Assembly: GCA_036229005.1 (NCBI GenBank)
Contig: JAZAMN010000024.1
Span: 192,001 to 256,000 of the forward strand
DNA: 64,000 nt
Direction: 5' to 3'
From: Myxococcota bacterium
GTDB lineage: Bacteria > Myxococcota_A > UBA796 > CAJQPC01
Part shown: positions 1 to 64,000 of the stretch, one piece after another
Numbering within the stretch: position 1 is the first letter of the stretch
Layout of the letters: each line of letters begins with the position of its first letter
Position numbers and translations under genes: made by a program
Notes under the pieces: generated by a model
Told to the model about the DNA's origin: nothing
The model's input: the letters and a program-made list of their open reading frames with translations, nothing else
Database searches by the model: none

Positions 1-2
1 TC

Positions 3-643
<641 letters not shown>

Positions 644-647
<4 letters not shown>

Positions 648-1651
648 AGCCCGTCGACCTGCGCTCGGACACCGTCACCAAGCCCACGCCCCAGATGCTG
701 GAGGCCATGTTCTCCGCCCAGGTGGGGGACGATGTCCTGGGCGACGACCCCTCGGTCATCGCGCTGGAGCGGGAGGCTGCGCGGCTTGCGGGTATGGAAG
801 CCGCTCTGTTCACACCGTCCGGGACGATGGCCAATCAGATCGCCATCCGATGCCACACCCAGCCCGGCGACGAGGTCATCATGGAGGAGGGGGCCCACCC
901 CTACCACTACGAGGCCGGCGCCGCGGCGGTGATCAGCGGGGTGCAGATCCGCCTGGTCAAGGGGCGCGCCGGGGTCCTGGATCCCGACACCCTGTTCGCC
1001 GCGGTGCGCCCGGAGAACGTGCACTTTGCGCCGGCCTCGCTGATCTGCGTGGAGAACACGGCCAACCGCGGGGGCGGCACGGTCTACCCCCAGGGCATCC
1101 TGGACGCCATCGGCCGGGGGGCCCGGGAGCGCGGCCTCAAGGCCCACATGGACGGCGCCCGGGTGTTCAACGCGGTGGTGGCCAGCGGCCAGCCCCTGAG
1201 CCGGGTGCTCCAGGAGTTCGACTCCGTGGCCTTCTGCCTGAGCAAGGGCCTGGGCGCGCCGGTGGGCAGCATCCTGGCGGGCTCCGCGGAGATGATCCAC
1301 ACCGCCCGGAGGGTGCGGAAGCTGCTGGGCGGTGGGATGCGCCAGGCGGGATACCTTGCGGCCGCCGGAAGCTACGCGCTGGAGCATCACGTGCTCCGCC
1401 TGGCCGACGATCACGAGCGCGCGCAGCGCCTGGCGCAGGGGCTCGCGGAGCTGGGCTTTGGGGTGAACGTCCCGGACACCAACATGGTGTACGTCGAGCT
1501 GCCGGACGCTCACGCGGCCCAGGCGCAACTGGAGGCCCTGGGGGTCCACTGCATCGCGATCCGGGACGACGCGATTCGCTTGGTGACGCACCTGGATGTG
1601 GACGATGCGGGGATCAGCCGGGCGCTCGAGGGCTTCGCTGGACTCCGGTGA
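644..1651 (+). CDS. ltaE: Low-specificity L-threonine aldolase (PLP-dependent)
   Basis: [62 protein letters not shown] overlap with gpmI stop. Confidence 0.93.
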
Positions 1652-1710
1652 GCTTGGGGATTCGCTGAGTTGAGGCGAGTGCGGAGTCACCCAGCCGCAC
1701 CTCGCCAGAG

Positions 1711-1740
1711 CAGAAGAGCCCCACCAGATGGCGGGGCTCC
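1711..1740 (-). terminator. Probable intrinsic terminator hairpin between convergent genes
   Basis: GAGCCCC...GGGGCTC stem (1716-1739) followed by TTCT on the minus strand, downstream of the 1776..3317 gene. Confidence 0.5.
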
Positions 1741-1775
1741 CAGTCACCCCGAGGGGTGAGCTACGCGGTGTCGCG

Positions 1776-3317
1776 TCAGTCGCAGTTGGCCTTCCCTGCG
1801 TAGGAGACCTTGACCACGTCGCCACCCTCGGGGATGTCCGAGGTGAACACCACGGTGTTGCTGGGCTCGTCGTAGTACCAGCCGCCGGTGCGCTCGACGT
1901 CGTTGACCAGGACCACGATGGTGGCCTCGACGGGGGTCGCCTGCAGCTCGTAGGTGTCCACGGAGACCGAGGCCTTGGCCAGGCTGCTCATGTAGGAGGA
2001 CCAGGAGCTCGCGCAGATGCTCAGGAACTCACCGCCGGTGGCGTTGACGGCGTCGTAGTAGCCGGTGCCAGGGTCGGCGGAGCCACAGCCGCTGGGGTAG
2101 TCACCCACGATGGCGGAGAGCTTGACGAGGCTGCTGCTGCCCTTGGCGGCCTGGATGCGGGAGACGTAGTTGCTCCAGCTCCCGCTGCTCTGCTCGGGCT
2201 CGTCGCTGACCATGATGACGTGCAGCAGGGCGCCGTCGCGCATGAAGCCGGCGTTGCAGCCCGTGACGGACTTCTCGGTGCCCAGGGCTGCCAGGGTCAG
2301 CAGGGACTCGGTGTAGGAGCTGCCGCTACCGGCCTTGGCCGCGGTGGCGAACTTGCTCTCGTAGCCCGAGGTGGTGGGCTTGAGGATGCCGGCGGTGTTG
2401 TTCTTGCAGCCGTCGTCCCCACCGATGACCATGACGTGCCAGTCGTTGGTGTAGGTGTCCAGGTTCTGGATGAAGTAGGAGAAGTTGTTGGCCAGGCGGG
2501 CCTGGTCGTCGTCCATCGAGCAGGAGTTGTCCACCAGGAACATGATGTCGGTGGGCGGATCGAAGGGGACGGTCCACTTCTCCTTGTACTCGGCGGTGTA
2601 GCGGCCCTCGCCCTCGGCGATGCCGGTGTGCACGCCCGCGGGGTCGTCGGCCTCGACCGTGAACTCGCCGGTGTAGGCGACCTCCTCCAGCGGGTCGAAC
2701 CAGATGCTGACCTCGGCGGACTCACCGGGGGCCAGGGTGAGGGGGAGGCTCAGGCCGTGATCCAGGCCGAAGTCGGAGGTGCCGAAGTCGTTGATCGCGG
2801 TGACCTGGAGGCTGTCGGTGCCGACGTTCTCAAGGGTGATGGGCACCTCTTGGTCGCAGCCGACGTAGGTCTTGCCGAAGTCGTAGGGGTTGGGGGAGAT
2901 CTGCAGCTCGGGGACAAGGCCGCCGCCCAGCAGATCGACGGTGGCCTTGGGCACCTGCGCGTCGTTGCTGGAGATGATGGCCAGGGTCTCCTGAGCGACC
3001 CCGTGGGGGGTGAAGTCGACCTCGATGGTCTCGGCGGCTCCCGCGGGCAGCACGAACTCGAGGCTCTCGTTCAGGATGGTGAAGCCGCCGGAGCCGGCGC
3101 CGAGGGTGATCCCGGAGACCTCCAGCTCACCGCCGCAGTCGTTGATCACATCGAAGCTCTTGGTGACGTGCTCGTCGCGGGCGAGCTCGCCGAAGTTCAG
3201 GACCTCGGGGGTCACCACGATGCAGGGATCGTTGGCTCCGTACCCGTCGTTGTCGGGGGTGAGCTCGTAGTCCTGGGCACAACCCAGGAGGCCCGCGAAG
3301 AGGGCGGCGGTAAACAT
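1776..3317 (-). CDS. Lipoprotein with two choice-of-anchor D / ASH Ig-like domains and a vWA-like domain
   Basis: Start MFTAALFAGLLGC after GGAGG; repeats LNFG..V..SF.V.N.C and YDFG..VG..Q.V.I.LENVG..L.V; DIMFLVDNSCSM MIDAS-like motif and VSDEPEQS. Confidence 0.72.
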   Translation of the reverse strand: MFTAALFAGLLGCAQDYELTPDNDGYGANDPCIVVTPEVLNFGELARDEHVTKSFDVINDCGGELEVSGITLGAGSGGFTILNESLEFVLPAGAAETIEVDFTPHGVAQETLAIISSNDAQVPKATVDLLGGGLVPELQISPNPYDFGKTYVGCDQEVPITLENVGTDSLQVTAINDFGTSDFGLDHGLSLPLTLAPGESAEVSIWFDPLEEVAYTGEFTVEADDPAGVHTGIAEGEGRYTAEYKEKWTVPFDPPTDIMFLVDNSCSMDDDQARLANNFSYFIQNLDTYTNDWHVMVIGGDDGCKNNTAGILKPTTSGYESKFATAAKAGSGSSYTESLLTLAALGTEKSVTGCNAGFMRDGALLHVIMVSDEPEQSSGSWSNYVSRIQAAKGSSSLVKLSAIVGDYPSGCGSADPGTGYYDAVNATGGEFLSICASSWSSYMSSLAKASVSVDTYELQATPVEATIVVLVNDVERTGGWYYDEPSNTVVFTSDIPEGGDVVKVSYAGKANCD

Positions 3318-3365
3318 CAAGGTGCCTCCGTGGCGCAGGGAGCGCCAGATTCGATCAGGTCCCAG

Positions 3366-3381
3366 AGCAAAATGCATGCCG
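3366..3381 (-). promoter_or_regulatory. Putative sigma54 (-24/-12) promoter for the 1776..3317 lipoprotein gene
   Basis: Minus strand CGGCATGCATTTTGCT: GG and GC separated by exactly 10 nt, with TTGC at -12, about 50 nt upstream of the start. Confidence 0.6.
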
Positions 3382-3475
3382 GACTGGATGTCAAGAACTC
3401 TGTACGCAGGATCCGCCGGTGGTGTGACGCATCTCCACAGTCGCCGGGAGTGTGCGACACACATGTCCCACAACG

Positions 3476-3508
3476 CAAGAGGGGTGAGGCATCGCTGCCC
3501 CACCCCTT
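3476..3508 (-). terminator. Probable mdh terminator
   Basis: Minus strand AGGGGTGGGGCA-GCGA-TGCCTCACCCCT-CTT hairpin just after the mdh stop. Confidence 0.55.
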
Positions 3509-3533
3509 CAGGAGTCGTAAAGGTGCCTGGGGC

Positions 3534-4514
3534 TCAGCCCAGCAGCTCCTTGACGGCCTCGCGCTCACCCAGGAGGTCGTCGGCGCTGGCCTTGATCTTC
3601 TCCTTGGCGAAGTCGCTGTGCTCGATGTCGGTGACGGGGGTGACCTTGCGGTCCTTCACCGTGCAGGGCACCGAGTAGACGATGTCCTTAGGCAGGCCGT
3701 AGTGGCTGCCGTCGCTGTAGAGGCCGATCGAGGCGGTCTCGCCCTCGGCGGTGCCGTGCCACAGGGTGGACATGTGGTCGATGGCGGCGGAGGCGGCGGA
3801 GGCGGCGGAGGAGGCGCCGCGGGCCTCGATGATGGCCTTGCCGCGGGTGGGCACGGTCTTCATGAAGTGCTCGTGGAACCAGCTCTCCTCGATCTGCTCG
3901 GTGACCAGCTTGCCGTTCGCCTTGGCGTGGAAGAAGTCGGGGAACATGGAGGGGGCGTGGTTGCCATAGATCGACATGTTGCTGATCTCGCCGGGGGTCA
4001 CGCCCAGCTTGGTGGCGAGCTGGCTCTTGCCGCGGTTCTCGTCCAGGCGGGTCATCGCGTGGATGCGGTCCTTGGGCAGGTCACCGGCGTTGTGCAGAGC
4101 GATCAGCGCGTTGGTGTTGGCGGGGTTGCCGACCACCAGGGCCTGCAGGTCGTCCGCGGCCTTCATCAGGGCCTTGCCCTGGCCGACGAAGATGGGGCCG
4201 TTGGCGGCGACGAGGTCTGCACGCACCATGCCGGGGCCGCGGGGGCGAGCGCCCACGAGGAAGGCGTGGTTGACGCCGTCGAAGGCGACGTTGGCGTCGT
4301 CGCTGATCTCGATGCCGTGGACCAGCGGGAAGGCGCCGTCCATGAGCTCCATGACCACACCCTCCAGGGCCTTCATGCCCGGGGTGATCTCGAGGAGCTG
4401 CAGGATGATGGGCTGGTCGGGGCCGTAGCAGGAGCCGCAGGCCAGACGGAAGAGCAGGGCGTAGCCGATGTTGCCGGCGGCGCCGGTCACTGCGACGCGG
4501 ATGGGCGCGTTCAT
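3534..4514 (-). CDS. mdh: Malate dehydrogenase (type 2 / cytosolic-like)
   Basis: [67 protein letters not shown]. Confidence 0.95.
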
Positions 4515-4604
4515 GGAGTCACTCCAGTTGGATGAAGGGCAGGTGTGGAGGCCTAACCAAGTGCGGGGGGCTTGACTGCCACAGGGCTGTTTCGATGCAG
4601 GGGC

Positions 4605-5273
4605 TCAGATCCCCAGGAACTGGATGGCCAATCCGCTGGCCAGGATGGCGCCGCCAGCGGCCAGGTTGCCGTAGCGCTCGACGCGCTTGATGGCGACGAG
4701 CTTGAGGCCCAGGAACCCGATGGTGGCCATGCCCAGCATGGTCCCGATGGTGGCCAGGGAGAAGAGCCCCGCGACCTGGGCGACCAGGGCCCAGTCCTGT
4801 TCGTAGGCGGGGGCCATGAGCACGGGGATCAGGGGCTCGCAGGGGCCCAGCACGAACACGATGAAGATGCCCCAGAAGCTCATGGAGGCGTCCGGGCCGT
4901 GGTCGTGACTGTGTCCGTCCTCGGGCTCCTTCCAGAGCTTGCGGGCGGCCCAGGCCATGTAGACCAGGCCGAAGGCGATCAGGCCCCAGGCCGCGAGGTT
5001 CCCGCGCACCCCCTCGATCCACTCGAGCTGGGTCAGGGCGGTGCCCAGGGCGATGCCGACGAAGCCCAGGCCGATGCTGCCCACGACGTGTCCGAGCCCG
5101 CAGGCTGCGGTGATGCGGAGCACCTTGGCCAGGGGCCACTTGCGGGCGCGGCCGAGCACGATGAAGGGCAGGTAGTGATCCACGCCGATGAAGGTGTGCA
5201 CCAGCGCCACGCTCAGGGCCGCGGCCAGCAGGGGGGCACGGGCGGGGTCTGCGAAGGCGGTCAGGGGGATCAC
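4605..5273 (-). CDS. Nickel permease-like membrane protein (UreH/SodT/NiCoT-like)
   Basis: HTFIGVDHY, GLGH, His-rich loop HSHDH, VLGPCE, about 6 TM helices; GTGA overlap with the sodX stop (alternative start 5285). Confidence 0.7.
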   Translation of the reverse strand: MIPLTAFADPARAPLLAAALSVALVHTFIGVDHYLPFIVLGRARKWPLAKVLRITAACGLGHVVGSIGLGFVGIALGTALTQLEWIEGVRGNLAAWGLIAFGLVYMAWAARKLWKEPEDGHSHDHGPDASMSFWGIFIVFVLGPCEPLIPVLMAPAYEQDWALVAQVAGLFSLATIGTMLGMATIGFLGLKLVAIKRVERYGNLAAGGAILASGLAIQFLGI

Positions 5274-5620
5274 AGGAAGGTACACACCACGCGCCCGCGG
5301 AGGCGCTCAAGGGGAAGGGGGCCGTAGTGACGGCTGTCGGTGCTCTGCGCGGGGTTGTCCCCCAGGAGCTCGACCCCGTGGGGATCGATTCGGGACACGC
5401 GCTTGATCACCAACAGGTCCTGGTGCGGATGCTGGGCCAGGACCAGATCCCCGGCGCGAGGGGCCGCGCGGGGGTCCACCAGCACGGTCTCGCCGGGCTG
5501 GAGGGTGGGCAGCATGCTGGGACCGGAGACCCGCACGCGGCGGAGTCGCCCCAGTGCCCAGAGCAGCAGGTGCCGACCCCGGGAGGACGGCACCGCTGGA
5601 GCTTGGGGTGTCTGACTCAC
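5270..5620 (-). CDS. sodX: Nickel-type SOD maturation protease (S26 family)
   Basis: RVSGPSMLPTL, GDLVLAQHP, IKRV, LGDNPAQSTDSRHYG; directly downstream of sodN. Confidence 0.92.
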   Translation of the reverse strand: MSQTPQAPAVPSSRGRHLLLWALGRLRRVRVSGPSMLPTLQPGETVLVDPRAAPRAGDLVLAQHPHQDLLVIKRVSRIDPHGVELLGDNPAQSTDSRHYGPLPLERLRGRVVCTFL

Positions 5621-5681
5621 GCGCCAAGCCAGCGCGTGGGGACAGACGCACGGTCGCCAGAGCGGCTCACCGTGGGGCGCC

Positions 5682-6155
5682 TCAGGAGGCGGTGTACCAG
5701 GCGATGTCGCGGTTCTTGGTCTTCCAGAACAGCTCGTGGATCTGCTGGACGTAGTTCATCACGTTCTGGGCGTGCTCCAGGGAGCACTCGACCTTGGCGT
5801 AGGAGAGCTCCTTGGTGGCCTTCCAGATCAGGTCGTGCAGCTCGGGGTGCGCCTCGAGGTGGGGGGGCTTGAAGTAGTCGGTCCACAGCACCAGGATCTC
5901 GTCCTTGGCGATGGTGGCCTGCTCCTCCTTGATGGCCACGTAGCGCGCGAAGGTGTTGTGGTACTTGACCACAGCGGCCTTGTCGGAGGGGTCCGGGACC
6001 TCGAGAGCCAGCAGCTTCTTGGTCATGGACAGCACGGCCTCGGCGGCGATGCGGGCGGAGGCGGGGTCGTAGACGCCGCAGGGGCCGTCGCAGTGTGCGT
6101 GGGCGGTGGTGGCGGGGAGGGCCTTGTCCAGGCCAGCGAGCAGACGCTTGATCAT
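5682..6155 (-). CDS. sodN: Nickel superoxide dismutase precursor
   Basis: Pro-peptide ending AHA followed by Ni-hook [19 protein letters not shown] and FWKTK motifs; GGAG upstream of ATG 6155. Confidence 0.96.
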
Positions 6156-6190
6156 GTGGGGTGCTCCAGTTGGGGCGGTTTGACTGCCAG

Positions 6191-6218
6191 AGCCTATCGG
6201 TAGAGTCGGACCTGTCAA
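6191..6218 (-). promoter_or_regulatory. Putative sigma70 promoter of the sodN operon
   Basis: Minus strand TTGACA-N16-TAGGCT. Confidence 0.5.
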
Positions 6219-6271
6219 GGCGGCCAGCCGCCGGGGTGGGACGGGTTAGGTCGCCCCTGCTGGAGGCTTGC

Positions 6272-7036
6272 ATGTTGAAGCTGGGTGAACTCGAGTTGTC
6301 CGAGCGGCTGATCCTGGGAACGGGCAAATACCCGAGCTTCTCGGTGATGCAGGCCTGCCACCAGGCGGGGCGCACCCAGCTCGTCACGCTGGCGATCCGG
6401 CGGGTGGATCTCAACGCCGGTCCTGCCGAATCCATCATGGGGTACATCGACCGCGCGCGCATCCACCTGCTGCCCAACACCGCGGGCTGCTACACGGCCG
6501 AAGAGGCCATCGTGACCGCGCGCCTGGCCCGCGAGCTGCTGGGAACGAGCCTGCTCAAGCTGGAGGTCATCGGCTGCCCCCGGACGCTCTTCCCCGACGC
6601 CGAGGGGACTCTGGAGGCCGCGCGCGTGTTGGTGGCGGAAGGCTTCACCGTGCTCCCCTACGTCCAGGCGGATCCTGTGCTGTGTCAGCGCCTGGAGGAC
6701 CTGGGCTGCGCGGCCGTGATGCCCCTGGCCGCCCCCATCGGCTCCGGGCTGGGCGTCCGCAACCCGGAGAACCTGCGCATCATCCGGGAGCTCGTCTCCT
6801 GTCCGATGATCGTCGACGCCGGGATCGGCACCGCGTCGGACGCCGCACAGGCCATGGAGCTCGGCGCGGACGCTGTCTTGATGAACACCGCGGTCGCGGC
6901 CGCGGACGACCCCGTCAAGATGGCCTCCGCCATGGCCCACGCCGTCGAGGCGGGCCGCCTGGCCTTCGAGGCGGGCCGCATGCCCCGCAAGCTCTACGCC
7001 TCCGCGAGCTCCCCCGAGACGGGGCTGATCCGCTGA
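6272..7036 (+). CDS. thiG: Thiazole synthase
   Basis: [69 protein letters not shown] before ATG 6272. Confidence 0.96.
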
Positions 7037-7638
7037 GCGCCCCCCGCCTGCTGGTCCTCACCCCGGGGACGCTTCGGGGGGAAGAGGAGGAGCTGCAGGT
7101 CCTGCTCCGGGTGCTGGGATCCACCGCTGCACACCTGCTCTTTCGGGAGCCCTCGCTGGATCCGGGCACCAGCGAGGACTGGCTGAGGCGCCTTGGGGTC
7201 GCAGGCGTTCGTCCCATCGTGCACGAGCGCTGCCCGGATGGGGAGTCGCTGGCCGAGCGGCTGGGGCTCCCGCTTCACCAACGCGCCAGCAGCTCCCGGG
7301 CGCCGGATACAGAACGCGTGACCTCGTTCTCGCGGAGCTGTCACAGTGTGGAGGAGTGCCAGGATGCGCAGCGGTGTGGGGCGGCGTTCGTGCTGCTATC
7401 GCCTGTCTTCCCCCCCTCCTCCAAGCCCCTGGACAGACGCCAGACGCTGGGGATCTCGGGGCTGGTCGCTGCGCAGGACGCGCTGGAGATTCCGGTGCTG
7501 GGCCTGGGGGGCATCACGCCGGAGCGGGCCTCCCGGATCCGCGCAGCGGGTGGGTTCGGGGTCGCGGTTCTGGGGGGAGTCTGGGCCGAACCTGCTCCCA
7601 AGGTGCGACTTCTTGACCTGTTGAAGGCCACGGGCTGA
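7033..7638 (+). CDS. Thiamine-phosphate synthase / TenI family protein (start probably CTG, uncertain)
   Basis: [37 protein letters not shown] motifs; follows thiG with a CTGA overlap. Confidence 0.75.
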
Positions 7639-7671
7639 GCGCTTAGATCAGGGGGCTTCTGGAGAAAGCCC

Positions 7672-8727
7672 ATGACCTTCCTTTTGATGATTGCCTGCTC
7701 TGGGGCCCCCGAGCCCGAGACCCCCGTTGAACCCGCAGAGGCCGAGCCGCAGGTCGACCCGCTGGCCAAGGAGCTGCTGCCCAAGGCCCAGGGCTCCTTC
7801 AAGGCGCTGCCCGAGCGCATGGACGGCGAGACCCCCGCGACCCAGGCGCAGATCGACCTGGGGCGGCAGCTCTACTACGACGCCCGACTGTCCAAGAACC
7901 AGGACGTGAGCTGCAACAGCTGCCACCAGCTTGACGGCTACGGCGTCGACGGTGAGCCCACCAGCCCTGGCCACAAGGGCCAGCGCGGCGACCGCAACTC
8001 GCCCACCAGCTTCAACGCGGCCGTGCACATCGCTCAGTTCTGGGACGGGCGCGCGGCGACGGTGGAAGAGCAGGCCAAGGGCCCCGTGCTCAACCCCGTC
8101 GAGATGGCCATGCCGGACGAGGCCTCCGTGGTCGCGGTGCTCAAGAGCATCCCCGAGTACGAGACCGCGTTCAAGGCCGCCTTCCCCGACGCGGAAGACC
8201 CCATCACCTACGACAACATGGCCGCTGCCATCGGCGCCTTCGAGCGGGGACTGGTGACCCCGGCGCCCATCGATGCCTACCTGGGCGGGGACCTGGCCGC
8301 GCTGAGCACCGAGGAGCTCAAGGGCATGCAGACCTTCCTGGAGGTGGGCTGCCAGACCTGCCACATGGGCGTGGCCATCGGCGGCACCCAGTACCGGAAG
8401 CTCGGCGAGCGCGTGCCCTTCGAGACCGAGGACAAGGGCCTGGGCGCGCTCAAGGGCGACCCCAACCAGGACTTCATGTTCAAGGTGCCCAGCCTGCGGA
8501 ACATCGAGAAGACCGGCCCGTACTTCCACGACGGCAGCGTCGCGACCTTGAGCGAGGCGGTCACCCTGATGGGCAAGCACCAGCTTGACGTGGAGCTCAG
8601 CGAGCAGCAGGTCAGCGAAATCACGACCTTCCTGGGCGCACTCACCGGCTCCGTGGACGCCGAGTACTGCAAGCAGCCCGAGGCCTTCGCCAGCGGCGAG
8701 AAGACCCCGGCGCCCGACCCGAGCTGA
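7672..8727 (+). CDS. Di-heme cytochrome c peroxidase (CcpA/MauG family), lipoprotein
   Basis: [63 protein letters not shown]-terminus MTFLLMIAC. Confidence 0.93.
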
Positions 8728-8750
8728 TCCTGCAGAAGGCTCAGCATCCA

Positions 8751-8784
8751 GCGCCGCGCTCGGGAGACCGGGGGCGGCGTTTTT
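8751..8784 (+). terminator. Rho-independent terminator of the peroxidase gene
   Basis: CGCCGC-GCTCGG-GAGA-CCGGGG-GCGGCG hairpin followed by TTTTT. Confidence 0.75.
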
Positions 8785-8820
8785 GCGTCCGGACGCTGGT
8801 GGCAGACCGGGCCAAGGGCG

Positions 8821-9001
8821 GTGAGTGGGCGCTTTTCTTGAGCTAGGGCCCGTGAGTGCGCGCTTTTCTTGAGCTACGGCCCGTGAGTGCGCGCTCAGCG
8901 ACCGACAGGCGCGCACTGAGCCCCCGTAGCTCCGCGAAAGCGCGCACTGAGCCCCCGTAGCTCCGCCAGAGCGCGCACCGAGCCCCCGTAGCTCCCCCAA
9001 A
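8821..9001. repeat. Two head-to-head arrays of 31-bp tandem repeats forming an imperfect palindrome
   Basis: Left arm about 2.5x GTGAGTGCGCGCTTTTCTTGAGCTACGGCCC; right arm 3x GCGCGCACTGAGCCCCCGTAGCTCCGCGAAA-like; the arms share AGTGCGCGC and GAGCTACGG in inverted orientation. Confidence 0.9.
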
Positions 9002-9008
9002 GCGGCCC

Positions 9009-10496
9009 TCAGCCGTTCCACCCCGCCCGAATCACCGCCTTCTGCACCTTCCCCATCGCGTTCCGGGGCAGGGCGTCCACGCGCCGCAGCTCCTTGGGGC
9101 ACTTGAAGGCGGCCAGCTCGGCGCGGCAGAAGTCCACCAATGCCGAGGGCTCCGCGTCGCCGACGAACACGCCCACGACCTGCTCGCCCCAGTCCGGGTG
9201 GGGGACGCCGACGATGGCGACCTCGCTGACGCCGGGGTGCTCCAGGAGTATGGTCTCCACCTCTCGCGGGTAGACGTTGAGCCCACCGGTGATGACCATG
9301 TCCCCAGCCCTCCCGACGATCGTGAAGTAGCCGTCGGCGCTCACCGAGCCCAGATCGCCGGTGTGCATCCAGCCGTCGCCGATCGCGGCCTGGGTCTGCT
9401 CGGGGAGGCCCAGGTAGCCGAGCATCACGCTGGGGCCGTGGATGCGGATCTCGCCCACCTGGTCGGGGCCCAGCTCCTGGCCGCTCTCCAGGTCGGTGAC
9501 CTTGGCCTGGGCGTGGGGGAGGGGGAAGCCCACGGTGCCCGCGCGGCGCTCGCCGTCGTAGGGGTTGGAGAGCACGATGCCGACCTCCGACATGCCGTAG
9601 CGCTCCAGGATGCGCAGGCCGGTGCGCTGCTCGAAGGCGCGGTGGACGGCGGCGGGGAGGGGGGCCGAGCCGCTGGTGAACAGGCGCATGGACGACAGGT
9701 CGGCCTGGACCTGGGACTGGAGCAGCCGGTGGTGGAAGGTGGGCACGCCCATGAACACGCTCACCTGGTGGGCCTCGATGGCTCCCCACACCGCGTCGGC
9801 GTCAAAGCGGGGCAGCCACAGGGTCTGCGCGCCGGCCCACAAGGCCACGAACTGGGCGACCACCAGGCCGTGGACGTGGAAGAGGGGGAGGCAGTGGAGC
9901 TGTACGTCCTCTGCGGTCCACCGCCAGGCTTCGTGGAGCCCCTCAATGGCCGCCAGCAGGTTCCCATGCGAGGACAACGCACCCTTGGGCCGCCCCGTGG
10001 TGCCGCTGGTGTAGAGCAGCATGGCCGGGGTCTCCAGCGGCAGTTGGGGCGGGGGCTCAGTGCACGGCGTGGCCATCCTGAGGGCCGTGGGCAGCACGGC
10101 CGCGGGCTCGACGGGGCAGGGCGCGGTGTCCCCAAGCTCGGTGAAGCGCTCGCTCAGGAGCACTGCCCTGCTGGCGCCCGAGTCCTCCAGGGCAAAGCGC
10201 AGCTCCCGCGCGGTGTAGGCGCGGTTCAGGGGGAGGACGGTCAGCCCCTCGGACATGGCGGCCAGGGCCAGCTCCAGCATCGCGGGGTGGCGGGGCATCT
10301 GCAGGGCCAGCGTGTCGCCGCGGCCAAGGCTCCGCTGCCGCAGCCAGGTGCGCGCGCGGTCGATGGACTGGCCGAGCTGCCGGTAGGTCTGGTCCGGGCC
10401 GGGGCTCAGCGGCTGCTCGCTCCAGTCACCGACGAAGCCCACGGCGGGGCGTCCAGGTTCGGTCCAGCGGGCGCGGAGGCGGGCGACCCAGCTCAT
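9009..10496 (-). CDS. AMP-dependent acyl-CoA synthetase (MatB/malonyl-CoA synthetase-like)
   Basis: YTSGTTGRPKG, LPLFHVHGL, SGSAPLP, ILERYGMSE, GWMHTGDLG, LPRNAMGKVQK; AAGGAG upstream. Confidence 0.88.
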   Translation of the reverse strand: MSWVARLRARWTEPGRPAVGFVGDWSEQPLSPGPDQTYRQLGQSIDRARTWLRQRSLGRGDTLALQMPRHPAMLELALAAMSEGLTVLPLNRAYTARELRFALEDSGASRAVLLSERFTELGDTAPCPVEPAAVLPTALRMATPCTEPPPQLPLETPAMLLYTSGTTGRPKGALSSHGNLLAAIEGLHEAWRWTAEDVQLHCLPLFHVHGLVVAQFVALWAGAQTLWLPRFDADAVWGAIEAHQVSVFMGVPTFHHRLLQSQVQADLSSMRLFTSGSAPLPAAVHRAFEQRTGLRILERYGMSEVGIVLSNPYDGERRAGTVGFPLPHAQAKVTDLESGQELGPDQVGEIRIHGPSVMLGYLGLPEQTQAAIGDGWMHTGDLGSVSADGYFTIVGRAGDMVITGGLNVYPREVETILLEHPGVSEVAIVGVPHPDWGEQVVGVFVGDAEPSALVDFCRAELAAFKCPKELRRVDALPRNAMGKVQKAVIRAGWNG

Positions 10497-10503
10497 GGGC
10501 ATC

Positions 10504-10537
10504 TCCTTTGGGGACACAGGTCCTTTGGGGACACAGG
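10504..10537. repeat. 17-bp perfect direct tandem repeat x2
   Basis: TCCTTTGGGGACACAGG at 10504-10520 and 10521-10537, overlapping the RBS region of the acyl-CoA synthetase. Confidence 0.85.
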
Positions 10538-10554
10538 GATAACGCCCGCGCAGG

Positions 10555-11535
10555 CTACTCCACCCGCTCCAGCTCGCCGGCGACGATGCGGTCCCGCCAC
10601 TGCTGGAAGCGCTCGGGGTCCACAGCCCGTCCTCGCTGGTCCCGCTGGCTGCTGCACCAGCTACTGGGCTGCACGCGGATAAGCGGTAGACCCGTCGCTG
10701 CGAAGGCCCTGTCCTGCTCCCTCCACAGCGCGTTGAGCAGGTCCGTCGCGGAGTGCTCCGGGCCCAGGACCGCCACCACGCCCAGCTCTCCGTCCTGGAA
10801 GCGCCCCAGGGTCAGCAGCTCGCCCAGGTAGCGCTCGGCGATGGCGCCCACGATCTCGTGGAAGTGCTCCGGCTCGGCCATGCCCTCGAAGAACCAGATG
10901 CTGCCCTCGGGGAGGTCGAAGGCGGGCTGGGGGTGCAGCGCAGGCCCGTCCCCACCTTGGGGCTCCTGGGGTGCTCCCTGCTCCTCTTCGCTCGGTCCCG
11001 CCGGCGAGGTCACCCTGTCCTCGTTTGCGTCCAGATCGCGCAGATCCTGGGTGAGCCGACGCTCCTGGGCGGGGTCGACCCCCATGACGGAGTGGGTGGC
11101 CTCCCTCCTCGCCTGCTCCAGCTCCCGACGCAGCATCTCCGCGGCGGCCCGCTCGATGCCGACGAGCCCCTCCGCGCGCGCGAGCTGCTCCCGCAGGCTG
11201 ACGATGCGGTCGAAGGCGTGGCGGGACTCGGCCTCCATGCGCTCGGCGTTCACGTTCGCGCGCTGGGCGCTGCGCTCGGCCCACTCTTGTGCCTGCTCGG
11301 CGGCGCGCCTGGCCTGGTTGGCGTCCTCGAGCTGGCTCCGGAGCGCCTCCAGCTCGGCCTGGGCGGCCTCCAGCTCGATCTGGGAGGCCGGCTTCACGGC
11401 GGCGAGCTCGGCGCGCAGACCCCGGAGCTGCTCCCGGAGCAGACGCGACTCGGCCCGGGCGCGGTCCCGCTCCGCCTGGCAGCGGCTCAGGGCCTCCCGG
11501 GCCTCGTTCAGTTCAACGTTGGGGTCGGTGGGCAC
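10555..11535 (-). CDS. Hypothetical protein with a long N-terminal coiled coil
   Basis: E/R/A/L-rich heptads over about 170 aa, then a globular C-terminus; TACACT 6 nt before GTG. Confidence 0.65.
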   Translation of the reverse strand: MPTDPNVELNEAREALSRCQAERDRARAESRLLREQLRGLRAELAAVKPASQIELEAAQAELEALRSQLEDANQARRAAEQAQEWAERSAQRANVNAERMEAESRHAFDRIVSLREQLARAEGLVGIERAAAEMLRRELEQARREATHSVMGVDPAQERRLTQDLRDLDANEDRVTSPAGPSEEEQGAPQEPQGGDGPALHPQPAFDLPEGSIWFFEGMAEPEHFHEIVGAIAERYLGELLTLGRFQDGELGVVAVLGPEHSATDLLNALWREQDRAFAATGLPLIRVQPSSWCSSQRDQRGRAVDPERFQQWRDRIVAGELERVE

Positions 11536-11559
11536 CGCGGCAGTGTACCCGCTGCCGAC

Positions 11560-13263
11560 TCAGGAGAGGTCGCGGCCGCGGATCCACCGGCCGTAGGCCA
11601 CGATCAAGACGGCGCTCACGACGCCGACGATGCCCATGATGTCCCAGAACAGCGAGACGTTGTGGCTCGCGTAGAGCTCCTGGGTCAGCGGGTTGGCGAC
11701 GGTGTTGTAGATGGTCTCCAGGTGGGGGCCGGCCTGCTCCAGCAGGGGCGCGGCGGTCTCCTCGGGGAGGGCGGCGGCCAGGTCCTTGGGCACCGCGTCG
11801 TGCAGGTCCCACACGCCGATGCCCTGGGCGGAGAGCGCCTGGGCCGCGTCGGGGGTCATGCCGGGCAGGTCGGTCAGGGCCATCTCGTCGATGCGGGAGA
11901 GGACCAGGGTGTCGAAGGCCTCGCCCTCGGGGATGGCGTCCACGGCGGCCTGGGCCAGGCCCTCTTCCAGCATCAGCTCGCGGGAGAAGAGCTCCTTGGA
12001 GGCCAGCATGCCGTAGAGCTCGGGGCCGACCTTGCCCTCCAGGGCGCCGCCCAGGGCCAGGGGGATCTGGGAGAAGCCCAGGTACATGGCCTTCTTGTCG
12101 GAGGGGGCGATGTTGCCGATGAACTCGCCGGTCTTGGGGGAGGAGAGCATCTCGCCGACGGAGAAGAAGGCGATGCTGCCGAAGCAGATCCAGCCCATCG
12201 TGGACTGGCCGACCAGGAACATGGACAGCGAGGCCATCAGCGCGCCCAGGGCCATGGAGGTCGTGGGGCGCACCAGGCCGCTGGCCCAGCCAAAGAAGAA
12301 GGCGGTCAGCATGATCAGCAGGGCGTTGACGTTGAGCAGGCCCTCGGGCTGGATCTGGGTGCCGTACTGGTTGGTGACGATGAAGAAGTTCACCACCGGG
12401 TTGTCGGAGCCGCCCTCGCCGAACAGCGTGGTGAGGATGTCGCCGGTCCAGACCCACTCGTCGATGTAGACGGGCAGCACGTCAAAGAGCGCGCTGAACA
12501 TGAACCAGAAGCCGCTGAGCAGCAGCAGGAAGCTCCACAGGTGGGGCTTGGCCAGCTCCTTGAGGGAGTCCACAAGCAGGTTGTCCTGCTCGCCGCTCTC
12601 CTTCTGGGCGGCCAGCTTGGCCTCGCGCTCCTCCTTCCCGGGCTCCTTGTACATGAACAGGAAGAGGAAGTTGACGGAGATGACCACGGCGCAGGCCAGG
12701 AACACCCACTTCCAGTCCATCTTGCGCATGAAGCCGGCCAGCAGGGGGCCCATGAAGCCGCCGATGTTGACCGTCTGGTAGAAGATGCCCCAGGCGACCG
12801 AGGAGTTCTCGGGCTTGGTGGCCTTGACCAGGGTGCCCTGGATGCCGGGCTTGAACACCGCGGTGCCGGTGGCCAGCAGGACCGCGCCGGCCATGAAGCC
12901 GCCGTAGCTGGCGAACTGGAACATCACCAGGTAGCCCAGGATCTTGATGACCGTGGACACGGCGATGGTCTGCTTGTAGCCCATGCGGTCGGAGATCCCG
13001 CCGGTGAACACGGGCAGCACCGACTGGATGAGCGTCCAGATCAGCAGCAGGTTGCCGTACTGGGACATCGTGATGCCCAGGCCGCCCTTGGACACCGGGT
13101 CCTTGGCGTAGAGGCCCACGACGGCCTTGACCCCGTAGTAGGCCAGGCGCTCGACCATCTCCATGCCGCCGACGATCCAGAAGACGTAGGAGAGGCTGCT
13201 GATGGCCGCGAACAGGCCGAGCTGCTTGACCTGCTCGGAGCTGGTCTGGGTGTTGCTTGCCAC
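11560..13263 (-). CDS. MFS transporter, POT/peptide transporter-like
   Basis: EMVERLAYYG, GGISDRMGYK, GTAVFKP, FYQTVNIGG, SVGEMLSSP; AAAGGAG before GTG 13263. Confidence 0.85.
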   Translation of the reverse strand: MASNTQTSSEQVKQLGLFAAISSLSYVFWIVGGMEMVERLAYYGVKAVVGLYAKDPVSKGGLGITMSQYGNLLLIWTLIQSVLPVFTGGISDRMGYKQTIAVSTVIKILGYLVMFQFASYGGFMAGAVLLATGTAVFKPGIQGTLVKATKPENSSVAWGIFYQTVNIGGFMGPLLAGFMRKMDWKWVFLACAVVISVNFLFLFMYKEPGKEEREAKLAAQKESGEQDNLLVDSLKELAKPHLWSFLLLLSGFWFMFSALFDVLPVYIDEWVWTGDILTTLFGEGGSDNPVVNFFIVTNQYGTQIQPEGLLNVNALLIMLTAFFFGWASGLVRPTTSMALGALMASLSMFLVGQSTMGWICFGSIAFFSVGEMLSSPKTGEFIGNIAPSDKKAMYLGFSQIPLALGGALEGKVGPELYGMLASKELFSRELMLEEGLAQAAVDAIPEGEAFDTLVLSRIDEMALTDLPGMTPDAAQALSAQGIGVWDLHDAVPKDLAAALPEETAAPLLEQAGPHLETIYNTVANPLTQELYASHNVSLFWDIMGIVGVVSAVLIVAYGRWIRGRDLS

Positions 13264-13369
13264 GAAGGGGCTCCTTTGGGGCGAGGCCCGAAAAATGCGG
13301 CTCAAGGTAGCCCAAAGTGGCGCTCAGGTCACGGCGGGGTGCCGCCCTCCCCGGGCTCGAGCCGCCGTC

Positions 13370-14923
13370 TCATTGCGTCGCTGGCATCGGGAAGGTGGTC
13401 TGCGGCGGGTACCACAGCGCGTCCGAGTCCAGATACGCGGCGGGCATCTCCAGCAGGGCGCAGTCCCGGGCACCCACGGCGCCCAGCCACCCGTGCAGGA
13501 AGGAGACGTCGCCCTTGGCGGCCAGCAGGGACACCGGGACCACCTTCACGGGGTGGCCCACCCGCACGCGCTCGGGGATCAGGTACTCGGCGCCCAGCGC
13601 GGCCACGTCCCGGTCGGTGAGCCCCAGCGGGTCCACCACGGAGAGCTCCAGGGGGCTGTAGTAGGCGATGCCGCCGGGCATCTTGGCGTGCACCGTCATC
13701 GGCCCGCACGCGGAGATGTAGGCGGCCATGTCGTCGATGATCTGTTGGGACACGACCTGGGGCCTGAGCCCGTGCCGGCGGATCGCCGACCAGGACTGGA
13801 ACTCGTAGTAGTAGGCGCGCTCGTCCACGATCCCGCTCTCCGGGATCTCATGGGGATCGCCAGGGGGAGCCTGGGGCAGGAGAGGGGAGAGGCAGGACAG
13901 CCCCAAGAACACCCCGGTCCACCCCTGCGACCGCGGGTGCGCCCGCCACAGCTCCAGCAACCCCAGCCCAAGCGAGGACAGGCCGAGCACGACCAGCACC
14001 AGCCAGAAGCGCCCCCGCATGAAGTCGCCGCCCACGACCACCACGTACACCAGGTGCATCAGCGCGCCCAGCGGCAGCGCCCAGGTCGGCTGACCCCGCA
14101 GGCGCCAGAGCCCCAGACCCACCCCCGCCAGAGACAGCAGCGCGACGCCGGGCTCGTGGACCACCCAGTCCTGCAGGTAGACCCAGCCCTGGGCGATCGC
14201 GTCGGCCGTGCTGGGGAAGATCCCCACCTTGGCGCGGGCCGTGTTGGGCAGCGGGTCGCCGTAATAGAGCGTGGCGAAGGCCAGCCAGGCCAGCATCGGT
14301 AGCCCCCCCAGAGCCGCCTGCAGCCAGCGCTTTGGGGTCTTGAGCTCCCGGGCCAGCAGCAGCGCGCTGGGCAGCGCGGCGGCCGCCATGTCCATGCGGT
14401 TCAGGCCCAGCAGGGCCCAGAGCAGGGAGAGCACGAATGGGCGCTGGAAGCCGCGTTGGCTCAACTCCCAGGCCACCCCGATCAGCAGCGCGTGGCTGAG
14501 GCTGTTCTCCAGACCCGAGGTCGAGAAGGCCAGCCAGGACTCGCTGGTCCCCAGCAGCAGTGTGGTGACGCCCGCCAGCACCAGGGACTGCGCGGAGCCC
14601 TCCCCCTTCTGCAGGAGCATCCCCGCCCAGCCGGCCACCGCCACCCCGGAGAACACCAGCCCCAGCACCATCGCGCTGCGCCAGGGCGCCGCACCCAGCG
14701 CCTGACAGGCCGCCAGCACGCCGAACCAGAGCGGGTGGGTGTACCCCTGCACCCGCTCGCCGATGTTGAACACCGGACCGTTCCCTCCCGCGAGCTGCTG
14801 GAGGTGGCGCAGGGTGATCAGCGCGTCATCGCTCAGCCAGGCGACCTGCAGCGCGAGCCCAGCGACCGCGAGGCCACAGGACAGAGCGATGAACGCACGC
14901 ACGCTGGGCCGCAGGGGACTCAC
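13370..14923 (-). CDS. GT-C-fold membrane glycosyltransferase (AftB/PMT-like)
   Basis: SDDALITLR..L..GNGPVFNIGERVQGYTHPLW, SGLEN, YYGDPLPNT..AK, GGDFMRGRF, DPLGLTD; multiple TM helices. Confidence 0.75.
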   Translation of the reverse strand: MSPLRPSVRAFIALSCGLAVAGLALQVAWLSDDALITLRHLQQLAGGNGPVFNIGERVQGYTHPLWFGVLAACQALGAAPWRSAMVLGLVFSGVAVAGWAGMLLQKGEGSAQSLVLAGVTTLLLGTSESWLAFSTSGLENSLSHALLIGVAWELSQRGFQRPFVLSLLWALLGLNRMDMAAAALPSALLLARELKTPKRWLQAALGGLPMLAWLAFATLYYGDPLPNTARAKVGIFPSTADAIAQGWVYLQDWVVHEPGVALLSLAGVGLGLWRLRGQPTWALPLGALMHLVYVVVVGGDFMRGRFWLVLVVLGLSSLGLGLLELWRAHPRSQGWTGVFLGLSCLSPLLPQAPPGDPHEIPESGIVDERAYYYEFQSWSAIRRHGLRPQVVSQQIIDDMAAYISACGPMTVHAKMPGGIAYYSPLELSVVDPLGLTDRDVAALGAEYLIPERVRVGHPVKVVPVSLLAAKGDVSFLHGWLGAVGARDCALLEMPAAYLDSDALWYPPQTTFPMPATQ

Positions 14924-14955
14924 GCCGGGAGTGTACCTCAGCCGCCCCGGCGCGC

Positions 14956-16458
14956 TCAGCGCTGGACCTGCACCACGCCGCCGATGTTCTCGGGCCCGAT
15001 GCTCACGACCAGGGAGCCGGTGGCCCCCTTGGGCAGCCCGTTGCCCAGGATCTCCAGGCCCCCCAGGCCGCGCACGCCGTCGATGTTCATCACGGACTGG
15101 AGCTTGGGGTTTGAGAGCACCCGCAGCGCGCCGCCCACCCGCACCAGCCCGTCCAGGCCCCGCAGGGACTGCAGGCGGTCGTTGTCGTGGATGTAGAGCT
15201 GCCCGTCCACCAGGGCCAGGGACTCCAGGCCGGTCAGGTTCGCCAGGCGCTTGTTGTCCGCGATCTCCACGCTCTCAGCGCGCACGAGCTCGGTCAGCCC
15301 GATGTCCATCAGCGCGGGGTTGCCCTGGATGCTCAGGCTGCCGACCACCGCCAGCGCGGGCCCGGAGGCCGTTAGCAGCGAGGCGTTGTCGTGCAGCACC
15401 AGGCTCCCGACCCGGGTGAGCGAGCGGGGACCGTTCAAGCTGCGCAGCGTGTCCTCGTTTGCGATCCGCAGCTCCCCCTTGACGAGGGTGAGGGCCTCGA
15501 GGCCAGAGAGGTTGGCCAAGCTGTTGTCCCGCAGCAGCAGCCCCCCCTCCACCAGGACCAGCTTGCCCAGGCCGGAGAGGTCCACGAGGCGGCTGTTGCC
15601 CATGATCACCAGCTCGCCGTCCACCGCGCGCAGGGCGTCCAGGCCGGACAGGGTGCGCAGGCCGCGGTTGTCCTGGATGACCAGGGTGCCGGTGGATTGC
15701 AGGCCCAGGGGCCCGAGCTCCTGCAGGCTGGGGTTGTCGGCGATCACCAGGCCATTGGACAGGGAGGCGACCCCGGAGAGGCCGGAGAGCTGCCGCAGAG
15801 AGGCGTTCCCGCTGAGCTGCAGGCCCTTGGCGCTGTGCAGGCCGGAGAGCCCGGAGAGGTCCTGCAGGGCGGCGTTGCCCTCGATGTCGATCTGGCCCAG
15901 GGACTCCAGGCGCTCCAGGCCGCTGAGGCTGGTGAGCTTGTCGTTGTCGACGATGCGCAGGTCTCCGCCCACCGACTCCAGGCGCGCGAGGCCCGAGAGG
16001 TCGCTCACCCCGGAGAGCTTCACCAGCTCCAGCTTGCCGCTCACGGAGCCGAGGCAGCCCAGGGCGCTCAGGTCCTCCAGGCCGTCCAGGCCCACCAGAC
16101 GCAGGTTCCCCTGCACGCTGTTGTAGTCCTGGGCCCAGGTCACCAGGGCGTCTTCGGAGGAGAAGACCAGATCGCCCACGAAGGGGCCGCGGCCCTCACA
16201 TTCGTCCCAATCGCCCGTGTCGCCGGTGTCCCAGCCCGTGTCCCCGCTGTCCATCGGGCCGCTGTCCACCGCCCCGGTGTCTGCGGTATCCCCGCTGTCC
16301 GCAGGAGGCGCGGTGTCCGCAGTGTCCGCGGTGTCTGCCGAGTCCAGCAGCTCCTGGGCGCTGTCCAGCACCTCCTGGATCACCCCCTCCTGGGCGAGGG
16401 CCGCCCCCGCGCCGCCCAGGAACACCGAGACGCCGATGGGGAGCAGCCAGCGCTTCAT
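14956..16458 (-). CDS. Secreted receptor-L-domain / leucine-rich repeat protein with a DT/DS-rich linker
   Basis: Signal peptide MKRWLL...ALA; many repeats of L.I.dN..L.sLsGL..L..V.G; ATGA overlap with the RluA gene. Confidence 0.8.
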   Translation of the reverse strand: MKRWLLPIGVSVFLGGAGAALAQEGVIQEVLDSAQELLDSADTADTADTAPPADSGDTADTGAVDSGPMDSGDTGWDTGDTGDWDECEGRGPFVGDLVFSSEDALVTWAQDYNSVQGNLRLVGLDGLEDLSALGCLGSVSGKLELVKLSGVSDLSGLARLESVGGDLRIVDNDKLTSLSGLERLESLGQIDIEGNAALQDLSGLSGLHSAKGLQLSGNASLRQLSGLSGVASLSNGLVIADNPSLQELGPLGLQSTGTLVIQDNRGLRTLSGLDALRAVDGELVIMGNSRLVDLSGLGKLVLVEGGLLLRDNSLANLSGLEALTLVKGELRIANEDTLRSLNGPRSLTRVGSLVLHDNASLLTASGPALAVVGSLSIQGNPALMDIGLTELVRAESVEIADNKRLANLTGLESLALVDGQLYIHDNDRLQSLRGLDGLVRVGGALRVLSNPKLQSVMNIDGVRGLGGLEILGNGLPKGATGSLVVSIGPENIGGVVQVQR

Positions 16459-17078
16459 TGCTGGCTCCGGAGCCGCTCCAGGTGGGCGGCCAGCTCAGGG
16501 GGCAGGGGCGAGCGCACCGGCTCCTGGTCGGGGAGGGCCAGGGAGGCCGCGTGCAGCCAGAGCCGCTTGGGCGCGCCCTCGGGGTGCTTGTTGGCCCGCC
16601 GCTTGTAGCGCCGATCCCCGACGATGGGGTGGCGGATGCTCAGCAGGTGCTGCCGGAGCTGGTGCTTGCGGCCGGTGCTGGGGTGCAGCTCGACCAGGGT
16701 CAGGGGGCCGCTGTCGCTCTCGAAGGCCGCCAGCATGCGCAGCTCCGTCTCCGCGTCCTTGCCGTCGATGGGCGCCGAGATGCGGCCCACCGGCTTGAGC
16801 TTCCCGAATACGAGCGCCAGGTAGCGCTTGTTGCAGAGGCCCTGCTCGAAGAGCTTGGAGGCGTCGCGCCGGGCGGCCTTCCTACCCACCAGGAGCACCC
16901 CGGAGGTGTCCTTGTCCAGGCGGTGCACGGGCATCATGCCCTTGAGGATGCCGGACTGCTGGGCGAGCCAGCCGTTCAGGTCCTCACCGCCTTCAGCGTT
17001 CTGGTGGGTCGCCATTCCGGCGGGCTTGTGCACCCAGGCGAGGTCACCCTGGTGCGTGATGAGGCGGGGCTTGTCCAT
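16455..17078 (-). CDS. RluA-family pseudouridine synthase
   Basis: HKPAGMATH, VHRLDKDTSGVLL, TGRKHQLRQH, HPIVGDRRY, LWLHA. Confidence 0.92.
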   Translation of the reverse strand: MDKPRLITHQGDLAWVHKPAGMATHQNAEGGEDLNGWLAQQSGILKGMMPVHRLDKDTSGVLLVGRKAARRDASKLFEQGLCNKRYLALVFGKLKPVGRISAPIDGKDAETELRMLAAFESDSGPLTLVELHPSTGRKHQLRQHLLSIRHPIVGDRRYKRRANKHPEGAPKRLWLHAASLALPDQEPVRSPLPPELAAHLERLRSQQ

Positions 17079-17114
17079 GCTGCCAAGCTAACCGCCCCGC
17101 CTCCGCCGGGGACA

Positions 17115-19988
17115 TCATTCCGCGAAGAGCGCCAGCAGGTCGTCGCGGCCGATCTTCTCGACCCACTCCGCCTCGGAGCCGATGGCGGCCTCGGCCAGCG
17201 CGCGCTTCTGCGCCTGCAGGGCCACGATGCCCTCCTCGACCGAGTCCTCGCTGACCAGCTTGACGCTGAACACGGGCTTGTCCTGGCCGATTCGGTGGGC
17301 TCGGTCCGTGGCCTGGTCCTCGACCGCCGGGTTCCACCAGGGGTCGGTGTGGAACACGTAGTCCGCGGCCGTCAGGTTCAGACCCGTTCCACCGGCCTTG
17401 AGGGAGATGAGGAAGAGCGGCGGCCCATCGGGCGACTGGAAGCGGTCCACCTGGCCCTGGCGGTCGCGGGTGCTGCCGTCCAGGCGGCAGAAGTCCAGTC
17501 CTCGCTCGAGCATGGCCTGCCCGATCAGATCCAGGAAGCCGGTCCACTGCGAGAAGATGAGGGCCTTGGAGCCCTGCTCCACCACCTCGTCGACCTTCTC
17601 CAGCAGGACCTCCAGCTTGCCCGACTCGTTGGGGCGCTCGCCGGGGAGGAGCTGGGGGTGACAGGCGGCCTGGCGCATGCGCAGCAGCAGCTCCAGGACC
17701 TGCAGCGCCTGACCGGAGCCCATCATCTCGGCGACTTCCTGGCGGCCGGCGATGGCCACCATCTCGTAGACCTTGCGCTGGGCGGGGGTCATGGGGCAGG
17801 GCAGCACCAGGTCGGTGCGCGGGGGCAGGTCGGTGGCGACCTCGGACTTGTGGCGGCGCAGCACGAAGGGCCGGATGCGCTCCCGCAGGCGCTTGGCGGC
17901 GCTGCGGTCTCCCCCCTCGATGGGGCGGGCGGTGGTCCGGTCGAAGCGGCGGCGGCCGCCGAGCAGGCCGGGGTTGCAGAAGTGCATCTGCGACCACAGC
18001 TCGTCCAGGCGGTTCTCGATGGGGGTACCGGTGAGGCTCCAGCGCTGGGCGGCCTTGAGCTTGAAGGCGGCCTGGGCGGTCTGGGACTCGGGGTTCTTGA
18101 TGGCCTGGGCCTCGTCCAGGATGGCCAGGGTCCAGCGGCGCTTCTTGATCGCCGGGTCGCTGCGCATCAGGGCGTAGGAGGTGATCACCAGATCCGCCTC
18201 TTCATCCAGCTTGCGCTTGGGCCCGTGGAAGATCGAGGGCCGCAGGTGCGGGATGAAGCGCACGGCCTCCCGCGACCAGTTGTGCAGCAGCGAGGTGGGG
18301 GCGACGACCAGGATCTGGCCGCCCTTGTCCTCCAGCAGAGTGGCGGCCGCGGTCAGCGCCTGCAGGGTCTTTCCGAGGCCCATGTCGTCGGCCAGGATGC
18401 CGCCGAGTCCGGCCTGGGTGAGGAAGCCCAGCCAGCGCACGCCCAGCTCCTGGTAGGGGCGCAGGGTGGCGTTCAGGCCATCGGGCAGGCGCAGGGGCGG
18501 CAGGCCGTCGAAGTCCTCGATCAGCGGGCGCAGGCCGTCCAGCTTGGGGGGCGGCGGGGCGTCCAGGGCCTTGGCCAGGCGGGCCGCCGCGAAGGTGGCG
18601 TGGGCCGGCAGATCCATGGCGTCGCCCTTGGCCTCCACCAGGTCGGCGATCAGCTCGCCGTGGGTCTGGAGCAGGTTGACCGGGATGGGCGCGTAGCCAC
18701 CGTCGATCAGGGGGACCAGGGTGCGGCCCTCCTCCCAGGCGCGCATCAGCGTGCTCAGGTTGGCCTCGGACTGCAGGCGCTCGCCGTCAAAGCTCAGCGC
18801 CACGGGCTCCCGGCGCACCCGGAAGGCCCGGGGGTCGCCCTCGATGGTGCCGGGGAAGTCGGCCAGGCGGTCGCGGACAAAGCGGATGGCCTCGTCCTCG
18901 TTGAGCTGGATGCGGCGGGCGGTGGGCAGGCGCATCTTCTCGGCCTGGCGGAGCAGCCGGCGCTCGGCGTTGCGGTCCCGCAGGGGGACCTTGCCGTCGC
19001 TGATGATCTGCAGCTCGTCGCGCACCACGCGGGCGACCGCGGGCTCGCCGTAGACCAGATCCAGCTCCACCTGGAGCTGGCGCTCGCTGGGGACCAGGCG
19101 GAGCTGGAGCCGGGGCGGCGTGCGCTCGGCGTCCGGCAGGCGGGTGGTCTTGAGCTTGACCTCCAGGCGCTCGCGGAAGGAGGGGAGCAGCTCGGCGACC
19201 AGCTTGCCGGCCTCGTTGACCGAGAACACCCGGCCCTGGGCGAGCTGGCGGCGCTCGTGGGGCGCCAGGCCGCCGCCGCTGTAGGGGTGCAGGCCGTCCT
19301 CGCTGAGCACCACGCCGTCCTGGAACTTGCGGACGATGCGCTTGCTGCGGTGCAGGCTGAGCTTGAAGCCCTGGCCCTCGTCCCGGACGATCAGCACCGG
19401 GGTGATGGGGTCGGGGCGCGCGGGGTACTGCTTGCCGTCGAGCTCCAGGGTGCGGCCCTCGTCCGAGAAGGCCTTGAGCATGCGCATCCAGCCCACGTGG
19501 GGGAGCCGGGTGGCCCCGAGACGCAGCACCTCGTCGGCGACCTGATCCGCTGGGGTGGCGCGGAGGCCCCGGTGCTTGGAGAGTGGGCCACGGAGGGGCT
19601 TGCGCCCACCAGCCTCGTTCTTCAGGCGCTCGAGGGTGAGCCAACCCTGAGCGTCAGCGCTCAGTCGGTAGTGGATCTGGCTGTCAGCGGCGGCGCGGGG
19701 GAGCAGCCCCTTGCCGTCCTTCTGGCTCTCGCGCACCGCGAGTACACAGGCCACGACGTGGGCGCAGCCGCCGTCGAACCCGCAGTCGCAGGACCAGTCC
19801 TCGTCCTTTGGGTAGAGGTAGACCTCCAGGGGCTGGCTTCGGTTCGGGGAGTGCAGCCACAGGGAGATCTCGTCGTCGTCGTGGTCGCGGCCTTCGACCT
19901 GGCCGCCGCGGTTGAGCCGGATTCCGGCGTCCCAGACGCGCTCGGAGACCTGCCCGCGCAGGCTCTTGAAGAGGGGGGTGAGGTCCAT
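17115..19988 (-). CDS. SNF2-family helicase with N-terminal SWIM zinc finger
   Basis: CDC..GGCAHVVA (SWIM), LRPYQ, ILADDMGLGKT, LDEAQAIKN, LTGTPIEN, ISLKAGGTGLNLT, DRAHRIGQ. Confidence 0.93.
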   Translation of the reverse strand: MDLTPLFKSLRGQVSERVWDAGIRLNRGGQVEGRDHDDDEISLWLHSPNRSQPLEVYLYPKDEDWSCDCGFDGGCAHVVACVLAVRESQKDGKGLLPRAAADSQIHYRLSADAQGWLTLERLKNEAGGRKPLRGPLSKHRGLRATPADQVADEVLRLGATRLPHVGWMRMLKAFSDEGRTLELDGKQYPARPDPITPVLIVRDEGQGFKLSLHRSKRIVRKFQDGVVLSEDGLHPYSGGGLAPHERRQLAQGRVFSVNEAGKLVAELLPSFRERLEVKLKTTRLPDAERTPPRLQLRLVPSERQLQVELDLVYGEPAVARVVRDELQIISDGKVPLRDRNAERRLLRQAEKMRLPTARRIQLNEDEAIRFVRDRLADFPGTIEGDPRAFRVRREPVALSFDGERLQSEANLSTLMRAWEEGRTLVPLIDGGYAPIPVNLLQTHGELIADLVEAKGDAMDLPAHATFAAARLAKALDAPPPPKLDGLRPLIEDFDGLPPLRLPDGLNATLRPYQELGVRWLGFLTQAGLGGILADDMGLGKTLQALTAAATLLEDKGGQILVVAPTSLLHNWSREAVRFIPHLRPSIFHGPKRKLDEEADLVITSYALMRSDPAIKKRRWTLAILDEAQAIKNPESQTAQAAFKLKAAQRWSLTGTPIENRLDELWSQMHFCNPGLLGGRRRFDRTTARPIEGGDRSAAKRLRERIRPFVLRRHKSEVATDLPPRTDLVLPCPMTPAQRKVYEMVAIAGRQEVAEMMGSGQALQVLELLLRMRQAACHPQLLPGERPNESGKLEVLLEKVDEVVEQGSKALIFSQWTGFLDLIGQAMLERGLDFCRLDGSTRDRQGQVDRFQSPDGPPLFLISLKAGGTGLNLTAADYVFHTDPWWNPAVEDQATDRAHRIGQDKPVFSVKLVSEDSVEEGIVALQAQKRALAEAAIGSEAEWVEKIGRDDLLALFAE

Positions 19989-20044
19989 TGGCGGGGGGTA
20001 GCCCGAATGCGCGCCGCTGGCCCGCCCAGATTCCGGCCTCGCGG

Positions 20045-20914
20045 TCAGCGGACCTGGACCGCGTGCGGCGTTCCATTGGTCCCAAGCATGAAGTCCTCGC
20101 TGATCTCCAGATCGGGCCCCAGCTCACCTTGTCCGAACACGGTGAGCGTGCTCCCGGACCAGGTGGCCAGCTCCGCCCGGCCGTCGCCGTCCAGGTCCAC
20201 GCCGATGGCAGTCACCGCGCCTTGCACGCGCCCCTCCCACCAGGGACTGGCGGGGTCCACCAAGGCGCCATCGACCACGCGGTAGATCCGCACGTCGCTC
20301 CCGGCGAGCTGGACGATGTCGTCCCAGCCGTCGCCGTTCATGTCCGCGGCGCTGAACTCGCCCACGTCCCCCAGGGCGGTCTCCGTGGCGATCTTGTCGT
20401 CCAGGGAGAAGGTCGCGACCTTGAGGGGGTAGACGATGAACTTGCCGCCGCCGGTGTTGAACAGGCCGATGTCGTCCTTGCCGTCGCCGTCGAAGTCGCC
20501 GACCACGACGGGCCGCTTCTTGGAGACGTTGGCGTCGGGGGTGAACGCGGGCTCGCTGTCCCAGACCCCCGCGCCGTCGTTCATGTAGACGCTGGTCTTG
20601 TCGCCGCCGTCGGGCATCTGCCAGAGGTCGTCGTGGCCGTCGCCGTCAAAGTCGCCGAAGGCCGTCCACAGGCTGCCCCCGCCCAGCTCCTCCTGGGCAG
20701 GCTCCGCGTCCAGCTCCACCGCGCCGTCCCAGGTCAGGTGCGCCACGAAGCGCCTGCCGTCGTGGAACACGATGTCCTCGCCGCCCACGCGCTCCACGGA
20801 TTCGCCGGTGTCCTGGGTGTCCGCGGTGTCGTCGCCCCCGCCCGAGGTGCTGTCGTCCACCTCCCCGTCCTTGCAGGAGGTCAGCGCGGCGATCAGCAGG
20901 GCAGAGGTCAGCAT
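20045..20914 (-). CDS. FG-GAP/VCBS repeat lipoprotein
   Basis: MLTSALLIAALTSC; repeats GDFDGDGHDD, GDFDGDGKDD, ADMNGDGWDD, DLDGDGRAE; AAGGAG upstream. Confidence 0.82.
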   Translation of the reverse strand: MLTSALLIAALTSCKDGEVDDSTSGGGDDTADTQDTGESVERVGGEDIVFHDGRRFVAHLTWDGAVELDAEPAQEELGGGSLWTAFGDFDGDGHDDLWQMPDGGDKTSVYMNDGAGVWDSEPAFTPDANVSKKRPVVVGDFDGDGKDDIGLFNTGGGKFIVYPLKVATFSLDDKIATETALGDVGEFSAADMNGDGWDDIVQLAGSDVRIYRVVDGALVDPASPWWEGRVQGAVTAIGVDLDGDGRAELATWSGSTLTVFGQGELGPDLEISEDFMLGTNGTPHAVQVR

Positions 20915-20958
20915 GGGGAGGCTCCTTGGGGCATGATAGCCAGCCTTCTGGAGGCCCG

Positions 20959-21513
20959 ATGATTCCGATCGCACAAGACTGCACCCTGGAGGCCCTCGAG
21001 GCCGCCCTGGACGCCGCCTCACCCGCCGAGCGCAAGGCCTGGATGCGCGGCCTCCGCAAGCGGGACATGGCCCGGCTCTACGACCTGGCCGAGGGACGCG
21101 ATGTGGGCCCCGAGTTCTTCCTGGACCCCGACGGCGGCGAGCTCACCTGGGCGGGGCGGAACTCCCTGCCGGCCTTCTCCGACTTCGCCAAGGCCTTCGC
21201 GCGCTTCAACGGCCGCATCCAGGGCTACAACGTGAACGAGGGCGTCGCGGAGTGGTTTGGGGGACCCGGCCACTTCCTGGTTCGCGCCTGCGGGGCTGAG
21301 CACGGTCAGCAGTTGATCTTTGACTACACCTGGGAGCCCGACGCGGTCCCGGCTCACTGGCCTGGGGCAGTGTCCAATCTGAAAGGCAGCTACAAGCTGG
21401 TCTATGGAAACATGAAGGACGTGGTCCGGCGCCTCTCCAAGGACCTGATCGTGAGCGCCGCCTACCGAAAGGGCAAGCCCGAGGGGGCCTACTTCTGCCT
21501 GGTTCGCCCCTGA
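20959..21513 (+). CDS. Hypothetical protein
   Basis: GGAGG before ATG 20959; protein-like composition; fills the gap between neighbouring genes. Confidence 0.65.
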   Translation: MIPIAQDCTLEALEAALDAASPAERKAWMRGLRKRDMARLYDLAEGRDVGPEFFLDPDGGELTWAGRNSLPAFSDFAKAFARFNGRIQGYNVNEGVAEWFGGPGHFLVRACGAEHGQQLIFDYTWEPDAVPAHWPGAVSNLKGSYKLVYGNMKDVVRRLSKDLIVSAAYRKGKPEGAYFCLVRP

Positions 21514-21598
21514 CCCTGGGCGCAATGCGCTAAAGATCCCCTGAGCGCGACCGATGGCGGGTCCGCTCGACGAAAAACCGGAAAGGAGGGGGATCCCC

Positions 21599-22825
21599 AT
21601 GCGTCACACACTTCTGCTCACCACCCTGGCTCTGTCTGCGCTCACCGCCTGCAAGGACAGCGGCAACGGCGAGGACACCGCGGGCACAAGCACCGTGGGC
21701 ATCTGGACCCTGGGCAGCACGCCCTGCACCGGCAGCCGCGTGGACGCGCTCGAGTGCGACGACGCCGACACCTGCTATGTGGGCTGCGGGCAGAACGCCG
21801 AGGGCGTGGGACTCTTCCTGAGCAGCGACGCCGGCGGGAGCTGGGACGCCCCGGACGACGAGGCCGGCGGCTACTTCGCCACCATGCGCGTCAACCACCT
21901 CTCCCGCGGGGACGACGGCCTGCTCTACGTCGCCGGAGAGGGCAGCAGCAGCTACCGCGTGGTCTCCCTGGACACCGACAGCGGCGCCCTGGGCGCGGTC
22001 TACACCAACGGCAGCACGGTGGACTACTCCTTCACCGCGGGCTCCTTCGCGACCACCGGCGACACCATGGTGGCCGAGTCGCTGACCGGCACCGGCATCG
22101 TGGTCAAGCACCCCGGTGACAGCGCCTGGCTGGCCGAGTGGGAGGCCAACGACGGCTGGGCCGCTGGCTACGGCTGGTGGAACAACTCCGGCGAGTCGGG
22201 CCACGTGCAGGTGCTGGACATGGGCGTGGTCTCCGGCGAGATCGTCGGCGCCGGCTCCACCATCAACTACCCCCCCGTGGTCTACCTGCCGCCCCAGTCC
22301 TGGGACTTCGGCAGCAGCAGCGGCGGCGACTACGCCGACCAGATGTGGGAGACCGTCGTCCTGAACGAGGGCGCCTTCTCCCAGTACATCGGCGAGTGCT
22401 GGGGCATCGACGGCAACAGCGACGGCCTGGCCGTGGCCTGCGTGGACCAGGACGCCGACCGCGCCATGGTCTACACCATCGGCAGCGACTGGAAGACCAG
22501 CGCCTACGACGCCAGCAACTGGACCGAGAGCGACCTGAGCACCGTGCTCAGCGCCTCGCTGGTGCAGGACCACAGCACCTGGACCCGCCAGGTCTGCCGC
22601 GGTCCCGACAACCTGGTCGTCGCCGTGGGCGCGGACACCCAGGACGACACCGGCTGGATGGCCACCTCGACCGACGGCGGGAGCACCTGGACCGACCACA
22701 CCGACGACATCGTCGAGGCCTACGGGGACAGCTTCTCCGCCCTCTTCCAGTGCCAGGTGGTGGACGACCACATCGTCGCCGCCGGCGCCGGGGTGATGAT
22801 CCAGGTGGCGGTCGCGGACCTCTGA
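21599..22825 (+). CDS. Lipoprotein with Asp-box/BNR (beta-propeller) repeats
   Basis: MRHTLLLTTLALSALTAC; SSDAGGSW and STDGGSTW Asp-boxes; AAGGAGG upstream. Confidence 0.78.
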   Translation: MRHTLLLTTLALSALTACKDSGNGEDTAGTSTVGIWTLGSTPCTGSRVDALECDDADTCYVGCGQNAEGVGLFLSSDAGGSWDAPDDEAGGYFATMRVNHLSRGDDGLLYVAGEGSSSYRVVSLDTDSGALGAVYTNGSTVDYSFTAGSFATTGDTMVAESLTGTGIVVKHPGDSAWLAEWEANDGWAAGYGWWNNSGESGHVQVLDMGVVSGEIVGAGSTINYPPVVYLPPQSWDFGSSSGGDYADQMWETVVLNEGAFSQYIGECWGIDGNSDGLAVACVDQDADRAMVYTIGSDWKTSAYDASNWTESDLSTVLSASLVQDHSTWTRQVCRGPDNLVVAVGADTQDDTGWMATSTDGGSTWTDHTDDIVEAYGDSFSALFQCQVVDDHIVAAGAGVMIQVAVADL

Positions 22826-22876
22826 TTCCCTGGGCGGATCTGGACGCTGTGCTCTGGGCTGCGGTTCAGATGCGGC

Positions 22877-24883
22877 TCAGAGCTCCATCCACCAGAGCTG
22901 GTCGGTCCCGAAGCCGACCAGCTCCGGCTCCCCGTCCAGGTCAATGTCCGCCAGCCGGCCCGCGCTCAGCCTGTCCTCGCTGGTGCCGACCAGTAGCGTG
23001 GCGTCCGAGCGGGACAGGTCGGTGTAGGTGAGGGTGGTTGTCAGCGGAAGCGGCAGCACCCAGTTCTCTCCCTGCCCGAGCCCGGCGCCGGAGAGCGAGA
23101 GCCGGTCGTCCTGGAGCGCCAGGGGGTCGCCGCTGTTGTCGGTGGGCGCGTAGATCCGCACCAGAGAGCGGTAGTCCCAGTCCGGCGTGTTGCCCCCCAG
23201 GGCGATGACCGCCGCGTGGTCCGCCTCGCTGCGGCCGTAGACCAGGTCCGGGTAGCCGTCGCCGTCCAGGTCCCCCTTGGCCAGGGCAGGCACGGCCGCG
23301 TAGCAATGCGCGCGCGAGAAGCGGGTGATGTCGTCGTCGGCGTCGATGCTGCCGGTGAAGGGCCCCTCCAGCAGGGAGACCCGGTACCCCACGTCCGTGC
23401 AGCCGCTGTTGTACCAGGCGTACTCCTGATGAACCAGCGCCATCTCGACCTGCCCGTCCCCATCGTAGTCGGCCAGCTTCATCCCGCGGCCGTCGATCCC
23501 CACCCGGTCGCCGTCGCCGTCCACCCAGTTCAGGGTCGCCAGCTCCGTGTCCGTGAGGGGGTCGAAGAGGGTTGAGCCCCAGAGCAGCACACTGCCCTCC
23601 ACCTCCTCCAGACCCTGGTCCACGAACGCCCAGTCACTCCACCCCCCCGGCGAGGACAGGCTGCTGCTGCCGGACCCGTCGTACAGCCGCAGCCCCTCGT
23701 CTTCGTGGCCCAGCAGCCAGACCGTGCCGCTGTCGCGCTCGATGGGCAGGACCAGCGTGGCCTTCTCGGGGAAGCTCAGCGCCTCCCAGCTACCGTCCAG
23801 GGGGAGCGCCCCGCGCCAGACCACCCAGTCGTCGTCGCGCCAGGCCGCCGAGTCGCTGCCCACCCAGAGCGCGCCGATCCCCGGGGTCTCGGTGTGTGCG
23901 TCCGCGTTCTGGTGCAGCTCTGGTCCGTCCACCCAGACGTACACCGGGTAGTGCCGGCTGAGCACGGCGCCGGCCGCGTCCTTGAACACCACCTTGAAGC
24001 TGTAGGCGCCCGCCTCGCTCACGCTCAGGGTGGGGCAGGCCGCGCTGTTGCTCTCCAGGGTCAGCTCGGGGACGCCGGACTCCTGGACCCAGCGCACGCT
24101 GTCGGCGGCCTCGAAGCCCTCGAAGCCCCGGGCGCTGAGCTGGTAGCTGCCCACCTGGGCGTAGTCGTCGGGAGCGAGCACCGGCGCGCTCACCTGCACC
24201 CGGGCGATGGCCTTGTCTCCCGCGCTGTTCTCGAAGCGCACCGCGTAGATCCCCGGCAGGTCCGCGACGAAGCTGCTCCCGCTGGCTGTGCTGCCCTCGG
24301 GGGCCTCGATGAGCTTCTCGGTCTCGGCGTTCGAGGCTGAGAATGTCAGAGTGTCGCCGAGCATCGCAGGGGGCAGATCCGCCGCCTCAACCCGGGGCGT
24401 TTCGCTGTCCGTGCGGATGACGAGGAAGTCCTTCGCGCTGTCGCTGCCGCTGCTCACTGTGAGCCTCACCACCGCGGACTCGAGGCCCTCGGGCGGGGTG
24501 AAGGACGCCGTGGTCCCAGCGAGGTCAACGGTCTGCTCGCCGCTGTCTGTCTGCATCGTCACGCGCCACGCGGCGCTCAGGGTGCCTGGGCCGGTGGAGG
24601 CGCTGGCGTCCAGGGAGACCGCGCCGCCGCTCCAGAGCAGGTTCGGGCCGGCGTCTGCCTTCACCAGCTCGACGGTGGGGCAGTCCCAGTCCGGGGTGGG
24701 GGTGCCCGTGTCGCCTGGGTCTCCGGTGTCAGCCGGGTCCCCGGTGTCGTCCGCAGTGCCGCTGTCCGCCGTGTCCGAGCGCTCGCCCGAGTCCCCGCTG
24801 CCCTCTCCCGCTCGCGCATCAACGGGGACCCGGTAGGTGCGGCAGCCCAGGGTCGCGACAGACAGCAGCAGCCAGAAGCCCAC
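22877..24883 (-). CDS. Lipoprotein with a DTG-rich linker, PKD/REJ-like domains and FG-GAP repeats
   Basis: MGFWLLLSVATLGC after GGAGG; KADAGP...VSLDASAS (PKD-like); ADYDGDG, GDLDGDGYPD, ADIDLDG. Confidence 0.72.
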   Translation of the reverse strand: MGFWLLLSVATLGCRTYRVPVDARAGEGSGDSGERSDTADSGTADDTGDPADTGDPGDTGTPTPDWDCPTVELVKADAGPNLLWSGGAVSLDASASTGPGTLSAAWRVTMQTDSGEQTVDLAGTTASFTPPEGLESAVVRLTVSSGSDSAKDFLVIRTDSETPRVEAADLPPAMLGDTLTFSASNAETEKLIEAPEGSTASGSSFVADLPGIYAVRFENSAGDKAIARVQVSAPVLAPDDYAQVGSYQLSARGFEGFEAADSVRWVQESGVPELTLESNSAACPTLSVSEAGAYSFKVVFKDAAGAVLSRHYPVYVWVDGPELHQNADAHTETPGIGALWVGSDSAAWRDDDWVVWRGALPLDGSWEALSFPEKATLVLPIERDSGTVWLLGHEDEGLRLYDGSGSSSLSSPGGWSDWAFVDQGLEEVEGSVLLWGSTLFDPLTDTELATLNWVDGDGDRVGIDGRGMKLADYDGDGQVEMALVHQEYAWYNSGCTDVGYRVSLLEGPFTGSIDADDDITRFSRAHCYAAVPALAKGDLDGDGYPDLVYGRSEADHAAVIALGGNTPDWDYRSLVRIYAPTDNSGDPLALQDDRLSLSGAGLGQGENWVLPLPLTTTLTYTDLSRSDATLLVGTSEDRLSAGRLADIDLDGEPELVGFGTDQLWWMEL

Positions 24884-24903
24884 GGGCACCTCCCATGTCC
24901 AGG

Positions 24904-24948
24904 AGGATGCCGGAGATCCAGGCAACTGTCAACCTGTAGGTTACAGGT
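24904..24948 (-). promoter_or_regulatory. Putative sigma70 promoter with adjacent palindromic operator
   Basis: Minus strand TTGACA-N17-CATCCT; palindrome ACCTGTA-GGT-TACAGGT at 24932-24948 abutting the -35 box. Confidence 0.5.
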
Positions 24949-24950
24949 GC

Positions 24951-26204
24951 TCAGGCGAGCAGGGCCTCGATCGGGGCCTTGTGCTGGATGTGCGCGGGCT
25001 TCTCCACGCCAGTGAGCTCGAAGAGGGTGGCGCCCAGGTGGCCGGCGTCCTGGATGACTCCGGCGGCGTCGGGCTCCCCGGCGCTGTTCAGGGGCTCTCC
25101 TTCGAAGTCTTCGTTGAACAGCCCGACGACCTGGCCGCCCTTGATCCCGGAGCCCACCAGCAGCGCGGAGGTCCAGATCCAGTGGTCCTTTCCGCCGGCG
25201 CCGTTGAGCAGGGGGGCCCGGCCCATCTCGCTGCAGACCAGCACGGTGGTCTCGTCCAGCAGGGTCCCGCCGCCGCTGCCCGGGCGCGCGGCAAGGGAGT
25301 CCACGACGTCCTTGACGTCGCTGAACAGGTACTGCAGGTGCCGGTTGTGCTGGCCGATCGCGGAGTGGTGATCCCAGCCGGCGCGGAAGCCCGGGTGCGC
25401 GACCGTGACCACGCGGCTCAGGCCCAGCTCCAGGCAGTCCAGGGCCGGCGCCATGCGGTCGGCCACGGAGATGTTCGCGGCGTAGTCCAGGCCCAGGTCG
25501 ATCTGGTCGCCCAGGGCGTTGACCCGGTGCAGGCGCTCCAGGCCGGTGGCGTAGTCTTCCATCCAACTGTCGGACTCCAGCCCGGCGGCGCGGCCGGCCA
25601 GGTATGCGTCCACGGAGTCCACGGCGCTCTCGCTCAGGGCCTGGGTGGGCATCTCCGAGCTGTCCAGAGCTTCGCCGGAGATCAGGGCGGAGAGCTGCCC
25701 CGACTCCCCCAGGCGCATGATCTGGGGGCCGAACTCGCCGGTGAACACGGGGCCGCTGGACACCACCATGGGCAGCTCCAGCTCGGTGGAGGCCCCGGCG
25801 ATGGTCGCGAACCAGTCGGGCACGCCGGGGGTGGCGGAGTCGGTGAAGAGCTGCTTGAGCCCGCTGGGGTGGGTCAGGGCGCGCACCTGCATCCCGTTGA
25901 GGATGGCGGCGCGGTCCCCCCAGGCGTCAAAGAACGCCTTGACCGCGGGGCGCTCGGGGCTGTGGACGTAGGGGATGCCCCCGGCGCCGTACTCGGCCGA
26001 GGCGGTCTCGTCGAAGTAGAAGGTGGGGTGCCCCAGCGTGCTGGTGAAGACCCAGGTGGGGTCCCAGCCGCCGAAGCAGTAGATCACCACCAGCTTGCGC
26101 TGGGCGGGGGTCGTCGTGGCGGCGCGGACGGTGGGGATCGCGAAGGGCAGCAGGGCCCCGGAGGCCAGGGCGGCGGCGGCGAGCTGTCGTCGATTCAGGA
26201 TCAT
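24951..26204 (-). CDS. DUF1501 domain protein, Tat-exported
   Basis: LNRRQL twin-arginine-type leader; KLVVIYCFGGWD, GWDHHS, LLDETTVLVCSEMGRAP..N..GGKDHW, G.GIKGGQVVG. Confidence 0.85.
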   Translation of the reverse strand: MILNRRQLAAAALASGALLPFAIPTVRAATTTPAQRKLVVIYCFGGWDPTWVFTSTLGHPTFYFDETASAEYGAGGIPYVHSPERPAVKAFFDAWGDRAAILNGMQVRALTHPSGLKQLFTDSATPGVPDWFATIAGASTELELPMVVSSGPVFTGEFGPQIMRLGESGQLSALISGEALDSSEMPTQALSESAVDSVDAYLAGRAAGLESDSWMEDYATGLERLHRVNALGDQIDLGLDYAANISVADRMAPALDCLELGLSRVVTVAHPGFRAGWDHHSAIGQHNRHLQYLFSDVKDVVDSLAARPGSGGGTLLDETTVLVCSEMGRAPLLNGAGGKDHWIWTSALLVGSGIKGGQVVGLFNEDFEGEPLNSAGEPDAAGVIQDAGHLGATLFELTGVEKPAHIQHKAPIEALLA

Positions 26205-27814
26205 CAGTAGCTCAGGAACTCGGGGTCACGGAGGAGGGCGGAGAGCGTGCCTTGCCAGGCGATCTGGGGGTCGCCGCTGATGTGCTCCAGGTCCAGCCAG
26301 AGCTGCCCGAGCTCGGCCACGTCCTGGTCGCTGGGGCGCACGGCCCGCGTCTGCCACATCAGGCGGGCCAGCGCGGCGTCGAAGCCAGCGTCTCCGGGGC
26401 GCTCGCTGAGCGTGGTCCCCTCCAGCAGGCCGCCCGCCTCGAAGGGGGTGCCGTGGAGCACCAGGTAGCCGGCGGCGCCCTCGGCCAGGCGCTGGGCGAC
26501 CAGGGTGGTGGTCATGCTGGGGGACTGGAGGGAGGTCGTCGTGAACTGCCCGTCGATGCCCCCAGCCAGGGTCCTGTAGCCCCAGGTGTCGTTGTCCATC
26601 TGGTTGAACCCGGTGTCTGTCCACAGGAAGCCGGTGAGCTCCGACACCGCGGTCTCGAGCTGCCCGGGGGAGAGCTGCCGCCGCACCGACTCGCGGCTGC
26701 GCATGTGTTCGGTGGCGGCCTCACCGAAGGCGCCCACCTGGTACTCGGGGGTCTCGGTGATGGCCGCGAGCACGGCCAGCATGTGCCCCTTCTCGTCGCG
26801 GTAGACCTGCTGGAGCTCCTCCAGGCGGGCGGCGTCCAGCTCGGGATCCACGCTGCGCCGCAGGGTCAGCTCGGTCATGGACTGCACCGCGCACTTGCCG
26901 AAGCGGGGGTCGGCCGCGATGGTATGGCCCAGCTCCTCCAGGCCGGAGACGGGCTGGCCGTACCAGGCGGGCTCGACCTCCAGGAAGCCGCGGCCCAGGA
27001 CCTCGCGCTCCGGGTGGTAGGTCCCCAGCTCAAAGGCGCTGTCCTGCACCGAGATCCAGAAGCCGAACAGGGTCGCCCCCAGCGGGTCCAGGGTCGCGTG
27101 GCAGGTGATGCAGGTGGGCACGGTCTTGACCGCCTGCTCCAGGGCCTCTTCGTCGCTGAGGGGGGGCAGGTTGTCGAAGTCCACGACCCGGGCGCTGTAG
27201 TCGTCGCAGACCAGCAGGCGGGTCAGCGCGTTGCTGCGCGTGCGCGAGTAGGAGTTCAGGGTGGTCTGGTAGCGCCACCACAGCCCGTTGCTGGAGAGCA
27301 CGCCCGCCATGGGCCGCTGGTCGGTGTAGGTGGTCTTCTGCCAGCCGGTCTGGCCCTCTTCCCAGGCCACCGGCCAGATCTCGGCCAGGGTCTCGTTGGC
27401 GAAGCTGTAGTCGGCCGTGACCACCTCGGACCAGGGGCGGTCCTGGGCGACCACGTGGGCCAGCAGGCGCATGGGCTCCTCACCCACGGAGGCCTCGAAG
27501 GGGTGCTCCTTGCTGGGGTCGTCCGCCCACTGCTCGAACTCCGTGTGGAAGATGTAGTAGCTCTCGATGCGCGTGTGCCACCGCTCGGTGAACAGGCGCA
27601 CCAGGCGCTCTTCGAGCAGGGGATCGTGCAGGTACTGGTCGCGCAGGACCAGGAGCTGCTCCGGGTCCTCTTCGACGGCGTCCAGCTCCTGGACCGAGGG
27701 CAGGGTGCCGCGCAGGTCCAGGGACATGCGCCGGAGCAGGCGGGGAGCATCCAAGGGGACGAGCGCAGGCTCCTCCGCGTGGTTGCAGGCGAGGGTCAGC
27801 CACAGGGCGATCAC
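26204..27814 (-). CDS. DUF1549/DUF1585/DUF1588-like lipoprotein with a CxxCH heme-binding motif
   Basis: MIALWLTLAC; RLLRRMSLDLRGTLPS, AGVLS, CITCHATLDPLG, L..PEF; GTGA overlap with the upstream gene. Confidence 0.75.
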   Translation of the reverse strand: MIALWLTLACNHAEEPALVPLDAPRLLRRMSLDLRGTLPSVQELDAVEEDPEQLLVLRDQYLHDPLLEERLVRLFTERWHTRIESYYIFHTEFEQWADDPSKEHPFEASVGEEPMRLLAHVVAQDRPWSEVVTADYSFANETLAEIWPVAWEEGQTGWQKTTYTDQRPMAGVLSSNGLWWRYQTTLNSYSRTRSNALTRLLVCDDYSARVVDFDNLPPLSDEEALEQAVKTVPTCITCHATLDPLGATLFGFWISVQDSAFELGTYHPEREVLGRGFLEVEPAWYGQPVSGLEELGHTIAADPRFGKCAVQSMTELTLRRSVDPELDAARLEELQQVYRDEKGHMLAVLAAITETPEYQVGAFGEAATEHMRSRESVRRQLSPGQLETAVSELTGFLWTDTGFNQMDNDTWGYRTLAGGIDGQFTTTSLQSPSMTTTLVAQRLAEGAAGYLVLHGTPFEAGGLLEGTTLSERPGDAGFDAALARLMWQTRAVRPSDQDVAELGQLWLDLEHISGDPQIAWQGTLSALLRDPEFLSY

Positions 27815-28596
27815 TGAAGGCTCCCTTGGATCCAGGCGTCGATGGGTGTGTCGAGGTCCACGCAGCCCTGCCCCACGGCGTTCCCGGCCTGGAAGACCCA
27901 CGCGGAGCAGCCGGCCGGTCCCAGGATGGCGCGGTACCAGCCGTGGTCGGAGCGCACGGCGACGCCCCCAGAGACGATCTTGCGCTCGTTGGTGGACCAG
28001 CCCAGGTTGTCAAAGGCCATGGAGCCCTCGGCGCTGGTGACGGAGCCGTTGAGGTAGAGCACGGGGCCGACCTCGGGGTCCTCGGTGAACCACTCCGCCC
28101 AAAGCGCCATGCTCTTGCGCCCCTCTTCCCAGGGGGGGACCCCCTCGTACCCGAAGGTGCCGAGCAGGTGCATGAAGACGAAGCCCTCCCCGCCGAGCAG
28201 GATGGACTCACCGCCACACCAGAAGGTGCGCCCGTCAGGGTCGATGACGTAGGCGTCGCAGAGGAACTCGAAGCCCCCGACCTCTTCGTCGAACTTGAGC
28301 GCGGTCATCCCGCTGAAGTAGTACCCGGTGTCCGCTTGGCAGCCGAAGGGCGCGTCCAGCATGGAGTAGTCCACGCGCTCGGGGCAGGCCTCGGTGCTCC
28401 CCAGGTCCACCAGCTCCACCCAGGTCTCCACGATGGGGAGGGCCATCGGGATGCCGCCGTCCAGGATGGCCTGGGTGTGGGCCGCGGCGGTCTCGCCGTC
28501 CCACTGGGATGGGGTCGCCTCGTAGGGCGGTGCGGTGTCCTGGATCGCCGTGGACGCAGGCTCGGAGCCGGTGCAGGCGAGGGTGAGCAGAAGCAT
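27811..28596 (-). CDS. Hypothetical Cys-containing lipoprotein
   Basis: MLLLTLAC N-terminus; first gene of a coupled operon. Confidence 0.7.
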   Translation of the reverse strand: MLLLTLACTGSEPASTAIQDTAPPYEATPSQWDGETAAAHTQAILDGGIPMALPIVETWVELVDLGSTEACPERVDYSMLDAPFGCQADTGYYFSGMTALKFDEEVGGFEFLCDAYVIDPDGRTFWCGGESILLGGEGFVFMHLLGTFGYEGVPPWEEGRKSMALWAEWFTEDPEVGPVLYLNGSVTSAEGSMAFDNLGWSTNERKIVSGGVAVRSDHGWYRAILGPAGCSAWVFQAGNAVGQGCVDLDTPIDAWIQGSLQ

Positions 28597-28636
28597 GGGC
28601 GCAAGCGTAGCGCGCCTCCGAGCCCGAACTCCAGGG

Positions 28637-29548
28637 CTATTCGCCCGCCAGCCAGCGTCGCGCGCCGAAGCGCGGGCGGATCTCCCCCGAAGCGTCCAGC
28701 CAGCGGGCCCGGTTCGCAGCGACCACGCGGAAGCGCCGCCGCCAGGTCAGCGCAGGCCCGTCCCTGAACTCAAGCTGCAGCAGGAGCTGCTCTGCGGGGG
28801 GCTGGACGGATGGATCCCGGCCCCGGGTGAACACGCCCACGGCCAGGGTTCCGGGGTCCTGGGCCAGGCGCAGGGCCAGGTCGGTGGCCTCGGTCTCCGC
28901 GGCGCGTTCAGGCATGAGCCGGGCCTCGATCACGCCGTCGCCGTAGCGCAGCACGGCGCGGGGGAGCCGCCCCTTGGAGACGAACCAGCTCTCCATCAGG
29001 TGTCCGGCCATCTGCGCGATGTCTTCGGCGGTCGCGCCCTCGGGCACAGGGATCACCGCCTCGGGCGCCAGGGTCTCCTCGTCTGCGACCAGGCGCACCG
29101 AGGTGTCCAGCGGCTCCACAAACAGCGAGGCGTAGCGGCCACCTTCGGGGCCCTGCCCGTCGCTGCGGCTCCACTCTCCCAGGTACTCCAGGCCGGTGGG
29201 CAGCGTCATGAAGGGCCGGACGTGCAGCTCCCACCTCTCCCCAGGGAAGCTGCGGCGCACAAAGAGGTGACGCAGCACCCCCGCGCCCGAGAGCAAGGGG
29301 GCCTCCCCAGCGGTCACCACCCACTGCACCTCCTCTTCGGAGAGCAGCGCGCGCTCGGCGGCCGCACACTCAGCGGGCGACAGGTCCACGCGCAGCACCG
29401 CGAGGCGCTCGCTGCGAGAGCCTCCCACCACCATCCAGGGCAGTCCCCGGTGCTTCTCGGCGTTGCGCTCCGCCTCCTCCAGCAGCTCCATCATGGGATC
29501 GCCAGGGGGGAGGGGCAGTCGGGCCAGGGGCAGGACGAGCTCAGTCAC
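28637..29548 (-). CDS. Hypothetical protein
   Basis: Protein-like composition; TACCGT 6 nt before GTG. Confidence 0.6.
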   Translation of the reverse strand: MTELVLPLARLPLPPGDPMMELLEEAERNAEKHRGLPWMVVGGSRSERLAVLRVDLSPAECAAAERALLSEEEVQWVVTAGEAPLLSGAGVLRHLFVRRSFPGERWELHVRPFMTLPTGLEYLGEWSRSDGQGPEGGRYASLFVEPLDTSVRLVADEETLAPEAVIPVPEGATAEDIAQMAGHLMESWFVSKGRLPRAVLRYGDGVIEARLMPERAAETEATDLALRLAQDPGTLAVGVFTRGRDPSVQPPAEQLLLQLEFRDGPALTWRRRFRVVAANRARWLDASGEIRPRFGARRWLAGE

Positions 29549-29615
29549 CCCCAGACGGTAGCAGAATCCTGGCCCGCCGGTCGGAGCCCAGGGGCCTCTG
29601 CGTTAGTCGGGGCCC

Positions 29616-31682
29616 ATGCGGCTCCTGCTCGTCCAGCCTCCTCTGACCCAGCTCAACACGCCCTACCCGGGGACCGCCTACCTGGCGCGCGCCCTGCGGG
29701 AGCGGGGCATCCCGGCCTCCCAGCGTGACCTGGGCATCGAGCTGGCCCTCTCCCTCTTCTCCCGCGAGGGCCTGGAGGAGGTGTTCGCCGAGCTGGAGGA
29801 GCAGGACGCGCTGCCCGACCCGGCCTGGAGGGCCCTGGCCCTGGCCCCGGCGCACCTGGCGGCCATCGATCCCGTGATCGCCTTCCTGCAGGGGCGGGAC
29901 CAGTCGCTGGCGCACCGCATCCTGCACAGTCCGCTGCTGCCCACGGGCCCCCGCCTGGAGCGCGCCGATCTGGAGGGCTTTGGCCCCCTGGGTGCCACGG
30001 ACGCCGCCCGGCACCTGGCGACTCTGTATCTGGCGGATCTGGCGGATCTGATCACCTCCTGCGTGGATCCGGGCTTTGGGCTGGCCCGCTACCAGCACCA
30101 CCTGGCGCTCTCCCCCGCGCCCTTCGACCCTCTGTGGGAGAGGCTGCAGGAGCAGAGCCTGGTGGACCGCCACCTGGACGATCTGATCGACACCCTGGAC
30201 GCCGACGTGGTCGGCCTCTCCGTGCCCTTTCCGGGGAATCTGTATGGGGCCCTGCGCATCGGCCGCGCCCTCAAGCAGCGGGGTGTCACGGTCTGGATGG
30301 GGGGCGGCTACGTCAACACAGAGCTGCGGGAGGTCAACGAGCCCAGACTGTGGGAGTGCGTGGACGCGCTCACCTATGACGACGGAGAAGGACCGCTGCT
30401 CGCCCTCATCGAGCACCACCAAGGGGGACCCGACCGTCGACACAGAACACGGACCGCCCTGGGCATGCACGAGGCCACCGTCAGCGCGCTCCCGATGACC
30501 AGCGCTGCCTGGTATGGGGACCTGGATCGCAGTCTGTATCTCGACCTGCTGGACACCCTGAACCCCGCGCACAGACTCTGGTCCGAGGGCCGGTGGAACA
30601 AGCTCACCCTGGCCCACGGCTGCTACTGGAAGCGCTGCGCGTTCTGTGATGTGTCACTGGACTACATCAGCCGCTACGAACCGGCGCGCATCGAGACCCT
30701 GCTGGACCAGATCGAAGAGCTCGTACAGACCACCGGCGTGCGCGGCTTCCACCTGGTGGACGAGGCCGCTCCGCCCCGGGGGCTGCGGGACCTGGCCTTG
30801 GGCCTGCTGGAGCGGGACCTGCGCATCACGTTCTGGGGCAACATCCGCTTTGAGGAGGCCTTCACCCCCGATCTGTGTCGCCTCCTCTCCGCCGCCGGGA
30901 TGGTGGCTGTCACCGGCGGCCTGGAGGTCGCCTCCGACAGACTCCTGGAGCGCATGGCCAAGGGTGTCACAGTCGAGCAGGTCGCCCGCGCCGCGCAGGC
31001 CTTCCAGGAGGCGGGCATCCTGGTCCACGCCTACCTGATGTACGGCTTCCCCACACAGAGCGTCCAGGAGACCGTGGACTCCATGGAGCTGGTCCGCCAG
31101 CTCTTTGAGCAGGGATTGTTGGACTCCGCGTTCTGGCACCGCTTCGCGCTCACCCGACACAGTCCCGTGTACGCGGATCCCGCAGCCTACGGCGTGGTGG
31201 TCCCCGAGTACCGGCCGGGCTTCGGCGCCGGCGATGTGCCCCACACAGATCCCCAGGGCGCGGACCACGACCAGTTCGACGCGGTGCTCCCGGTGGCCTT
31301 GGAGGCCTGGATGCGCGGGCGCGAGCTGAGCCGCCCTGTGCAGCAGTGGTTCCCGACTCGGATGCCACCTGCCACAGAGTCCCCGACACGGATCGCGGAG
31401 GCCTTGCGCCAAGCCGCACCTCGCGGGCGCCGACTTGTGTGGCTTGGGGGTGGTGTGTGGGAAGAAGGCGAGGCGGTGATCGTCCACAGCAACCAGGGGA
31501 CCCAGAGCCTCTTCCTCCCGGAGCCGGATCAGAGGGAGTGGTTGCTGGATGTGTTGGAGGCTGCGACCCCCACCGTCGGGCAGCTCACGGTGAAGCAGGC
31601 CCTCTCTGGACTGGATGCCGCCGACGAGGTCGGGCTGGGCTTGCTGGAGAGTCTGTGTGAGATGGGGCTGGTCCGCGTCTGA
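29616..31682 (+). CDS. B12-binding radical SAM protein
   Basis: PPLTQLNTPYPGTAYL, VGLSVPFPGN, GGGYVNT, AHGCYWKRCAFCD (CxxxCxxC), VDEA, GGLEVAS, YLMYGFP. Confidence 0.9.
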   Translation: MRLLLVQPPLTQLNTPYPGTAYLARALRERGIPASQRDLGIELALSLFSREGLEEVFAELEEQDALPDPAWRALALAPAHLAAIDPVIAFLQGRDQSLAHRILHSPLLPTGPRLERADLEGFGPLGATDAARHLATLYLADLADLITSCVDPGFGLARYQHHLALSPAPFDPLWERLQEQSLVDRHLDDLIDTLDADVVGLSVPFPGNLYGALRIGRALKQRGVTVWMGGGYVNTELREVNEPRLWECVDALTYDDGEGPLLALIEHHQGGPDRRHRTRTALGMHEATVSALPMTSAAWYGDLDRSLYLDLLDTLNPAHRLWSEGRWNKLTLAHGCYWKRCAFCDVSLDYISRYEPARIETLLDQIEELVQTTGVRGFHLVDEAAPPRGLRDLALGLLERDLRITFWGNIRFEEAFTPDLCRLLSAAGMVAVTGGLEVASDRLLERMAKGVTVEQVARAAQAFQEAGILVHAYLMYGFPTQSVQETVDSMELVRQLFEQGLLDSAFWHRFALTRHSPVYADPAAYGVVVPEYRPGFGAGDVPHTDPQGADHDQFDAVLPVALEAWMRGRELSRPVQQWFPTRMPPATESPTRIAEALRQAAPRGRRLVWLGGGVWEEGEAVIVHSNQGTQSLFLPEPDQREWLLDVLEAATPTVGQLTVKQALSGLDAADEVGLGLLESLCEMGLVRV

Positions 31683-31724
31683 ATCAGGGAGGGCGCCGCC
31701 GCACCCGGGGGTTAGGATGGGAAG

Positions 31725-32999
31725 ATGCTGCTTCTCCTTCTGTCCTGTGTCCCCAAGAACCCGTCGCCGCCCTCCGTTCAGGTCGAGACCTTCGAGTACG
31801 TCTGGAAGCTGGTCGGGCAGGTCTACCCCGACCCCGACATGGGGGGCGTCGACTGGCGCGCGGTGCACGACGAGCTGCTGCCCAAGGCGCAGGAGGCCGA
31901 GACCGCGGATCAGCTCCGGCCCACTCTGGGTGACATGATCGGGCGGCTGGAGGTCAGTCACTTTGCGGTGTACCCGGGGACCAAGCACGAGCCGGAGTTC
32001 TCGTCCGTGAGCAGCGGGGACCCCCGGCACTGGGTGGCCCAGGACAACAGCGCGGACGTGGGCATCGAGGTGCGCTTTGTGGACGGCGCGCTGCTGGTCA
32101 CGCGGGTGCGCTCGGGGTCGGCGGCGGCGGAGGCCGGCGTGCAGGCGGGCTGGACGATCCACAGCATCGACGGGACCCAGGTCAGCGTGCAGCTCGGCGA
32201 GCAGGACCCCGAAGATCCCGAGGTCCAGGGCACCATGGCCCGCGCCGCCAGCAAGGCCTTCCGAGGCGCGGCTGGGGAGTCTCTGAGCCTGGTCGCCCTC
32301 ACCCCAGAAGGCGAGCAGCGGCCCCTGGAGCTGGAGCGACGAGCCACCCCCGGCGAGGTCGTGCAGGTGGGCTTCATGCCCCCGATGACCACCGAATTCG
32401 AGGCCTGGCGGGCCCGGGGCGATGTGGGCGTGCTGCGCTTCAACGTGTTCATGCCGCCGGTCGCGCCCCAGGCCGAAGCGGCGCTCTCCGAGCTGGCCGC
32501 CACCGAGGCCCCCGGGGTGGTGTTCGACCTGCGCGGGAACCCCGGCGGCGTGCTGGCCATCGGCGCGGGGCTCGCCGGCTACCTGGTGGATGAGCGCAGC
32601 TCGCTCGGGACCATGATCTCCCGGGACGGCGACCTGAACCTGGTGGTGTTCCCGCGGCCCCCGGCCCAGCGCATCGACGGGCCCGTGGCCATCCTGGTGG
32701 ACGAGCTGAGCTTCTCGACCTCGGAGGTCCTCGCGCATGGGCTGCAGGCCACCGGGCGGGCGCGGGTGTTCGGGACCCCGACGGTGGGGGCGTGTCTCCC
32801 GAGCACCGTGGACATCCTCCCCAACGGAGACCGGCTGCAGTACGTGCTGGCCGATCTGGTGGGCCCCACCGGGGTGCGCATCGAGGGGGTGGGGGTGACC
32901 CCGGATGAGATCATCCCCGTGGACATCGACGCCCTCAAGGCCGGCCAAGACCCGGTGTTGGAGGCCGCACTTTGCTGGATCCTGGAGGACTGCGAGTGA
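31725..32999 (+). CDS. S41-family peptidase with PDZ domain, lipoprotein
   Basis: MLLLLLSC; GVDW..V, SH, PDZ-like segment, DLRGNPGG, SFSTSE, IEGVGVTPD, DPVLEAA. Confidence 0.88.
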   Translation: MLLLLLSCVPKNPSPPSVQVETFEYVWKLVGQVYPDPDMGGVDWRAVHDELLPKAQEAETADQLRPTLGDMIGRLEVSHFAVYPGTKHEPEFSSVSSGDPRHWVAQDNSADVGIEVRFVDGALLVTRVRSGSAAAEAGVQAGWTIHSIDGTQVSVQLGEQDPEDPEVQGTMARAASKAFRGAAGESLSLVALTPEGEQRPLELERRATPGEVVQVGFMPPMTTEFEAWRARGDVGVLRFNVFMPPVAPQAEAALSELAATEAPGVVFDLRGNPGGVLAIGAGLAGYLVDERSSLGTMISRDGDLNLVVFPRPPAQRIDGPVAILVDELSFSTSEVLAHGLQATGRARVFGTPTVGACLPSTVDILPNGDRLQYVLADLVGPTGVRIEGVGVTPDEIIPVDIDALKAGQDPVLEAALCWILEDCE

Positions 33000-33766
33000 C
33001 CGCTCTGCTTCTGACTTTGGTGGCCTGCGGGCCCAAGAACGGACCCAACGCCGCGGGGCAGACCCTGCCCGAGGTGGCCCCCGAGGACTACCCCAGCTTC
33101 GAGCAGCTCATGGCGGCCCACGAGGCGGCCGTGGGTGACGGCGCCATGGGCGGGACCTGGTACATGAAGCAGAGCATCCTGGCGCCCAAGCAGGGCCTGG
33201 GCGGTCAGGTCGAGCTGTGGGTGGACGGCGAGCAGGTCTACACCCGCGCGGTGATCGACGGCATGGGCGAGACCCTGCAGGGCTACGACGGCGAGATCGC
33301 GTGGGAGATCGATCCCAACCAGGGTCCCAAGATCCTGGAGGGGGAGGAGGCCGGCCCGCTGCGCTTCCTGGCCTACAGCACGGCGCCCCTTGGCGAGCAG
33401 TACCCCCAGGCTCAGGTGGTGGGGGTGCGGTGGTTCCCCGACGCGGACAGCGGGGAGGCGGCCTGGGCGGTGGAGGCCGTGCCGGCGACCTATTCGGAGC
33501 CCACGACGCTCTACTTCGCGGTCGATGACGGCGTGATGCTGGGCAGCCGCGGCAAGGTCCCCACCACCATGGGCAAGCTGCGACAGACCAGCGTGCTCTC
33601 CGACTGGGAGGAGATCGGGGGCGTCAGCATGCCCCGCGTCATGGAGACCACGATGTTGTCGCTGACGATGGTGGCGACCACCCTGGAGTTCCAGCCCGAC
33701 CCCCAGGACATGCCCGACTTCGCCCCTCCGGCGTCGGTGCAGGCCCTGTTGGAGCCTGCGGAGTGA
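32996..33766 (+). CDS. Hypothetical lipoprotein (possible LolA-like / DUF620-like fold)
   Basis: MTALLLTLVAC; H.AAVG, QGYDGEIAWEIDP, SDW..IGGV.MP; GTGA overlap with the S41 gene. Confidence 0.65.
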   Translation: MTALLLTLVACGPKNGPNAAGQTLPEVAPEDYPSFEQLMAAHEAAVGDGAMGGTWYMKQSILAPKQGLGGQVELWVDGEQVYTRAVIDGMGETLQGYDGEIAWEIDPNQGPKILEGEEAGPLRFLAYSTAPLGEQYPQAQVVGVRWFPDADSGEAAWAVEAVPATYSEPTTLYFAVDDGVMLGSRGKVPTTMGKLRQTSVLSDWEEIGGVSMPRVMETTMLSLTMVATTLEFQPDPQDMPDFAPPASVQALLEPAE

Positions 33767-33804
33767 GGGGGCTATAGGGCCTTCCCTCAAACCTGGAAGG
33801 CAGC

Positions 33805-34953
33805 ATGAAGAAGCGGGTGTTTATTGCAGGCAGCGGTGGCATTGGGCGCGCTGTGGGGCTCCTCTTGCGGGAGCTCGGCGAGCTCGAGGTCGACCTGATC
33901 CTGGGGGACGCCTACCCCGCGGTCGCGGAAGACGCCGTGGCCTTCATCCTCGCGGACTCCTCCACCGAGGGCAGCGTGGAGAGCATCGAGATCCCCTTCG
34001 AGGGCATGACCGATGCTCTGGCGCAGGCTCTGGGCGGCTGTGACCTGATCCTGGACTGCCTCCCCGGTGGCCAGGCCCCGCGGGTGGCCGGCTGGGCCCT
34101 GGAGCACGGCCTGCACTACGCCAACCTGACCGAGTACGTGGCCGAGACCCAGCAGATCATGGAGATGGCCAAGGACGCGCAGACCGGCTTCGCGCTGCAG
34201 TGCGGCCTGGCCCCGGGCATGGTCAACGTGCTGGGCCACAAGCTCTTCCTGGACTTCTGCAGCCAGTTCGGCGTGGACTCCGCGGACCGCCTCAAGATGC
34301 GCGTGGGCGCCCTGACCCAGAACGCCGAGGCCCCCCACTTCTACGGCTTCACCTGGAGCCCCATCGGCGTGGCCACCGAGTACGTCAAGAAGGCCGAGGT
34401 CGTGCGCGACTTCGACAAGGTGCTCGTGGACTCCCTGGAGGAGGTCGAGACCCTGCTGGTGGACGGCATCGCCTACGAGGAGGCCACCACCTCGGGCGGC
34501 GCGGCCGACATCCCCGAGGCCCTGGCCGGCAAGGTCCGGGACCTGGACTACAAGACCCTGCGCTTCCCCGGTCACTGGGCCTGGGTCCGTGAGCAGCTCG
34601 CGGAGATCGGCGATGTGCCCGACCGCATCGCCCAGCTCCAGGACCGCATGCAGTCCACCATCCCCGAGATGACCGACGACATCGTTGTGGTCTACGCCGC
34701 GGTCGAGGGCACCTGCGCCCAGGGCCGTCGTCGTCGCCTGGACGCCGCCTACACCGTGCGCCCCGAGGTCTTTGGCGGGCAGATGCTCCGCGCGATTCAG
34801 TCCACCACCGCGGCGGGCCTGGCCGAGTGCGCGTACCAGCTCCTCACCCAGAACCCCAAGGGACCTCTGCTGCAGAGCCAGCTTGACTGTGAGGCCTACC
34901 TCAACGGCCCCTACGTGGGCCGGGTCTACGGCAAGCCCAACGCCCAACGCTAG
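33805..34953 (+). CDS. Saccharopine dehydrogenase / lysine 6-dehydrogenase family protein
   Basis: GSGGIG Rossmann motif, CGLAPG, RVGAL, TWSPIG..TEY, TSGG, DYKTLRFPGH. Confidence 0.85.
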   Translation: MKKRVFIAGSGGIGRAVGLLLRELGELEVDLILGDAYPAVAEDAVAFILADSSTEGSVESIEIPFEGMTDALAQALGGCDLILDCLPGGQAPRVAGWALEHGLHYANLTEYVAETQQIMEMAKDAQTGFALQCGLAPGMVNVLGHKLFLDFCSQFGVDSADRLKMRVGALTQNAEAPHFYGFTWSPIGVATEYVKKAEVVRDFDKVLVDSLEEVETLLVDGIAYEEATTSGGAADIPEALAGKVRDLDYKTLRFPGHWAWVREQLAEIGDVPDRIAQLQDRMQSTIPEMTDDIVVVYAAVEGTCAQGRRRRLDAAYTVRPEVFGGQMLRAIQSTTAAGLAECAYQLLTQNPKGPLLQSQLDCEAYLNGPYVGRVYGKPNAQR

Positions 34954-34990
34954 GGCCTCCATCAGTGAGGAGCGGCTGGTGAGTCGAGCG

Positions 34991-35167
34991 GTTCTGCCGG
35001 GCAAGAGTTCCAAACAGGCCCGTCCGGCAGAACACGGGCCCGAGTGGGCCCGCGGGGGCTGCGCCGCAAGGCGCATTTCCGGGGGTGCCCCCCGGAGAAG
35101 ACAATAGTTCTCTGGAGCATGAGTTCCGGCACGCGAAGAGTGTCGGAACTCAAGCTTCGGAGAACTA
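34991..35167 (+). ncRNA. Candidate structured non-coding RNA or structured repeat element (unclassified)
   Basis: Five consecutive hairpins including a GCAA tetraloop and a 63-nt rod whose G-U pairs work only on the plus strand. Confidence 0.4.
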
Positions 35168-37042
35168 AAGTCCTTCCACGAAATCAACGAAGGACTGTAG
35201 CCCGGCCTCCTCCAGATAGGTGCAGTGGTGTGGGTCGTAGTCGGACTGCGGCTCACACACCACGGTCTCGGAGTCGGGCAGGGCCTGCCCCAGCCACTCC
35301 GTGGTGTTGTTGGGCACCTGGTAGTCGCCCACACCCAACACAATCGTCTCGGGGACCTGCTGCTCGGGGGCCAGGACCAGCGGGTCGCTGGGGTCCATGA
35401 TGAGCTGGAAGAGCCCCATGGTGGGGTGGAAGCGGTCCATGTGGTGCCAAGCGGACTCGGGCACCCCCACCAGCGCGGCGATCAGTTCGCTGGCGCTTGC
35501 CTGGGCCAGGGTGTCTTCATCCACGCCGATCAGGGGGGCCACCAGCCCGACCACGTCGTTCCCGGAGCCCAGCAGGCCGGTGTCCAGGATGTAGTAGGTG
35601 AAGTAGCCGCCGGTCCCGGACACCAGCGCGGACTGTGCGCCATCCCCCTGTTGCAGCGCCAGCCCGATGTGGGCGGTCACGCTGCCCAGACTGTGTCCGA
35701 AGGCGCCGATGCGCTCCGGGTCGGCGTCCACGATCTGTGGTAGATGCTCCTGGCAGAAGCGCTGCAGCACTCTGTGGTCCACGCCAGCCTGGCGCTGGTT
35801 GTCCCGGAAGGCGGGCAGGTTGCCCACGTTGTAGAAGCCCAGGGACGCGGAGAAGCCCTCGTCGATCAGGGGGTAGCGCTGTCCGTAGAGCGGCTGGTCC
35901 CGACTCACCACGATCACCCCGGCTTCGTCCAGCAGGCTCGCCAGGTCCTCGGCTCGGCTCCCGCTGACTGCGCGGCGCACCGCGTTGTAGGCGTGGCCCC
36001 CGGTGCCGTGGTCCCAGGTCATCACCGGGAGGGGGCCGGTATGGTCTGTACGAGGAACCTGGATCACCACCCGCATGGGCTCGGCCGTCGGGCTGTTCAG
36101 GAGCTGGCCGGCATCGTCGAAGTCAATCCAGCCGTCGCCAGATCGGTTGAAGTCTGTGATGAGTCCGACGCCGGGCTTGGCGTAGGGCTGGGCGCTCAGG
36201 TCCTGCCACGCGACGGTCTGGATCTCGGCCTGCCAGACCTCCATGGGCCACTGTGTGAGGTCCAGGGTCTGCTCCTGCAGGCCCTCGAAGGCGCCCAGGT
36301 AGGTGACCTCTGTGTCACCCCCTTCAAAGGTGGCGGTCACCACGGTCGCGGCCTTTCCCGAGGGGGTCTCCCCGGCCCGGTAGTCCAGCTCCACGACCCG
36401 CCTCAGGTTCTGGGGCTCCAGCATCTCCGGGGCCGCATCCAACACAGAGTCGGTCTCCTCCCGCAGGGTCAGGAGCTGGCCCAGGGAGTCCTGCACGGGG
36501 AAGGTGGTGGCGACCGCTGCTTGCTTGGGGGCCTCGGCGGGGAGGGTGTAGTCTTCGGGAGACTGTGCGAGGCTGTCGTCCACGAAGGCCAGGTAGCGCT
36601 CCCCGCTGCGCAGGGGGTGTGCGGGGTCCGGGGCGATCAGCAGCAGGTTGTCCCGCAGGAAGGGGTCGCCGTCCGCGGAGGCCACGAACTTGACCTGGAT
36701 GGGGTGTCGGGTCCCGGAGTCCAGGCTCAGGAGCTGGATCGGGTCGTCCTCGCTTCCGGGGTAGCTGTCCTCCAGGCCCTCCAGGGGCGCCTCGAAGCGG
36801 AAGCTGATGGCCGCCAGGTGGGAGAAGCCCAGGCTGGTCTCCCCGGCCATGCGCGCCCAGCCGGCGGTCATGGTGGTGCCCAGCTCGGTCCCGGCCTCCG
36901 GGAAGTCGTCCAGGATGACGGTCCCGTCGGCGGCGATCAGCTCGTCGGCGGGGAAGGGGCGGTCCAACAGGTGCTCGGAGCGGTCGGCGGCGACGATGGC
37001 GGCCGGGCCCTTTGCGCAGGCGAGGAGGAGGAGCCAGTTCAT
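35165..37042 (-). CDS. Lipoprotein with an alpha/beta-hydrolase domain
   Basis: MNWLLLLAC; RPFP.D.L, HGTGG, RDNQRQ..D, GHSLG nucleophile elbow, DP, C-terminal His. Confidence 0.75.
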   Translation of the reverse strand: MNWLLLLACAKGPAAIVAADRSEHLLDRPFPADELIAADGTVILDDFPEAGTELGTTMTAGWARMAGETSLGFSHLAAISFRFEAPLEGLEDSYPGSEDDPIQLLSLDSGTRHPIQVKFVASADGDPFLRDNLLLIAPDPAHPLRSGERYLAFVDDSLAQSPEDYTLPAEAPKQAAVATTFPVQDSLGQLLTLREETDSVLDAAPEMLEPQNLRRVVELDYRAGETPSGKAATVVTATFEGGDTEVTYLGAFEGLQEQTLDLTQWPMEVWQAEIQTVAWQDLSAQPYAKPGVGLITDFNRSGDGWIDFDDAGQLLNSPTAEPMRVVIQVPRTDHTGPLPVMTWDHGTGGHAYNAVRRAVSGSRAEDLASLLDEAGVIVVSRDQPLYGQRYPLIDEGFSASLGFYNVGNLPAFRDNQRQAGVDHRVLQRFCQEHLPQIVDADPERIGAFGHSLGSVTAHIGLALQQGDGAQSALVSGTGGYFTYYILDTGLLGSGNDVVGLVAPLIGVDEDTLAQASASELIAALVGVPESAWHHMDRFHPTMGLFQLIMDPSDPLVLAPEQQVPETIVLGVGDYQVPNNTTEWLGQALPDSETVVCEPQSDYDPHHCTYLEEAGLQSFVDFVEGL

Positions 37043-37076
37043 GGCCGAACCCTACACCCCGGCGGCGGGGCCTGCA

Positions 37077-37895
37077 TCAGACCTGGTAGGTCTTGCCCTC
37101 GGCGGCGGCCTCGACGGGAAAGTCGGCCTGGAGGCTGGCGATCAGGGCGTCCACGTCCGCGTCGCTGCGGGTGGGCTCGTGGCTGTCCAGCAGCAGGCGG
37201 CGGGCCCCGACGGCCTCGGCGTAGGCGACCGCCAGCTCCGGGGTGCAGTGGCCCCAGCCCAGGCGGGTGCGGTACTCGTGCTGGGTGTACTGGGCGTCGT
37301 GGACCAGCAGGTCGGCGTCGCGGGCCAGGTCCAGGCCGCTGAGCCACTCGGTGGGCGGCAAGCGCTCGCTCCCGATCTGGGGCTCGTGGTCGGGCAGGAA
37401 GGCGAGGCTGCGGCCGCCGGCCTCGACGCGGAAGCCCAGGGTGGTGCCCGGGTGGATGATGAGCTGGGCGCGGATCGAGAAGGGCCCGATCTCCCAGGCG
37501 TCCCGCTTGATGTCGTGGCAGTGGATGCAAGCGGGCAGCTCGCCGAAGCGCACCGGGAACAGCGGCGGGCTCAGGTAGCGGCCCAGGCGCTTGCGCAGGC
37601 TGCGGGTGGTGCTGGGCGGTCCCCAGATGTGGATCTCCCGGCCCGGCTGGAAGAGGGGGCCGAAGAAGCCCAGGCCCTGGACGTGGTCCATGTGCAGGTG
37701 GGTGACCAGGATGTCGATGCGGCCGGTGGGCGGGGCCTCGACGTGGCCAGCCCGGACGATGCCGGTGCCGGCGTCCAGGAAGAGCAGGCGGTCTTCAAAG
37801 CGCAGCACGGCAGACGAGGTGTTGCCGCCGAAGCGCACGAACTCGGGGCCGGGGGCGGGGTAGGAGCCCCGGGTGCCGTAGAAGCGGAGCTCCAC
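37077..37895 (-). CDS. MBL-fold metallo-hydrolase
   Basis: FYGTRGS.P.PG, FGGNTS, LDAGTG, THLHMDHVQG, HPG, PDHE, HDAQY, GWGH, HEP. Confidence 0.9.
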   Translation of the reverse strand: MELRFYGTRGSYPAPGPEFVRFGGNTSSAVLRFEDRLLFLDAGTGIVRAGHVEAPPTGRIDILVTHLHMDHVQGLGFFGPLFQPGREIHIWGPPSTTRSLRKRLGRYLSPPLFPVRFGELPACIHCHDIKRDAWEIGPFSIRAQLIIHPGTTLGFRVEAGGRSLAFLPDHEPQIGSERLPPTEWLSGLDLARDADLLVHDAQYTQHEYRTRLGWGHCTPELAVAYAEAVGARRLLLDSHEPTRSDADVDALIASLQADFPVEAAAEGKTYQV

Positions 37896-38282
37896 TCAGC
37901 GCTGCTCGTGCAGCCAGGCCACCACCCCCAGCTCGCACTGGGAGAGGCTGCCCAGGGGGAGGGCGGTGATCTGCAGGCCGCGGGTGCGCCCGTCCAGGGC
38001 ACGCAGGCGCACGGTGGCGTTCGCGGGGCTGCGGGCGTCCAGGGCGATGGCCACGGGGCTGCGCTCGGTGGGAATGGGCTCCCCATGTTCGTCTTCGAGG
38101 CGGAAGGCGGCTTCCCACTCGCGCCGGGACAGCCCACCGCTCTCGCCGTAGGTGCGGCCCAACACACCCGCTGCGGCTTCGTTGAAGTAGACGAGGTCAC
38201 CGCTTTCCTCAAAGAGCAGCGCCGGCGTGGTCAGCAGCGAGAGCCACTGTCTCGCCAGGACCATCTCGACGGGTCGGGGCAC
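37896..38282 (-). CDS. Stand-alone PAS domain protein
   Basis: LLFEESGDLVYFNEAAAGVLG, ITALPL; GGAGG upstream; abuts the MBL gene. Confidence 0.75.
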   Translation of the reverse strand: MPRPVEMVLARQWLSLLTTPALLFEESGDLVYFNEAAAGVLGRTYGESGGLSRREWEAAFRLEDEHGEPIPTERSPVAIALDARSPANATVRLRALDGRTRGLQITALPLGSLSQCELGVVAWLHEQR

Positions 38283-38361
38283 GGGATCCTCCGGGGTTCA
38301 GGCATCGTAGCAGAGGTCCAAAGCGTGCTAAGGGAGGGCACCGAATCGGAGAGACAATCCC

Positions 38362-38646
38362 ATGATGATGCTCGTGACCTTCCAGTTCGCCAACGGCGAG
38401 AACCCCGAGTTCGAGGCGGAGCTCAAGAAGCTCGGCAACTGGTCCAACCGGATCCCCGGCGCCTGGCTGCTGGAGACCCCCCTGGCCCCCCGCAAGGTGC
38501 GTGACCTGCTGGGCGAGACCATGAAGGACGGGGACAAGGTGTTCGTGGCCCGCATCTCCCGCAACTGGGCCGGCCGCAACATGGGCAGCGGCTTCCCCGA
38601 GTGGATGGGGCGCCGGGAGTTCGGGTCGTTCACCCCCCAGGGGTGA
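38362..38646 (+). CDS. Small hypothetical protein, possible Cas2/VapD-like ferredoxin fold
   Basis: Pattern LVTF...E.ELKKLG.W....AWLLET....VRD.L......DKVFV.RI..W.G....EW. Confidence 0.6.
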   Translation: MMMLVTFQFANGENPEFEAELKKLGNWSNRIPGAWLLETPLAPRKVRDLLGETMKDGDKVFVARISRNWAGRNMGSGFPEWMGRREFGSFTPQG

Positions 38647-38650
38647 GGGC

Positions 38651-39094
38651 TCAGGCCAGCTTGCCGCCCGCCGCCTTCCAGGCGGGCAGGCCACCCTCCA
38701 GGGACGTGGCGTTGATCAGCCCCTTGGTGCGCAGCAGCTCCGCGGCCCGCAGGCTGCGGGCGCCCACGGCGCAGTAGCAGACGATCTCGTCCGCGTCCTC
38801 CAGCTCGCGCCAGCGGGCCTCGAGCTGCTGCAGAGGGATGTGGTGGGCGCTGGGGAGCATTCCCCCGGCGACCTCGCCGTCGGTGCGCACGTCCACGATG
38901 ACGATGGACTCGCCGGCCTCCAGGCGCTCATAGAGCTCCTGGGCGTCGCACTCGATGTTGGCCAGGCTGGCGGCGTTGTCCTGGTCCTGGGGGGGGACCG
39001 GGGGTGTGGGCGCCGGGCGTGCGGGCGCAGCGGGCGCGGCGTCGCGGCCGAGCAGGCTCTTGAGGGTGCCCTTGAGTCGGGAGCGGATGCCCAT
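38651..39094 (-). CDS. Rhodanese-like domain protein
   Basis: IVDVRT..E...MLP.A.HIPL, CYCAVGARS, SLEGG..AW; GGAGG upstream. Confidence 0.88.
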   Translation of the reverse strand: MGIRSRLKGTLKSLLGRDAAPAAPARPAPTPPVPPQDQDNAASLANIECDAQELYERLEAGESIVIVDVRTDGEVAGGMLPSAHHIPLQQLEARWRELEDADEIVCYCAVGARSLRAAELLRTKGLINATSLEGGLPAWKAAGGKLA

Positions 39095-39146
39095 GTGGTG
39101 GATGCCTCCGGGGGCATGGGGCCATGACGCGGCCAGGGTTGCAGGA

Positions 39147-39671
39147 TCAGGCTCGGTCCAGGACAAAGAGCCGCGAGGGGCCGTCGCTGCGCCCGGTGGG
39201 CACCGCGGGGTCCAGCTCCACAAAGCCAAAGGGCGCGTGCAGCGCCACCGAGGACCGGTTCCGGGGGTGGGTGTAGTAGTAGCAGCGCGCCGCGCGGGCG
39301 AACACCCAGTGAAGGCGGGCCTGCACCAGCGCGCGACCTACGCCGCGGCGTCTGCAGGTGGGGTGCACGCGCAGTCCGCTGAGGTACCAGCCGGGGGGCA
39401 GGGCGCAGGGGGGCTCGGGGGCGCCGCGCAGGCTGCAGCGGCCATAGGCCAGCACGCCCCCCTGGTGCTCGGCGACCCAGCTCTGGCGCAGCAGGTTGCC
39501 CTGGGCGATGGAGGCGAGCTCCGCCCGGATCAAGGGCTCGCTGTCAGGCAGCCCGTCGGCCAGCTCGATGGCGGAGATGGCCAGACTGTCCTCGACGGTG
39601 GCCAGGCGTATCGAGAGGCCCCGCAGGGGGGCGCCGTGGTGCTGGGGGGTGAACCGAGCGTGTCGGTGCAC
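39147..39671 (-). CDS. GNAT-family N-acetyltransferase
   Basis: IRLAT.ED, L.VHP..RRRGVGRAL, N..S.ALH..FGF. Confidence 0.82.
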   Translation of the reverse strand: MHRHARFTPQHHGAPLRGLSIRLATVEDSLAISAIELADGLPDSEPLIRAELASIAQGNLLRQSWVAEHQGGVLAYGRCSLRGAPEPPCALPPGWYLSGLRVHPTCRRRGVGRALVQARLHWVFARAARCYYYTHPRNRSSVALHAPFGFVELDPAVPTGRSDGPSRLFVLDRA

Positions 39672-41831
39672 CTACTGGCCCCACTCGGTGGGCTCCGGGC
39701 TGCGCAGGAAGAGGAGATCCTGGGCTTCGGCGAGCTGCTCGTGGGTGATCCAGGCCTGCTCCAGGGGCTCTCCGTCCAGGATGACGCCGGCCAGGTAGTC
39801 GCCGCTGCCGACGCTGGCGATGCTGAGCTGGCCCACCCGCGCGGCGTCGAAGCGGGGGGTGGTCAGGGCGTAGGTGGTGCCGCCGTTCATGGGGTAGAGG
39901 CCCAGGGCGGTCCAGCAGAACCAGGCGCTCAGGGTGCCGCCGTCGTCGTTGCCGTCCAGACCGGCGGGGTCCAGGAAGTAGCGGTGGTCCTGGATCCAGC
40001 GCACCCACTGCTGGGTCAGGTCGGGGCGGCCCCAGAAGACAAAGAGCAGGCTGGCGTGCAGGTCCGGCTCGTTGCCGTGCCAGTAGTAGGGGTCGGGGAA
40101 GTCGGTGTCCTCGACGGCGGCGGAGAGCTCGAAGAGCTCCTGGAGGGCGGTGACGGCGGGCGCGTTTCCGCCGAAGGCCTCGGCCAGACCGGCGGGGTCG
40201 TGGGGGGCCAGCCAGGTGTACTGCCAGGTGTTGCCCTCGACGAACTCGTCCGGCCAGCCTTCTTCCCCCGGGGGCATCCAGCTCCCGTCGCTGTAGCGGC
40301 CAGTGGCCTGCTGGGTCTCGATGTTGTGGACCTGCTGGAAGGCCTTGGCGCGCTCCAGGAGCTCGGTGGACTCGGGGGCGCCCTGGAGCTCGGCCCAGAG
40401 GCCGATGGCGTGGTCCGCGATGGCCATCTCCTGGGTCTTGGAGACGCTGCCACCGTCCACGTCGGCGGGCAGGTAGCCGCTGTCCATGTAGGCCTGGAGG
40501 CTGTGGCGGGTGCTCAGGGGAAGATCGGGGTTGAACGCCGACTCCAGGGCGAGCTCGAAGGCCTGCTGGTCGCCGGGGAAGGGGCCGATCTTGAGGGCGG
40601 TCTCGGCCATGACGATCTCGAGCGGGCTGCCCACCATCGAGCCGGACTCAGTGGTGCCGGCGGGCCAGCGGGGGTGCGCGCCGCGCTGCTGTCCCATGGC
40701 CGAGATGGAGGCCGCCAGGTCCACGGCCAGCTCGGGGTAGACCCAGATCACCCAGGGGTGGAGGGTGCGGTAGGTGTCCCAGCCGGAGAAGTCGGAGTGG
40801 TAGGTGAAGCCCTCGGCGCTGTGGACCTGCCCGTCGATTCCTCGGTAGCGCCCGTCGGCTTCCGTCATGTCGGTGGGCATGGACAGAGAGTGGTAGGTCG
40901 CGGAGGCGAAGATGCCCAGCAGCTCCTCGTCCCCCCCGGAGACCTGCACGGCGCCCAGGGCGGCTTGCCAGTCGGCGGTGGCCTCGCTGCGGATCTGCTC
41001 CAGGCTGCGGTCCTGAGCCAGAGCGAGGTTGGCGCGGGCGGACTCCAGGTCCACCACGGAGAGGCCGACGGCAAGCTCCACGTCCTGGTCAAAGCGCAGG
41101 TTCAGCAGGCCGGGGCCGTCCACGCTGTCGCCCTCTGCGGTCTCGCCGTCCAGGCTCAGGATGGACTCCGCGGGGGGCTGGGAGAAGGAGAGGGCAAAGT
41201 GGATGGGCATGCCGCCGTCCCCACCTCTACGGGTGAGTGAGCCCGCGAGCCTGAGCCAGCCCTCCGCCCCAGTCGAGGTCACCGTGAGGCCGCCCTCGGG
41301 GATCTCGACCTCGTTGTTGGCGGTGTGGCCCAGGTCGATCTTGAGCCAGCGCTGCTCGCCCTCCCACTGGTAGGCGTGTCGGGCGTATTTGGGGCCGGCG
41401 GCGATCTCGACCTGGCCGAGGTCCTGGATGCCCAGGCGGTAGTAGCCGGGCTCGGCGGTCTCGTCGTCGTGGCTGTAGGGGCGGCGGTCCTGCTGCCAGT
41501 CGCCGGTCATGGGGGCGTCGGAGAGCATGACCCCCAGGGCGCCGCCGTCGCCCACGCCGATGCCAGGCAGGCGGTAGTGGGAGAAGCCGGTGACGTAGCT
41601 GTCGTCGTAGTCGTAGCCAGCGGTGTGCTGGAAGCCGATGCGGCTGCTCTCGGAGCTGGTGTCCGGGCCCACCTTGGCCAGGCCGTTGGGCACCTGGGCG
41701 GCGGGGTTCAGGCCGCCGTACCCGAAGGCGTCGCCGCCGCTGCCCACGAAGGGGTCCACGTAGGGGAGCAGGTCGACGGGGGTGAAGGGGGTGGGGTCGG
41801 AGGCGGCGCAGGCCAGCAGAGACAGCAGCAT
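39672..41831 (-). CDS. GH92 alpha-mannosidase family lipoprotein
   Basis: MLLSLLAC; YVDPFVGS, GPDT, GFSH, SGWDTYRTLHP, SVSKTQE, EGNTWQY, HGNEPDLH, GNDDGGTLSAW. Confidence 0.92.
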   Translation of the reverse strand: MLLSLLACAASDPTPFTPVDLLPYVDPFVGSGGDAFGYGGLNPAAQVPNGLAKVGPDTSSESSRIGFQHTAGYDYDDSYVTGFSHYRLPGIGVGDGGALGVMLSDAPMTGDWQQDRRPYSHDDETAEPGYYRLGIQDLGQVEIAAGPKYARHAYQWEGEQRWLKIDLGHTANNEVEIPEGGLTVTSTGAEGWLRLAGSLTRRGGDGGMPIHFALSFSQPPAESILSLDGETAEGDSVDGPGLLNLRFDQDVELAVGLSVVDLESARANLALAQDRSLEQIRSEATADWQAALGAVQVSGGDEELLGIFASATYHSLSMPTDMTEADGRYRGIDGQVHSAEGFTYHSDFSGWDTYRTLHPWVIWVYPELAVDLAASISAMGQQRGAHPRWPAGTTESGSMVGSPLEIVMAETALKIGPFPGDQQAFELALESAFNPDLPLSTRHSLQAYMDSGYLPADVDGGSVSKTQEMAIADHAIGLWAELQGAPESTELLERAKAFQQVHNIETQQATGRYSDGSWMPPGEEGWPDEFVEGNTWQYTWLAPHDPAGLAEAFGGNAPAVTALQELFELSAAVEDTDFPDPYYWHGNEPDLHASLLFVFWGRPDLTQQWVRWIQDHRYFLDPAGLDGNDDGGTLSAWFCWTALGLYPMNGGTTYALTTPRFDAARVGQLSIASVGSGDYLAGVILDGEPLEQAWITHEQLAEAQDLLFLRSPEPTEWGQ

Positions 41832-41840
41832 GGCCCCCCC

Positions 41841-42389
41841 TTATTCCGGCGGGGCGATGTCGCCGTTGGAGGCGCTGGCCCAGCTCTGGGGGGCCGGGCG
41901 GAGCAGCACGCTGTCCTGGCCGCGGTGGCGCTGGAAGCCCTGGCCCTGCTCGCCGCCGGAGGGGCCGAAGGTCAGGTCCCAGAGCAGCTCGACCCGCAGG
42001 CCGTCATCGGTGGGGGTGGGCTCGGAGAGGACCTCGAGCCAGCCCATCTCGAGCTCGGAGGGCTGGGGCTGCTGCCCGTCGGCGCTGGGGTCGTGCTCGG
42101 CCAGGCCGTCCAGGTCGCGGATGGTGGCGCCGTCGATCAGCGCGTCGCTGTGGAAGACCACCTTGGCGCTGGGGGCCAGGCGCGCGACGAAGCGGTCGTA
42201 GACGGCGTCTTTGGGATCCCCGGGGGCCAGGTGCAGGGTGATGTAGCCGACGTCGTCCCAGGTGGCGCCGGAGCTGCCGATGTCGGCGCCGCAGCGCTCG
42301 GCCATCATCCAGTGGCCCCTGCCCTCCACGTAGTAGGCGGACTCGCCGCAGTTGGAGGCGCAGGCGGTGAGCAGGGTCAGGAGCAACAT
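41841..42389 (-). CDS. Hypothetical lipoprotein
   Basis: MLLLTLLTAC; TATATT 7 nt upstream. Confidence 0.68.
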   Translation of the reverse strand: MLLLTLLTACASNCGESAYYVEGRGHWMMAERCGADIGSSGATWDDVGYITLHLAPGDPKDAVYDRFVARLAPSAKVVFHSDALIDGATIRDLDGLAEHDPSADGQQPQPSELEMGWLEVLSEPTPTDDGLRVELLWDLTFGPSGGEQGQGFQRHRGQDSVLLRPAPQSWASASNGDIAPPE

Positions 42390-42445
42390 GGCGTCGAATA
42401 TAGCCCATGCTGTGCAGGTACATTCGGCGCTTTGATGGAGTCCCC

Positions 42446-43714
42446 TTGCTTTCGATCTGGCTGTCCCTGCTCGCCTGTTCGGGCCCCGATTCGCCCAAGC
42501 GCTGGCTGCGCTTCGAGCCCTTTGGCCTGCCGGGGGAGGCGGGCCTGGAGGAGGGCCTGATCCCCTCGCGCTACTGCGGGGACGGCGGCTTCATGAGCCC
42601 TGGGGACCGGCTGTGGACGGCGGAGGGCGAGGAGCTCCCCCTGCAGGAGGAGACCCCCAAGAACGGGGTGACCGGGGAGACCGGGCCGGTGAGCTGCGTG
42701 GGGGATCGGCGCTTCACCGCGGCCCCGGACCGCATGGGCGCCTACGTCTCGGAGGCCGGGGGGCCCTGGGAGCTGCTGCCGCTGCCGGCGGAGGACGTGA
42801 CCGCGTCCAGCCTGGTCTCGGACAGCGAGGGGGTGCTGTGGCGCACGCTCTACGCCCACAACGACGCCCGGCCGGTCACCGTGGAGCGCTCCGACGACGG
42901 CGGCGTGAGCTGGGAGGGCACGGCCATCGCGCCGGTGAACGCGGAGGGCAGCGCCGAGGACGCGCGGCTCTACCACGCCGAGGGCTTCCTGGAGATGTCG
43001 GTGTTCGAGCTGAGCGCGGAGCGGAACGGGCGCATGCGGGTGAAGGCGGACGGCAGCGAGAGCGTCCTGGGCATCAACGGGAGCATCGACTGGGACACCA
43101 CCGTGCCGCTGCCGCTGCGGGTGCTGGACGGCGAGAGCCTGAGCTGGGGCAGCGTGAACCCGCCGGAGGGCAGCCCCACCTGGCACCTGCCGACGATGTA
43201 CGTGGGCGGGGAGCCCTGGGATGCGGAGCACGAGGGGCTGGAGCCCGTCCTGCTGATCGGTCCCCAACTCTTTGGGCATGGCAACGGCGGGGCCACTCTG
43301 GAGCGGCTGATCGTCGACGACGAGGACCACCTGATCCTGCCCTCGCCGATCGGGCTGCTGCGCAGCACGACCCCCTGGACGGAGGACCTGCGGGACGAGG
43401 TGCTGCTGGACCGGAGCTGCGCGCTGCTGGAGACGCACCAGGAGGGCCTGGGGCACGCGGACGGGCCGCAGAGCGTGGAGGTCGAGAACCAGAGCGGGGG
43501 GCCGGTGATGCTGGCGACCTTCGCGGGGAACACGACCATGAACTGGGTGGGCGAGCAGGTGCTCGGGGACGACGGCGCGTACCGGCCGGGCACCCTGGAG
43601 GACGGGGAGACGTGGACCGTGGAGGCGGGTGGTCAGTACATCGTTGTCCTCGACGATGGGTTCCGGTGTCTGCAGGTGGTGGAGGGCGACCCGGGCCAGG
43701 TGGTGATCCAGTGA
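42446..43714 (+). CDS. Hypothetical lipoprotein with an Asp-box motif
   Basis: TTG start after GGAG gives MLSIWLSLLAC; SDDGGVSW (ORF track start 42407). Confidence 0.65.
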   Translation: MLSIWLSLLACSGPDSPKRWLRFEPFGLPGEAGLEEGLIPSRYCGDGGFMSPGDRLWTAEGEELPLQEETPKNGVTGETGPVSCVGDRRFTAAPDRMGAYVSEAGGPWELLPLPAEDVTASSLVSDSEGVLWRTLYAHNDARPVTVERSDDGGVSWEGTAIAPVNAEGSAEDARLYHAEGFLEMSVFELSAERNGRMRVKADGSESVLGINGSIDWDTTVPLPLRVLDGESLSWGSVNPPEGSPTWHLPTMYVGGEPWDAEHEGLEPVLLIGPQLFGHGNGGATLERLIVDDEDHLILPSPIGLLRSTTPWTEDLRDEVLLDRSCALLETHQEGLGHADGPQSVEVENQSGGPVMLATFAGNTTMNWVGEQVLGDDGAYRPGTLEDGETWTVEAGGQYIVVLDDGFRCLQVVEGDPGQVVIQ

Positions 43715-44037
43715 GCCCCGAGACGCTGCGGACCTCGCTCCTCTCCGCCCTCCGACCACGCAGCCTGGGGGAGCGGGCGATGCTCTTGAGCCTGGGGGGC
43801 TTCTCGGTTCCGCAGCTCCTGGAGCGGCTGCCCGATGAGCTGCAGCAGGCGCTGCTGGATGGGCATGTGGACAACCCGATCCTGGGCAAGCGGGCGGCGG
43901 TGGCGCGGGCGCTTCCGGTGCTGGAGGCGCTGGAGTCGGAGGGCCGGGTGGTGCGCTCCCAGGTGCGGATGAAGAACGCGCTGGTGGACACCTGGCGGCT
44001 GTCTGGGCGGGCGGCGCTCAAGGACCTCGCGCGCTGA
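43711..44037 (+). CDS. Small hypothetical protein (possible winged-helix-like C-terminus)
   Basis: GTGA overlap with the upstream stop; LEALESEGRVVR...TWRL. Confidence 0.5.
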   Translation: MSPETLRTSLLSALRPRSLGERAMLLSLGGFSVPQLLERLPDELQQALLDGHVDNPILGKRAAVARALPVLEALESEGRVVRSQVRMKNALVDTWRLSGRAALKDLAR

Positions 44038-44076
44038 GGGCGGGGGCTATAGGGTGGGGCATTGCCAAGGTGTCCC

Positions 44077-47000
44077 GTGCTGTTTTTGATGTTGGCCTGT
44101 CAGACCGACGCCGAGCCCCCTGTCATCGAGTCCGTCGCCCAGACGGGCAGCCGCTACCTGCCCGGGCTCAAGTGCCAGGCGCAGGTGGTGCGGACGGACG
44201 CGGACATCCCGCACATCTACGCGCAGGATCGGGAAGACCTGGCGCGGGTGATGGGCTTCGTGGCCGCGCAGGACCGCTACTTCGAGATCGACCTGGCCCG
44301 CCGGCTGGGGCTGGGGACGGTCTCGGAGCTGCTGGGCAACGACGCGCTGGAGACGGACATGGAGTCGCGCTCCAGCGGGATGACCCACGTGGCGGACCTG
44401 ATCGTGGCGAACCTGACGCCCGAGCAGGAGCTGATCTTTGATGCCTACGCGGAGGGGATCAACGCCTACATCCTGGCGGTCTCGGACGGGAGCATCGCGC
44501 CGCCCTCGGAGCTGGAGCTGGCCGGGCCGCTGCTGGGGGCCGAGAGCCCAACGGACCTGATGAAGCCCTTCGACCGCCGCGAGGTGGCCGGCGTGGCCGC
44601 GACCATCGTCTACAACCTGGGCTACGAGACGGGAGACGTGGGGCGCGCGGCGACCGAGGCTGCGCTGCCCAACATCTACGCGGGGGCAGCCCTCGAAGAC
44701 CTGCGCCAGGCGGGCGTCTACGAGGACATCTGGAGGCCGGTCGCGCCGCCCAAGCTGACCTCGTCGTCCGAGGGGGGCTGGGGGGGAGCCAAGGGGCCTC
44801 CGGGGCCGACGGCGGTGTCTACGGCGATGCGGGTGGAGCCCGCGATGCTGCAGCGGGCCATCGACAAGAGCGACGCGCTGCAGGATCGCCTGGGCCACGA
44901 CTGGAACATGGGCTTCGGGTCCAACGCCTGGGCGGTCTCCGGTGACGCGAGCACGGACGGACGCAGCCTGCTGGCGGGGGACGGGCACCTGGGCCTGGAG
45001 GTCCCGGGGCTGTTCTGGCAGGTGGGCCTGGACACGGAGCTGCTGGGCGGCGGGGACACGCACCAGCTCGGCCTCACCATCCCGGGCATGCCCTTCATGG
45101 CGGTGGGGACCAACGGGCAGGTGGCCTGGTCGCAGACGCAGCTCATGGGCGACATCACCGACTGGTACGTCGAGGAGCTGGAGCTGGATGCGAGCGGGGC
45201 GCCCTCGGCCACCCTGTTCCAGGGGAGCTGGGAGCCGGTGCAGGGCTTCGAGGAGTCCTTCGAGATCGCCGACATCCCCGTGCTGGGCAGCGAGGGCCGC
45301 AGCGAGAGTTGGGTGCGCTACACGACCTTTGACGGGCGCTGGATCGCCGAGGTGGAGGGCGTGGCCGTGTCCTCGGACCACACCCCGGAGGCCGGGCAGA
45401 CCGTGCTGATGCTGGGCGGGGACTTTGTGGTGCCCCAGGACATCGACGGGGACGGCAAGATCACGGCGCTGAGCTTTGACTACGCGGGCTTTGACGACGC
45501 GAACATCTTCCAGGCGCTGGACGGCTTCGGGCACTCGGCCGACGTGGACGACTTCCGCGAGGCCTCCCGGGGGCTGGTGGCCTACAGCCAGAACTTCACG
45601 GTGTCCGACAACAGCGGGTCGATCTACTACACCGGCTACCAGGCGGTGCCCTGCCGCGAGTACCTGGAGCGGGACAGCGACGGGAACTGGACGGCCGGCT
45701 CCAACCCCAGCCAGCTCCTGGACGGCACGCGCTACGGCGGCTTCACCATCCCGACCGAGGACGGCTGGGTGGTCGAGGGGGACAGCGACCCCTACCGCTG
45801 CGTGGTGCCGCTGGACGTGTACCCGCAGTCCAAGGACCCGGCCCAGGGCTACGTGCTGACGGCCAACAACGACCCCGGGAACATCTCGACGGACGACTCG
45901 TTGAGCAACGACCCCTGGTACATCGGCGGCCCCTGGATCGAGGGCTACCGCGCCGACCGCATCGACCGGGAGCTCTCGCGCATGGTGGCCGAGGACGCCG
46001 CGGACGTGGCGGGCATGCAGGCGCTGCAGGGGGACGTGGAGTCGGCGATGGGCGCGGCCTTCGGGCACGTGCTGCTGGAGGCGATCGAAGAGGCCCGTGC
46101 GCTCTACGCGATCGACACCGAGTACGCCCCGCACGAGGAGCGGCTGGTGGCCCTCTACGCCCAGGACATCGAGCGCATCGAGCAGTCCTACACGCTGCTG
46201 GAGGCCTGGGCCGAGGCCGGCCACCCGGCGCTGTCCGGGGTGGAGACCTTCTACCACCAGCCGATGGAGGGGGAGGCCGAGCTGGCCGCGGCGACCACCA
46301 TCCACAACGCGTGGTTCGCCTACTTCCAGGGCAAGGCGCTGGACGACGAGGGGCTGCCCGATGTCTGGGAGCCCACCGGTGGGACCGGCAAGACGCGCGC
46401 GCTGACCAAGATGGTCGACGGCCGGGGACCCGACAACCCGCTGGGCCTGGCGGCCTGGAACCCGGAGACCGGCGAGTCCGCCTTCTGGGACATCCTGGGC
46501 ACCGAGGAGATCGAGCGCAGCGAGGAGATCGCTCTGTTGGCCCTGCTGGACGCCTTCGCCTGGCTGGAGTCCGAGCCGGAGGAGCGGGAGCGCGGCGGCT
46601 ACGGCAGCCCGGACCCGGCGGACTGGATCTGGGGCCTCAAGCACGTGGTGCGCTTCGACTCCATCCTGGCCAGCTTCCTGGGCGACGACTTCGGCTTCTT
46701 GACCGAGCCCTTCTCGATCACCACCGACACGCTCCCGCTCGCCCAGAACCTGGACAAGGACGACCCCCGCGCGGACCTGATCGGCTTCCCGCGGCCGGGC
46801 GACACCTTCGCGGTGGACGCCGCCAACAACGGCTTCTCCACGGACAACTTCGACTACGGCTCCGGCCCGGTGTTCCGCATGGTCATCGCGCTCGGGCCTG
46901 ACTCGGTCGAGGTGCACAACATCCTGCCCGGCGGGCAGTCCGGGCTGGCCGAGGACCCCTACTTTGCCGACCAGGCGGCGCTCTGGCTGGGCAACGAGGC

Positions 47001-47097
47001 GCTGGACATCCCCTTCTTCCCGGCGGACGTGGCGGCCCAGGGCACCGGCCGCGAGCGCTTCCTGCCCACCCAGGGTGGCGTGGACTGTGTTCACTGA
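44077..47097 (+). CDS. Penicillin acylase family (Ntn hydrolase, S45) lipoprotein
   Basis: IPHIYA, GFVAAQDR.F, GSNAWAV (catalytic Ser), LLAGDGHL, TANND, PGGQSG..PYFADQ..LW; start GTG 44077 or TTG 44062. Confidence 0.9.
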   Translation: MLFLMLACQTDAEPPVIESVAQTGSRYLPGLKCQAQVVRTDADIPHIYAQDREDLARVMGFVAAQDRYFEIDLARRLGLGTVSELLGNDALETDMESRSSGMTHVADLIVANLTPEQELIFDAYAEGINAYILAVSDGSIAPPSELELAGPLLGAESPTDLMKPFDRREVAGVAATIVYNLGYETGDVGRAATEAALPNIYAGAALEDLRQAGVYEDIWRPVAPPKLTSSSEGGWGGAKGPPGPTAVSTAMRVEPAMLQRAIDKSDALQDRLGHDWNMGFGSNAWAVSGDASTDGRSLLAGDGHLGLEVPGLFWQVGLDTELLGGGDTHQLGLTIPGMPFMAVGTNGQVAWSQTQLMGDITDWYVEELELDASGAPSATLFQGSWEPVQGFEESFEIADIPVLGSEGRSESWVRYTTFDGRWIAEVEGVAVSSDHTPEAGQTVLMLGGDFVVPQDIDGDGKITALSFDYAGFDDANIFQALDGFGHSADVDDFREASRGLVAYSQNFTVSDNSGSIYYTGYQAVPCREYLERDSDGNWTAGSNPSQLLDGTRYGGFTIPTEDGWVVEGDSDPYRCVVPLDVYPQSKDPAQGYVLTANNDPGNISTDDSLSNDPWYIGGPWIEGYRADRIDRELSRMVAEDAADVAGMQALQGDVESAMGAAFGHVLLEAIEEARALYAIDTEYAPHEERLVALYAQDIERIEQSYTLLEAWAEAGHPALSGVETFYHQPMEGEAELAAATTIHNAWFAYFQGKALDDEGLPDVWEPTGGTGKTRALTKMVDGRGPDNPLGLAAWNPETGESAFWDILGTEEIERSEEIALLALLDAFAWLESEPEERERGGYGSPDPADWIWGLKHVVRFDSILASFLGDDFGFLTEPFSITTDTLPLAQNLDKDDPRADLIGFPRPGDTFAVDAANNGFSTDNFDYGSGPVFRMVIALGPDSVEVHNILPGGQSGLAEDPYFADQAALWLGNEALDIPFFPADVAAQGTGRERFLPTQGGVDCVH

Positions 47098-47968
47098 GTC
47101 TGGGTCCACTGAGTCTGGGCTCACTGAGTCTGGGCCCACTGAGTCTGGCGGGGTCGGTCGCCTGGCGCCGACGCCCTCGGGGCACCTCCACCTGGGGAAC
47201 GCGCTGGCCTTCGGGGCGGCGTGGATCCTGGCCCGGCAGACGGGCGCCGAGCTGTTGCTGCGCATCGAGGACCTGGACCGCGGGCGCTCGCGGCCGGAGA
47301 TCGCGGACGCCCAGCGCCGGGACCTGGAGTGGCTGGGCCTGCACTGGGACCGCGAGGTGCCCCCCCAGAGCCAGCGCAGCTACAGCGTCGCCGGCCTGCC
47401 CACCTACCTGTGCGACTGCTCCCGGAAGCAGCGCCTGGCCGGGGCCTGTCCCCACCGGGAGCACCCCGCGGAGCAGGGGGCCGTGCGCTTCGCGGCCAGC
47501 CGGGCGCCCACGGCGTTCGTGGATCAGGCCTTTGGGCCCCAGGCGGTGGTGGTCGAGTCCGACCCGGTGTTGATCCGACGCGGCGGGGAGCCCGGCTATC
47601 CGCTGGCTGTTGTGCAGGACGATGTCCTCGACGGTGTGACCCAGGTCGTCAGAGGCGCGGATCTGCTGGAGCCCACGGCGGTGCAGGTCCAGCTTTATCG
47701 GGCCCTGGATCGCCCCCTCCCGAGCTTCCTGCACAGCCCGCTGCTGCTGGGGCCGGATGGGCGCAAGCTCTCAAAGTCCCACGGGGCCAGCGAGCTCCGG
47801 TCTCTGCGGGAGAGGGGGGTGGAGCCCGCGCGGATCTGGGCCTTCCTCTTGCCATTGCTGGGCATCGCCGCGCCTCTGGAGCACGCCGTCCTCATCCCCG
47901 AGGACATGCTGCTGGGGCCCCACGCGGTGGACCCGGAGCGCCTGGAGCTGCTGGCCGCCCAGCGATGA
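47087..47968 (+). CDS. gluQ: Glutamyl-Q tRNA(Asp) synthetase / GluRS paralog lacking the anticodon domain
   Basis: GRLAPTPSGHLHLGN, LRIEDLD.GRSR, WLGL.WD, YPLAVVQDD, VVRGADLL, KLSKS; start uncertain. Confidence 0.82.
   Translation: MFTESGSTESGLTESGPTESGGVGRLAPTPSGHLHLGNALAFGAAWILARQTGAELLLRIEDLDRGRSRPEIADAQRRDLEWLGLHWDREVPPQSQRSYSVAGLPTYLCDCSRKQRLAGACPHREHPAEQGAVRFAASRAPTAFVDQAFGPQAVVVESDPVLIRRGGEPGYPLAVVQDDVLDGVTQVVRGADLLEPTAVQVQLYRALDRPLPSFLHSPLLLGPDGRKLSKSHGASELRSLRERGVEPARIWAFLLPLLGIAAPLEHAVLIPEDMLLGPHAVDPERLELLAAQR
47092..47151. repeat. 15-bp tandem repeat x4
   Basis: CACTGAGTCTGG(GTC/GCT/GCC/CGG); encodes (TESGx)4 at the gluQ N-terminus; the first copy contains the acylase stop. Confidence 0.9.
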
Positions 47969-48013
47969 CGCTCCGTTGACGGCCCCGCGCGATGCTCTGC
48001 GTGGAGGTGAGCG

Positions 48014-49588
48014 ATGCTGCTGCTGCTCTGGATGGGCCTGGCGTGTGGGACGCGGGCTGCGGACTCGGGCGGGGGGCCCAGTGATGACACCCAGGACTCC
48101 GGGCTGAGCGGGGACACGGGCTGGGTGGAGACCGCCCTGGAGGACTCGTCGCTGGTGGGGGTCGGCGCCAAGGGGCCCTACGCCAAGGACGCGATCATCC
48201 GCGTCTTCAAGGTGGACGACCAGGGGGCGCTGACCACCGTGCGCCAGTTCGGCCGCACCAACAAGGACGGACGCCTGCTGCTGCCCCCGCTGCTGTTCGA
48301 CGGCTGGTGCGATGTGTCGGTGGAGGGCGCGGCCTTCGATGAGCTGGTCGGCGACGTGGACAAAGAGCAGGGCTGGGACCTGGGGGTGCTCGCTCAGGTC
48401 GACCGCTCCGACGGCCACAGCCGCATCGTCGCGAACGTGAACCTGCTGACCCACCTGCAGCGAGCGCGGGCGCGGACCCTGCTGCAGGCGAGCCCCGGGG
48501 ACTTTGATGCCGTGATGCTCCAGTCCCACGCGGAGCTCGCGGCGATCTGGCCCATCGCCCACGCGCCCTCACTGCTGAGCGTCACCGACAGCGGAGGAGA
48601 TGGTCTGAGCGCGGACAATGCGGTGCTGCTGTCGCTGTCCGTGGCCACGCTGCGGGCCGGCTTCGGACAGGCGGAGATCGATCTGCTCGCCGCGGACTTT
48701 GCCGACGATGGGCAGATCAACGGCGAGGCGGCGGGGCTGCTGGCGGCGCTGCGGGAGGCCACCCGGGAGACCGACTATGCGCTGGCGCGCGAGCACCTGT
48801 TGGACCGCTACGGGTCGGCGCCCCCCGCGCTCCCGGTGGAGACGCTGCGTTGGACCTACGGTGCCTGCTCCGGAGACGGCGAGCGAGAGGCGATCTGCCT
48901 GGGGACCAACAGCGACCTGCAGACCCGAATCGCCGCAAAGAGCTGGGGGGAGTTCAGCTTCCGTGCGCCGCACTCGGGGAGCTTCCTGGTCGTGGGCGCC
49001 TTCGGGAGCTTCAACAACTTCCACCGGTGGACGATGGTGGACGACAGCGGCGGCTTCGTGGCGACCGGGGTGTCCACCAGCAGCCACAGCGCGGTCACGG
49101 TGGGGCTGACCCCGGGCGACTGGACGGTGCTCAGCGCCTACAACGCCGGGGACAGCGAGACCTTCGTGGACCTGAGCCTGCACAGCGCGAGCGTCGGCAC
49201 CGCGGAGCACCCCGCGCCGCTGCTTGTGGGGGTGGCCCATGAAGGGAGTGTGGCCCTGGCGAACGCGGGCGGGGGTGGGGGGACCCGGAGCTACTACGTC
49301 GTGGACAGCTCGCAGCTCGCGCACGATGCGACGCTGAGGGTCACGGTCTCTGACGTGGCCAGCGATCTTCGGCTCACCGCCTACGCGGGGGACCACGGGA
49401 CCAACCCGCTGGAGGTCATCGGCGACAGCGAGGCCATGCTGGGCCTGGACGCCGGGACGGGCGGGGTGAGCTTGTCCGGGCTGGCCGTCGACCAGCGCGT
49501 CTACCTGGTCGTCGAGGCGCTGGACGGGGGCTTCGATCCCACGTCCAGCGTGCCTGGGCTGGTCGCCTACCGCATCAAGGCGGAGTGA
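48014..49588 (+). CDS. Hypothetical lipoprotein
   Basis: MLLLLWMGLAC; DSG/DTG linker; G...KGPY..A.I.V, NVNLLTHL, DFADDG; C-terminal beta-rich domains; GGAGG upstream. Confidence 0.72.
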   Translation: MLLLLWMGLACGTRAADSGGGPSDDTQDSGLSGDTGWVETALEDSSLVGVGAKGPYAKDAIIRVFKVDDQGALTTVRQFGRTNKDGRLLLPPLLFDGWCDVSVEGAAFDELVGDVDKEQGWDLGVLAQVDRSDGHSRIVANVNLLTHLQRARARTLLQASPGDFDAVMLQSHAELAAIWPIAHAPSLLSVTDSGGDGLSADNAVLLSLSVATLRAGFGQAEIDLLAADFADDGQINGEAAGLLAALREATRETDYALAREHLLDRYGSAPPALPVETLRWTYGACSGDGEREAICLGTNSDLQTRIAAKSWGEFSFRAPHSGSFLVVGAFGSFNNFHRWTMVDDSGGFVATGVSTSSHSAVTVGLTPGDWTVLSAYNAGDSETFVDLSLHSASVGTAEHPAPLLVGVAHEGSVALANAGGGGGTRSYYVVDSSQLAHDATLRVTVSDVASDLRLTAYAGDHGTNPLEVIGDSEAMLGLDAGTGGVSLSGLAVDQRVYLVVEALDGGFDPTSSVPGLVAYRIKAE

Positions 49589-49591
49589 CGC

Positions 49592-50929
49592 CTACTGCGC
49601 GGGCGTGAGCACGTAGGGCACGACCAGGGTCCCTTCGGCGTCGGGGGGGAGGCTCCAGGTGAGGGCGCGGCGGGTGACGCAGGCGGAGAGCTCGGCGTCG
49701 GCGGGGTTCTTGAGCAGGCGGGCGTCCATGACCTGGCCGTCGAACACCTCAAGCTGCAGCTCCAGGCGCCCCTCGAAGCCGGGGTTGCGGTTGAGCGACT
49801 GGACGTAGCAGTTCTGGACCTGGCCTCCGACCGCGCGCAGGGCCTGCTGGATGCGGGCCTGGTTGCCCCGGGTGAGCTCATCGAGCTGCGGGCGCTTGGA
49901 GACGACCACGGGGGCGGGGGGACCGGTGACCTGGGCGCTGTGGACGGGCCCGTGGGTGAGCTCGGGGCCCTCCACGCCGGGGCCACTGGGGCCGCCGCTC
50001 TTGATGATGGGCCCCTCGCTGCTGACGCCAGCACCCGGACCTACGGAGGCCAGCGCGTCCTCCAGGCTCTGTCCCACGCTGTCCTCCTGGCCAAAGACCT
50101 GGCTGCGCACGCGGTCGCGGTCGTTGGCGCCGGTGTGGCCGATCTCGAAGATCTGGAGCATGGCCTGCTGGACGGCCTGCTCGGCGACCACGGGGCGCTC
50201 GCTGGCGGGGCCCTGGGCGACCGCGTCCTGGGAGCCGCCGGGCGCGGGGCTGGTGGCGGAGGCGGGCTCGGGGCGCTCGGGCAGCGCCTCGCCGGGGATC
50301 TCAGGGTCCACCTCGGCGACCAGTTCGGGGGGCTCGACGGGGGCCGGGGGTACGACGAAGGCGATCTCGCGGACGGCCTGGGGCAGCTCCACGTTCACGC
50401 GCTCGATGGGGGGCTGCTGGACCACCCAGACCATCGCCACGGCGGCGGCCGCGCTGGTGAGCACCAGGGTCGCCAGGAAGCGGGGGTCGTCCTCGTCGAA
50501 GAGGCGGGGCCGGAAGCTCACGGGGCTGGTGACGGCGGCGGGAGCGGGGACGAGCTGGAAGAGCACGGTGACCTCGCCGAGATGCACCTTGCCGCGGGTG
50601 CGCTCACCCAGCGGGACCTCGCTTGCGCCGACGAGCTCTGCGATGTCCTGGATGCCATCCTGTGCCAGCCGGCCGGTGTCGCTCCCTTGTAGACACAGCG
50701 ACCAGCCTCCTCGCCGCCGTACAAAGAGCTGCCGCCGCTCCGGGACGCGCCCGGGGGGCACCACGATCTCGCAGCTTGGGTGGGTGCCGATGCGCACGCG
50801 GCGGGCGTCGTCGAAGGTGGACTCCGCGACGACCTGGCCGGCCTGGACGATGCCCACGCGGAGGATCCTGGAGGGGGTCTTGGCTCCGCGCAGAGGTCGG
50901 GACCTCCGCGCCTTGACCTGGGTGGACAT
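49592..50929 (-). CDS. AgmX/PglI C-terminal (TonB-like) domain protein, GltG-like architecture
   Basis: N-terminal FHA-like beta region, single TM, Pro-rich periplasmic linker, QVQNCYVQSLNRNPGFEGRL...ACV...W.LP...VVPY; AGGAG upstream. Confidence 0.75.
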   Translation of the reverse strand: MSTQVKARRSRPLRGAKTPSRILRVGIVQAGQVVAESTFDDARRVRIGTHPSCEIVVPPGRVPERRQLFVRRRGGWSLCLQGSDTGRLAQDGIQDIAELVGASEVPLGERTRGKVHLGEVTVLFQLVPAPAAVTSPVSFRPRLFDEDDPRFLATLVLTSAAAAVAMVWVVQQPPIERVNVELPQAVREIAFVVPPAPVEPPELVAEVDPEIPGEALPERPEPASATSPAPGGSQDAVAQGPASERPVVAEQAVQQAMLQIFEIGHTGANDRDRVRSQVFGQEDSVGQSLEDALASVGPGAGVSSEGPIIKSGGPSGPGVEGPELTHGPVHSAQVTGPPAPVVVSKRPQLDELTRGNQARIQQALRAVGGQVQNCYVQSLNRNPGFEGRLELQLEVFDGQVMDARLLKNPADAELSACVTRRALTWSLPPDAEGTLVVPYVLTPAQ

Positions 50930-51074
50930 GGCACAGCTCCTGTCGGGGGATTCGGTGGGCCGGTCCGCGAGGCGGCCTCTCACAACCCTCCGACATCAGG
51001 GCGCCCGCGCGGTTCGGAAAAACTTGGACCGCGCCAGCGAGGAGCTGCGGATATCAGGGGCCCAGGAGTACCCG

Positions 51075-51467
51075 ATGACCGACACGCTGCCCGTGCAGAT
51101 CTACTACGAAGACACCGACCACAGCGGGGTCGTCTACCACGCCAACTACCTCAAGTACTTCGAGCGGGCGCGGGAGCACCTGCTGGGCGTCGAGGAGCTG
51201 GTCCGCCTCTGGGAGGACGACGGCATCGGGTTCGTGGTCTACAAGTGCAGCATGAAGTTCCGCGAGGGCGCCCGCTTCGGCGACCGGGTCCAGGTGCGCA
51301 CGACGGTCCGCAAGGACTCGGCCTACCGCCTGGTGTTCGTGCAGCAGATCTGGCGGCCCGAGGGCAAGCAGCCGATGGTCGACGGGCTGGTGGAGCTGGC
51401 CTGCGTGGACCGCGACGCCAAGCTGATCCCGCTGCCCCAACTCGTACTGGACCGGCTGGGGGCCTGA
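51075..51467 (+). CDS. YbgC/FadM-family acyl-CoA thioesterase
   Basis: YYEDTDHSGVVYHANYLKYFERAR; AGGAG upstream. Confidence 0.9.
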   Translation: MTDTLPVQIYYEDTDHSGVVYHANYLKYFERAREHLLGVEELVRLWEDDGIGFVVYKCSMKFREGARFGDRVQVRTTVRKDSAYRLVFVQQIWRPEGKQPMVDGLVELACVDRDAKLIPLPQLVLDRLGA

Positions 51468-52097
51468 GTGAGCCCGCAGGAGCTCGACGAGGCGATCATC
51501 GTCGTCGGGATCACCGGCATGATGGGGGTGATGGCCGGCGGGCTCTGGTGGGTGCAGCAGCGCAAGCGCCGCAAGGCGGAGGCCGAGCTGGACGCCGGAG
51601 AGCTGGTGGTGGCCCTGCAGTCCAAGCTGCGCGTGGTGGTGGGCACCCTGGGGCTGCTCGCCGCGGTGGGCCTGCTGATCCCGCTCTTTGTGGCCTTCGA
51701 CCCCCAGCACGAGCACGGCCTGGAGCTGATGCTCTCGGTGGGCTTCCTGTCCGCGGCCGGGCTGGGCGTGATGCTGGGCACGGACATGCTGGCCGGGGGC
51801 GCCCTGGAGCTGCGCGCGGGTCAGCTCATCCGCCGCTGGGGCAAGGAGCCGCCGCAGGTGATCGACCTGAACGCGCCGGTGGAGTGGACCCTGTGGCAGA
51901 CGGCCATCCAGGGCCGCCCGGTGCAGGTGATGACGCTGCGGCAAGGAGAGGCGGAGATCTGCCTGAACTGCTTCGACGACACCGCGATCGGGCCGCCCGG
52001 TCCCATGAAGGGCGACTCGATGGGGGCCAAGGGGATGGCTCTGTGGGAGCGCCTCAAGGTCCACCTCCGGAGCACCCCGGCCCCTGGGGATCCCTGA
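51468..52097 (+). CDS. Hypothetical membrane protein (3 TM)
   Basis: Three hydrophobic segments; abuts the thioesterase stop. Confidence 0.62.
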   Translation: MSPQELDEAIIVVGITGMMGVMAGGLWWVQQRKRRKAEAELDAGELVVALQSKLRVVVGTLGLLAAVGLLIPLFVAFDPQHEHGLELMLSVGFLSAAGLGVMLGTDMLAGGALELRAGQLIRRWGKEPPQVIDLNAPVEWTLWQTAIQGRPVQVMTLRQGEAEICLNCFDDTAIGPPGPMKGDSMGAKGMALWERLKVHLRSTPAPGDP

Positions 52098-52106
52098 GAT
52101 CCGTGT

Positions 52107-53129
52107 TCAGGCGAGGTGCTGCTGTAGCGCCTGCTGCCGCTCGCGGGGGAGCTTGGAGAACGCGGGGTGGCGGGTGAGCTCGCGGGCGGACTCCAGGTCT
52201 CCGGCGGCCAGGTGCGCCAGGGCGCAGGCTTCGATCAGGCGGGGGGTCTGGGTGGCGCGGTGGGCCAGGCGCAGGCACTCGCTGCCCTGCCCGAAGCGCT
52301 GGGCGGCCACGGCGATGATCTCCCAGGCGTCGGACTCCATCCGCTCGGTGGTGGGTCCCATGCCGCGCGCCATGTAGGCCAGGCGCTGGGCCTCCTTGTG
52401 GTCTCCGCTCTGCAGGGCCTGCTCGGCCTCCTTGAGGAGGCTGGGGGTCTCGGTGTTCCGGCGACGGGCCGCGGGCGCCTGGCCCACGCCGCGCAGGTTC
52501 TGGACGTTCTGCCAGCCCCACATGCCGGCCAGGATGGCCATGAAGAAGCTGCCGCCGCTCAGGGCCAGCCCCAGCCCCGCCACGCAGAGGGCGATGGAGA
52601 TGCCGTGGGTGATGCGCGCGCCCCAGGTGGGGCCCAGCAGGCGCATGAGGGCCAGGCGGGTGAGCTTGCCGCCGTCCATGGGGTAGAGGGGCAGCAGGTT
52701 GAACAGGGACCAGACCACACCGATCCACAGCATGTTGGTCAGGAAGACCTCCCACGCGTGGGGGAAGGGGAGGACCCCGCGCAGGCCCAGGAAGTAGGGC
52801 ACCGCGCTCAGCGCCGCGAGCAGCAGCCCGGCGCCAGGGCCCGCGGCGACCAGCAGGGCCTCTCGACCGTCCGAGGTGGCGCGCTGGTGGAAGGTGGCCC
52901 CGCCCATACCGTGCAGGATGATGCTGGGGTTCAGGCCCTGGAATTTGGCGACGAGGCCGTGGCCGAGCTCGTGGACCATCAGCGAGAGGGTCATGGCCAG
53001 GGCGAACATGAGCATCTCCAGAGGAGAGCCCATGGAGTAGGAGAAGAAGCCCACCAGCACGAGGTACCAGACGGACAGGTGGATCGGGATGCCGAAGAGG
53101 CTGCCGACGCGGAAGCTGCCTTGAGTCAT
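52107..53129 (-). CDS. Site-2 protease (M50 family) with a C-terminal TPR-like helical domain
   Basis: FGIPI, HELGH, AAGP, FNLLPLYPMDGG. Confidence 0.9.
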   Translation of the reverse strand: MTQGSFRVGSLFGIPIHLSVWYLVLVGFFSYSMGSPLEMLMFALAMTLSLMVHELGHGLVAKFQGLNPSIILHGMGGATFHQRATSDGREALLVAAGPGAGLLLAALSAVPYFLGLRGVLPFPHAWEVFLTNMLWIGVVWSLFNLLPLYPMDGGKLTRLALMRLLGPTWGARITHGISIALCVAGLGLALSGGSFFMAILAGMWGWQNVQNLRGVGQAPAARRRNTETPSLLKEAEQALQSGDHKEAQRLAYMARGMGPTTERMESDAWEIIAVAAQRFGQGSECLRLAHRATQTPRLIEACALAHLAAGDLESARELTRHPAFSKLPRERQQALQQHLA

Positions 53130-53149
53130 GCCCCTGCTGTATCCGACTC

Positions 53150-54166
53150 TCAGGTGGGGGTGTCGATCTGGTCCCAGTCGGCGTCGTGCCAGCCGCAGAT
53201 CCAGTTCAGGGCGGTGTGGCGCTCCAGGATCACGGAGCCGTCCAGGTCCGCGGGCATGGGGGTGCCGCTCCGGTGGGCCTCACGCACGGCCCAGTGCAGG
53301 CGCAGGTGCAGGTCCAGGGAGTCCAGGAGCTGGGTCTCCGGGCGCAGGGTGGCCTGCTGCACCATCGTTGTGGGCCCGATGCCCAGGATGCAGCCGGAGA
53401 GGGTGGCCGCGTCGGCGGTCTCGGTGGGGAAGGGCAGGTCCTGGAGGCCGATGGCCCAGAGCATGGTGCGCAGGGACTCGTAGCGCCAGAGGTGGTTGAC
53501 CAGGTCCTGGCGGCTGGGGCTGGGCTCGCTGAGGAAGAGGGCCTCGGCGGGTGAGAAGTCGGCGTCCGGCAGGCGCGCGCAGATCTCGGTGGCGGAGGGG
53601 CCATCGCCGCTGTGCACGACCTCGGCGTGGAGGGCGACGGCCAGCAGGGCCTGGGCGCGCTGGGCGATCTCCTGGGCGGAGCGGGGGGCGACCTCGCCGG
53701 CTCCGCACACGGGGGGCAGGCTCTCCGCGAAGGGGATGCCCATGCGCTTGAGCTTGTCCTCGTTGATGGACTTCCGGGCCCACGCGTCTGGAGGATGGGG
53801 CACCTGGGCCTGGGGGTGGGAGGCCCCCTGTGCGGACACCAACACCAGCCCGCTCGGGTCCCGGACGCTGCCGTCGGTGAGGAAGATCAAGGCGTTGGCG
53901 CGCATGGCCCAGTCGCTCATCTCCTCCAGGGCGTCGGCGTCCACCTGCACGGAGACGTGGTGCTGCACCTTCTGCAGGTGCTCCAGGGTGGCCCAGAGGG
54001 GGGCGGTCATGGGCCGCGTGCCCTTCTGGGTGAGGTAGCCGGCGAAGCCCTCCAGGTGCTCGGCCAGGTCGGGATCCTGGCTGTCGCGGTGGCCCAGCAG
54101 GGTGTGGGGGAAGTCCAGCACGGGCGGCTCCCACAGCGAGCTGTAGAGGTTCACGGGGTGGCTCAT
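53150..54166 (-). CDS. DUF4272 domain protein
   Basis: FSPAE..FL, WRYESL..LWA.G, LD...RLHWAVR, ERH.ALNW, WD.IDTPT; ATGA overlap with pbpC. Confidence 0.82.
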   Translation of the reverse strand: MSHPVNLYSSLWEPPVLDFPHTLLGHRDSQDPDLAEHLEGFAGYLTQKGTRPMTAPLWATLEHLQKVQHHVSVQVDADALEEMSDWAMRANALIFLTDGSVRDPSGLVLVSAQGASHPQAQVPHPPDAWARKSINEDKLKRMGIPFAESLPPVCGAGEVAPRSAQEIAQRAQALLAVALHAEVVHSGDGPSATEICARLPDADFSPAEALFLSEPSPSRQDLVNHLWRYESLRTMLWAIGLQDLPFPTETADAATLSGCILGIGPTTMVQQATLRPETQLLDSLDLHLRLHWAVREAHRSGTPMPADLDGSVILERHTALNWICGWHDADWDQIDTPT

Positions 54167-56451
54167 GGACTCTCCTGGGAGCGCCCGACCCAGATCTGGA
54201 TCTGGTCGAGCTCGGCGCCGGACTGGCGCAGGGTGATGGTGTGCGGGCCGGCGCTGGGGATCCACCGGGTGGACCGATGGGGCTCGGCGCTGGCCAGCAG
54301 CTCCTGATCTACGTACCACTCCAGAGGCGCGGGGGCGTCCACTGCAGCGCGCAGGTGCAGGGCCTGCTGATCGAGGGGGCGGTCGGACTCCAGGTAGAAC
54401 ACGGCGTCCGGGGCCGGGCTGGTGATGCGCCCGAGGCTGGCCTGCTGGGGCGCGCTGGTGTCCACGCACGAGCGGTCCAGCGTGGGCCAGGCGTCCTGTC
54501 CGGTGGCCTGGGCCCAGCTCCGGTAGCGCGTGGGGTAGCGCAGCAGGAGGGTCGGGGAGGAAGAGGGACAGCCGGTGGCCAGGCTGCCATCCGCACCGAT
54601 CTGGGCTTGGACCCACCAATCATCAGGCTCCAACGGGATGGTCCCAGCGAGGAACAGCTCGCTGCGGACGCGGGGGCACTCGGGGCTGGGGGCCATGCCG
54701 CTGGGCAGGCAGATGGGGGCCCGGACCACGCCGGGCGGGCGCTTGAAGGCGGGGGTGTCCGGGCCGTGCAGTCGCTCGGCGATGGCGCGCATGAGGGGGG
54801 CGGCGCCGCTGACGCCGGAGATCTGGACCATGGGGCGGCCGTCGAAGTTGCCCACCCATACGGCCACGACGTAGCGGGGGCTGACCCCGACGGCCCAGTT
54901 GTCCCGCCACCCCACGGAGGTGCCGGTCTTGGTGGCCCAGGGGAACTCGGGCTCCAAGGCGGAGTCTGCGCCGAAGGCGGGCGCGCGGGCGTCCGGGTCG
55001 TCCAGGGCGTGCTGCACGAGGAACCAGGAGGCGGGGGTGCCGATCTGCTGGGGGGCCGGCTGCTCGGTGGGCTGGAGCTGCAGAGGCTTGTGGACGCCCT
55101 GGCGCCCCAGGGTGGCGTAGGCCGCGGCGAGCTCGCTCAGGGTGACCTCGCCGGCGCCGAGGACCAGTCCCAGTCCGTAGTGGGCCGCGCGTTTGTCGAG
55201 GTGAGCCATGCCGAGCGCCTGCAGGCGCGTGTGGAAGCTGGCCAGCCCCACCTCCTCCAGCAGCCGGACCGCGGGGAGGTTCCGGGAGGTCGCGAGGGCG
55301 ACGCGGGCGCGCAGAGGGCCCAGGTCCCGCTCGTCGTAGTTTCGGGGCTGCCAGCTCCCGTGGCTGTTGCTCCAGGTGCCGGGGGCGTCGTCCAGCAGGG
55401 TGGCCAGGGTGATGTCCTGGCGCTGGAGGGCCTGCTGGTACAGGAAGGGCTTGAGGGTGGACCCGGGGCTGCGGGGCGCGTTGGCGCCGTCGACCTGTCC
55501 GTCTGGGCTGTCCCAGCCCGCCGAGCCGACGTAGGCCAGGACCTGGGAGCTCTGGGTGTCCAGGACGATCGCGGCGGCCTGGTCGACCTGTCGCCCCTGG
55601 AGGCTGGACAGGTGCTCGCTCAGCAGCTCCTCCACCAGGAGCTGGATGCCCAGATCCAGGGTGGTGGGGTTGTCCCCGGGCTGGAGGGAGAGGCGCTGGA
55701 CAAAGTGGGGGGCGTGGGCCGCCGGTGGGCCCGTCTGCAGGCGCAGGGGCTCGGCCAGGGCTGCCTGGTGCTCGACTGGGGAGAGGAAGCCCAGGGTGAG
55801 CATACGGTCCAGGACGCGGTCGCGCCGGGCCAGGGCTGCCTTTGGAGCGCGGAAGGGATCCAGCTCCGACGGGCGCTGGACCAGACCGGCGAGCATCGCG
55901 GCCTGCGCCACCGAGAGGCGGCTGGGGGCGCTGTCGAAGTACACCCGGGACGCGGCGTCCACGCCCCAGGCCTGGTGACCGAAGTAGACGCGGTTGGCGT
56001 ACTCCACCAGGAGCTGGTCGCCGAGCTGGGCGTTCAGGCGCAGGGCCCACGCGGCCTCCCAGAGCTTGCCGCGCAGGCCGGGGGGCCGGGGCCAGAGGTT
56101 CCGGGCGAGCTGCATGGCCAGGGTGCTGCCGCCCTGCACCCGATCTCCCGCCCGCTGGTTGGCCCGGGCGGCCCGCAGCACGGCGATCGGGTCCACGCCG
56201 GGGTGCTTCCCGTAGCGGTGGTCCTCGGCCGCGAGCAGGGCCAGGCGGAGCGGCTCGGGCAATCGCTCGATCGGCGCGCCGACGACCCCCTGGCCGGTGC
56301 CGGGCTCCGCGATGACCACGCCGTGGCGGTCCAGCACCACGGGGCGCTGGGGTGGGTCCGGGAGCGCCACGGGCAGCGCGCACCACCCCACCACCAGGAG
56401 CAGGAGGCCGCCCACTGCGGCCCCCCCACGTCTCAGCCAGGGAGCGCACAC
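54163..56451 (-). CDS. pbpC: Penicillin-binding protein 1C
   Basis: EDHRY..HPGVDP, GGSTLAMQLAR, PGSTLKPF, SRN, KTGTS.GWRDNW, C-terminal biotin/Ig-like domain; adjacent to A2M. Confidence 0.93.
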   Translation of the reverse strand: MCAPWLRRGGAAVGGLLLLVVGWCALPVALPDPPQRPVVLDRHGVVIAEPGTGQGVVGAPIERLPEPLRLALLAAEDHRYGKHPGVDPIAVLRAARANQRAGDRVQGGSTLAMQLARNLWPRPPGLRGKLWEAAWALRLNAQLGDQLLVEYANRVYFGHQAWGVDAASRVYFDSAPSRLSVAQAAMLAGLVQRPSELDPFRAPKAALARRDRVLDRMLTLGFLSPVEHQAALAEPLRLQTGPPAAHAPHFVQRLSLQPGDNPTTLDLGIQLLVEELLSEHLSSLQGRQVDQAAAIVLDTQSSQVLAYVGSAGWDSPDGQVDGANAPRSPGSTLKPFLYQQALQRQDITLATLLDDAPGTWSNSHGSWQPRNYDERDLGPLRARVALATSRNLPAVRLLEEVGLASFHTRLQALGMAHLDKRAAHYGLGLVLGAGEVTLSELAAAYATLGRQGVHKPLQLQPTEQPAPQQIGTPASWFLVQHALDDPDARAPAFGADSALEPEFPWATKTGTSVGWRDNWAVGVSPRYVVAVWVGNFDGRPMVQISGVSGAAPLMRAIAERLHGPDTPAFKRPPGVVRAPICLPSGMAPSPECPRVRSELFLAGTIPLEPDDWWVQAQIGADGSLATGCPSSSPTLLLRYPTRYRSWAQATGQDAWPTLDRSCVDTSAPQQASLGRITSPAPDAVFYLESDRPLDQQALHLRAAVDAPAPLEWYVDQELLASAEPHRSTRWIPSAGPHTITLRQSGAELDQIQIWVGRSQESP

Positions 56452-56452
56452 C

Positions 56453-59400
56453 TCAGCGGGTGGCCACAGCAGGGGTGCCGACCACGAACTGGTCGCTGCC
56501 GGTGCGGCCGAAGACTTCGGGGGCGTACATCTGCTCGACCGTGGCGGCCGGGTGGCTGTAGGTCCCTGGGGTCGTGGCGCGGGCCATGTAGGTGTAGGTG
56601 TGCACGCCGGCGGGCATCCAGTCCGCGTAGAGCATCACGCCCTGGTCGCGCAGCTCCCGGTGGTTGAAGACCCAGTCCGACCAGGTGCGCTCCGCCGCGG
56701 GGCCGGTGTCCCACATGCTCCAGGAGTCCTGACCGCCCGCGTCCATCGCGCTGGCGGTGGTGGCGAAGGCCGTGTTGACGGGCTCCAGGCCAGCGGGGAG
56801 GGGGTCCACCACGGCCACGAAGCTGCGCTCGACCGGGGTGCTGATGGTCAGGGTGACCTGCACCAGGCTGCCGGGGGTGACGGCGCCGGTGCTGCCGCTG
56901 CCCTCCAGCACCACCATCTGGCGGCGCAGGGTGAAGCCCTCGTCCCGGGGAGGGGCCTGCTCCAGGCCGTAGCTCAGGCGGGCCTCCCAATAGACCATCC
57001 CCTGGGGCTCGATGATCAGGTCTCCGGAGCTCAGGCTCTCCAGGGGGAGCTCCAGGACCTGGGGCTGGGCGCTCTGGAACTCGAACTCGGCCAGGCTCTG
57101 CTTGTCCAGCGCGATGCGGACCGAGCGGGCCAGGCCTTCATGCTCGGCGTAGGCGGCGTAGTCCGCGAGCGCCTGGAGGCTGAGCAGGGTGGTGTAGGTG
57201 TTGCCCCAGCGCGCGAGGCGGCGTCCCCCCACGAGCCCCTGGACGAGGCGGGGGAGCAGGGGGTTCTCGGGGTCGGCCACCAGCAGGGCGCGGACCAGGG
57301 CGGCGGTGGGGGCGGCGTCTCCCTCCCACAGGGCGAGGGCGCGGCTGCCCGGGTCAGAGGCCACGGTCGCGCTGGCCGCCTGGATGTCCAGGTGGCCCTG
57401 CAGCTCGGTGACCAGGCGCAGGGTGCGGGGGTCCGCGCCGGTGGTGCGCGCGATGGACTCCGCGAGGCCCGCCCGGGCGCTGAGGCTGAGCTGCTGGCGC
57501 TCGGCGAACAGCGCGCTGTTCACGCCGGGGTCCCCGTGGCCGATGCGGGCCAGGGTCAAGGCCACGCGGGCGTGGGCGTCCCGCTTGGTCTGCTCGGACC
57601 ACCAGTAGGGGGTGTAGGCCCCGTCCAGGAAGTCCCGCAGGAAGGCCACGGCCTCCGCGTCGACCTCCTGTCCGGCGCGGTGCTGCGCTTCCAGGGCGTG
57701 GGCAGTGGCCAGGGCGCTGGGCTCGGAGGCCCCCGGCCACATGGTGTAGCCGCCGCTGGGGTGGCGGAAGCGGCCCAGGCGGGAGAGCTCGCCCTCCCGG
57801 ATCTCCTGGATCTGTGCGCTGTCCCAGGCCAGCTCGAGCTGGGGATCCAGCTCCTGCGCCAGCACGGAGGCCATGAGTCGGGTGGAGGTCTGCTCCAGGC
57901 AGTGGTGGGGGTAGTCCAGCAGGTAGTCCAGTGAGTCCTCGCTCCCGACCAGCGCGGTGGGGGAGGCCTTGATGCTGAGGCCGCCGACGCCGGGCTGCAC
58001 GCCCTCGGGCAGGGCGAAGGGCTGGACCTGCCGCTCGCTGCTCGCGCCGGCGGTGGCCATGGTCTCCACGGGTCGGGGCCGGGCGACGGGCAGGCTCACC
58101 CGCACTGCGTCCTGGTCGTCGCCGGCCGAGACGGAGAACTCCAGGCTGGCGTCGCCGAGCTGGGCCTGGTCCAGGCCGAAGGGGACCTCCAGCGAGCCGT
58201 GGGCGGGCACGGTGACGGTCTTGGGGCTGCCCTGCAGCTCAAGGCCGGTCGCCGAGGCGTTCACCACGACCTCGCGGTCCTGGTCACGGTTGTTGTGGAC
58301 CACCACGCCGGCGATCGCGGCGTCGCCGCTGCGCAGGAAGCGGGGGAGCGCGGGGTTGGCCAGCAGGGGCCGGCTGACCTGGAGCTCCTGCTCGGCGCTG
58401 CCGAAGTGCTCGGCCCCGGAGTCCACCACGGCCATGACGCGGAAGGTGGTCAGGTTGTCGGGCAGGGTGAAGCTGTGCACCAGCGTGCCGTCCGCGCCGG
58501 TCTCCAGCTCGGCCTCCCACAGGGGAGTGGTCTGGAAGCGTGAGCGCAGTGCGGCGCTGCCGCCGTCTCCACCGGCCGGCGCGCCCTTGGCCAGCAGCGC
58601 CCCGCGGTCCAGCACCCGGGTGCGGGTGTCCGCGGTGAGCACGTGGAGCTGGCGGGGGCCCCAGAACTCCCGGAAGGGGGCCGGGGTCTGGTAGTCCGTG
58701 AGGCTGAGCACGCCGTGGTCGACGGCGTACAGCACGACGCGTGCTTGGGCGGCTGGCGCCTCGCCCGCCTGGGCCTTGAGCGTGACGGTCACCTGCTCGC
58801 CGGGCTGGTAGGTCTGCTTGTCCGTGCCCAGGTCCACGCTGAGCTCGCGGTCGGCGGCGCTCACGGCCAGCTCGGTGTAGCCCAGGTAGTGCGCGGGCAT
58901 GCCGGCGTCCGGGCTGTCGGAGGGGGGCGCCCCCTCGGTCAGGACCACGGACACGAAGAGGTTGGGCGCGTGCTCGGCGGTGATGGGCACGCTCAGGGTC
59001 TCGGCCTGCGTGGCCAGCTTGACCACGCGCTGCTCCAGCACCCCCTCGCGCTCCAGGGTGACCCAGGCCATCAGCCCCTCCTTGGGGGCCTTGACCAGGA
59101 TCTGGGCGGTCTCGCCGGGCTCGTAGGTGCGCTTGTCGGGGACCAGCTCGACCTGGTCGTCGTCGCCGCGGGCCCAGGACGCGCCCGGACCAGCCACGTA
59201 CATGCCCAGCTCGCTGGCGGTGGCCCGGCCCTGCGCGTCCTTCGCGCTGGCCTTGACCACGTAGTAGCCACCCTGGGGCGGCACGAAGCTCACGCGCTCG
59301 GCCTGCTTGCCGCTCTTGGCGGTCAGGCTCTCCACCGGGGTGTCCACCGGGTTGGAGGTCCAGGTCCAGCGCCCATCCATGCCCTTCTCGCGGACCACAT

Positions 59401-62044
59401 CCCAGGTGCGGCGGACCACCTGCAGCTCCACGGGGACGCCCGCCTGGGGAGCGCCCGCGGGATCCACCGCGACGAGATCGACGCTGGCGCTCTCTTGGGC
59501 CTTGGCCACCCCTGTGGTGGCCCGGAGGCCCAGGTAGAAGGCGGCCGGGTGCACCCGGACGTGGGCGCGGTTGGCGACCCGCTGGCGCGCGGGATCCTGC
59601 ACCTGCACCTCGATCTCCACCTGCTGGGGCCGGCTGCTCTCGCCAGCGGCGGGGAGCTCCAGCGAGATGTCCAGCTTCCCCTTTGCGTCCAGGGTGTCCT
59701 CGCCTGAGGCCAGCTCCTGCACAGGTTGGTGCTCATACTCCCACCAGGCGGCGGACTCGTCGCCGCCGAAGCGGTAGGCCTCCCAGCCGGGGATCTCCGG
59801 GGTCACCTCAACAGAGCGCACGGTCCAGGTGGCCTGCTGACCGCCCATGGCTGCGCCGAAGAGGTAGTTGCCGCTGCCCGTGGCCTGCAGGGTCTGCCCC
59901 ATGACCAGGTCCTCCGGGGCGCTGACCTGCACGCGGAAGCTGGGGGCCCGGTACTCCTGGGTCTGGACGGGCAGCCAGGTCACGGCCTTCTGGCCCTCGG
60001 CGCTCACCCGGAGCTCGCAGCTTCCGGTGCCGGTGGGCATGTCCGCGGGCAGCGCGAGGTCGAAGGCCACGCCTCCGTGTGCGTCCAGGGAGACCGTCTC
60101 CTTCTTGAGCTCGGCGCCGCGGGGGTCCTCGCAGAGGATCTCCATGCTGCCCTGGGGCAGGGCCATGCCGGTCGCGATGGTGCTGCGCGCCTTGCCCGCG
60201 ACGTGCACGGTGTCGCCGGGCTTGTAGACGCCCCGGTCGGAGAACGCGGACACCCGCAGGTGCCCGGGCTGGGTCAGCTCGCCCCGGTAGATGTCGAAGT
60301 CCCAGGTGCCCCGATGGTGCGGGTCATCCGAGCTGGTGACCAGCTTGTCTCCGTCCTTCTCCACGACCAGGAACACCGGCTCCTTCCAGGACTCCCAGCC
60401 CTCAGGCAGCAGATCCGGGCTGCTGGCCACCCCGTCCGCGTCGGTCACGCCCTCCCAGCGCAGCACGCCGCCGCGGTAGGCCCGCACCTGCGCGCCCTCC
60501 ACCGGCTGACCGTCCGAGAGGCGGGTCACCCACGCCTTGACCCCGTCGTGCCCCAGCTTGAGGGTGGTGCCCAGGTCCGAGACCTGCAGCAGGGCCTTGT
60601 GGTAGCGCTGCTCTCCGCGCCAGTTGGTGTCCTGTGGGCTCCAGGTCTCCACGAACACAAAGCCCCGCGCGTCGCGCAGGTAGGGGGCCAGATCCACCTG
60701 GTCCACGTGGATCCGGTCGTCCAGCTCCCGCTGGGTCACCAGAGGCAGCGGCGCCGTGTCGAAGCTGCGCCCGCTGGAGCTGAAGGCCTCCCACTCGTCC
60801 AGGTTGTTGATCACCCAGGCGCTGTCCACCGGGGTCACCGCCACGTAGAGCTGCTCGGCGTTCCGGGTGCGCACCGGCAGCGTGCTGGGGTTGGTGGCCG
60901 GGTAGAGCTGCTTGCCGCTGGCGGCGTCCACCAGGGTGTCGTGGTGCCCCGTGGTGAAGGTCCAGGACAGCGCCTTGTCGTAGGTCTGGCCGTAGCTGTC
61001 GGTGGCCCCGGGCTCCAGGGTCACCGTGTACGTGGTCATGGGCTCCAGCCGCACGCCGTGGGACCAGCCGCGCCACTCGAAGTCCTCGGCCGGCTCGAAG
61101 GGCTCGGGGGGCGCCGGCTCGATGCGGATGCGCCCGTTGAGCTGCTCGGCCGGGGTGCGCGTGGCCAGCTCCAGGCGGATGCGGGTGTAGGGATCCACCT
61201 GGTCCCCGGTGGGGAAGAACTCCTGGACCTGCGGGGGCGGCACCGTCGCGAAGTCGATCAGCCGCTGGGTGTCGCTCCCGCGGCTGCCCTGGGTCCCCCG
61301 GATCCCCGCGTCCAGCACCAGCCGGTAGTCGGTGTCCAGCGCGAGCTCGGAGCGCAGGACCACCACGCGCTCCCGATCCTTGGGGAGTCGGATCGCGTCG
61401 AACTCCGGGTCCAGGCTGCCCAGGCTGAGCGCCCCATGGCCCGGCAGGCTGGCCCGCTCCAGCACCGACTGCGGGTCCACCGGCTGGTTGAACACGAGCA
61501 CGATGTCCTCGCTGGGGTCGGCGCTGTCGGAGCCGTCCGAGGGCCAGGATCTCAAGAGGGTGGGCCGCTGGGTGGAGAAGCCGAACACCAGCTCCTTCTC
61601 CAGGGCAGTCCCGTCCGCGGCGGAGGTCCCCTTGGGGACGCGGCACTGGATCTCCGAGGCCATCGGGAAGCGCCCCGGCTCCGGCGTGAACACCGCCGTC
61701 TGCGTACCGGCCCAGCGCCCCGTGCCGGCCATCTCGCCGCAGCTCAAGGGCACTGGATCCTGGTCCAGGCGGGCCAGGGGGACCATGGGGCGATCAAAGA
61801 CCACCACGGCCTGACGCGGCTGCTCCTGCTCCCCCAAGGGGCCGACCATCAGCACCTGCAGGCCATCCCCCAGGTCCTGGTCCCAAGCCGCCAGATCCCC
61901 GGGGCCCACCGGGGCGATCTCCGGGAGCTGCGCCGCGCTCCCGACCGGCAGCACCGTGGCCTGGGACTGGGTCGCCGGATGGTCGGGCAGCTCGGGATCT
62001 TGTGCGCTGGGCTTACAGGCCAGCAGGAGCAGTGCGGTCAGCAT
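56453..62044 (-). CDS. Bacterial alpha-2-macroglobulin family lipoprotein
   Basis: MLTALLLLAC; Ig-like repeats, DRGVYKPGD, PDK.TYEPGE, AVDHGVL, LPDNLTTFR, LPRFLR.GD, thioester YPHHCLEQ, DPLPAGLE, EQMY.PEVFGR. Confidence 0.93.
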   Translation of the reverse strand: MLTALLLLACKPSAQDPELPDHPATQSQATVLPVGSAAQLPEIAPVGPGDLAAWDQDLGDGLQVLMVGPLGEQEQPRQAVVVFDRPMVPLARLDQDPVPLSCGEMAGTGRWAGTQTAVFTPEPGRFPMASEIQCRVPKGTSAADGTALEKELVFGFSTQRPTLLRSWPSDGSDSADPSEDIVLVFNQPVDPQSVLERASLPGHGALSLGSLDPEFDAIRLPKDRERVVVLRSELALDTDYRLVLDAGIRGTQGSRGSDTQRLIDFATVPPPQVQEFFPTGDQVDPYTRIRLELATRTPAEQLNGRIRIEPAPPEPFEPAEDFEWRGWSHGVRLEPMTTYTVTLEPGATDSYGQTYDKALSWTFTTGHHDTLVDAASGKQLYPATNPSTLPVRTRNAEQLYVAVTPVDSAWVINNLDEWEAFSSSGRSFDTAPLPLVTQRELDDRIHVDQVDLAPYLRDARGFVFVETWSPQDTNWRGEQRYHKALLQVSDLGTTLKLGHDGVKAWVTRLSDGQPVEGAQVRAYRGGVLRWEGVTDADGVASSPDLLPEGWESWKEPVFLVVEKDGDKLVTSSDDPHHRGTWDFDIYRGELTQPGHLRVSAFSDRGVYKPGDTVHVAGKARSTIATGMALPQGSMEILCEDPRGAELKKETVSLDAHGGVAFDLALPADMPTGTGSCELRVSAEGQKAVTWLPVQTQEYRAPSFRVQVSAPEDLVMGQTLQATGSGNYLFGAAMGGQQATWTVRSVEVTPEIPGWEAYRFGGDESAAWWEYEHQPVQELASGEDTLDAKGKLDISLELPAAGESSRPQQVEIEVQVQDPARQRVANRAHVRVHPAAFYLGLRATTGVAKAQESASVDLVAVDPAGAPQAGVPVELQVVRRTWDVVREKGMDGRWTWTSNPVDTPVESLTAKSGKQAERVSFVPPQGGYYVVKASAKDAQGRATASELGMYVAGPGASWARGDDDQVELVPDKRTYEPGETAQILVKAPKEGLMAWVTLEREGVLEQRVVKLATQAETLSVPITAEHAPNLFVSVVLTEGAPPSDSPDAGMPAHYLGYTELAVSAADRELSVDLGTDKQTYQPGEQVTVTLKAQAGEAPAAQARVVLYAVDHGVLSLTDYQTPAPFREFWGPRQLHVLTADTRTRVLDRGALLAKGAPAGGDGGSAALRSRFQTTPLWEAELETGADGTLVHSFTLPDNLTTFRVMAVVDSGAEHFGSAEQELQVSRPLLANPALPRFLRSGDAAIAGVVVHNNRDQDREVVVNASATGLELQGSPKTVTVPAHGSLEVPFGLDQAQLGDASLEFSVSAGDDQDAVRVSLPVARPRPVETMATAGASSERQVQPFALPEGVQPGVGGLSIKASPTALVGSEDSLDYLLDYPHHCLEQTSTRLMASVLAQELDPQLELAWDSAQIQEIREGELSRLGRFRHPSGGYTMWPGASEPSALATAHALEAQHRAGQEVDAEAVAFLRDFLDGAYTPYWWSEQTKRDAHARVALTLARIGHGDPGVNSALFAERQQLSLSARAGLAESIARTTGADPRTLRLVTELQGHLDIQAASATVASDPGSRALALWEGDAAPTAALVRALLVADPENPLLPRLVQGLVGGRRLARWGNTYTTLLSLQALADYAAYAEHEGLARSVRIALDKQSLAEFEFQSAQPQVLELPLESLSSGDLIIEPQGMVYWEARLSYGLEQAPPRDEGFTLRRQMVVLEGSGSTGAVTPGSLVQVTLTISTPVERSFVAVVDPLPAGLEPVNTAFATTASAMDAGGQDSWSMWDTGPAAERTWSDWVFNHRELRDQGVMLYADWMPAGVHTYTYMARATTPGTYSHPAATVEQMYAPEVFGRTGSDQFVVGTPAVATR

Positions 62045-62131
62045 GGATCTTCCTCGTTGCTGGGAAGCTATCGCGGAGGGCGGACAGATTCTGTCCTGGG
62101 ATCGCGTGGGGGGCGGGATAGCTTTCAGTCC

Positions 62132-63238
62132 ATGGCAGAACACGCAGACATCGTCGTCCTCGGGGCCGGCCTCGCCGGGCTCCTCTGCGCCCTCGAGCTC
62201 GCCCGCGCCGGGGTGGATGTGGCCGTGGTCGACGCCCAGCCCACCCCCTGGTCCCAGGGCTCCGGCGCCAGCCTCAACTCCCTGGGCCTGGTGCAGGTCG
62301 CGACCCCCGAGCACCCCCACCGCCTCCACGCGGCCCTCGGTCAGCAGCGCACCCAGCAGTACGTGGACTTCTCGCGCGCCTCCGTTCGGCGCCTCGCCGA
62401 GAACCTCCCCATGGAGCGGGGCGGCCTGCGGGTGTTCATGGGCAAGGAGGCCCAGGAGCTCTCAGACGCCGTGGCCATCGCGCAGCACCACGGCCTCCAG
62501 GATCTCGTCCTGAGCGTCGAGCAGGCCAGCGAGCGCCTGGGCCACGCCAGCCCCGGTCCCGCCCGGTGGGTGGAGGAGGATGGACGGCTGGACCCCGCGC
62601 ACGCCCTGGCCCACCTCCATGACCTCGCGGTGGCCGCTGGCTGTCGCTTCATCTCGGGCACCGTCGAGGTCATTGATGGTGAGGGCCCTCTCTCGCTGCG
62701 GGGCCCCGGGCTCTCCCTCCAGGCGGAGATTGTGGTGCTGGCCGCCAGCCACAGCCTGCGCACCCTGGTGCACTGGTTCCACGACAAGATCTTTCCCGTG
62801 CGCCACGCCGGCCTGCTCCTGGACGCCCAGCTCGCCCCCCTCACCGGCGCGAGCGCCCAGTACGGCTACCTGAGCTGGCAGGCCGATACCCAGGGGCGTG
62901 TGCGCGTCTCCGGCGCCCGCTGGGCCACCCCCCACCTGGAGACCGGCGAGACCGACCCCACCCCTGCGCCCCAGGTCCGGGCGGCTCTTGAGCGCTTCGC
63001 CGGCCAGCTCTTCCCGGGCGCCAAGGTGCTCGGCGCCTTCGCCGGAATCGCGGGGCACTCCTGCGACAACCTCCCCATCGTCGGGCCGCTCCCCGGGGGC
63101 CGCCTGGTCGCCTGCACCGGCTTCGGGGACTCCGGCTGGTCCACCGCCGCGGAGGCCGCTCACCAGTGCGCGCTGGGGATCCTGGGCGAGCCCACCCAGA
63201 TCCCGCCCTTCCTGCAGCCGGTGCGGTTCGTGGGCTGA
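62132..63238 (+). CDS. FAD-dependent oxidoreductase (glycine/D-amino-acid oxidase family)
   Basis: DIVVLGAGLAG, GSGAS.NS.G, DNLPIVG, ACTGFG..G. Confidence 0.85.
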   Translation: MAEHADIVVLGAGLAGLLCALELARAGVDVAVVDAQPTPWSQGSGASLNSLGLVQVATPEHPHRLHAALGQQRTQQYVDFSRASVRRLAENLPMERGGLRVFMGKEAQELSDAVAIAQHHGLQDLVLSVEQASERLGHASPGPARWVEEDGRLDPAHALAHLHDLAVAAGCRFISGTVEVIDGEGPLSLRGPGLSLQAEIVVLAASHSLRTLVHWFHDKIFPVRHAGLLLDAQLAPLTGASAQYGYLSWQADTQGRVRVSGARWATPHLETGETDPTPAPQVRAALERFAGQLFPGAKVLGAFAGIAGHSCDNLPIVGPLPGGRLVACTGFGDSGWSTAAEAAHQCALGILGEPTQIPPFLQPVRFVG

Positions 63239-63255
63239 GCTCGGGAGGGGGGCCG

Positions 63256-64000
63256 TCAGCGGGCCATGGTCGCGCTCGAGAAGCTGCTGATCTGGGCGCT
63301 GTCGGTGAAGCCGACGGAGTGGGTGCCGGGGAGAAAGTAGCCGCTGTGGCTCGTCCACAGGGTCCCGAAGCTGTTGTAGCCGCCGGCCGTCACCGCGCCG
63401 AAGTACCAGGGAAGCCGCTCGGTGGCGCTGACCTTCCGGTACAGCCCCGCTCGACTCCCCGCGTTCAAGAAGTAGAAGGTCTGAGGCAGCTCCGAAGTGC
63501 TCAGTCCGCACCCGCCGCTCGAGTGGAAGCCGCTGCGGATGGCGGTCACGGGCCCGAGGTACCCACTGCCGACGAAGTCGATCCGGTCCACGGTGAAGGG
63601 GCAGGACCAGCTCCCGTGGGCGCTCTCCCGGAGGGTGGCCCCACTCAGATTGGTAAGCACCGCCCCGCCGCTGTAGCTGCTGCTGAGCAAGGCGAGGTAG
63701 GACGTGGTCCCGCTCAGACGGGTCTCCAGCAGAGCCCACCGCTGCCGGTCCAGCACCAGCTCCCCCGAGTGGATCTGGATGCGCTCGTGGGTGACGCACA
63801 CCTCCAGGCCCCAGCACTCGTCGTCGTTGCAGTCGCGCTGACCGTCGCCGTCGTCGTCCTTGCCGTTGTCGCAGGTCTCCGCGCACACGTTGGAGCAATC
63901 GCCGTCTTCACAGTCGACCAGACCGTCCAGGTCCTCGTCCAGGCCGTCGCTGCAGTCCAGCTCGTGTTCCGGCGCACAGGCTGCCGCGCAGTCGGGGTCA
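63256..64000 (-). CDS. C-terminal part of a protein with Cys-rich CxDGxDxDxDGxxDCxDxDC repeats (5' end outside window)
   Basis: Frame is open to the window end: DPDC..., CSDGLDEDLDGLVDCEDGDC, CDNGKDDDGDGQRDCNDDEC. Confidence 0.75.
   Translation of the reverse strand, partial: DPDCAAACAPEHELDCSDGLDEDLDGLVDCEDGDCSNVCAETCDNGKDDDGDGQRDCNDDECWGLEVCVTHERIQIHSGELVLDRQRWALLETRLSGTTSYLALLSSSYSGGAVLTNLSGATLRESAHGSWSCPFTVDRIDFVGSGYLGPVTAIRSGFHSSGGCGLSTSELPQTFYFLNAGSRAGLYRKVSATERLPWYFGAVTAGGYNSFGTLWTSHSGYFLPGTHSVGFTDSAQISSFSSATMAR

Follow-up and report, generated by a model that had tools for sequence, protein, structure and literature searches.

How a protein could be exported behind an uncharged N-terminal stub of only 7-12 residues is the question raised by this locus. 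The textbook loop model requires an n-region that is basic and an h-region that spans the membrane. Signal peptides are typically 15-30 residues long (PMC12190922). In the 64,000-nucleotide window (the whole stretch of DNA analysed here), fifteen proteins begin with an uncharged sequence leading to Cys at residues 8-14. Their N-termini and coordinates agree with the initial annotation, with GTG starts at 27814, 32996, 44077 and 24883, and a TTG start at 42446.

On the forward strand, short signals are carried by a di-haem cytochrome c peroxidase (MTFLLMIAC, Cys9, 7672..7698; gene 7672-8727, CCP_MauG, GGAG 7 nt 5' of the start), an S41 peptidase (MLLLLLSC, Cys8, 31725..31748; in-frame stop three codons upstream), a penicillin-amidase-family protein (MLFLMLAC, Cys8, 44077..44100), and three unknown proteins: MTALLLTLVAC (Cys11, 32996..33028; GGAGG 7 nt upstream), MLSIWLSLLAC (Cys11, 42446..42478; GGAG 5 nt before the TTG) and MLLLLWMGLAC (Cys11, 48014..48046; in-frame stop one codon upstream, GGAGG at 6 nt). 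The start at 42446 is less certain, with an alternative ATG 13 codons up, and that at 44077 is the least certain: a TTG five codons up, without a Shine-Dalgarno (SD) sequence, would give Cys13 and one Arg. Among the relatives listed for the peroxidase, signals mostly bear Arg or Lys. On the reverse strand are a DUF1592/1585/1549-like CxxCH protein (MIALWLTLAC, Cys10, 27785..27814; GGAG 6 nt upstream), a GH92 glycosidase (MLLSLLAC, Cys8, 41808..41831; stop in frame), a bacterial alpha-2-macroglobulin (A2M; MLTALLLLAC, Cys10, 62015..62044; gene 56453-62044, SD 6-7 nt upstream), and the unknown proteins MLLLTLAC (Cys8, 28573..28596), MNWLLLLAC (Cys9, 37016..37042; 625 aa, in-frame stop three codons upstream) and MLLLTLLTAC (Cys10, 42360..42389). 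Slightly longer uncharged signals on the same strand belong to an Ig-like-domain protein (Cys13, 3279..3317; GGAGG at 7 nt), an FG-GAP repeat protein (Cys14, 20873..20914; AGGAG at 7 nt) and an FG-GAP/PKD-like protein (Cys14, 24842..24883; GGAGG at 5 nt; Cys16 if a GTG two codons up is used). Domain assignments are from Pfam, the matches of the last protein being weak. The window also holds, in contrast, an ordinary basic lipoprotein signal with Cys18 (21599..21652, forward strand). The constraints first noticed on these starts are present: seven have no in-frame ATG, GTG or TTG upstream before a stop (7672, 28596, 31725, 37042, 41831, 42389 and 48014), two are GTGA-coupled (27814 and 32996), one lies 9 nt after the preceding stop (41831), and a -10-like TANNNT lies 6 nt (31725 and 37042) or 7 nt (28596 and 42389) upstream of four.

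Across the genome of this uncultured, myxobacterium-like organism, 538 of 5231 genes begin at their called starts with a stub that is Leu-rich, uncharged and followed by Cys at 8-13, compared with 153 ordinary basic signals. Around one gene in ten thus starts with an uncharged signal of 7-12 residues, about half the textbook length. The class had been described as window-wide; it is indeed present there (11 classified members, 5.4 expected per 64 kb), but is not limited to the window, being spread over 67 of 74 contigs. Chance does not produce it at this frequency, as the short pattern follows a random internal Met in 2/4226 proteins, and the reversed pattern gives 0 matches against 56 for the true one. 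Among 734 candidates, 483 have Cys at 8-12. Lys or Arg occurs in 6/384 signals with Cys at 9-14 and in 99/132 with Cys at 15-24; the search restricted residues -6 to -2 only. In the basic class at least 11 residues follow the last Lys/Arg in 146/153 signals, which is enough to span the membrane; the 7-12 residues before Cys in the short class are, as had been proposed, too few for a bilayer-spanning helix. Short stubs are more hydrophobic (mean KD 2.63 vs 2.18), and Leu makes up 51% of the seven residues before Cys, a value partly forced by the search pattern. No twin-arginine (Tat) motif is found in the stubs, which contain no Arg; a Tat-like motif does occur elsewhere, in 43 other proteins.

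The short signals are heritable as a class: best-hit pairs with the congener G057 comprise 16 short-short and 4 basic-basic pairs, with no short-basic swaps. A2M orthologs from three families have an uncharged Cys9-10 signal, and A2M orthologs keep the Cys with either short or basic signals. A Gly, Ala or Ser before the Cys was a selection criterion, but is independently conserved in the A2M orthologs and the 16 congener pairs. The gene caller is hexamer-based and blind to lipoboxes; it agreed on the start at 12 of the 15 window genes, differing at 32996, 44077 and 24883. For the 734 candidates, GC3 is 0.85-0.93 from nine codons before Cys and 0.63-0.70 from 11 codons before, and ATG peaks (14-18%) at -7 to -9 relative to Cys.

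As first suggested, the cargo is extracytoplasmic in type. The short class includes 31 of 84 CxxCH proteins, in a genome with cytochrome c assembly genes, and 532/538 members have no TM helix. The acidic bias of the short class (0.108) is close to that of the basic class (0.116), with other proteins at 0.029. The trait is not lipoprotein-specific. A rough regular expression (control 12/4226) gives about 219 uncharged SPase I-type signals of 10-17 residues, and 126 basic ones of 15-32 residues. These share an AxA-type end with canonical Sec/SPase I signals and likewise serve periplasmic or outer-membrane proteins, but differ from them in length and charge. The BamA start, for example, directly follows an in-frame TAG and opens a signal of 15 residues without charge, and BamD has uncharged signals in 3 among the 30 orthologs listed. 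Essential proteins with a Cys8-10 signal did not turn up: in BamA and BamD the uncharged signals are SPase I-type and 14-16 residues long, and LptE could not serve as an essential-lipoprotein test as PF04390 matched in 0/41 genomes. Because SPase I-type signals are also shortened and uncharged, the change points to a shared Sec step rather than to Lgt or Lsp.

When Cys position and charge are tabulated in relatives, the trait is seen in this order only, and unevenly there. The Cys8 pattern has 0-2 matches in all 28 genomes from other orders, and the Cys10 pattern at most 17 in all 243 genomes from other classes; within the order, 18/44 genomes have fewer than 18 Cys10 matches. Literature searches, whose coverage excluded most subscription journals, found no prior description. 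In SecY, Ile187, a pore-ring residue (PMC2171872), is replaced by Ala, Ser or Thr in all 94 genomes of the order with a SecY-like match (Ala in G000), and is Ile in 24/24 others (hand count). Phe192 is replaced by Thr, Ser or Ala in the order. The supposition of altered machinery is borne out to the extent of this TM5 change, but not for Lgt and Lsp as the altered step. Channels with altered pore rings are of the prl or super-active kind (PMC3164448; PMC13537251). In the latter, the measured effects are small (log2FC +0.47 for I187M and +0.28 for F192S); the rows of its data S1 covered here include I187M and F192S/Y/L, apparently not measured with defective signals, and neither I187A nor I187S is among them. 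The order SecY resembles the E. coli prlA and Sec61 prl channels in having a pore-ring substitution and apparently accepting weak signals. It differs in being natural, order-wide, and located at I187 with F192, the classical prl sites I278 and I408 being unchanged. As the change has a single origin, and position 187 is one of 12 columns separating 11 order from 10 outgroup SecYs, it cannot show cause. Thr187 is also present in 5/243 genomes of other classes, with background pattern counts.

These are probably genuine Sec signal peptides without an n-region, handled by an ordinary Sec-Lgt-LspA pathway with relaxed proofreading. Export through Sec is very likely, and lipidation at the Cys is a likely prediction; whether the SecY TM5 change contributes is evenly balanced. 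SRP, or SecA, would bind the Leu-rich stub co-translationally and bring it to the single SecYEG. There, the substitutions at 187 (to Ala/Ser) and 192 might act as a mild natural prl allele, enabling weak signals to open the channel. With no cytoplasmic charge to hold it, the stub would not need to span the bilayer, and could lodge in the outer half, on the same side as the Lgt active site; Lgt catalytic residues are in the periplasmic half (PMC4728403). Lgt, LspA and Lnt would next act on the Cys in the ordinary way, adding lipid and cleaving, with SPase I cleaving the AxA-type short signals in parallel. The stub may perhaps keep its formyl-Met, a tentative prediction; SRP binding blocks deformylation (PMC5454389). 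Loss of peptide deformylase was considered and rejected, the enzyme being present in 41/41 genomes. The SecY change would be permissive rather than sufficient, lineages of the order having then shortened their signals to different extents. A further-reaching version is doubtful: an order-wide second topological class of formylated, uncharged stubs of 7-9 residues. Such a stub would at no point cross the whole membrane. After passing a SecY whose proofreading is naturally relaxed, it would receive lipid from the outer leaflet at a non-consensus Leu-Leu-Ala-Cys box, and the enzyme might be an Lgt type lacking His103 or some dedicated factor.

Around 10% of the proteome appears to manage without either element of the loop model, which would redefine how little a signal needs for Sec export and for maturation as a lipoprotein. 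The short signals suggest a more permissive export channel, a natural counterpart to laboratory prl mutants that combines hundreds of natural substrates with a two-residue channel change. Such a counterpart would make the purpose of SecY proofreading and the role of the n-region directly testable. Annotation rules that insist on a basic residue, or on Cys no earlier than 15, are expected to miss or mis-start most envelope proteins of the lineage.

Hydrophobicity may compensate for signal charge in E. coli. Any bacterial Sec, Lgt and LspA might take a poly-Leu stub of 6-9 residues, its high hydrophobicity standing in for the charge, with no change of machinery, the order having drifted to minimal signals via internal Met or new leaderless starts, and the SecY change being an unrelated lineage marker. 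This is unlikely, although the higher hydrophobicity of short stubs is consistent with it, as are the TANNNT boxes 5-8 nt before the start in 11% of short-class and 0.7% of basic-class genes, the Met-rich h-regions of outgroup G023, which offer ready internal starts, and the approximately 90-fold variation in short-signal abundance among genomes sharing the SecY change. Order members with Ala or Ser at 187 and few short signals include G036 (0/3), G016 (1/4) and G014 (0/1; stretches sampled in each). Against it, the class is nearly absent outside the order even though internal Met is common there, and the pore-ring change falls at the same boundary of the order.

A dedicated route was among the initial proposals. 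Here the uncharged Leu-Leu-Ala-Cys stub would be a distinct tag read by a specialised factor, for instance one of the paralogs of Lgt or LspA or a targeting protein yet to be recognised, beside the ordinary pathway. The bimodality of the signals is sharp, and they differ at -2: Leu is found there in 375/538 short signals (70%), outside the lipobox consensus [LVI][ASTVI][GAS]C (PMC4728403). The class is conserved between congeners, and the genome has four Lgt homologs of two types and two LspA. Genus g19, with only 2-3 weak-scoring Lgt matches, has 0-2 Cys8 matches. However, sister orders with ordinary signals have both Lgt types and multi-copy Lgt (1-7 copies), G014 and G016 have five Lgt matches yet few short signals, and SPase I-type signals are equally shortened. 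An order-specific Lgt was rejected on copy number and on a quick 38-row tree from part of the homologs. An accessory Sec system (SecA2/SecY2) would explain a second signal class, but this 94% complete genome has one match each for SecA and SecY, with no second copy found. SecA aligns normally with E. coli SecA (residues 9-815), and loss of SRP was rejected, as Ffh, FtsY and SRP RNA are all present. With Lgt paralogs common to outgroups, single SecA and SecY and an intact SRP, no dedicated pathway is seen, and this part of the initial annotation is quite improbable.

The proteins could also be exported and not lipidated by Lgt, the stub being an uncleaved anchor or the Cys modified by other chemistry. 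The lipobox is outside the consensus: the end in a small residue and Cys is present, but the strict form occurs in only 3 of the 15 window proteins, and in 94/538 short-class against 90/153 basic-class signals. The equivalent of E. coli His103 is missing from all four Lgt homologs, as it is from 37 of 38 aligned Lgts of the class and from outgroup Lgts. Predicted myxobacterial lipoproteins are reported to be cut at SPase I sites in an E. coli expression host (PMC13616975). Nevertheless, equivalents of Arg143 and Arg239 are kept in Lgt; LspA, a single Lnt homolog and LolA are present; residue -1 is Ala, Gly or Ser; the charge of the mature N-termini is like that of the basic class; and among orthologs the same Cys is preceded now by a short, now by an ordinary lipoprotein signal. 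Export without lipidation by Lgt is very unlikely. The signals are like canonical Sec/SPase II ones (E. coli Lpp type) in their N-terminal hydrophobic stretch before a small residue and Cys, in their TM-free extracytoplasmic cargo, and in having canonical orthologs elsewhere; they differ in the missing basic n-region, the length and the Leu at -2.

A start-site artefact, with translation really beginning further upstream at near-cognate codons and yielding ordinary signals, is largely excluded already and extremely improbable: although the hexamer caller sometimes mis-picks an internal Met (Lnt; G023) and 40/538 genes are extendable to a basic signal with CTG/ATH, this is near the control (31 +/- 3), 213/538 have no near-cognate codon within 25 codons upstream, and 118 have an in-frame stop within six. 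Rescue by an upstream standard start, possible for 13/538, was rejected as no better than control (15.3 +/- 2.2; positive control 127/148), and 293/538 genes lack any in-frame start further up. Even in genes that do offer alternative starts, upstream GC3 is 0.59; SD and -10 spacing favour the short starts, and orthologs share the short start despite unrelated upstream sequence, one having a stop two codons up. Outgroup G023, with 30 matches, was rejected as an independent short-signal lineage: many of its matches are non-coding, and the coding ones are mostly internal Met in longer signals. Uncharged Cys14 starts are also seen in outgroup G053, and may be the same internal-Met mis-call.

All 15 N-termini that the initial annotation had claimed as uncharged lipoprotein signals (12 with Cys at residue 8-11, three at 13-14) are found in the sequence as described, and its counts on their start sites are exact. 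G000, the genome that contains this window (G000:C24:192001-256000), is 6.4 Mb in size with 70% GC, and is 94% complete. A hexamer gene caller, trained on 1722 long ORFs and calling 5379 genes in G000, agrees with 12 of these 15 starts. Pfam families in the cargo (15 scanned among 18 proteins) are cytochrome c peroxidase, S41 peptidase, GH92, penicillin amidase, alpha-2-macroglobulin (A2M), Ig-like, FG-GAP (two) and DUF1592-like; six of the 15 scanned have no Pfam family. An additional gene with a short signal (Cys9) lies at 63256-64000 (-), its start falling just past the window end. The operon at 24951-28596 (-) encodes two short-signal proteins, one of them DUF1592-like with CxxCH, plus a DUF1501 protein whose N-terminus is twin-arginine-like. 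Thus, short-signal and Tat-like cargo are co-encoded. At 54163-62044 (-), the gene directly after that for A2M probably encodes PBP1C, an order that we take to be the known yfhM-pbpC arrangement.

A lipobox-like Cys close to the start is seen in 734 of the 5231 G000 genes scoring at least 30, and in 483 of these 734 it is at residue 8-12. When these candidates are placed in register at their Cys, GC3 amounts to 0.63-0.70 at codon -11 and further upstream, and to 0.85-0.93 starting at codon -9. The ATG frequency is highest (14-18%) at codons -7 to -9, and in-frame stops are seen from about -10. Under a stricter split, there are 538 signals that are short and uncharged versus 153 basic ones. As this split imposes absence of charge, the independent test constrained only residues -6 to -2; here Lys/Arg is found in 6/384 signals with Cys at 9-14 versus 99/132 with Cys at 15-24. 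The last Lys/Arg is at least 11 residues from the Cys in 146/153 basic-class signals (mode 13). Thus, neither the membrane nor the ordinary signal geometry looks unusual, and the short class is a separate mode. A parallel SPase I-like set, from a rough regular expression, has 219 uncharged signals of 10-17 residues beside 126 basic ones (internal-Met control, 12/4226).

Typical signal peptides are described as having 15-30 residues and a basic n-region (review PMC12190922, in excerpt). Judging from sequence, the short class would work similarly to canonical Sec/SPII signals, but it fails the basic n-region, the length and the strict lipobox. With three defining features failed, it is not filed as a member of that system. 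The trait is absent from the available portions of two accounts of myxobacterial secretomes and signals (PMC11495043 and PMC13616975), and no prior description of short uncharged signals was found in the literature searched, the coverage of which excludes most subscription journals.

The short-signal trait is real, and restricted to the order of G000. A Cys8 DNA pattern has at least 10 matches in 37/123 genomes of the order (maximum 103), and 0-2 in 28/28 genomes from other orders of the class. At least 18 matches to a Cys10 pattern are found in 26/44 order, 1/14 other-order and 0/243 other-class genomes. The lone other-order genome, G023, was rejected as a carrier, its matches being internal Met in longer signals. 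Within the order, G066 and G106 are short-rich (17/28 and 12/23 with Cys at residue 12 or before) despite 0-1 Cys8 matches, and four members are not short-rich in the samples taken (G036 0/3, G016 1/4, G014 0/1 and G032 1/3). Best-hit pairs with 392 kb of the congener G057 are short-short in 16 cases, basic-basic in four and short-basic in none; 16 further pairs, mostly involving start mis-calls or paralogs, have one member outside either class.

In SecY of G000, I187 (E. coli numbering) is replaced by Ala and F192 by Thr, while I82, I86, I191, I278 and I408 are unchanged. By hand count, residue 187 is Ala, Ser or Thr in 94/94 order genomes versus Ile in 24/24 others of the class; the TM5 pattern used matched 122/151 class genomes, and four with only a non-SecY-like match were set aside. 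Column 187 is one of 12 diagnostic columns among 21 full SecYs. Thr187 is also seen in at least 5/243 other-class genomes, an under-count because the pattern caught only 23/44 order genomes. I187 is named as an isoleucine-ring member (PMC2171872, in excerpt), and prl or super-active behavior from pore-ring changes is described in parts of PMC3164448, PMC3518225 and PMC13537251. Among the rows listed from data S1 of the last, log2 values are +0.47 for I187M, +0.28 for F192S, +1.31 for F192L and +0.06 for F192Y.

The short signals probably take the ordinary Sec-Lgt-LspA-Lnt route, with the proofreading of signals relaxed. Counted against this explanation are the single evolutionary origin of the SecY change, carriers of this change with few short signals, and a lipobox off consensus in 444/538 short-class signals. 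Formyl-Met can be preserved by SRP binding (PMC5454389); speculatively, such preservation on the stub would remove its last charge. G000 has two deformylases, and peptide deformylase gives 2-3 matches in 20/20 order genomes versus one in 13/21 other-order genomes. Drift of the signals with no change in the machinery is possible, if unlikely.

The initial annotation had suggested inspecting the machinery for paralogs. These are found for Lgt (four) and LspA (two), but SecA and SecY are single, as is Lnt; Ffh, FtsY and SRP RNA are present. LepB has one strong match, plus three weaker S26 matches and a SodX-like one. A dedicated factor for the short signals is quite improbable. At 4605-6155 (-) in the window, a gene presumably marked as nickel superoxide dismutase-like by its His-Cys-Asp-x-Pro-Cys-Gly hook precedes genes for an S26-like maturation protease and, probably, a nickel transporter.

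Export of the short-class proteins themselves seems likely. They make up 31/84 CxxCH proteins of G000, a TM helix is lacking in 532/538, and in acidic bias they resemble the basic class. The heme of c-type cytochromes is attached outside the cytoplasm, and cytochrome c assembly genes are present. Of 25 A2Ms listed among 26 matches and sorted by eye, 11 (three families) start with an uncharged signal with Cys9-10. In five the lipoprotein signal is longer and basic, and the remainder are other forms or partial. Relatives of the peroxidase in other taxa (55 of 80 loci listed) have mostly basic signals, a few of them as short as Cys12-15. BamA of G000 has an uncharged 15-residue signal starting directly after an in-frame TAG; LolA, which is present, and BamD have basic signals. 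Most BamD orthologs of the class (L157-L186) have signals of SPase I type that lack a lipobox (lipobox Cys in 3/30 listed), unlike E. coli BamD, a lipoprotein. LptE (PF04390) has no match in 41/41 genomes searched, which may reflect divergence rather than loss.

Lgt is multi-copy throughout the class (1-9 copies), with both types inside and outside the order. His103 of E. coli Lgt is absent from all four G000 copies and from 37/38 aligned class sequences; the residues equivalent to Arg143 and Arg239 are retained. Export without Lgt lipidation is very doubtful. In a class-wide Lgt type lacking His103 (L314-L343), a His-Asp-His motif replaces the usual signature end. One operon (L001/L002, G000:C8:68311-71829) has a membrane-protein gene between two lspA copies, then lgt.

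A start-site artefact, in which upstream starts restore basic signals, is highly improbable, as a standard upstream start rescues 13/538 short-class genes (control 15.3 +/- 2.2; positive control 127/148). With CTG/ATH also allowed, 40/538 are rescued (control 31 +/- 3). There is no upstream in-frame ATG/GTG/TTG in 293/538, and an in-frame stop lies within six codons upstream in 118/538. A few per cent of members, but not the class, may be wrongly started, since the caller sometimes mis-picks an internal Met, as in Lnt. The GGAG spacing peak is the same in both classes. TANNNT lies 6 nt upstream of the start in 8.2% of short-class genes, 4.6% of other genes and 0% of basic-class lipoproteins in G000, probably indicating leaderless transcripts with a class bias.
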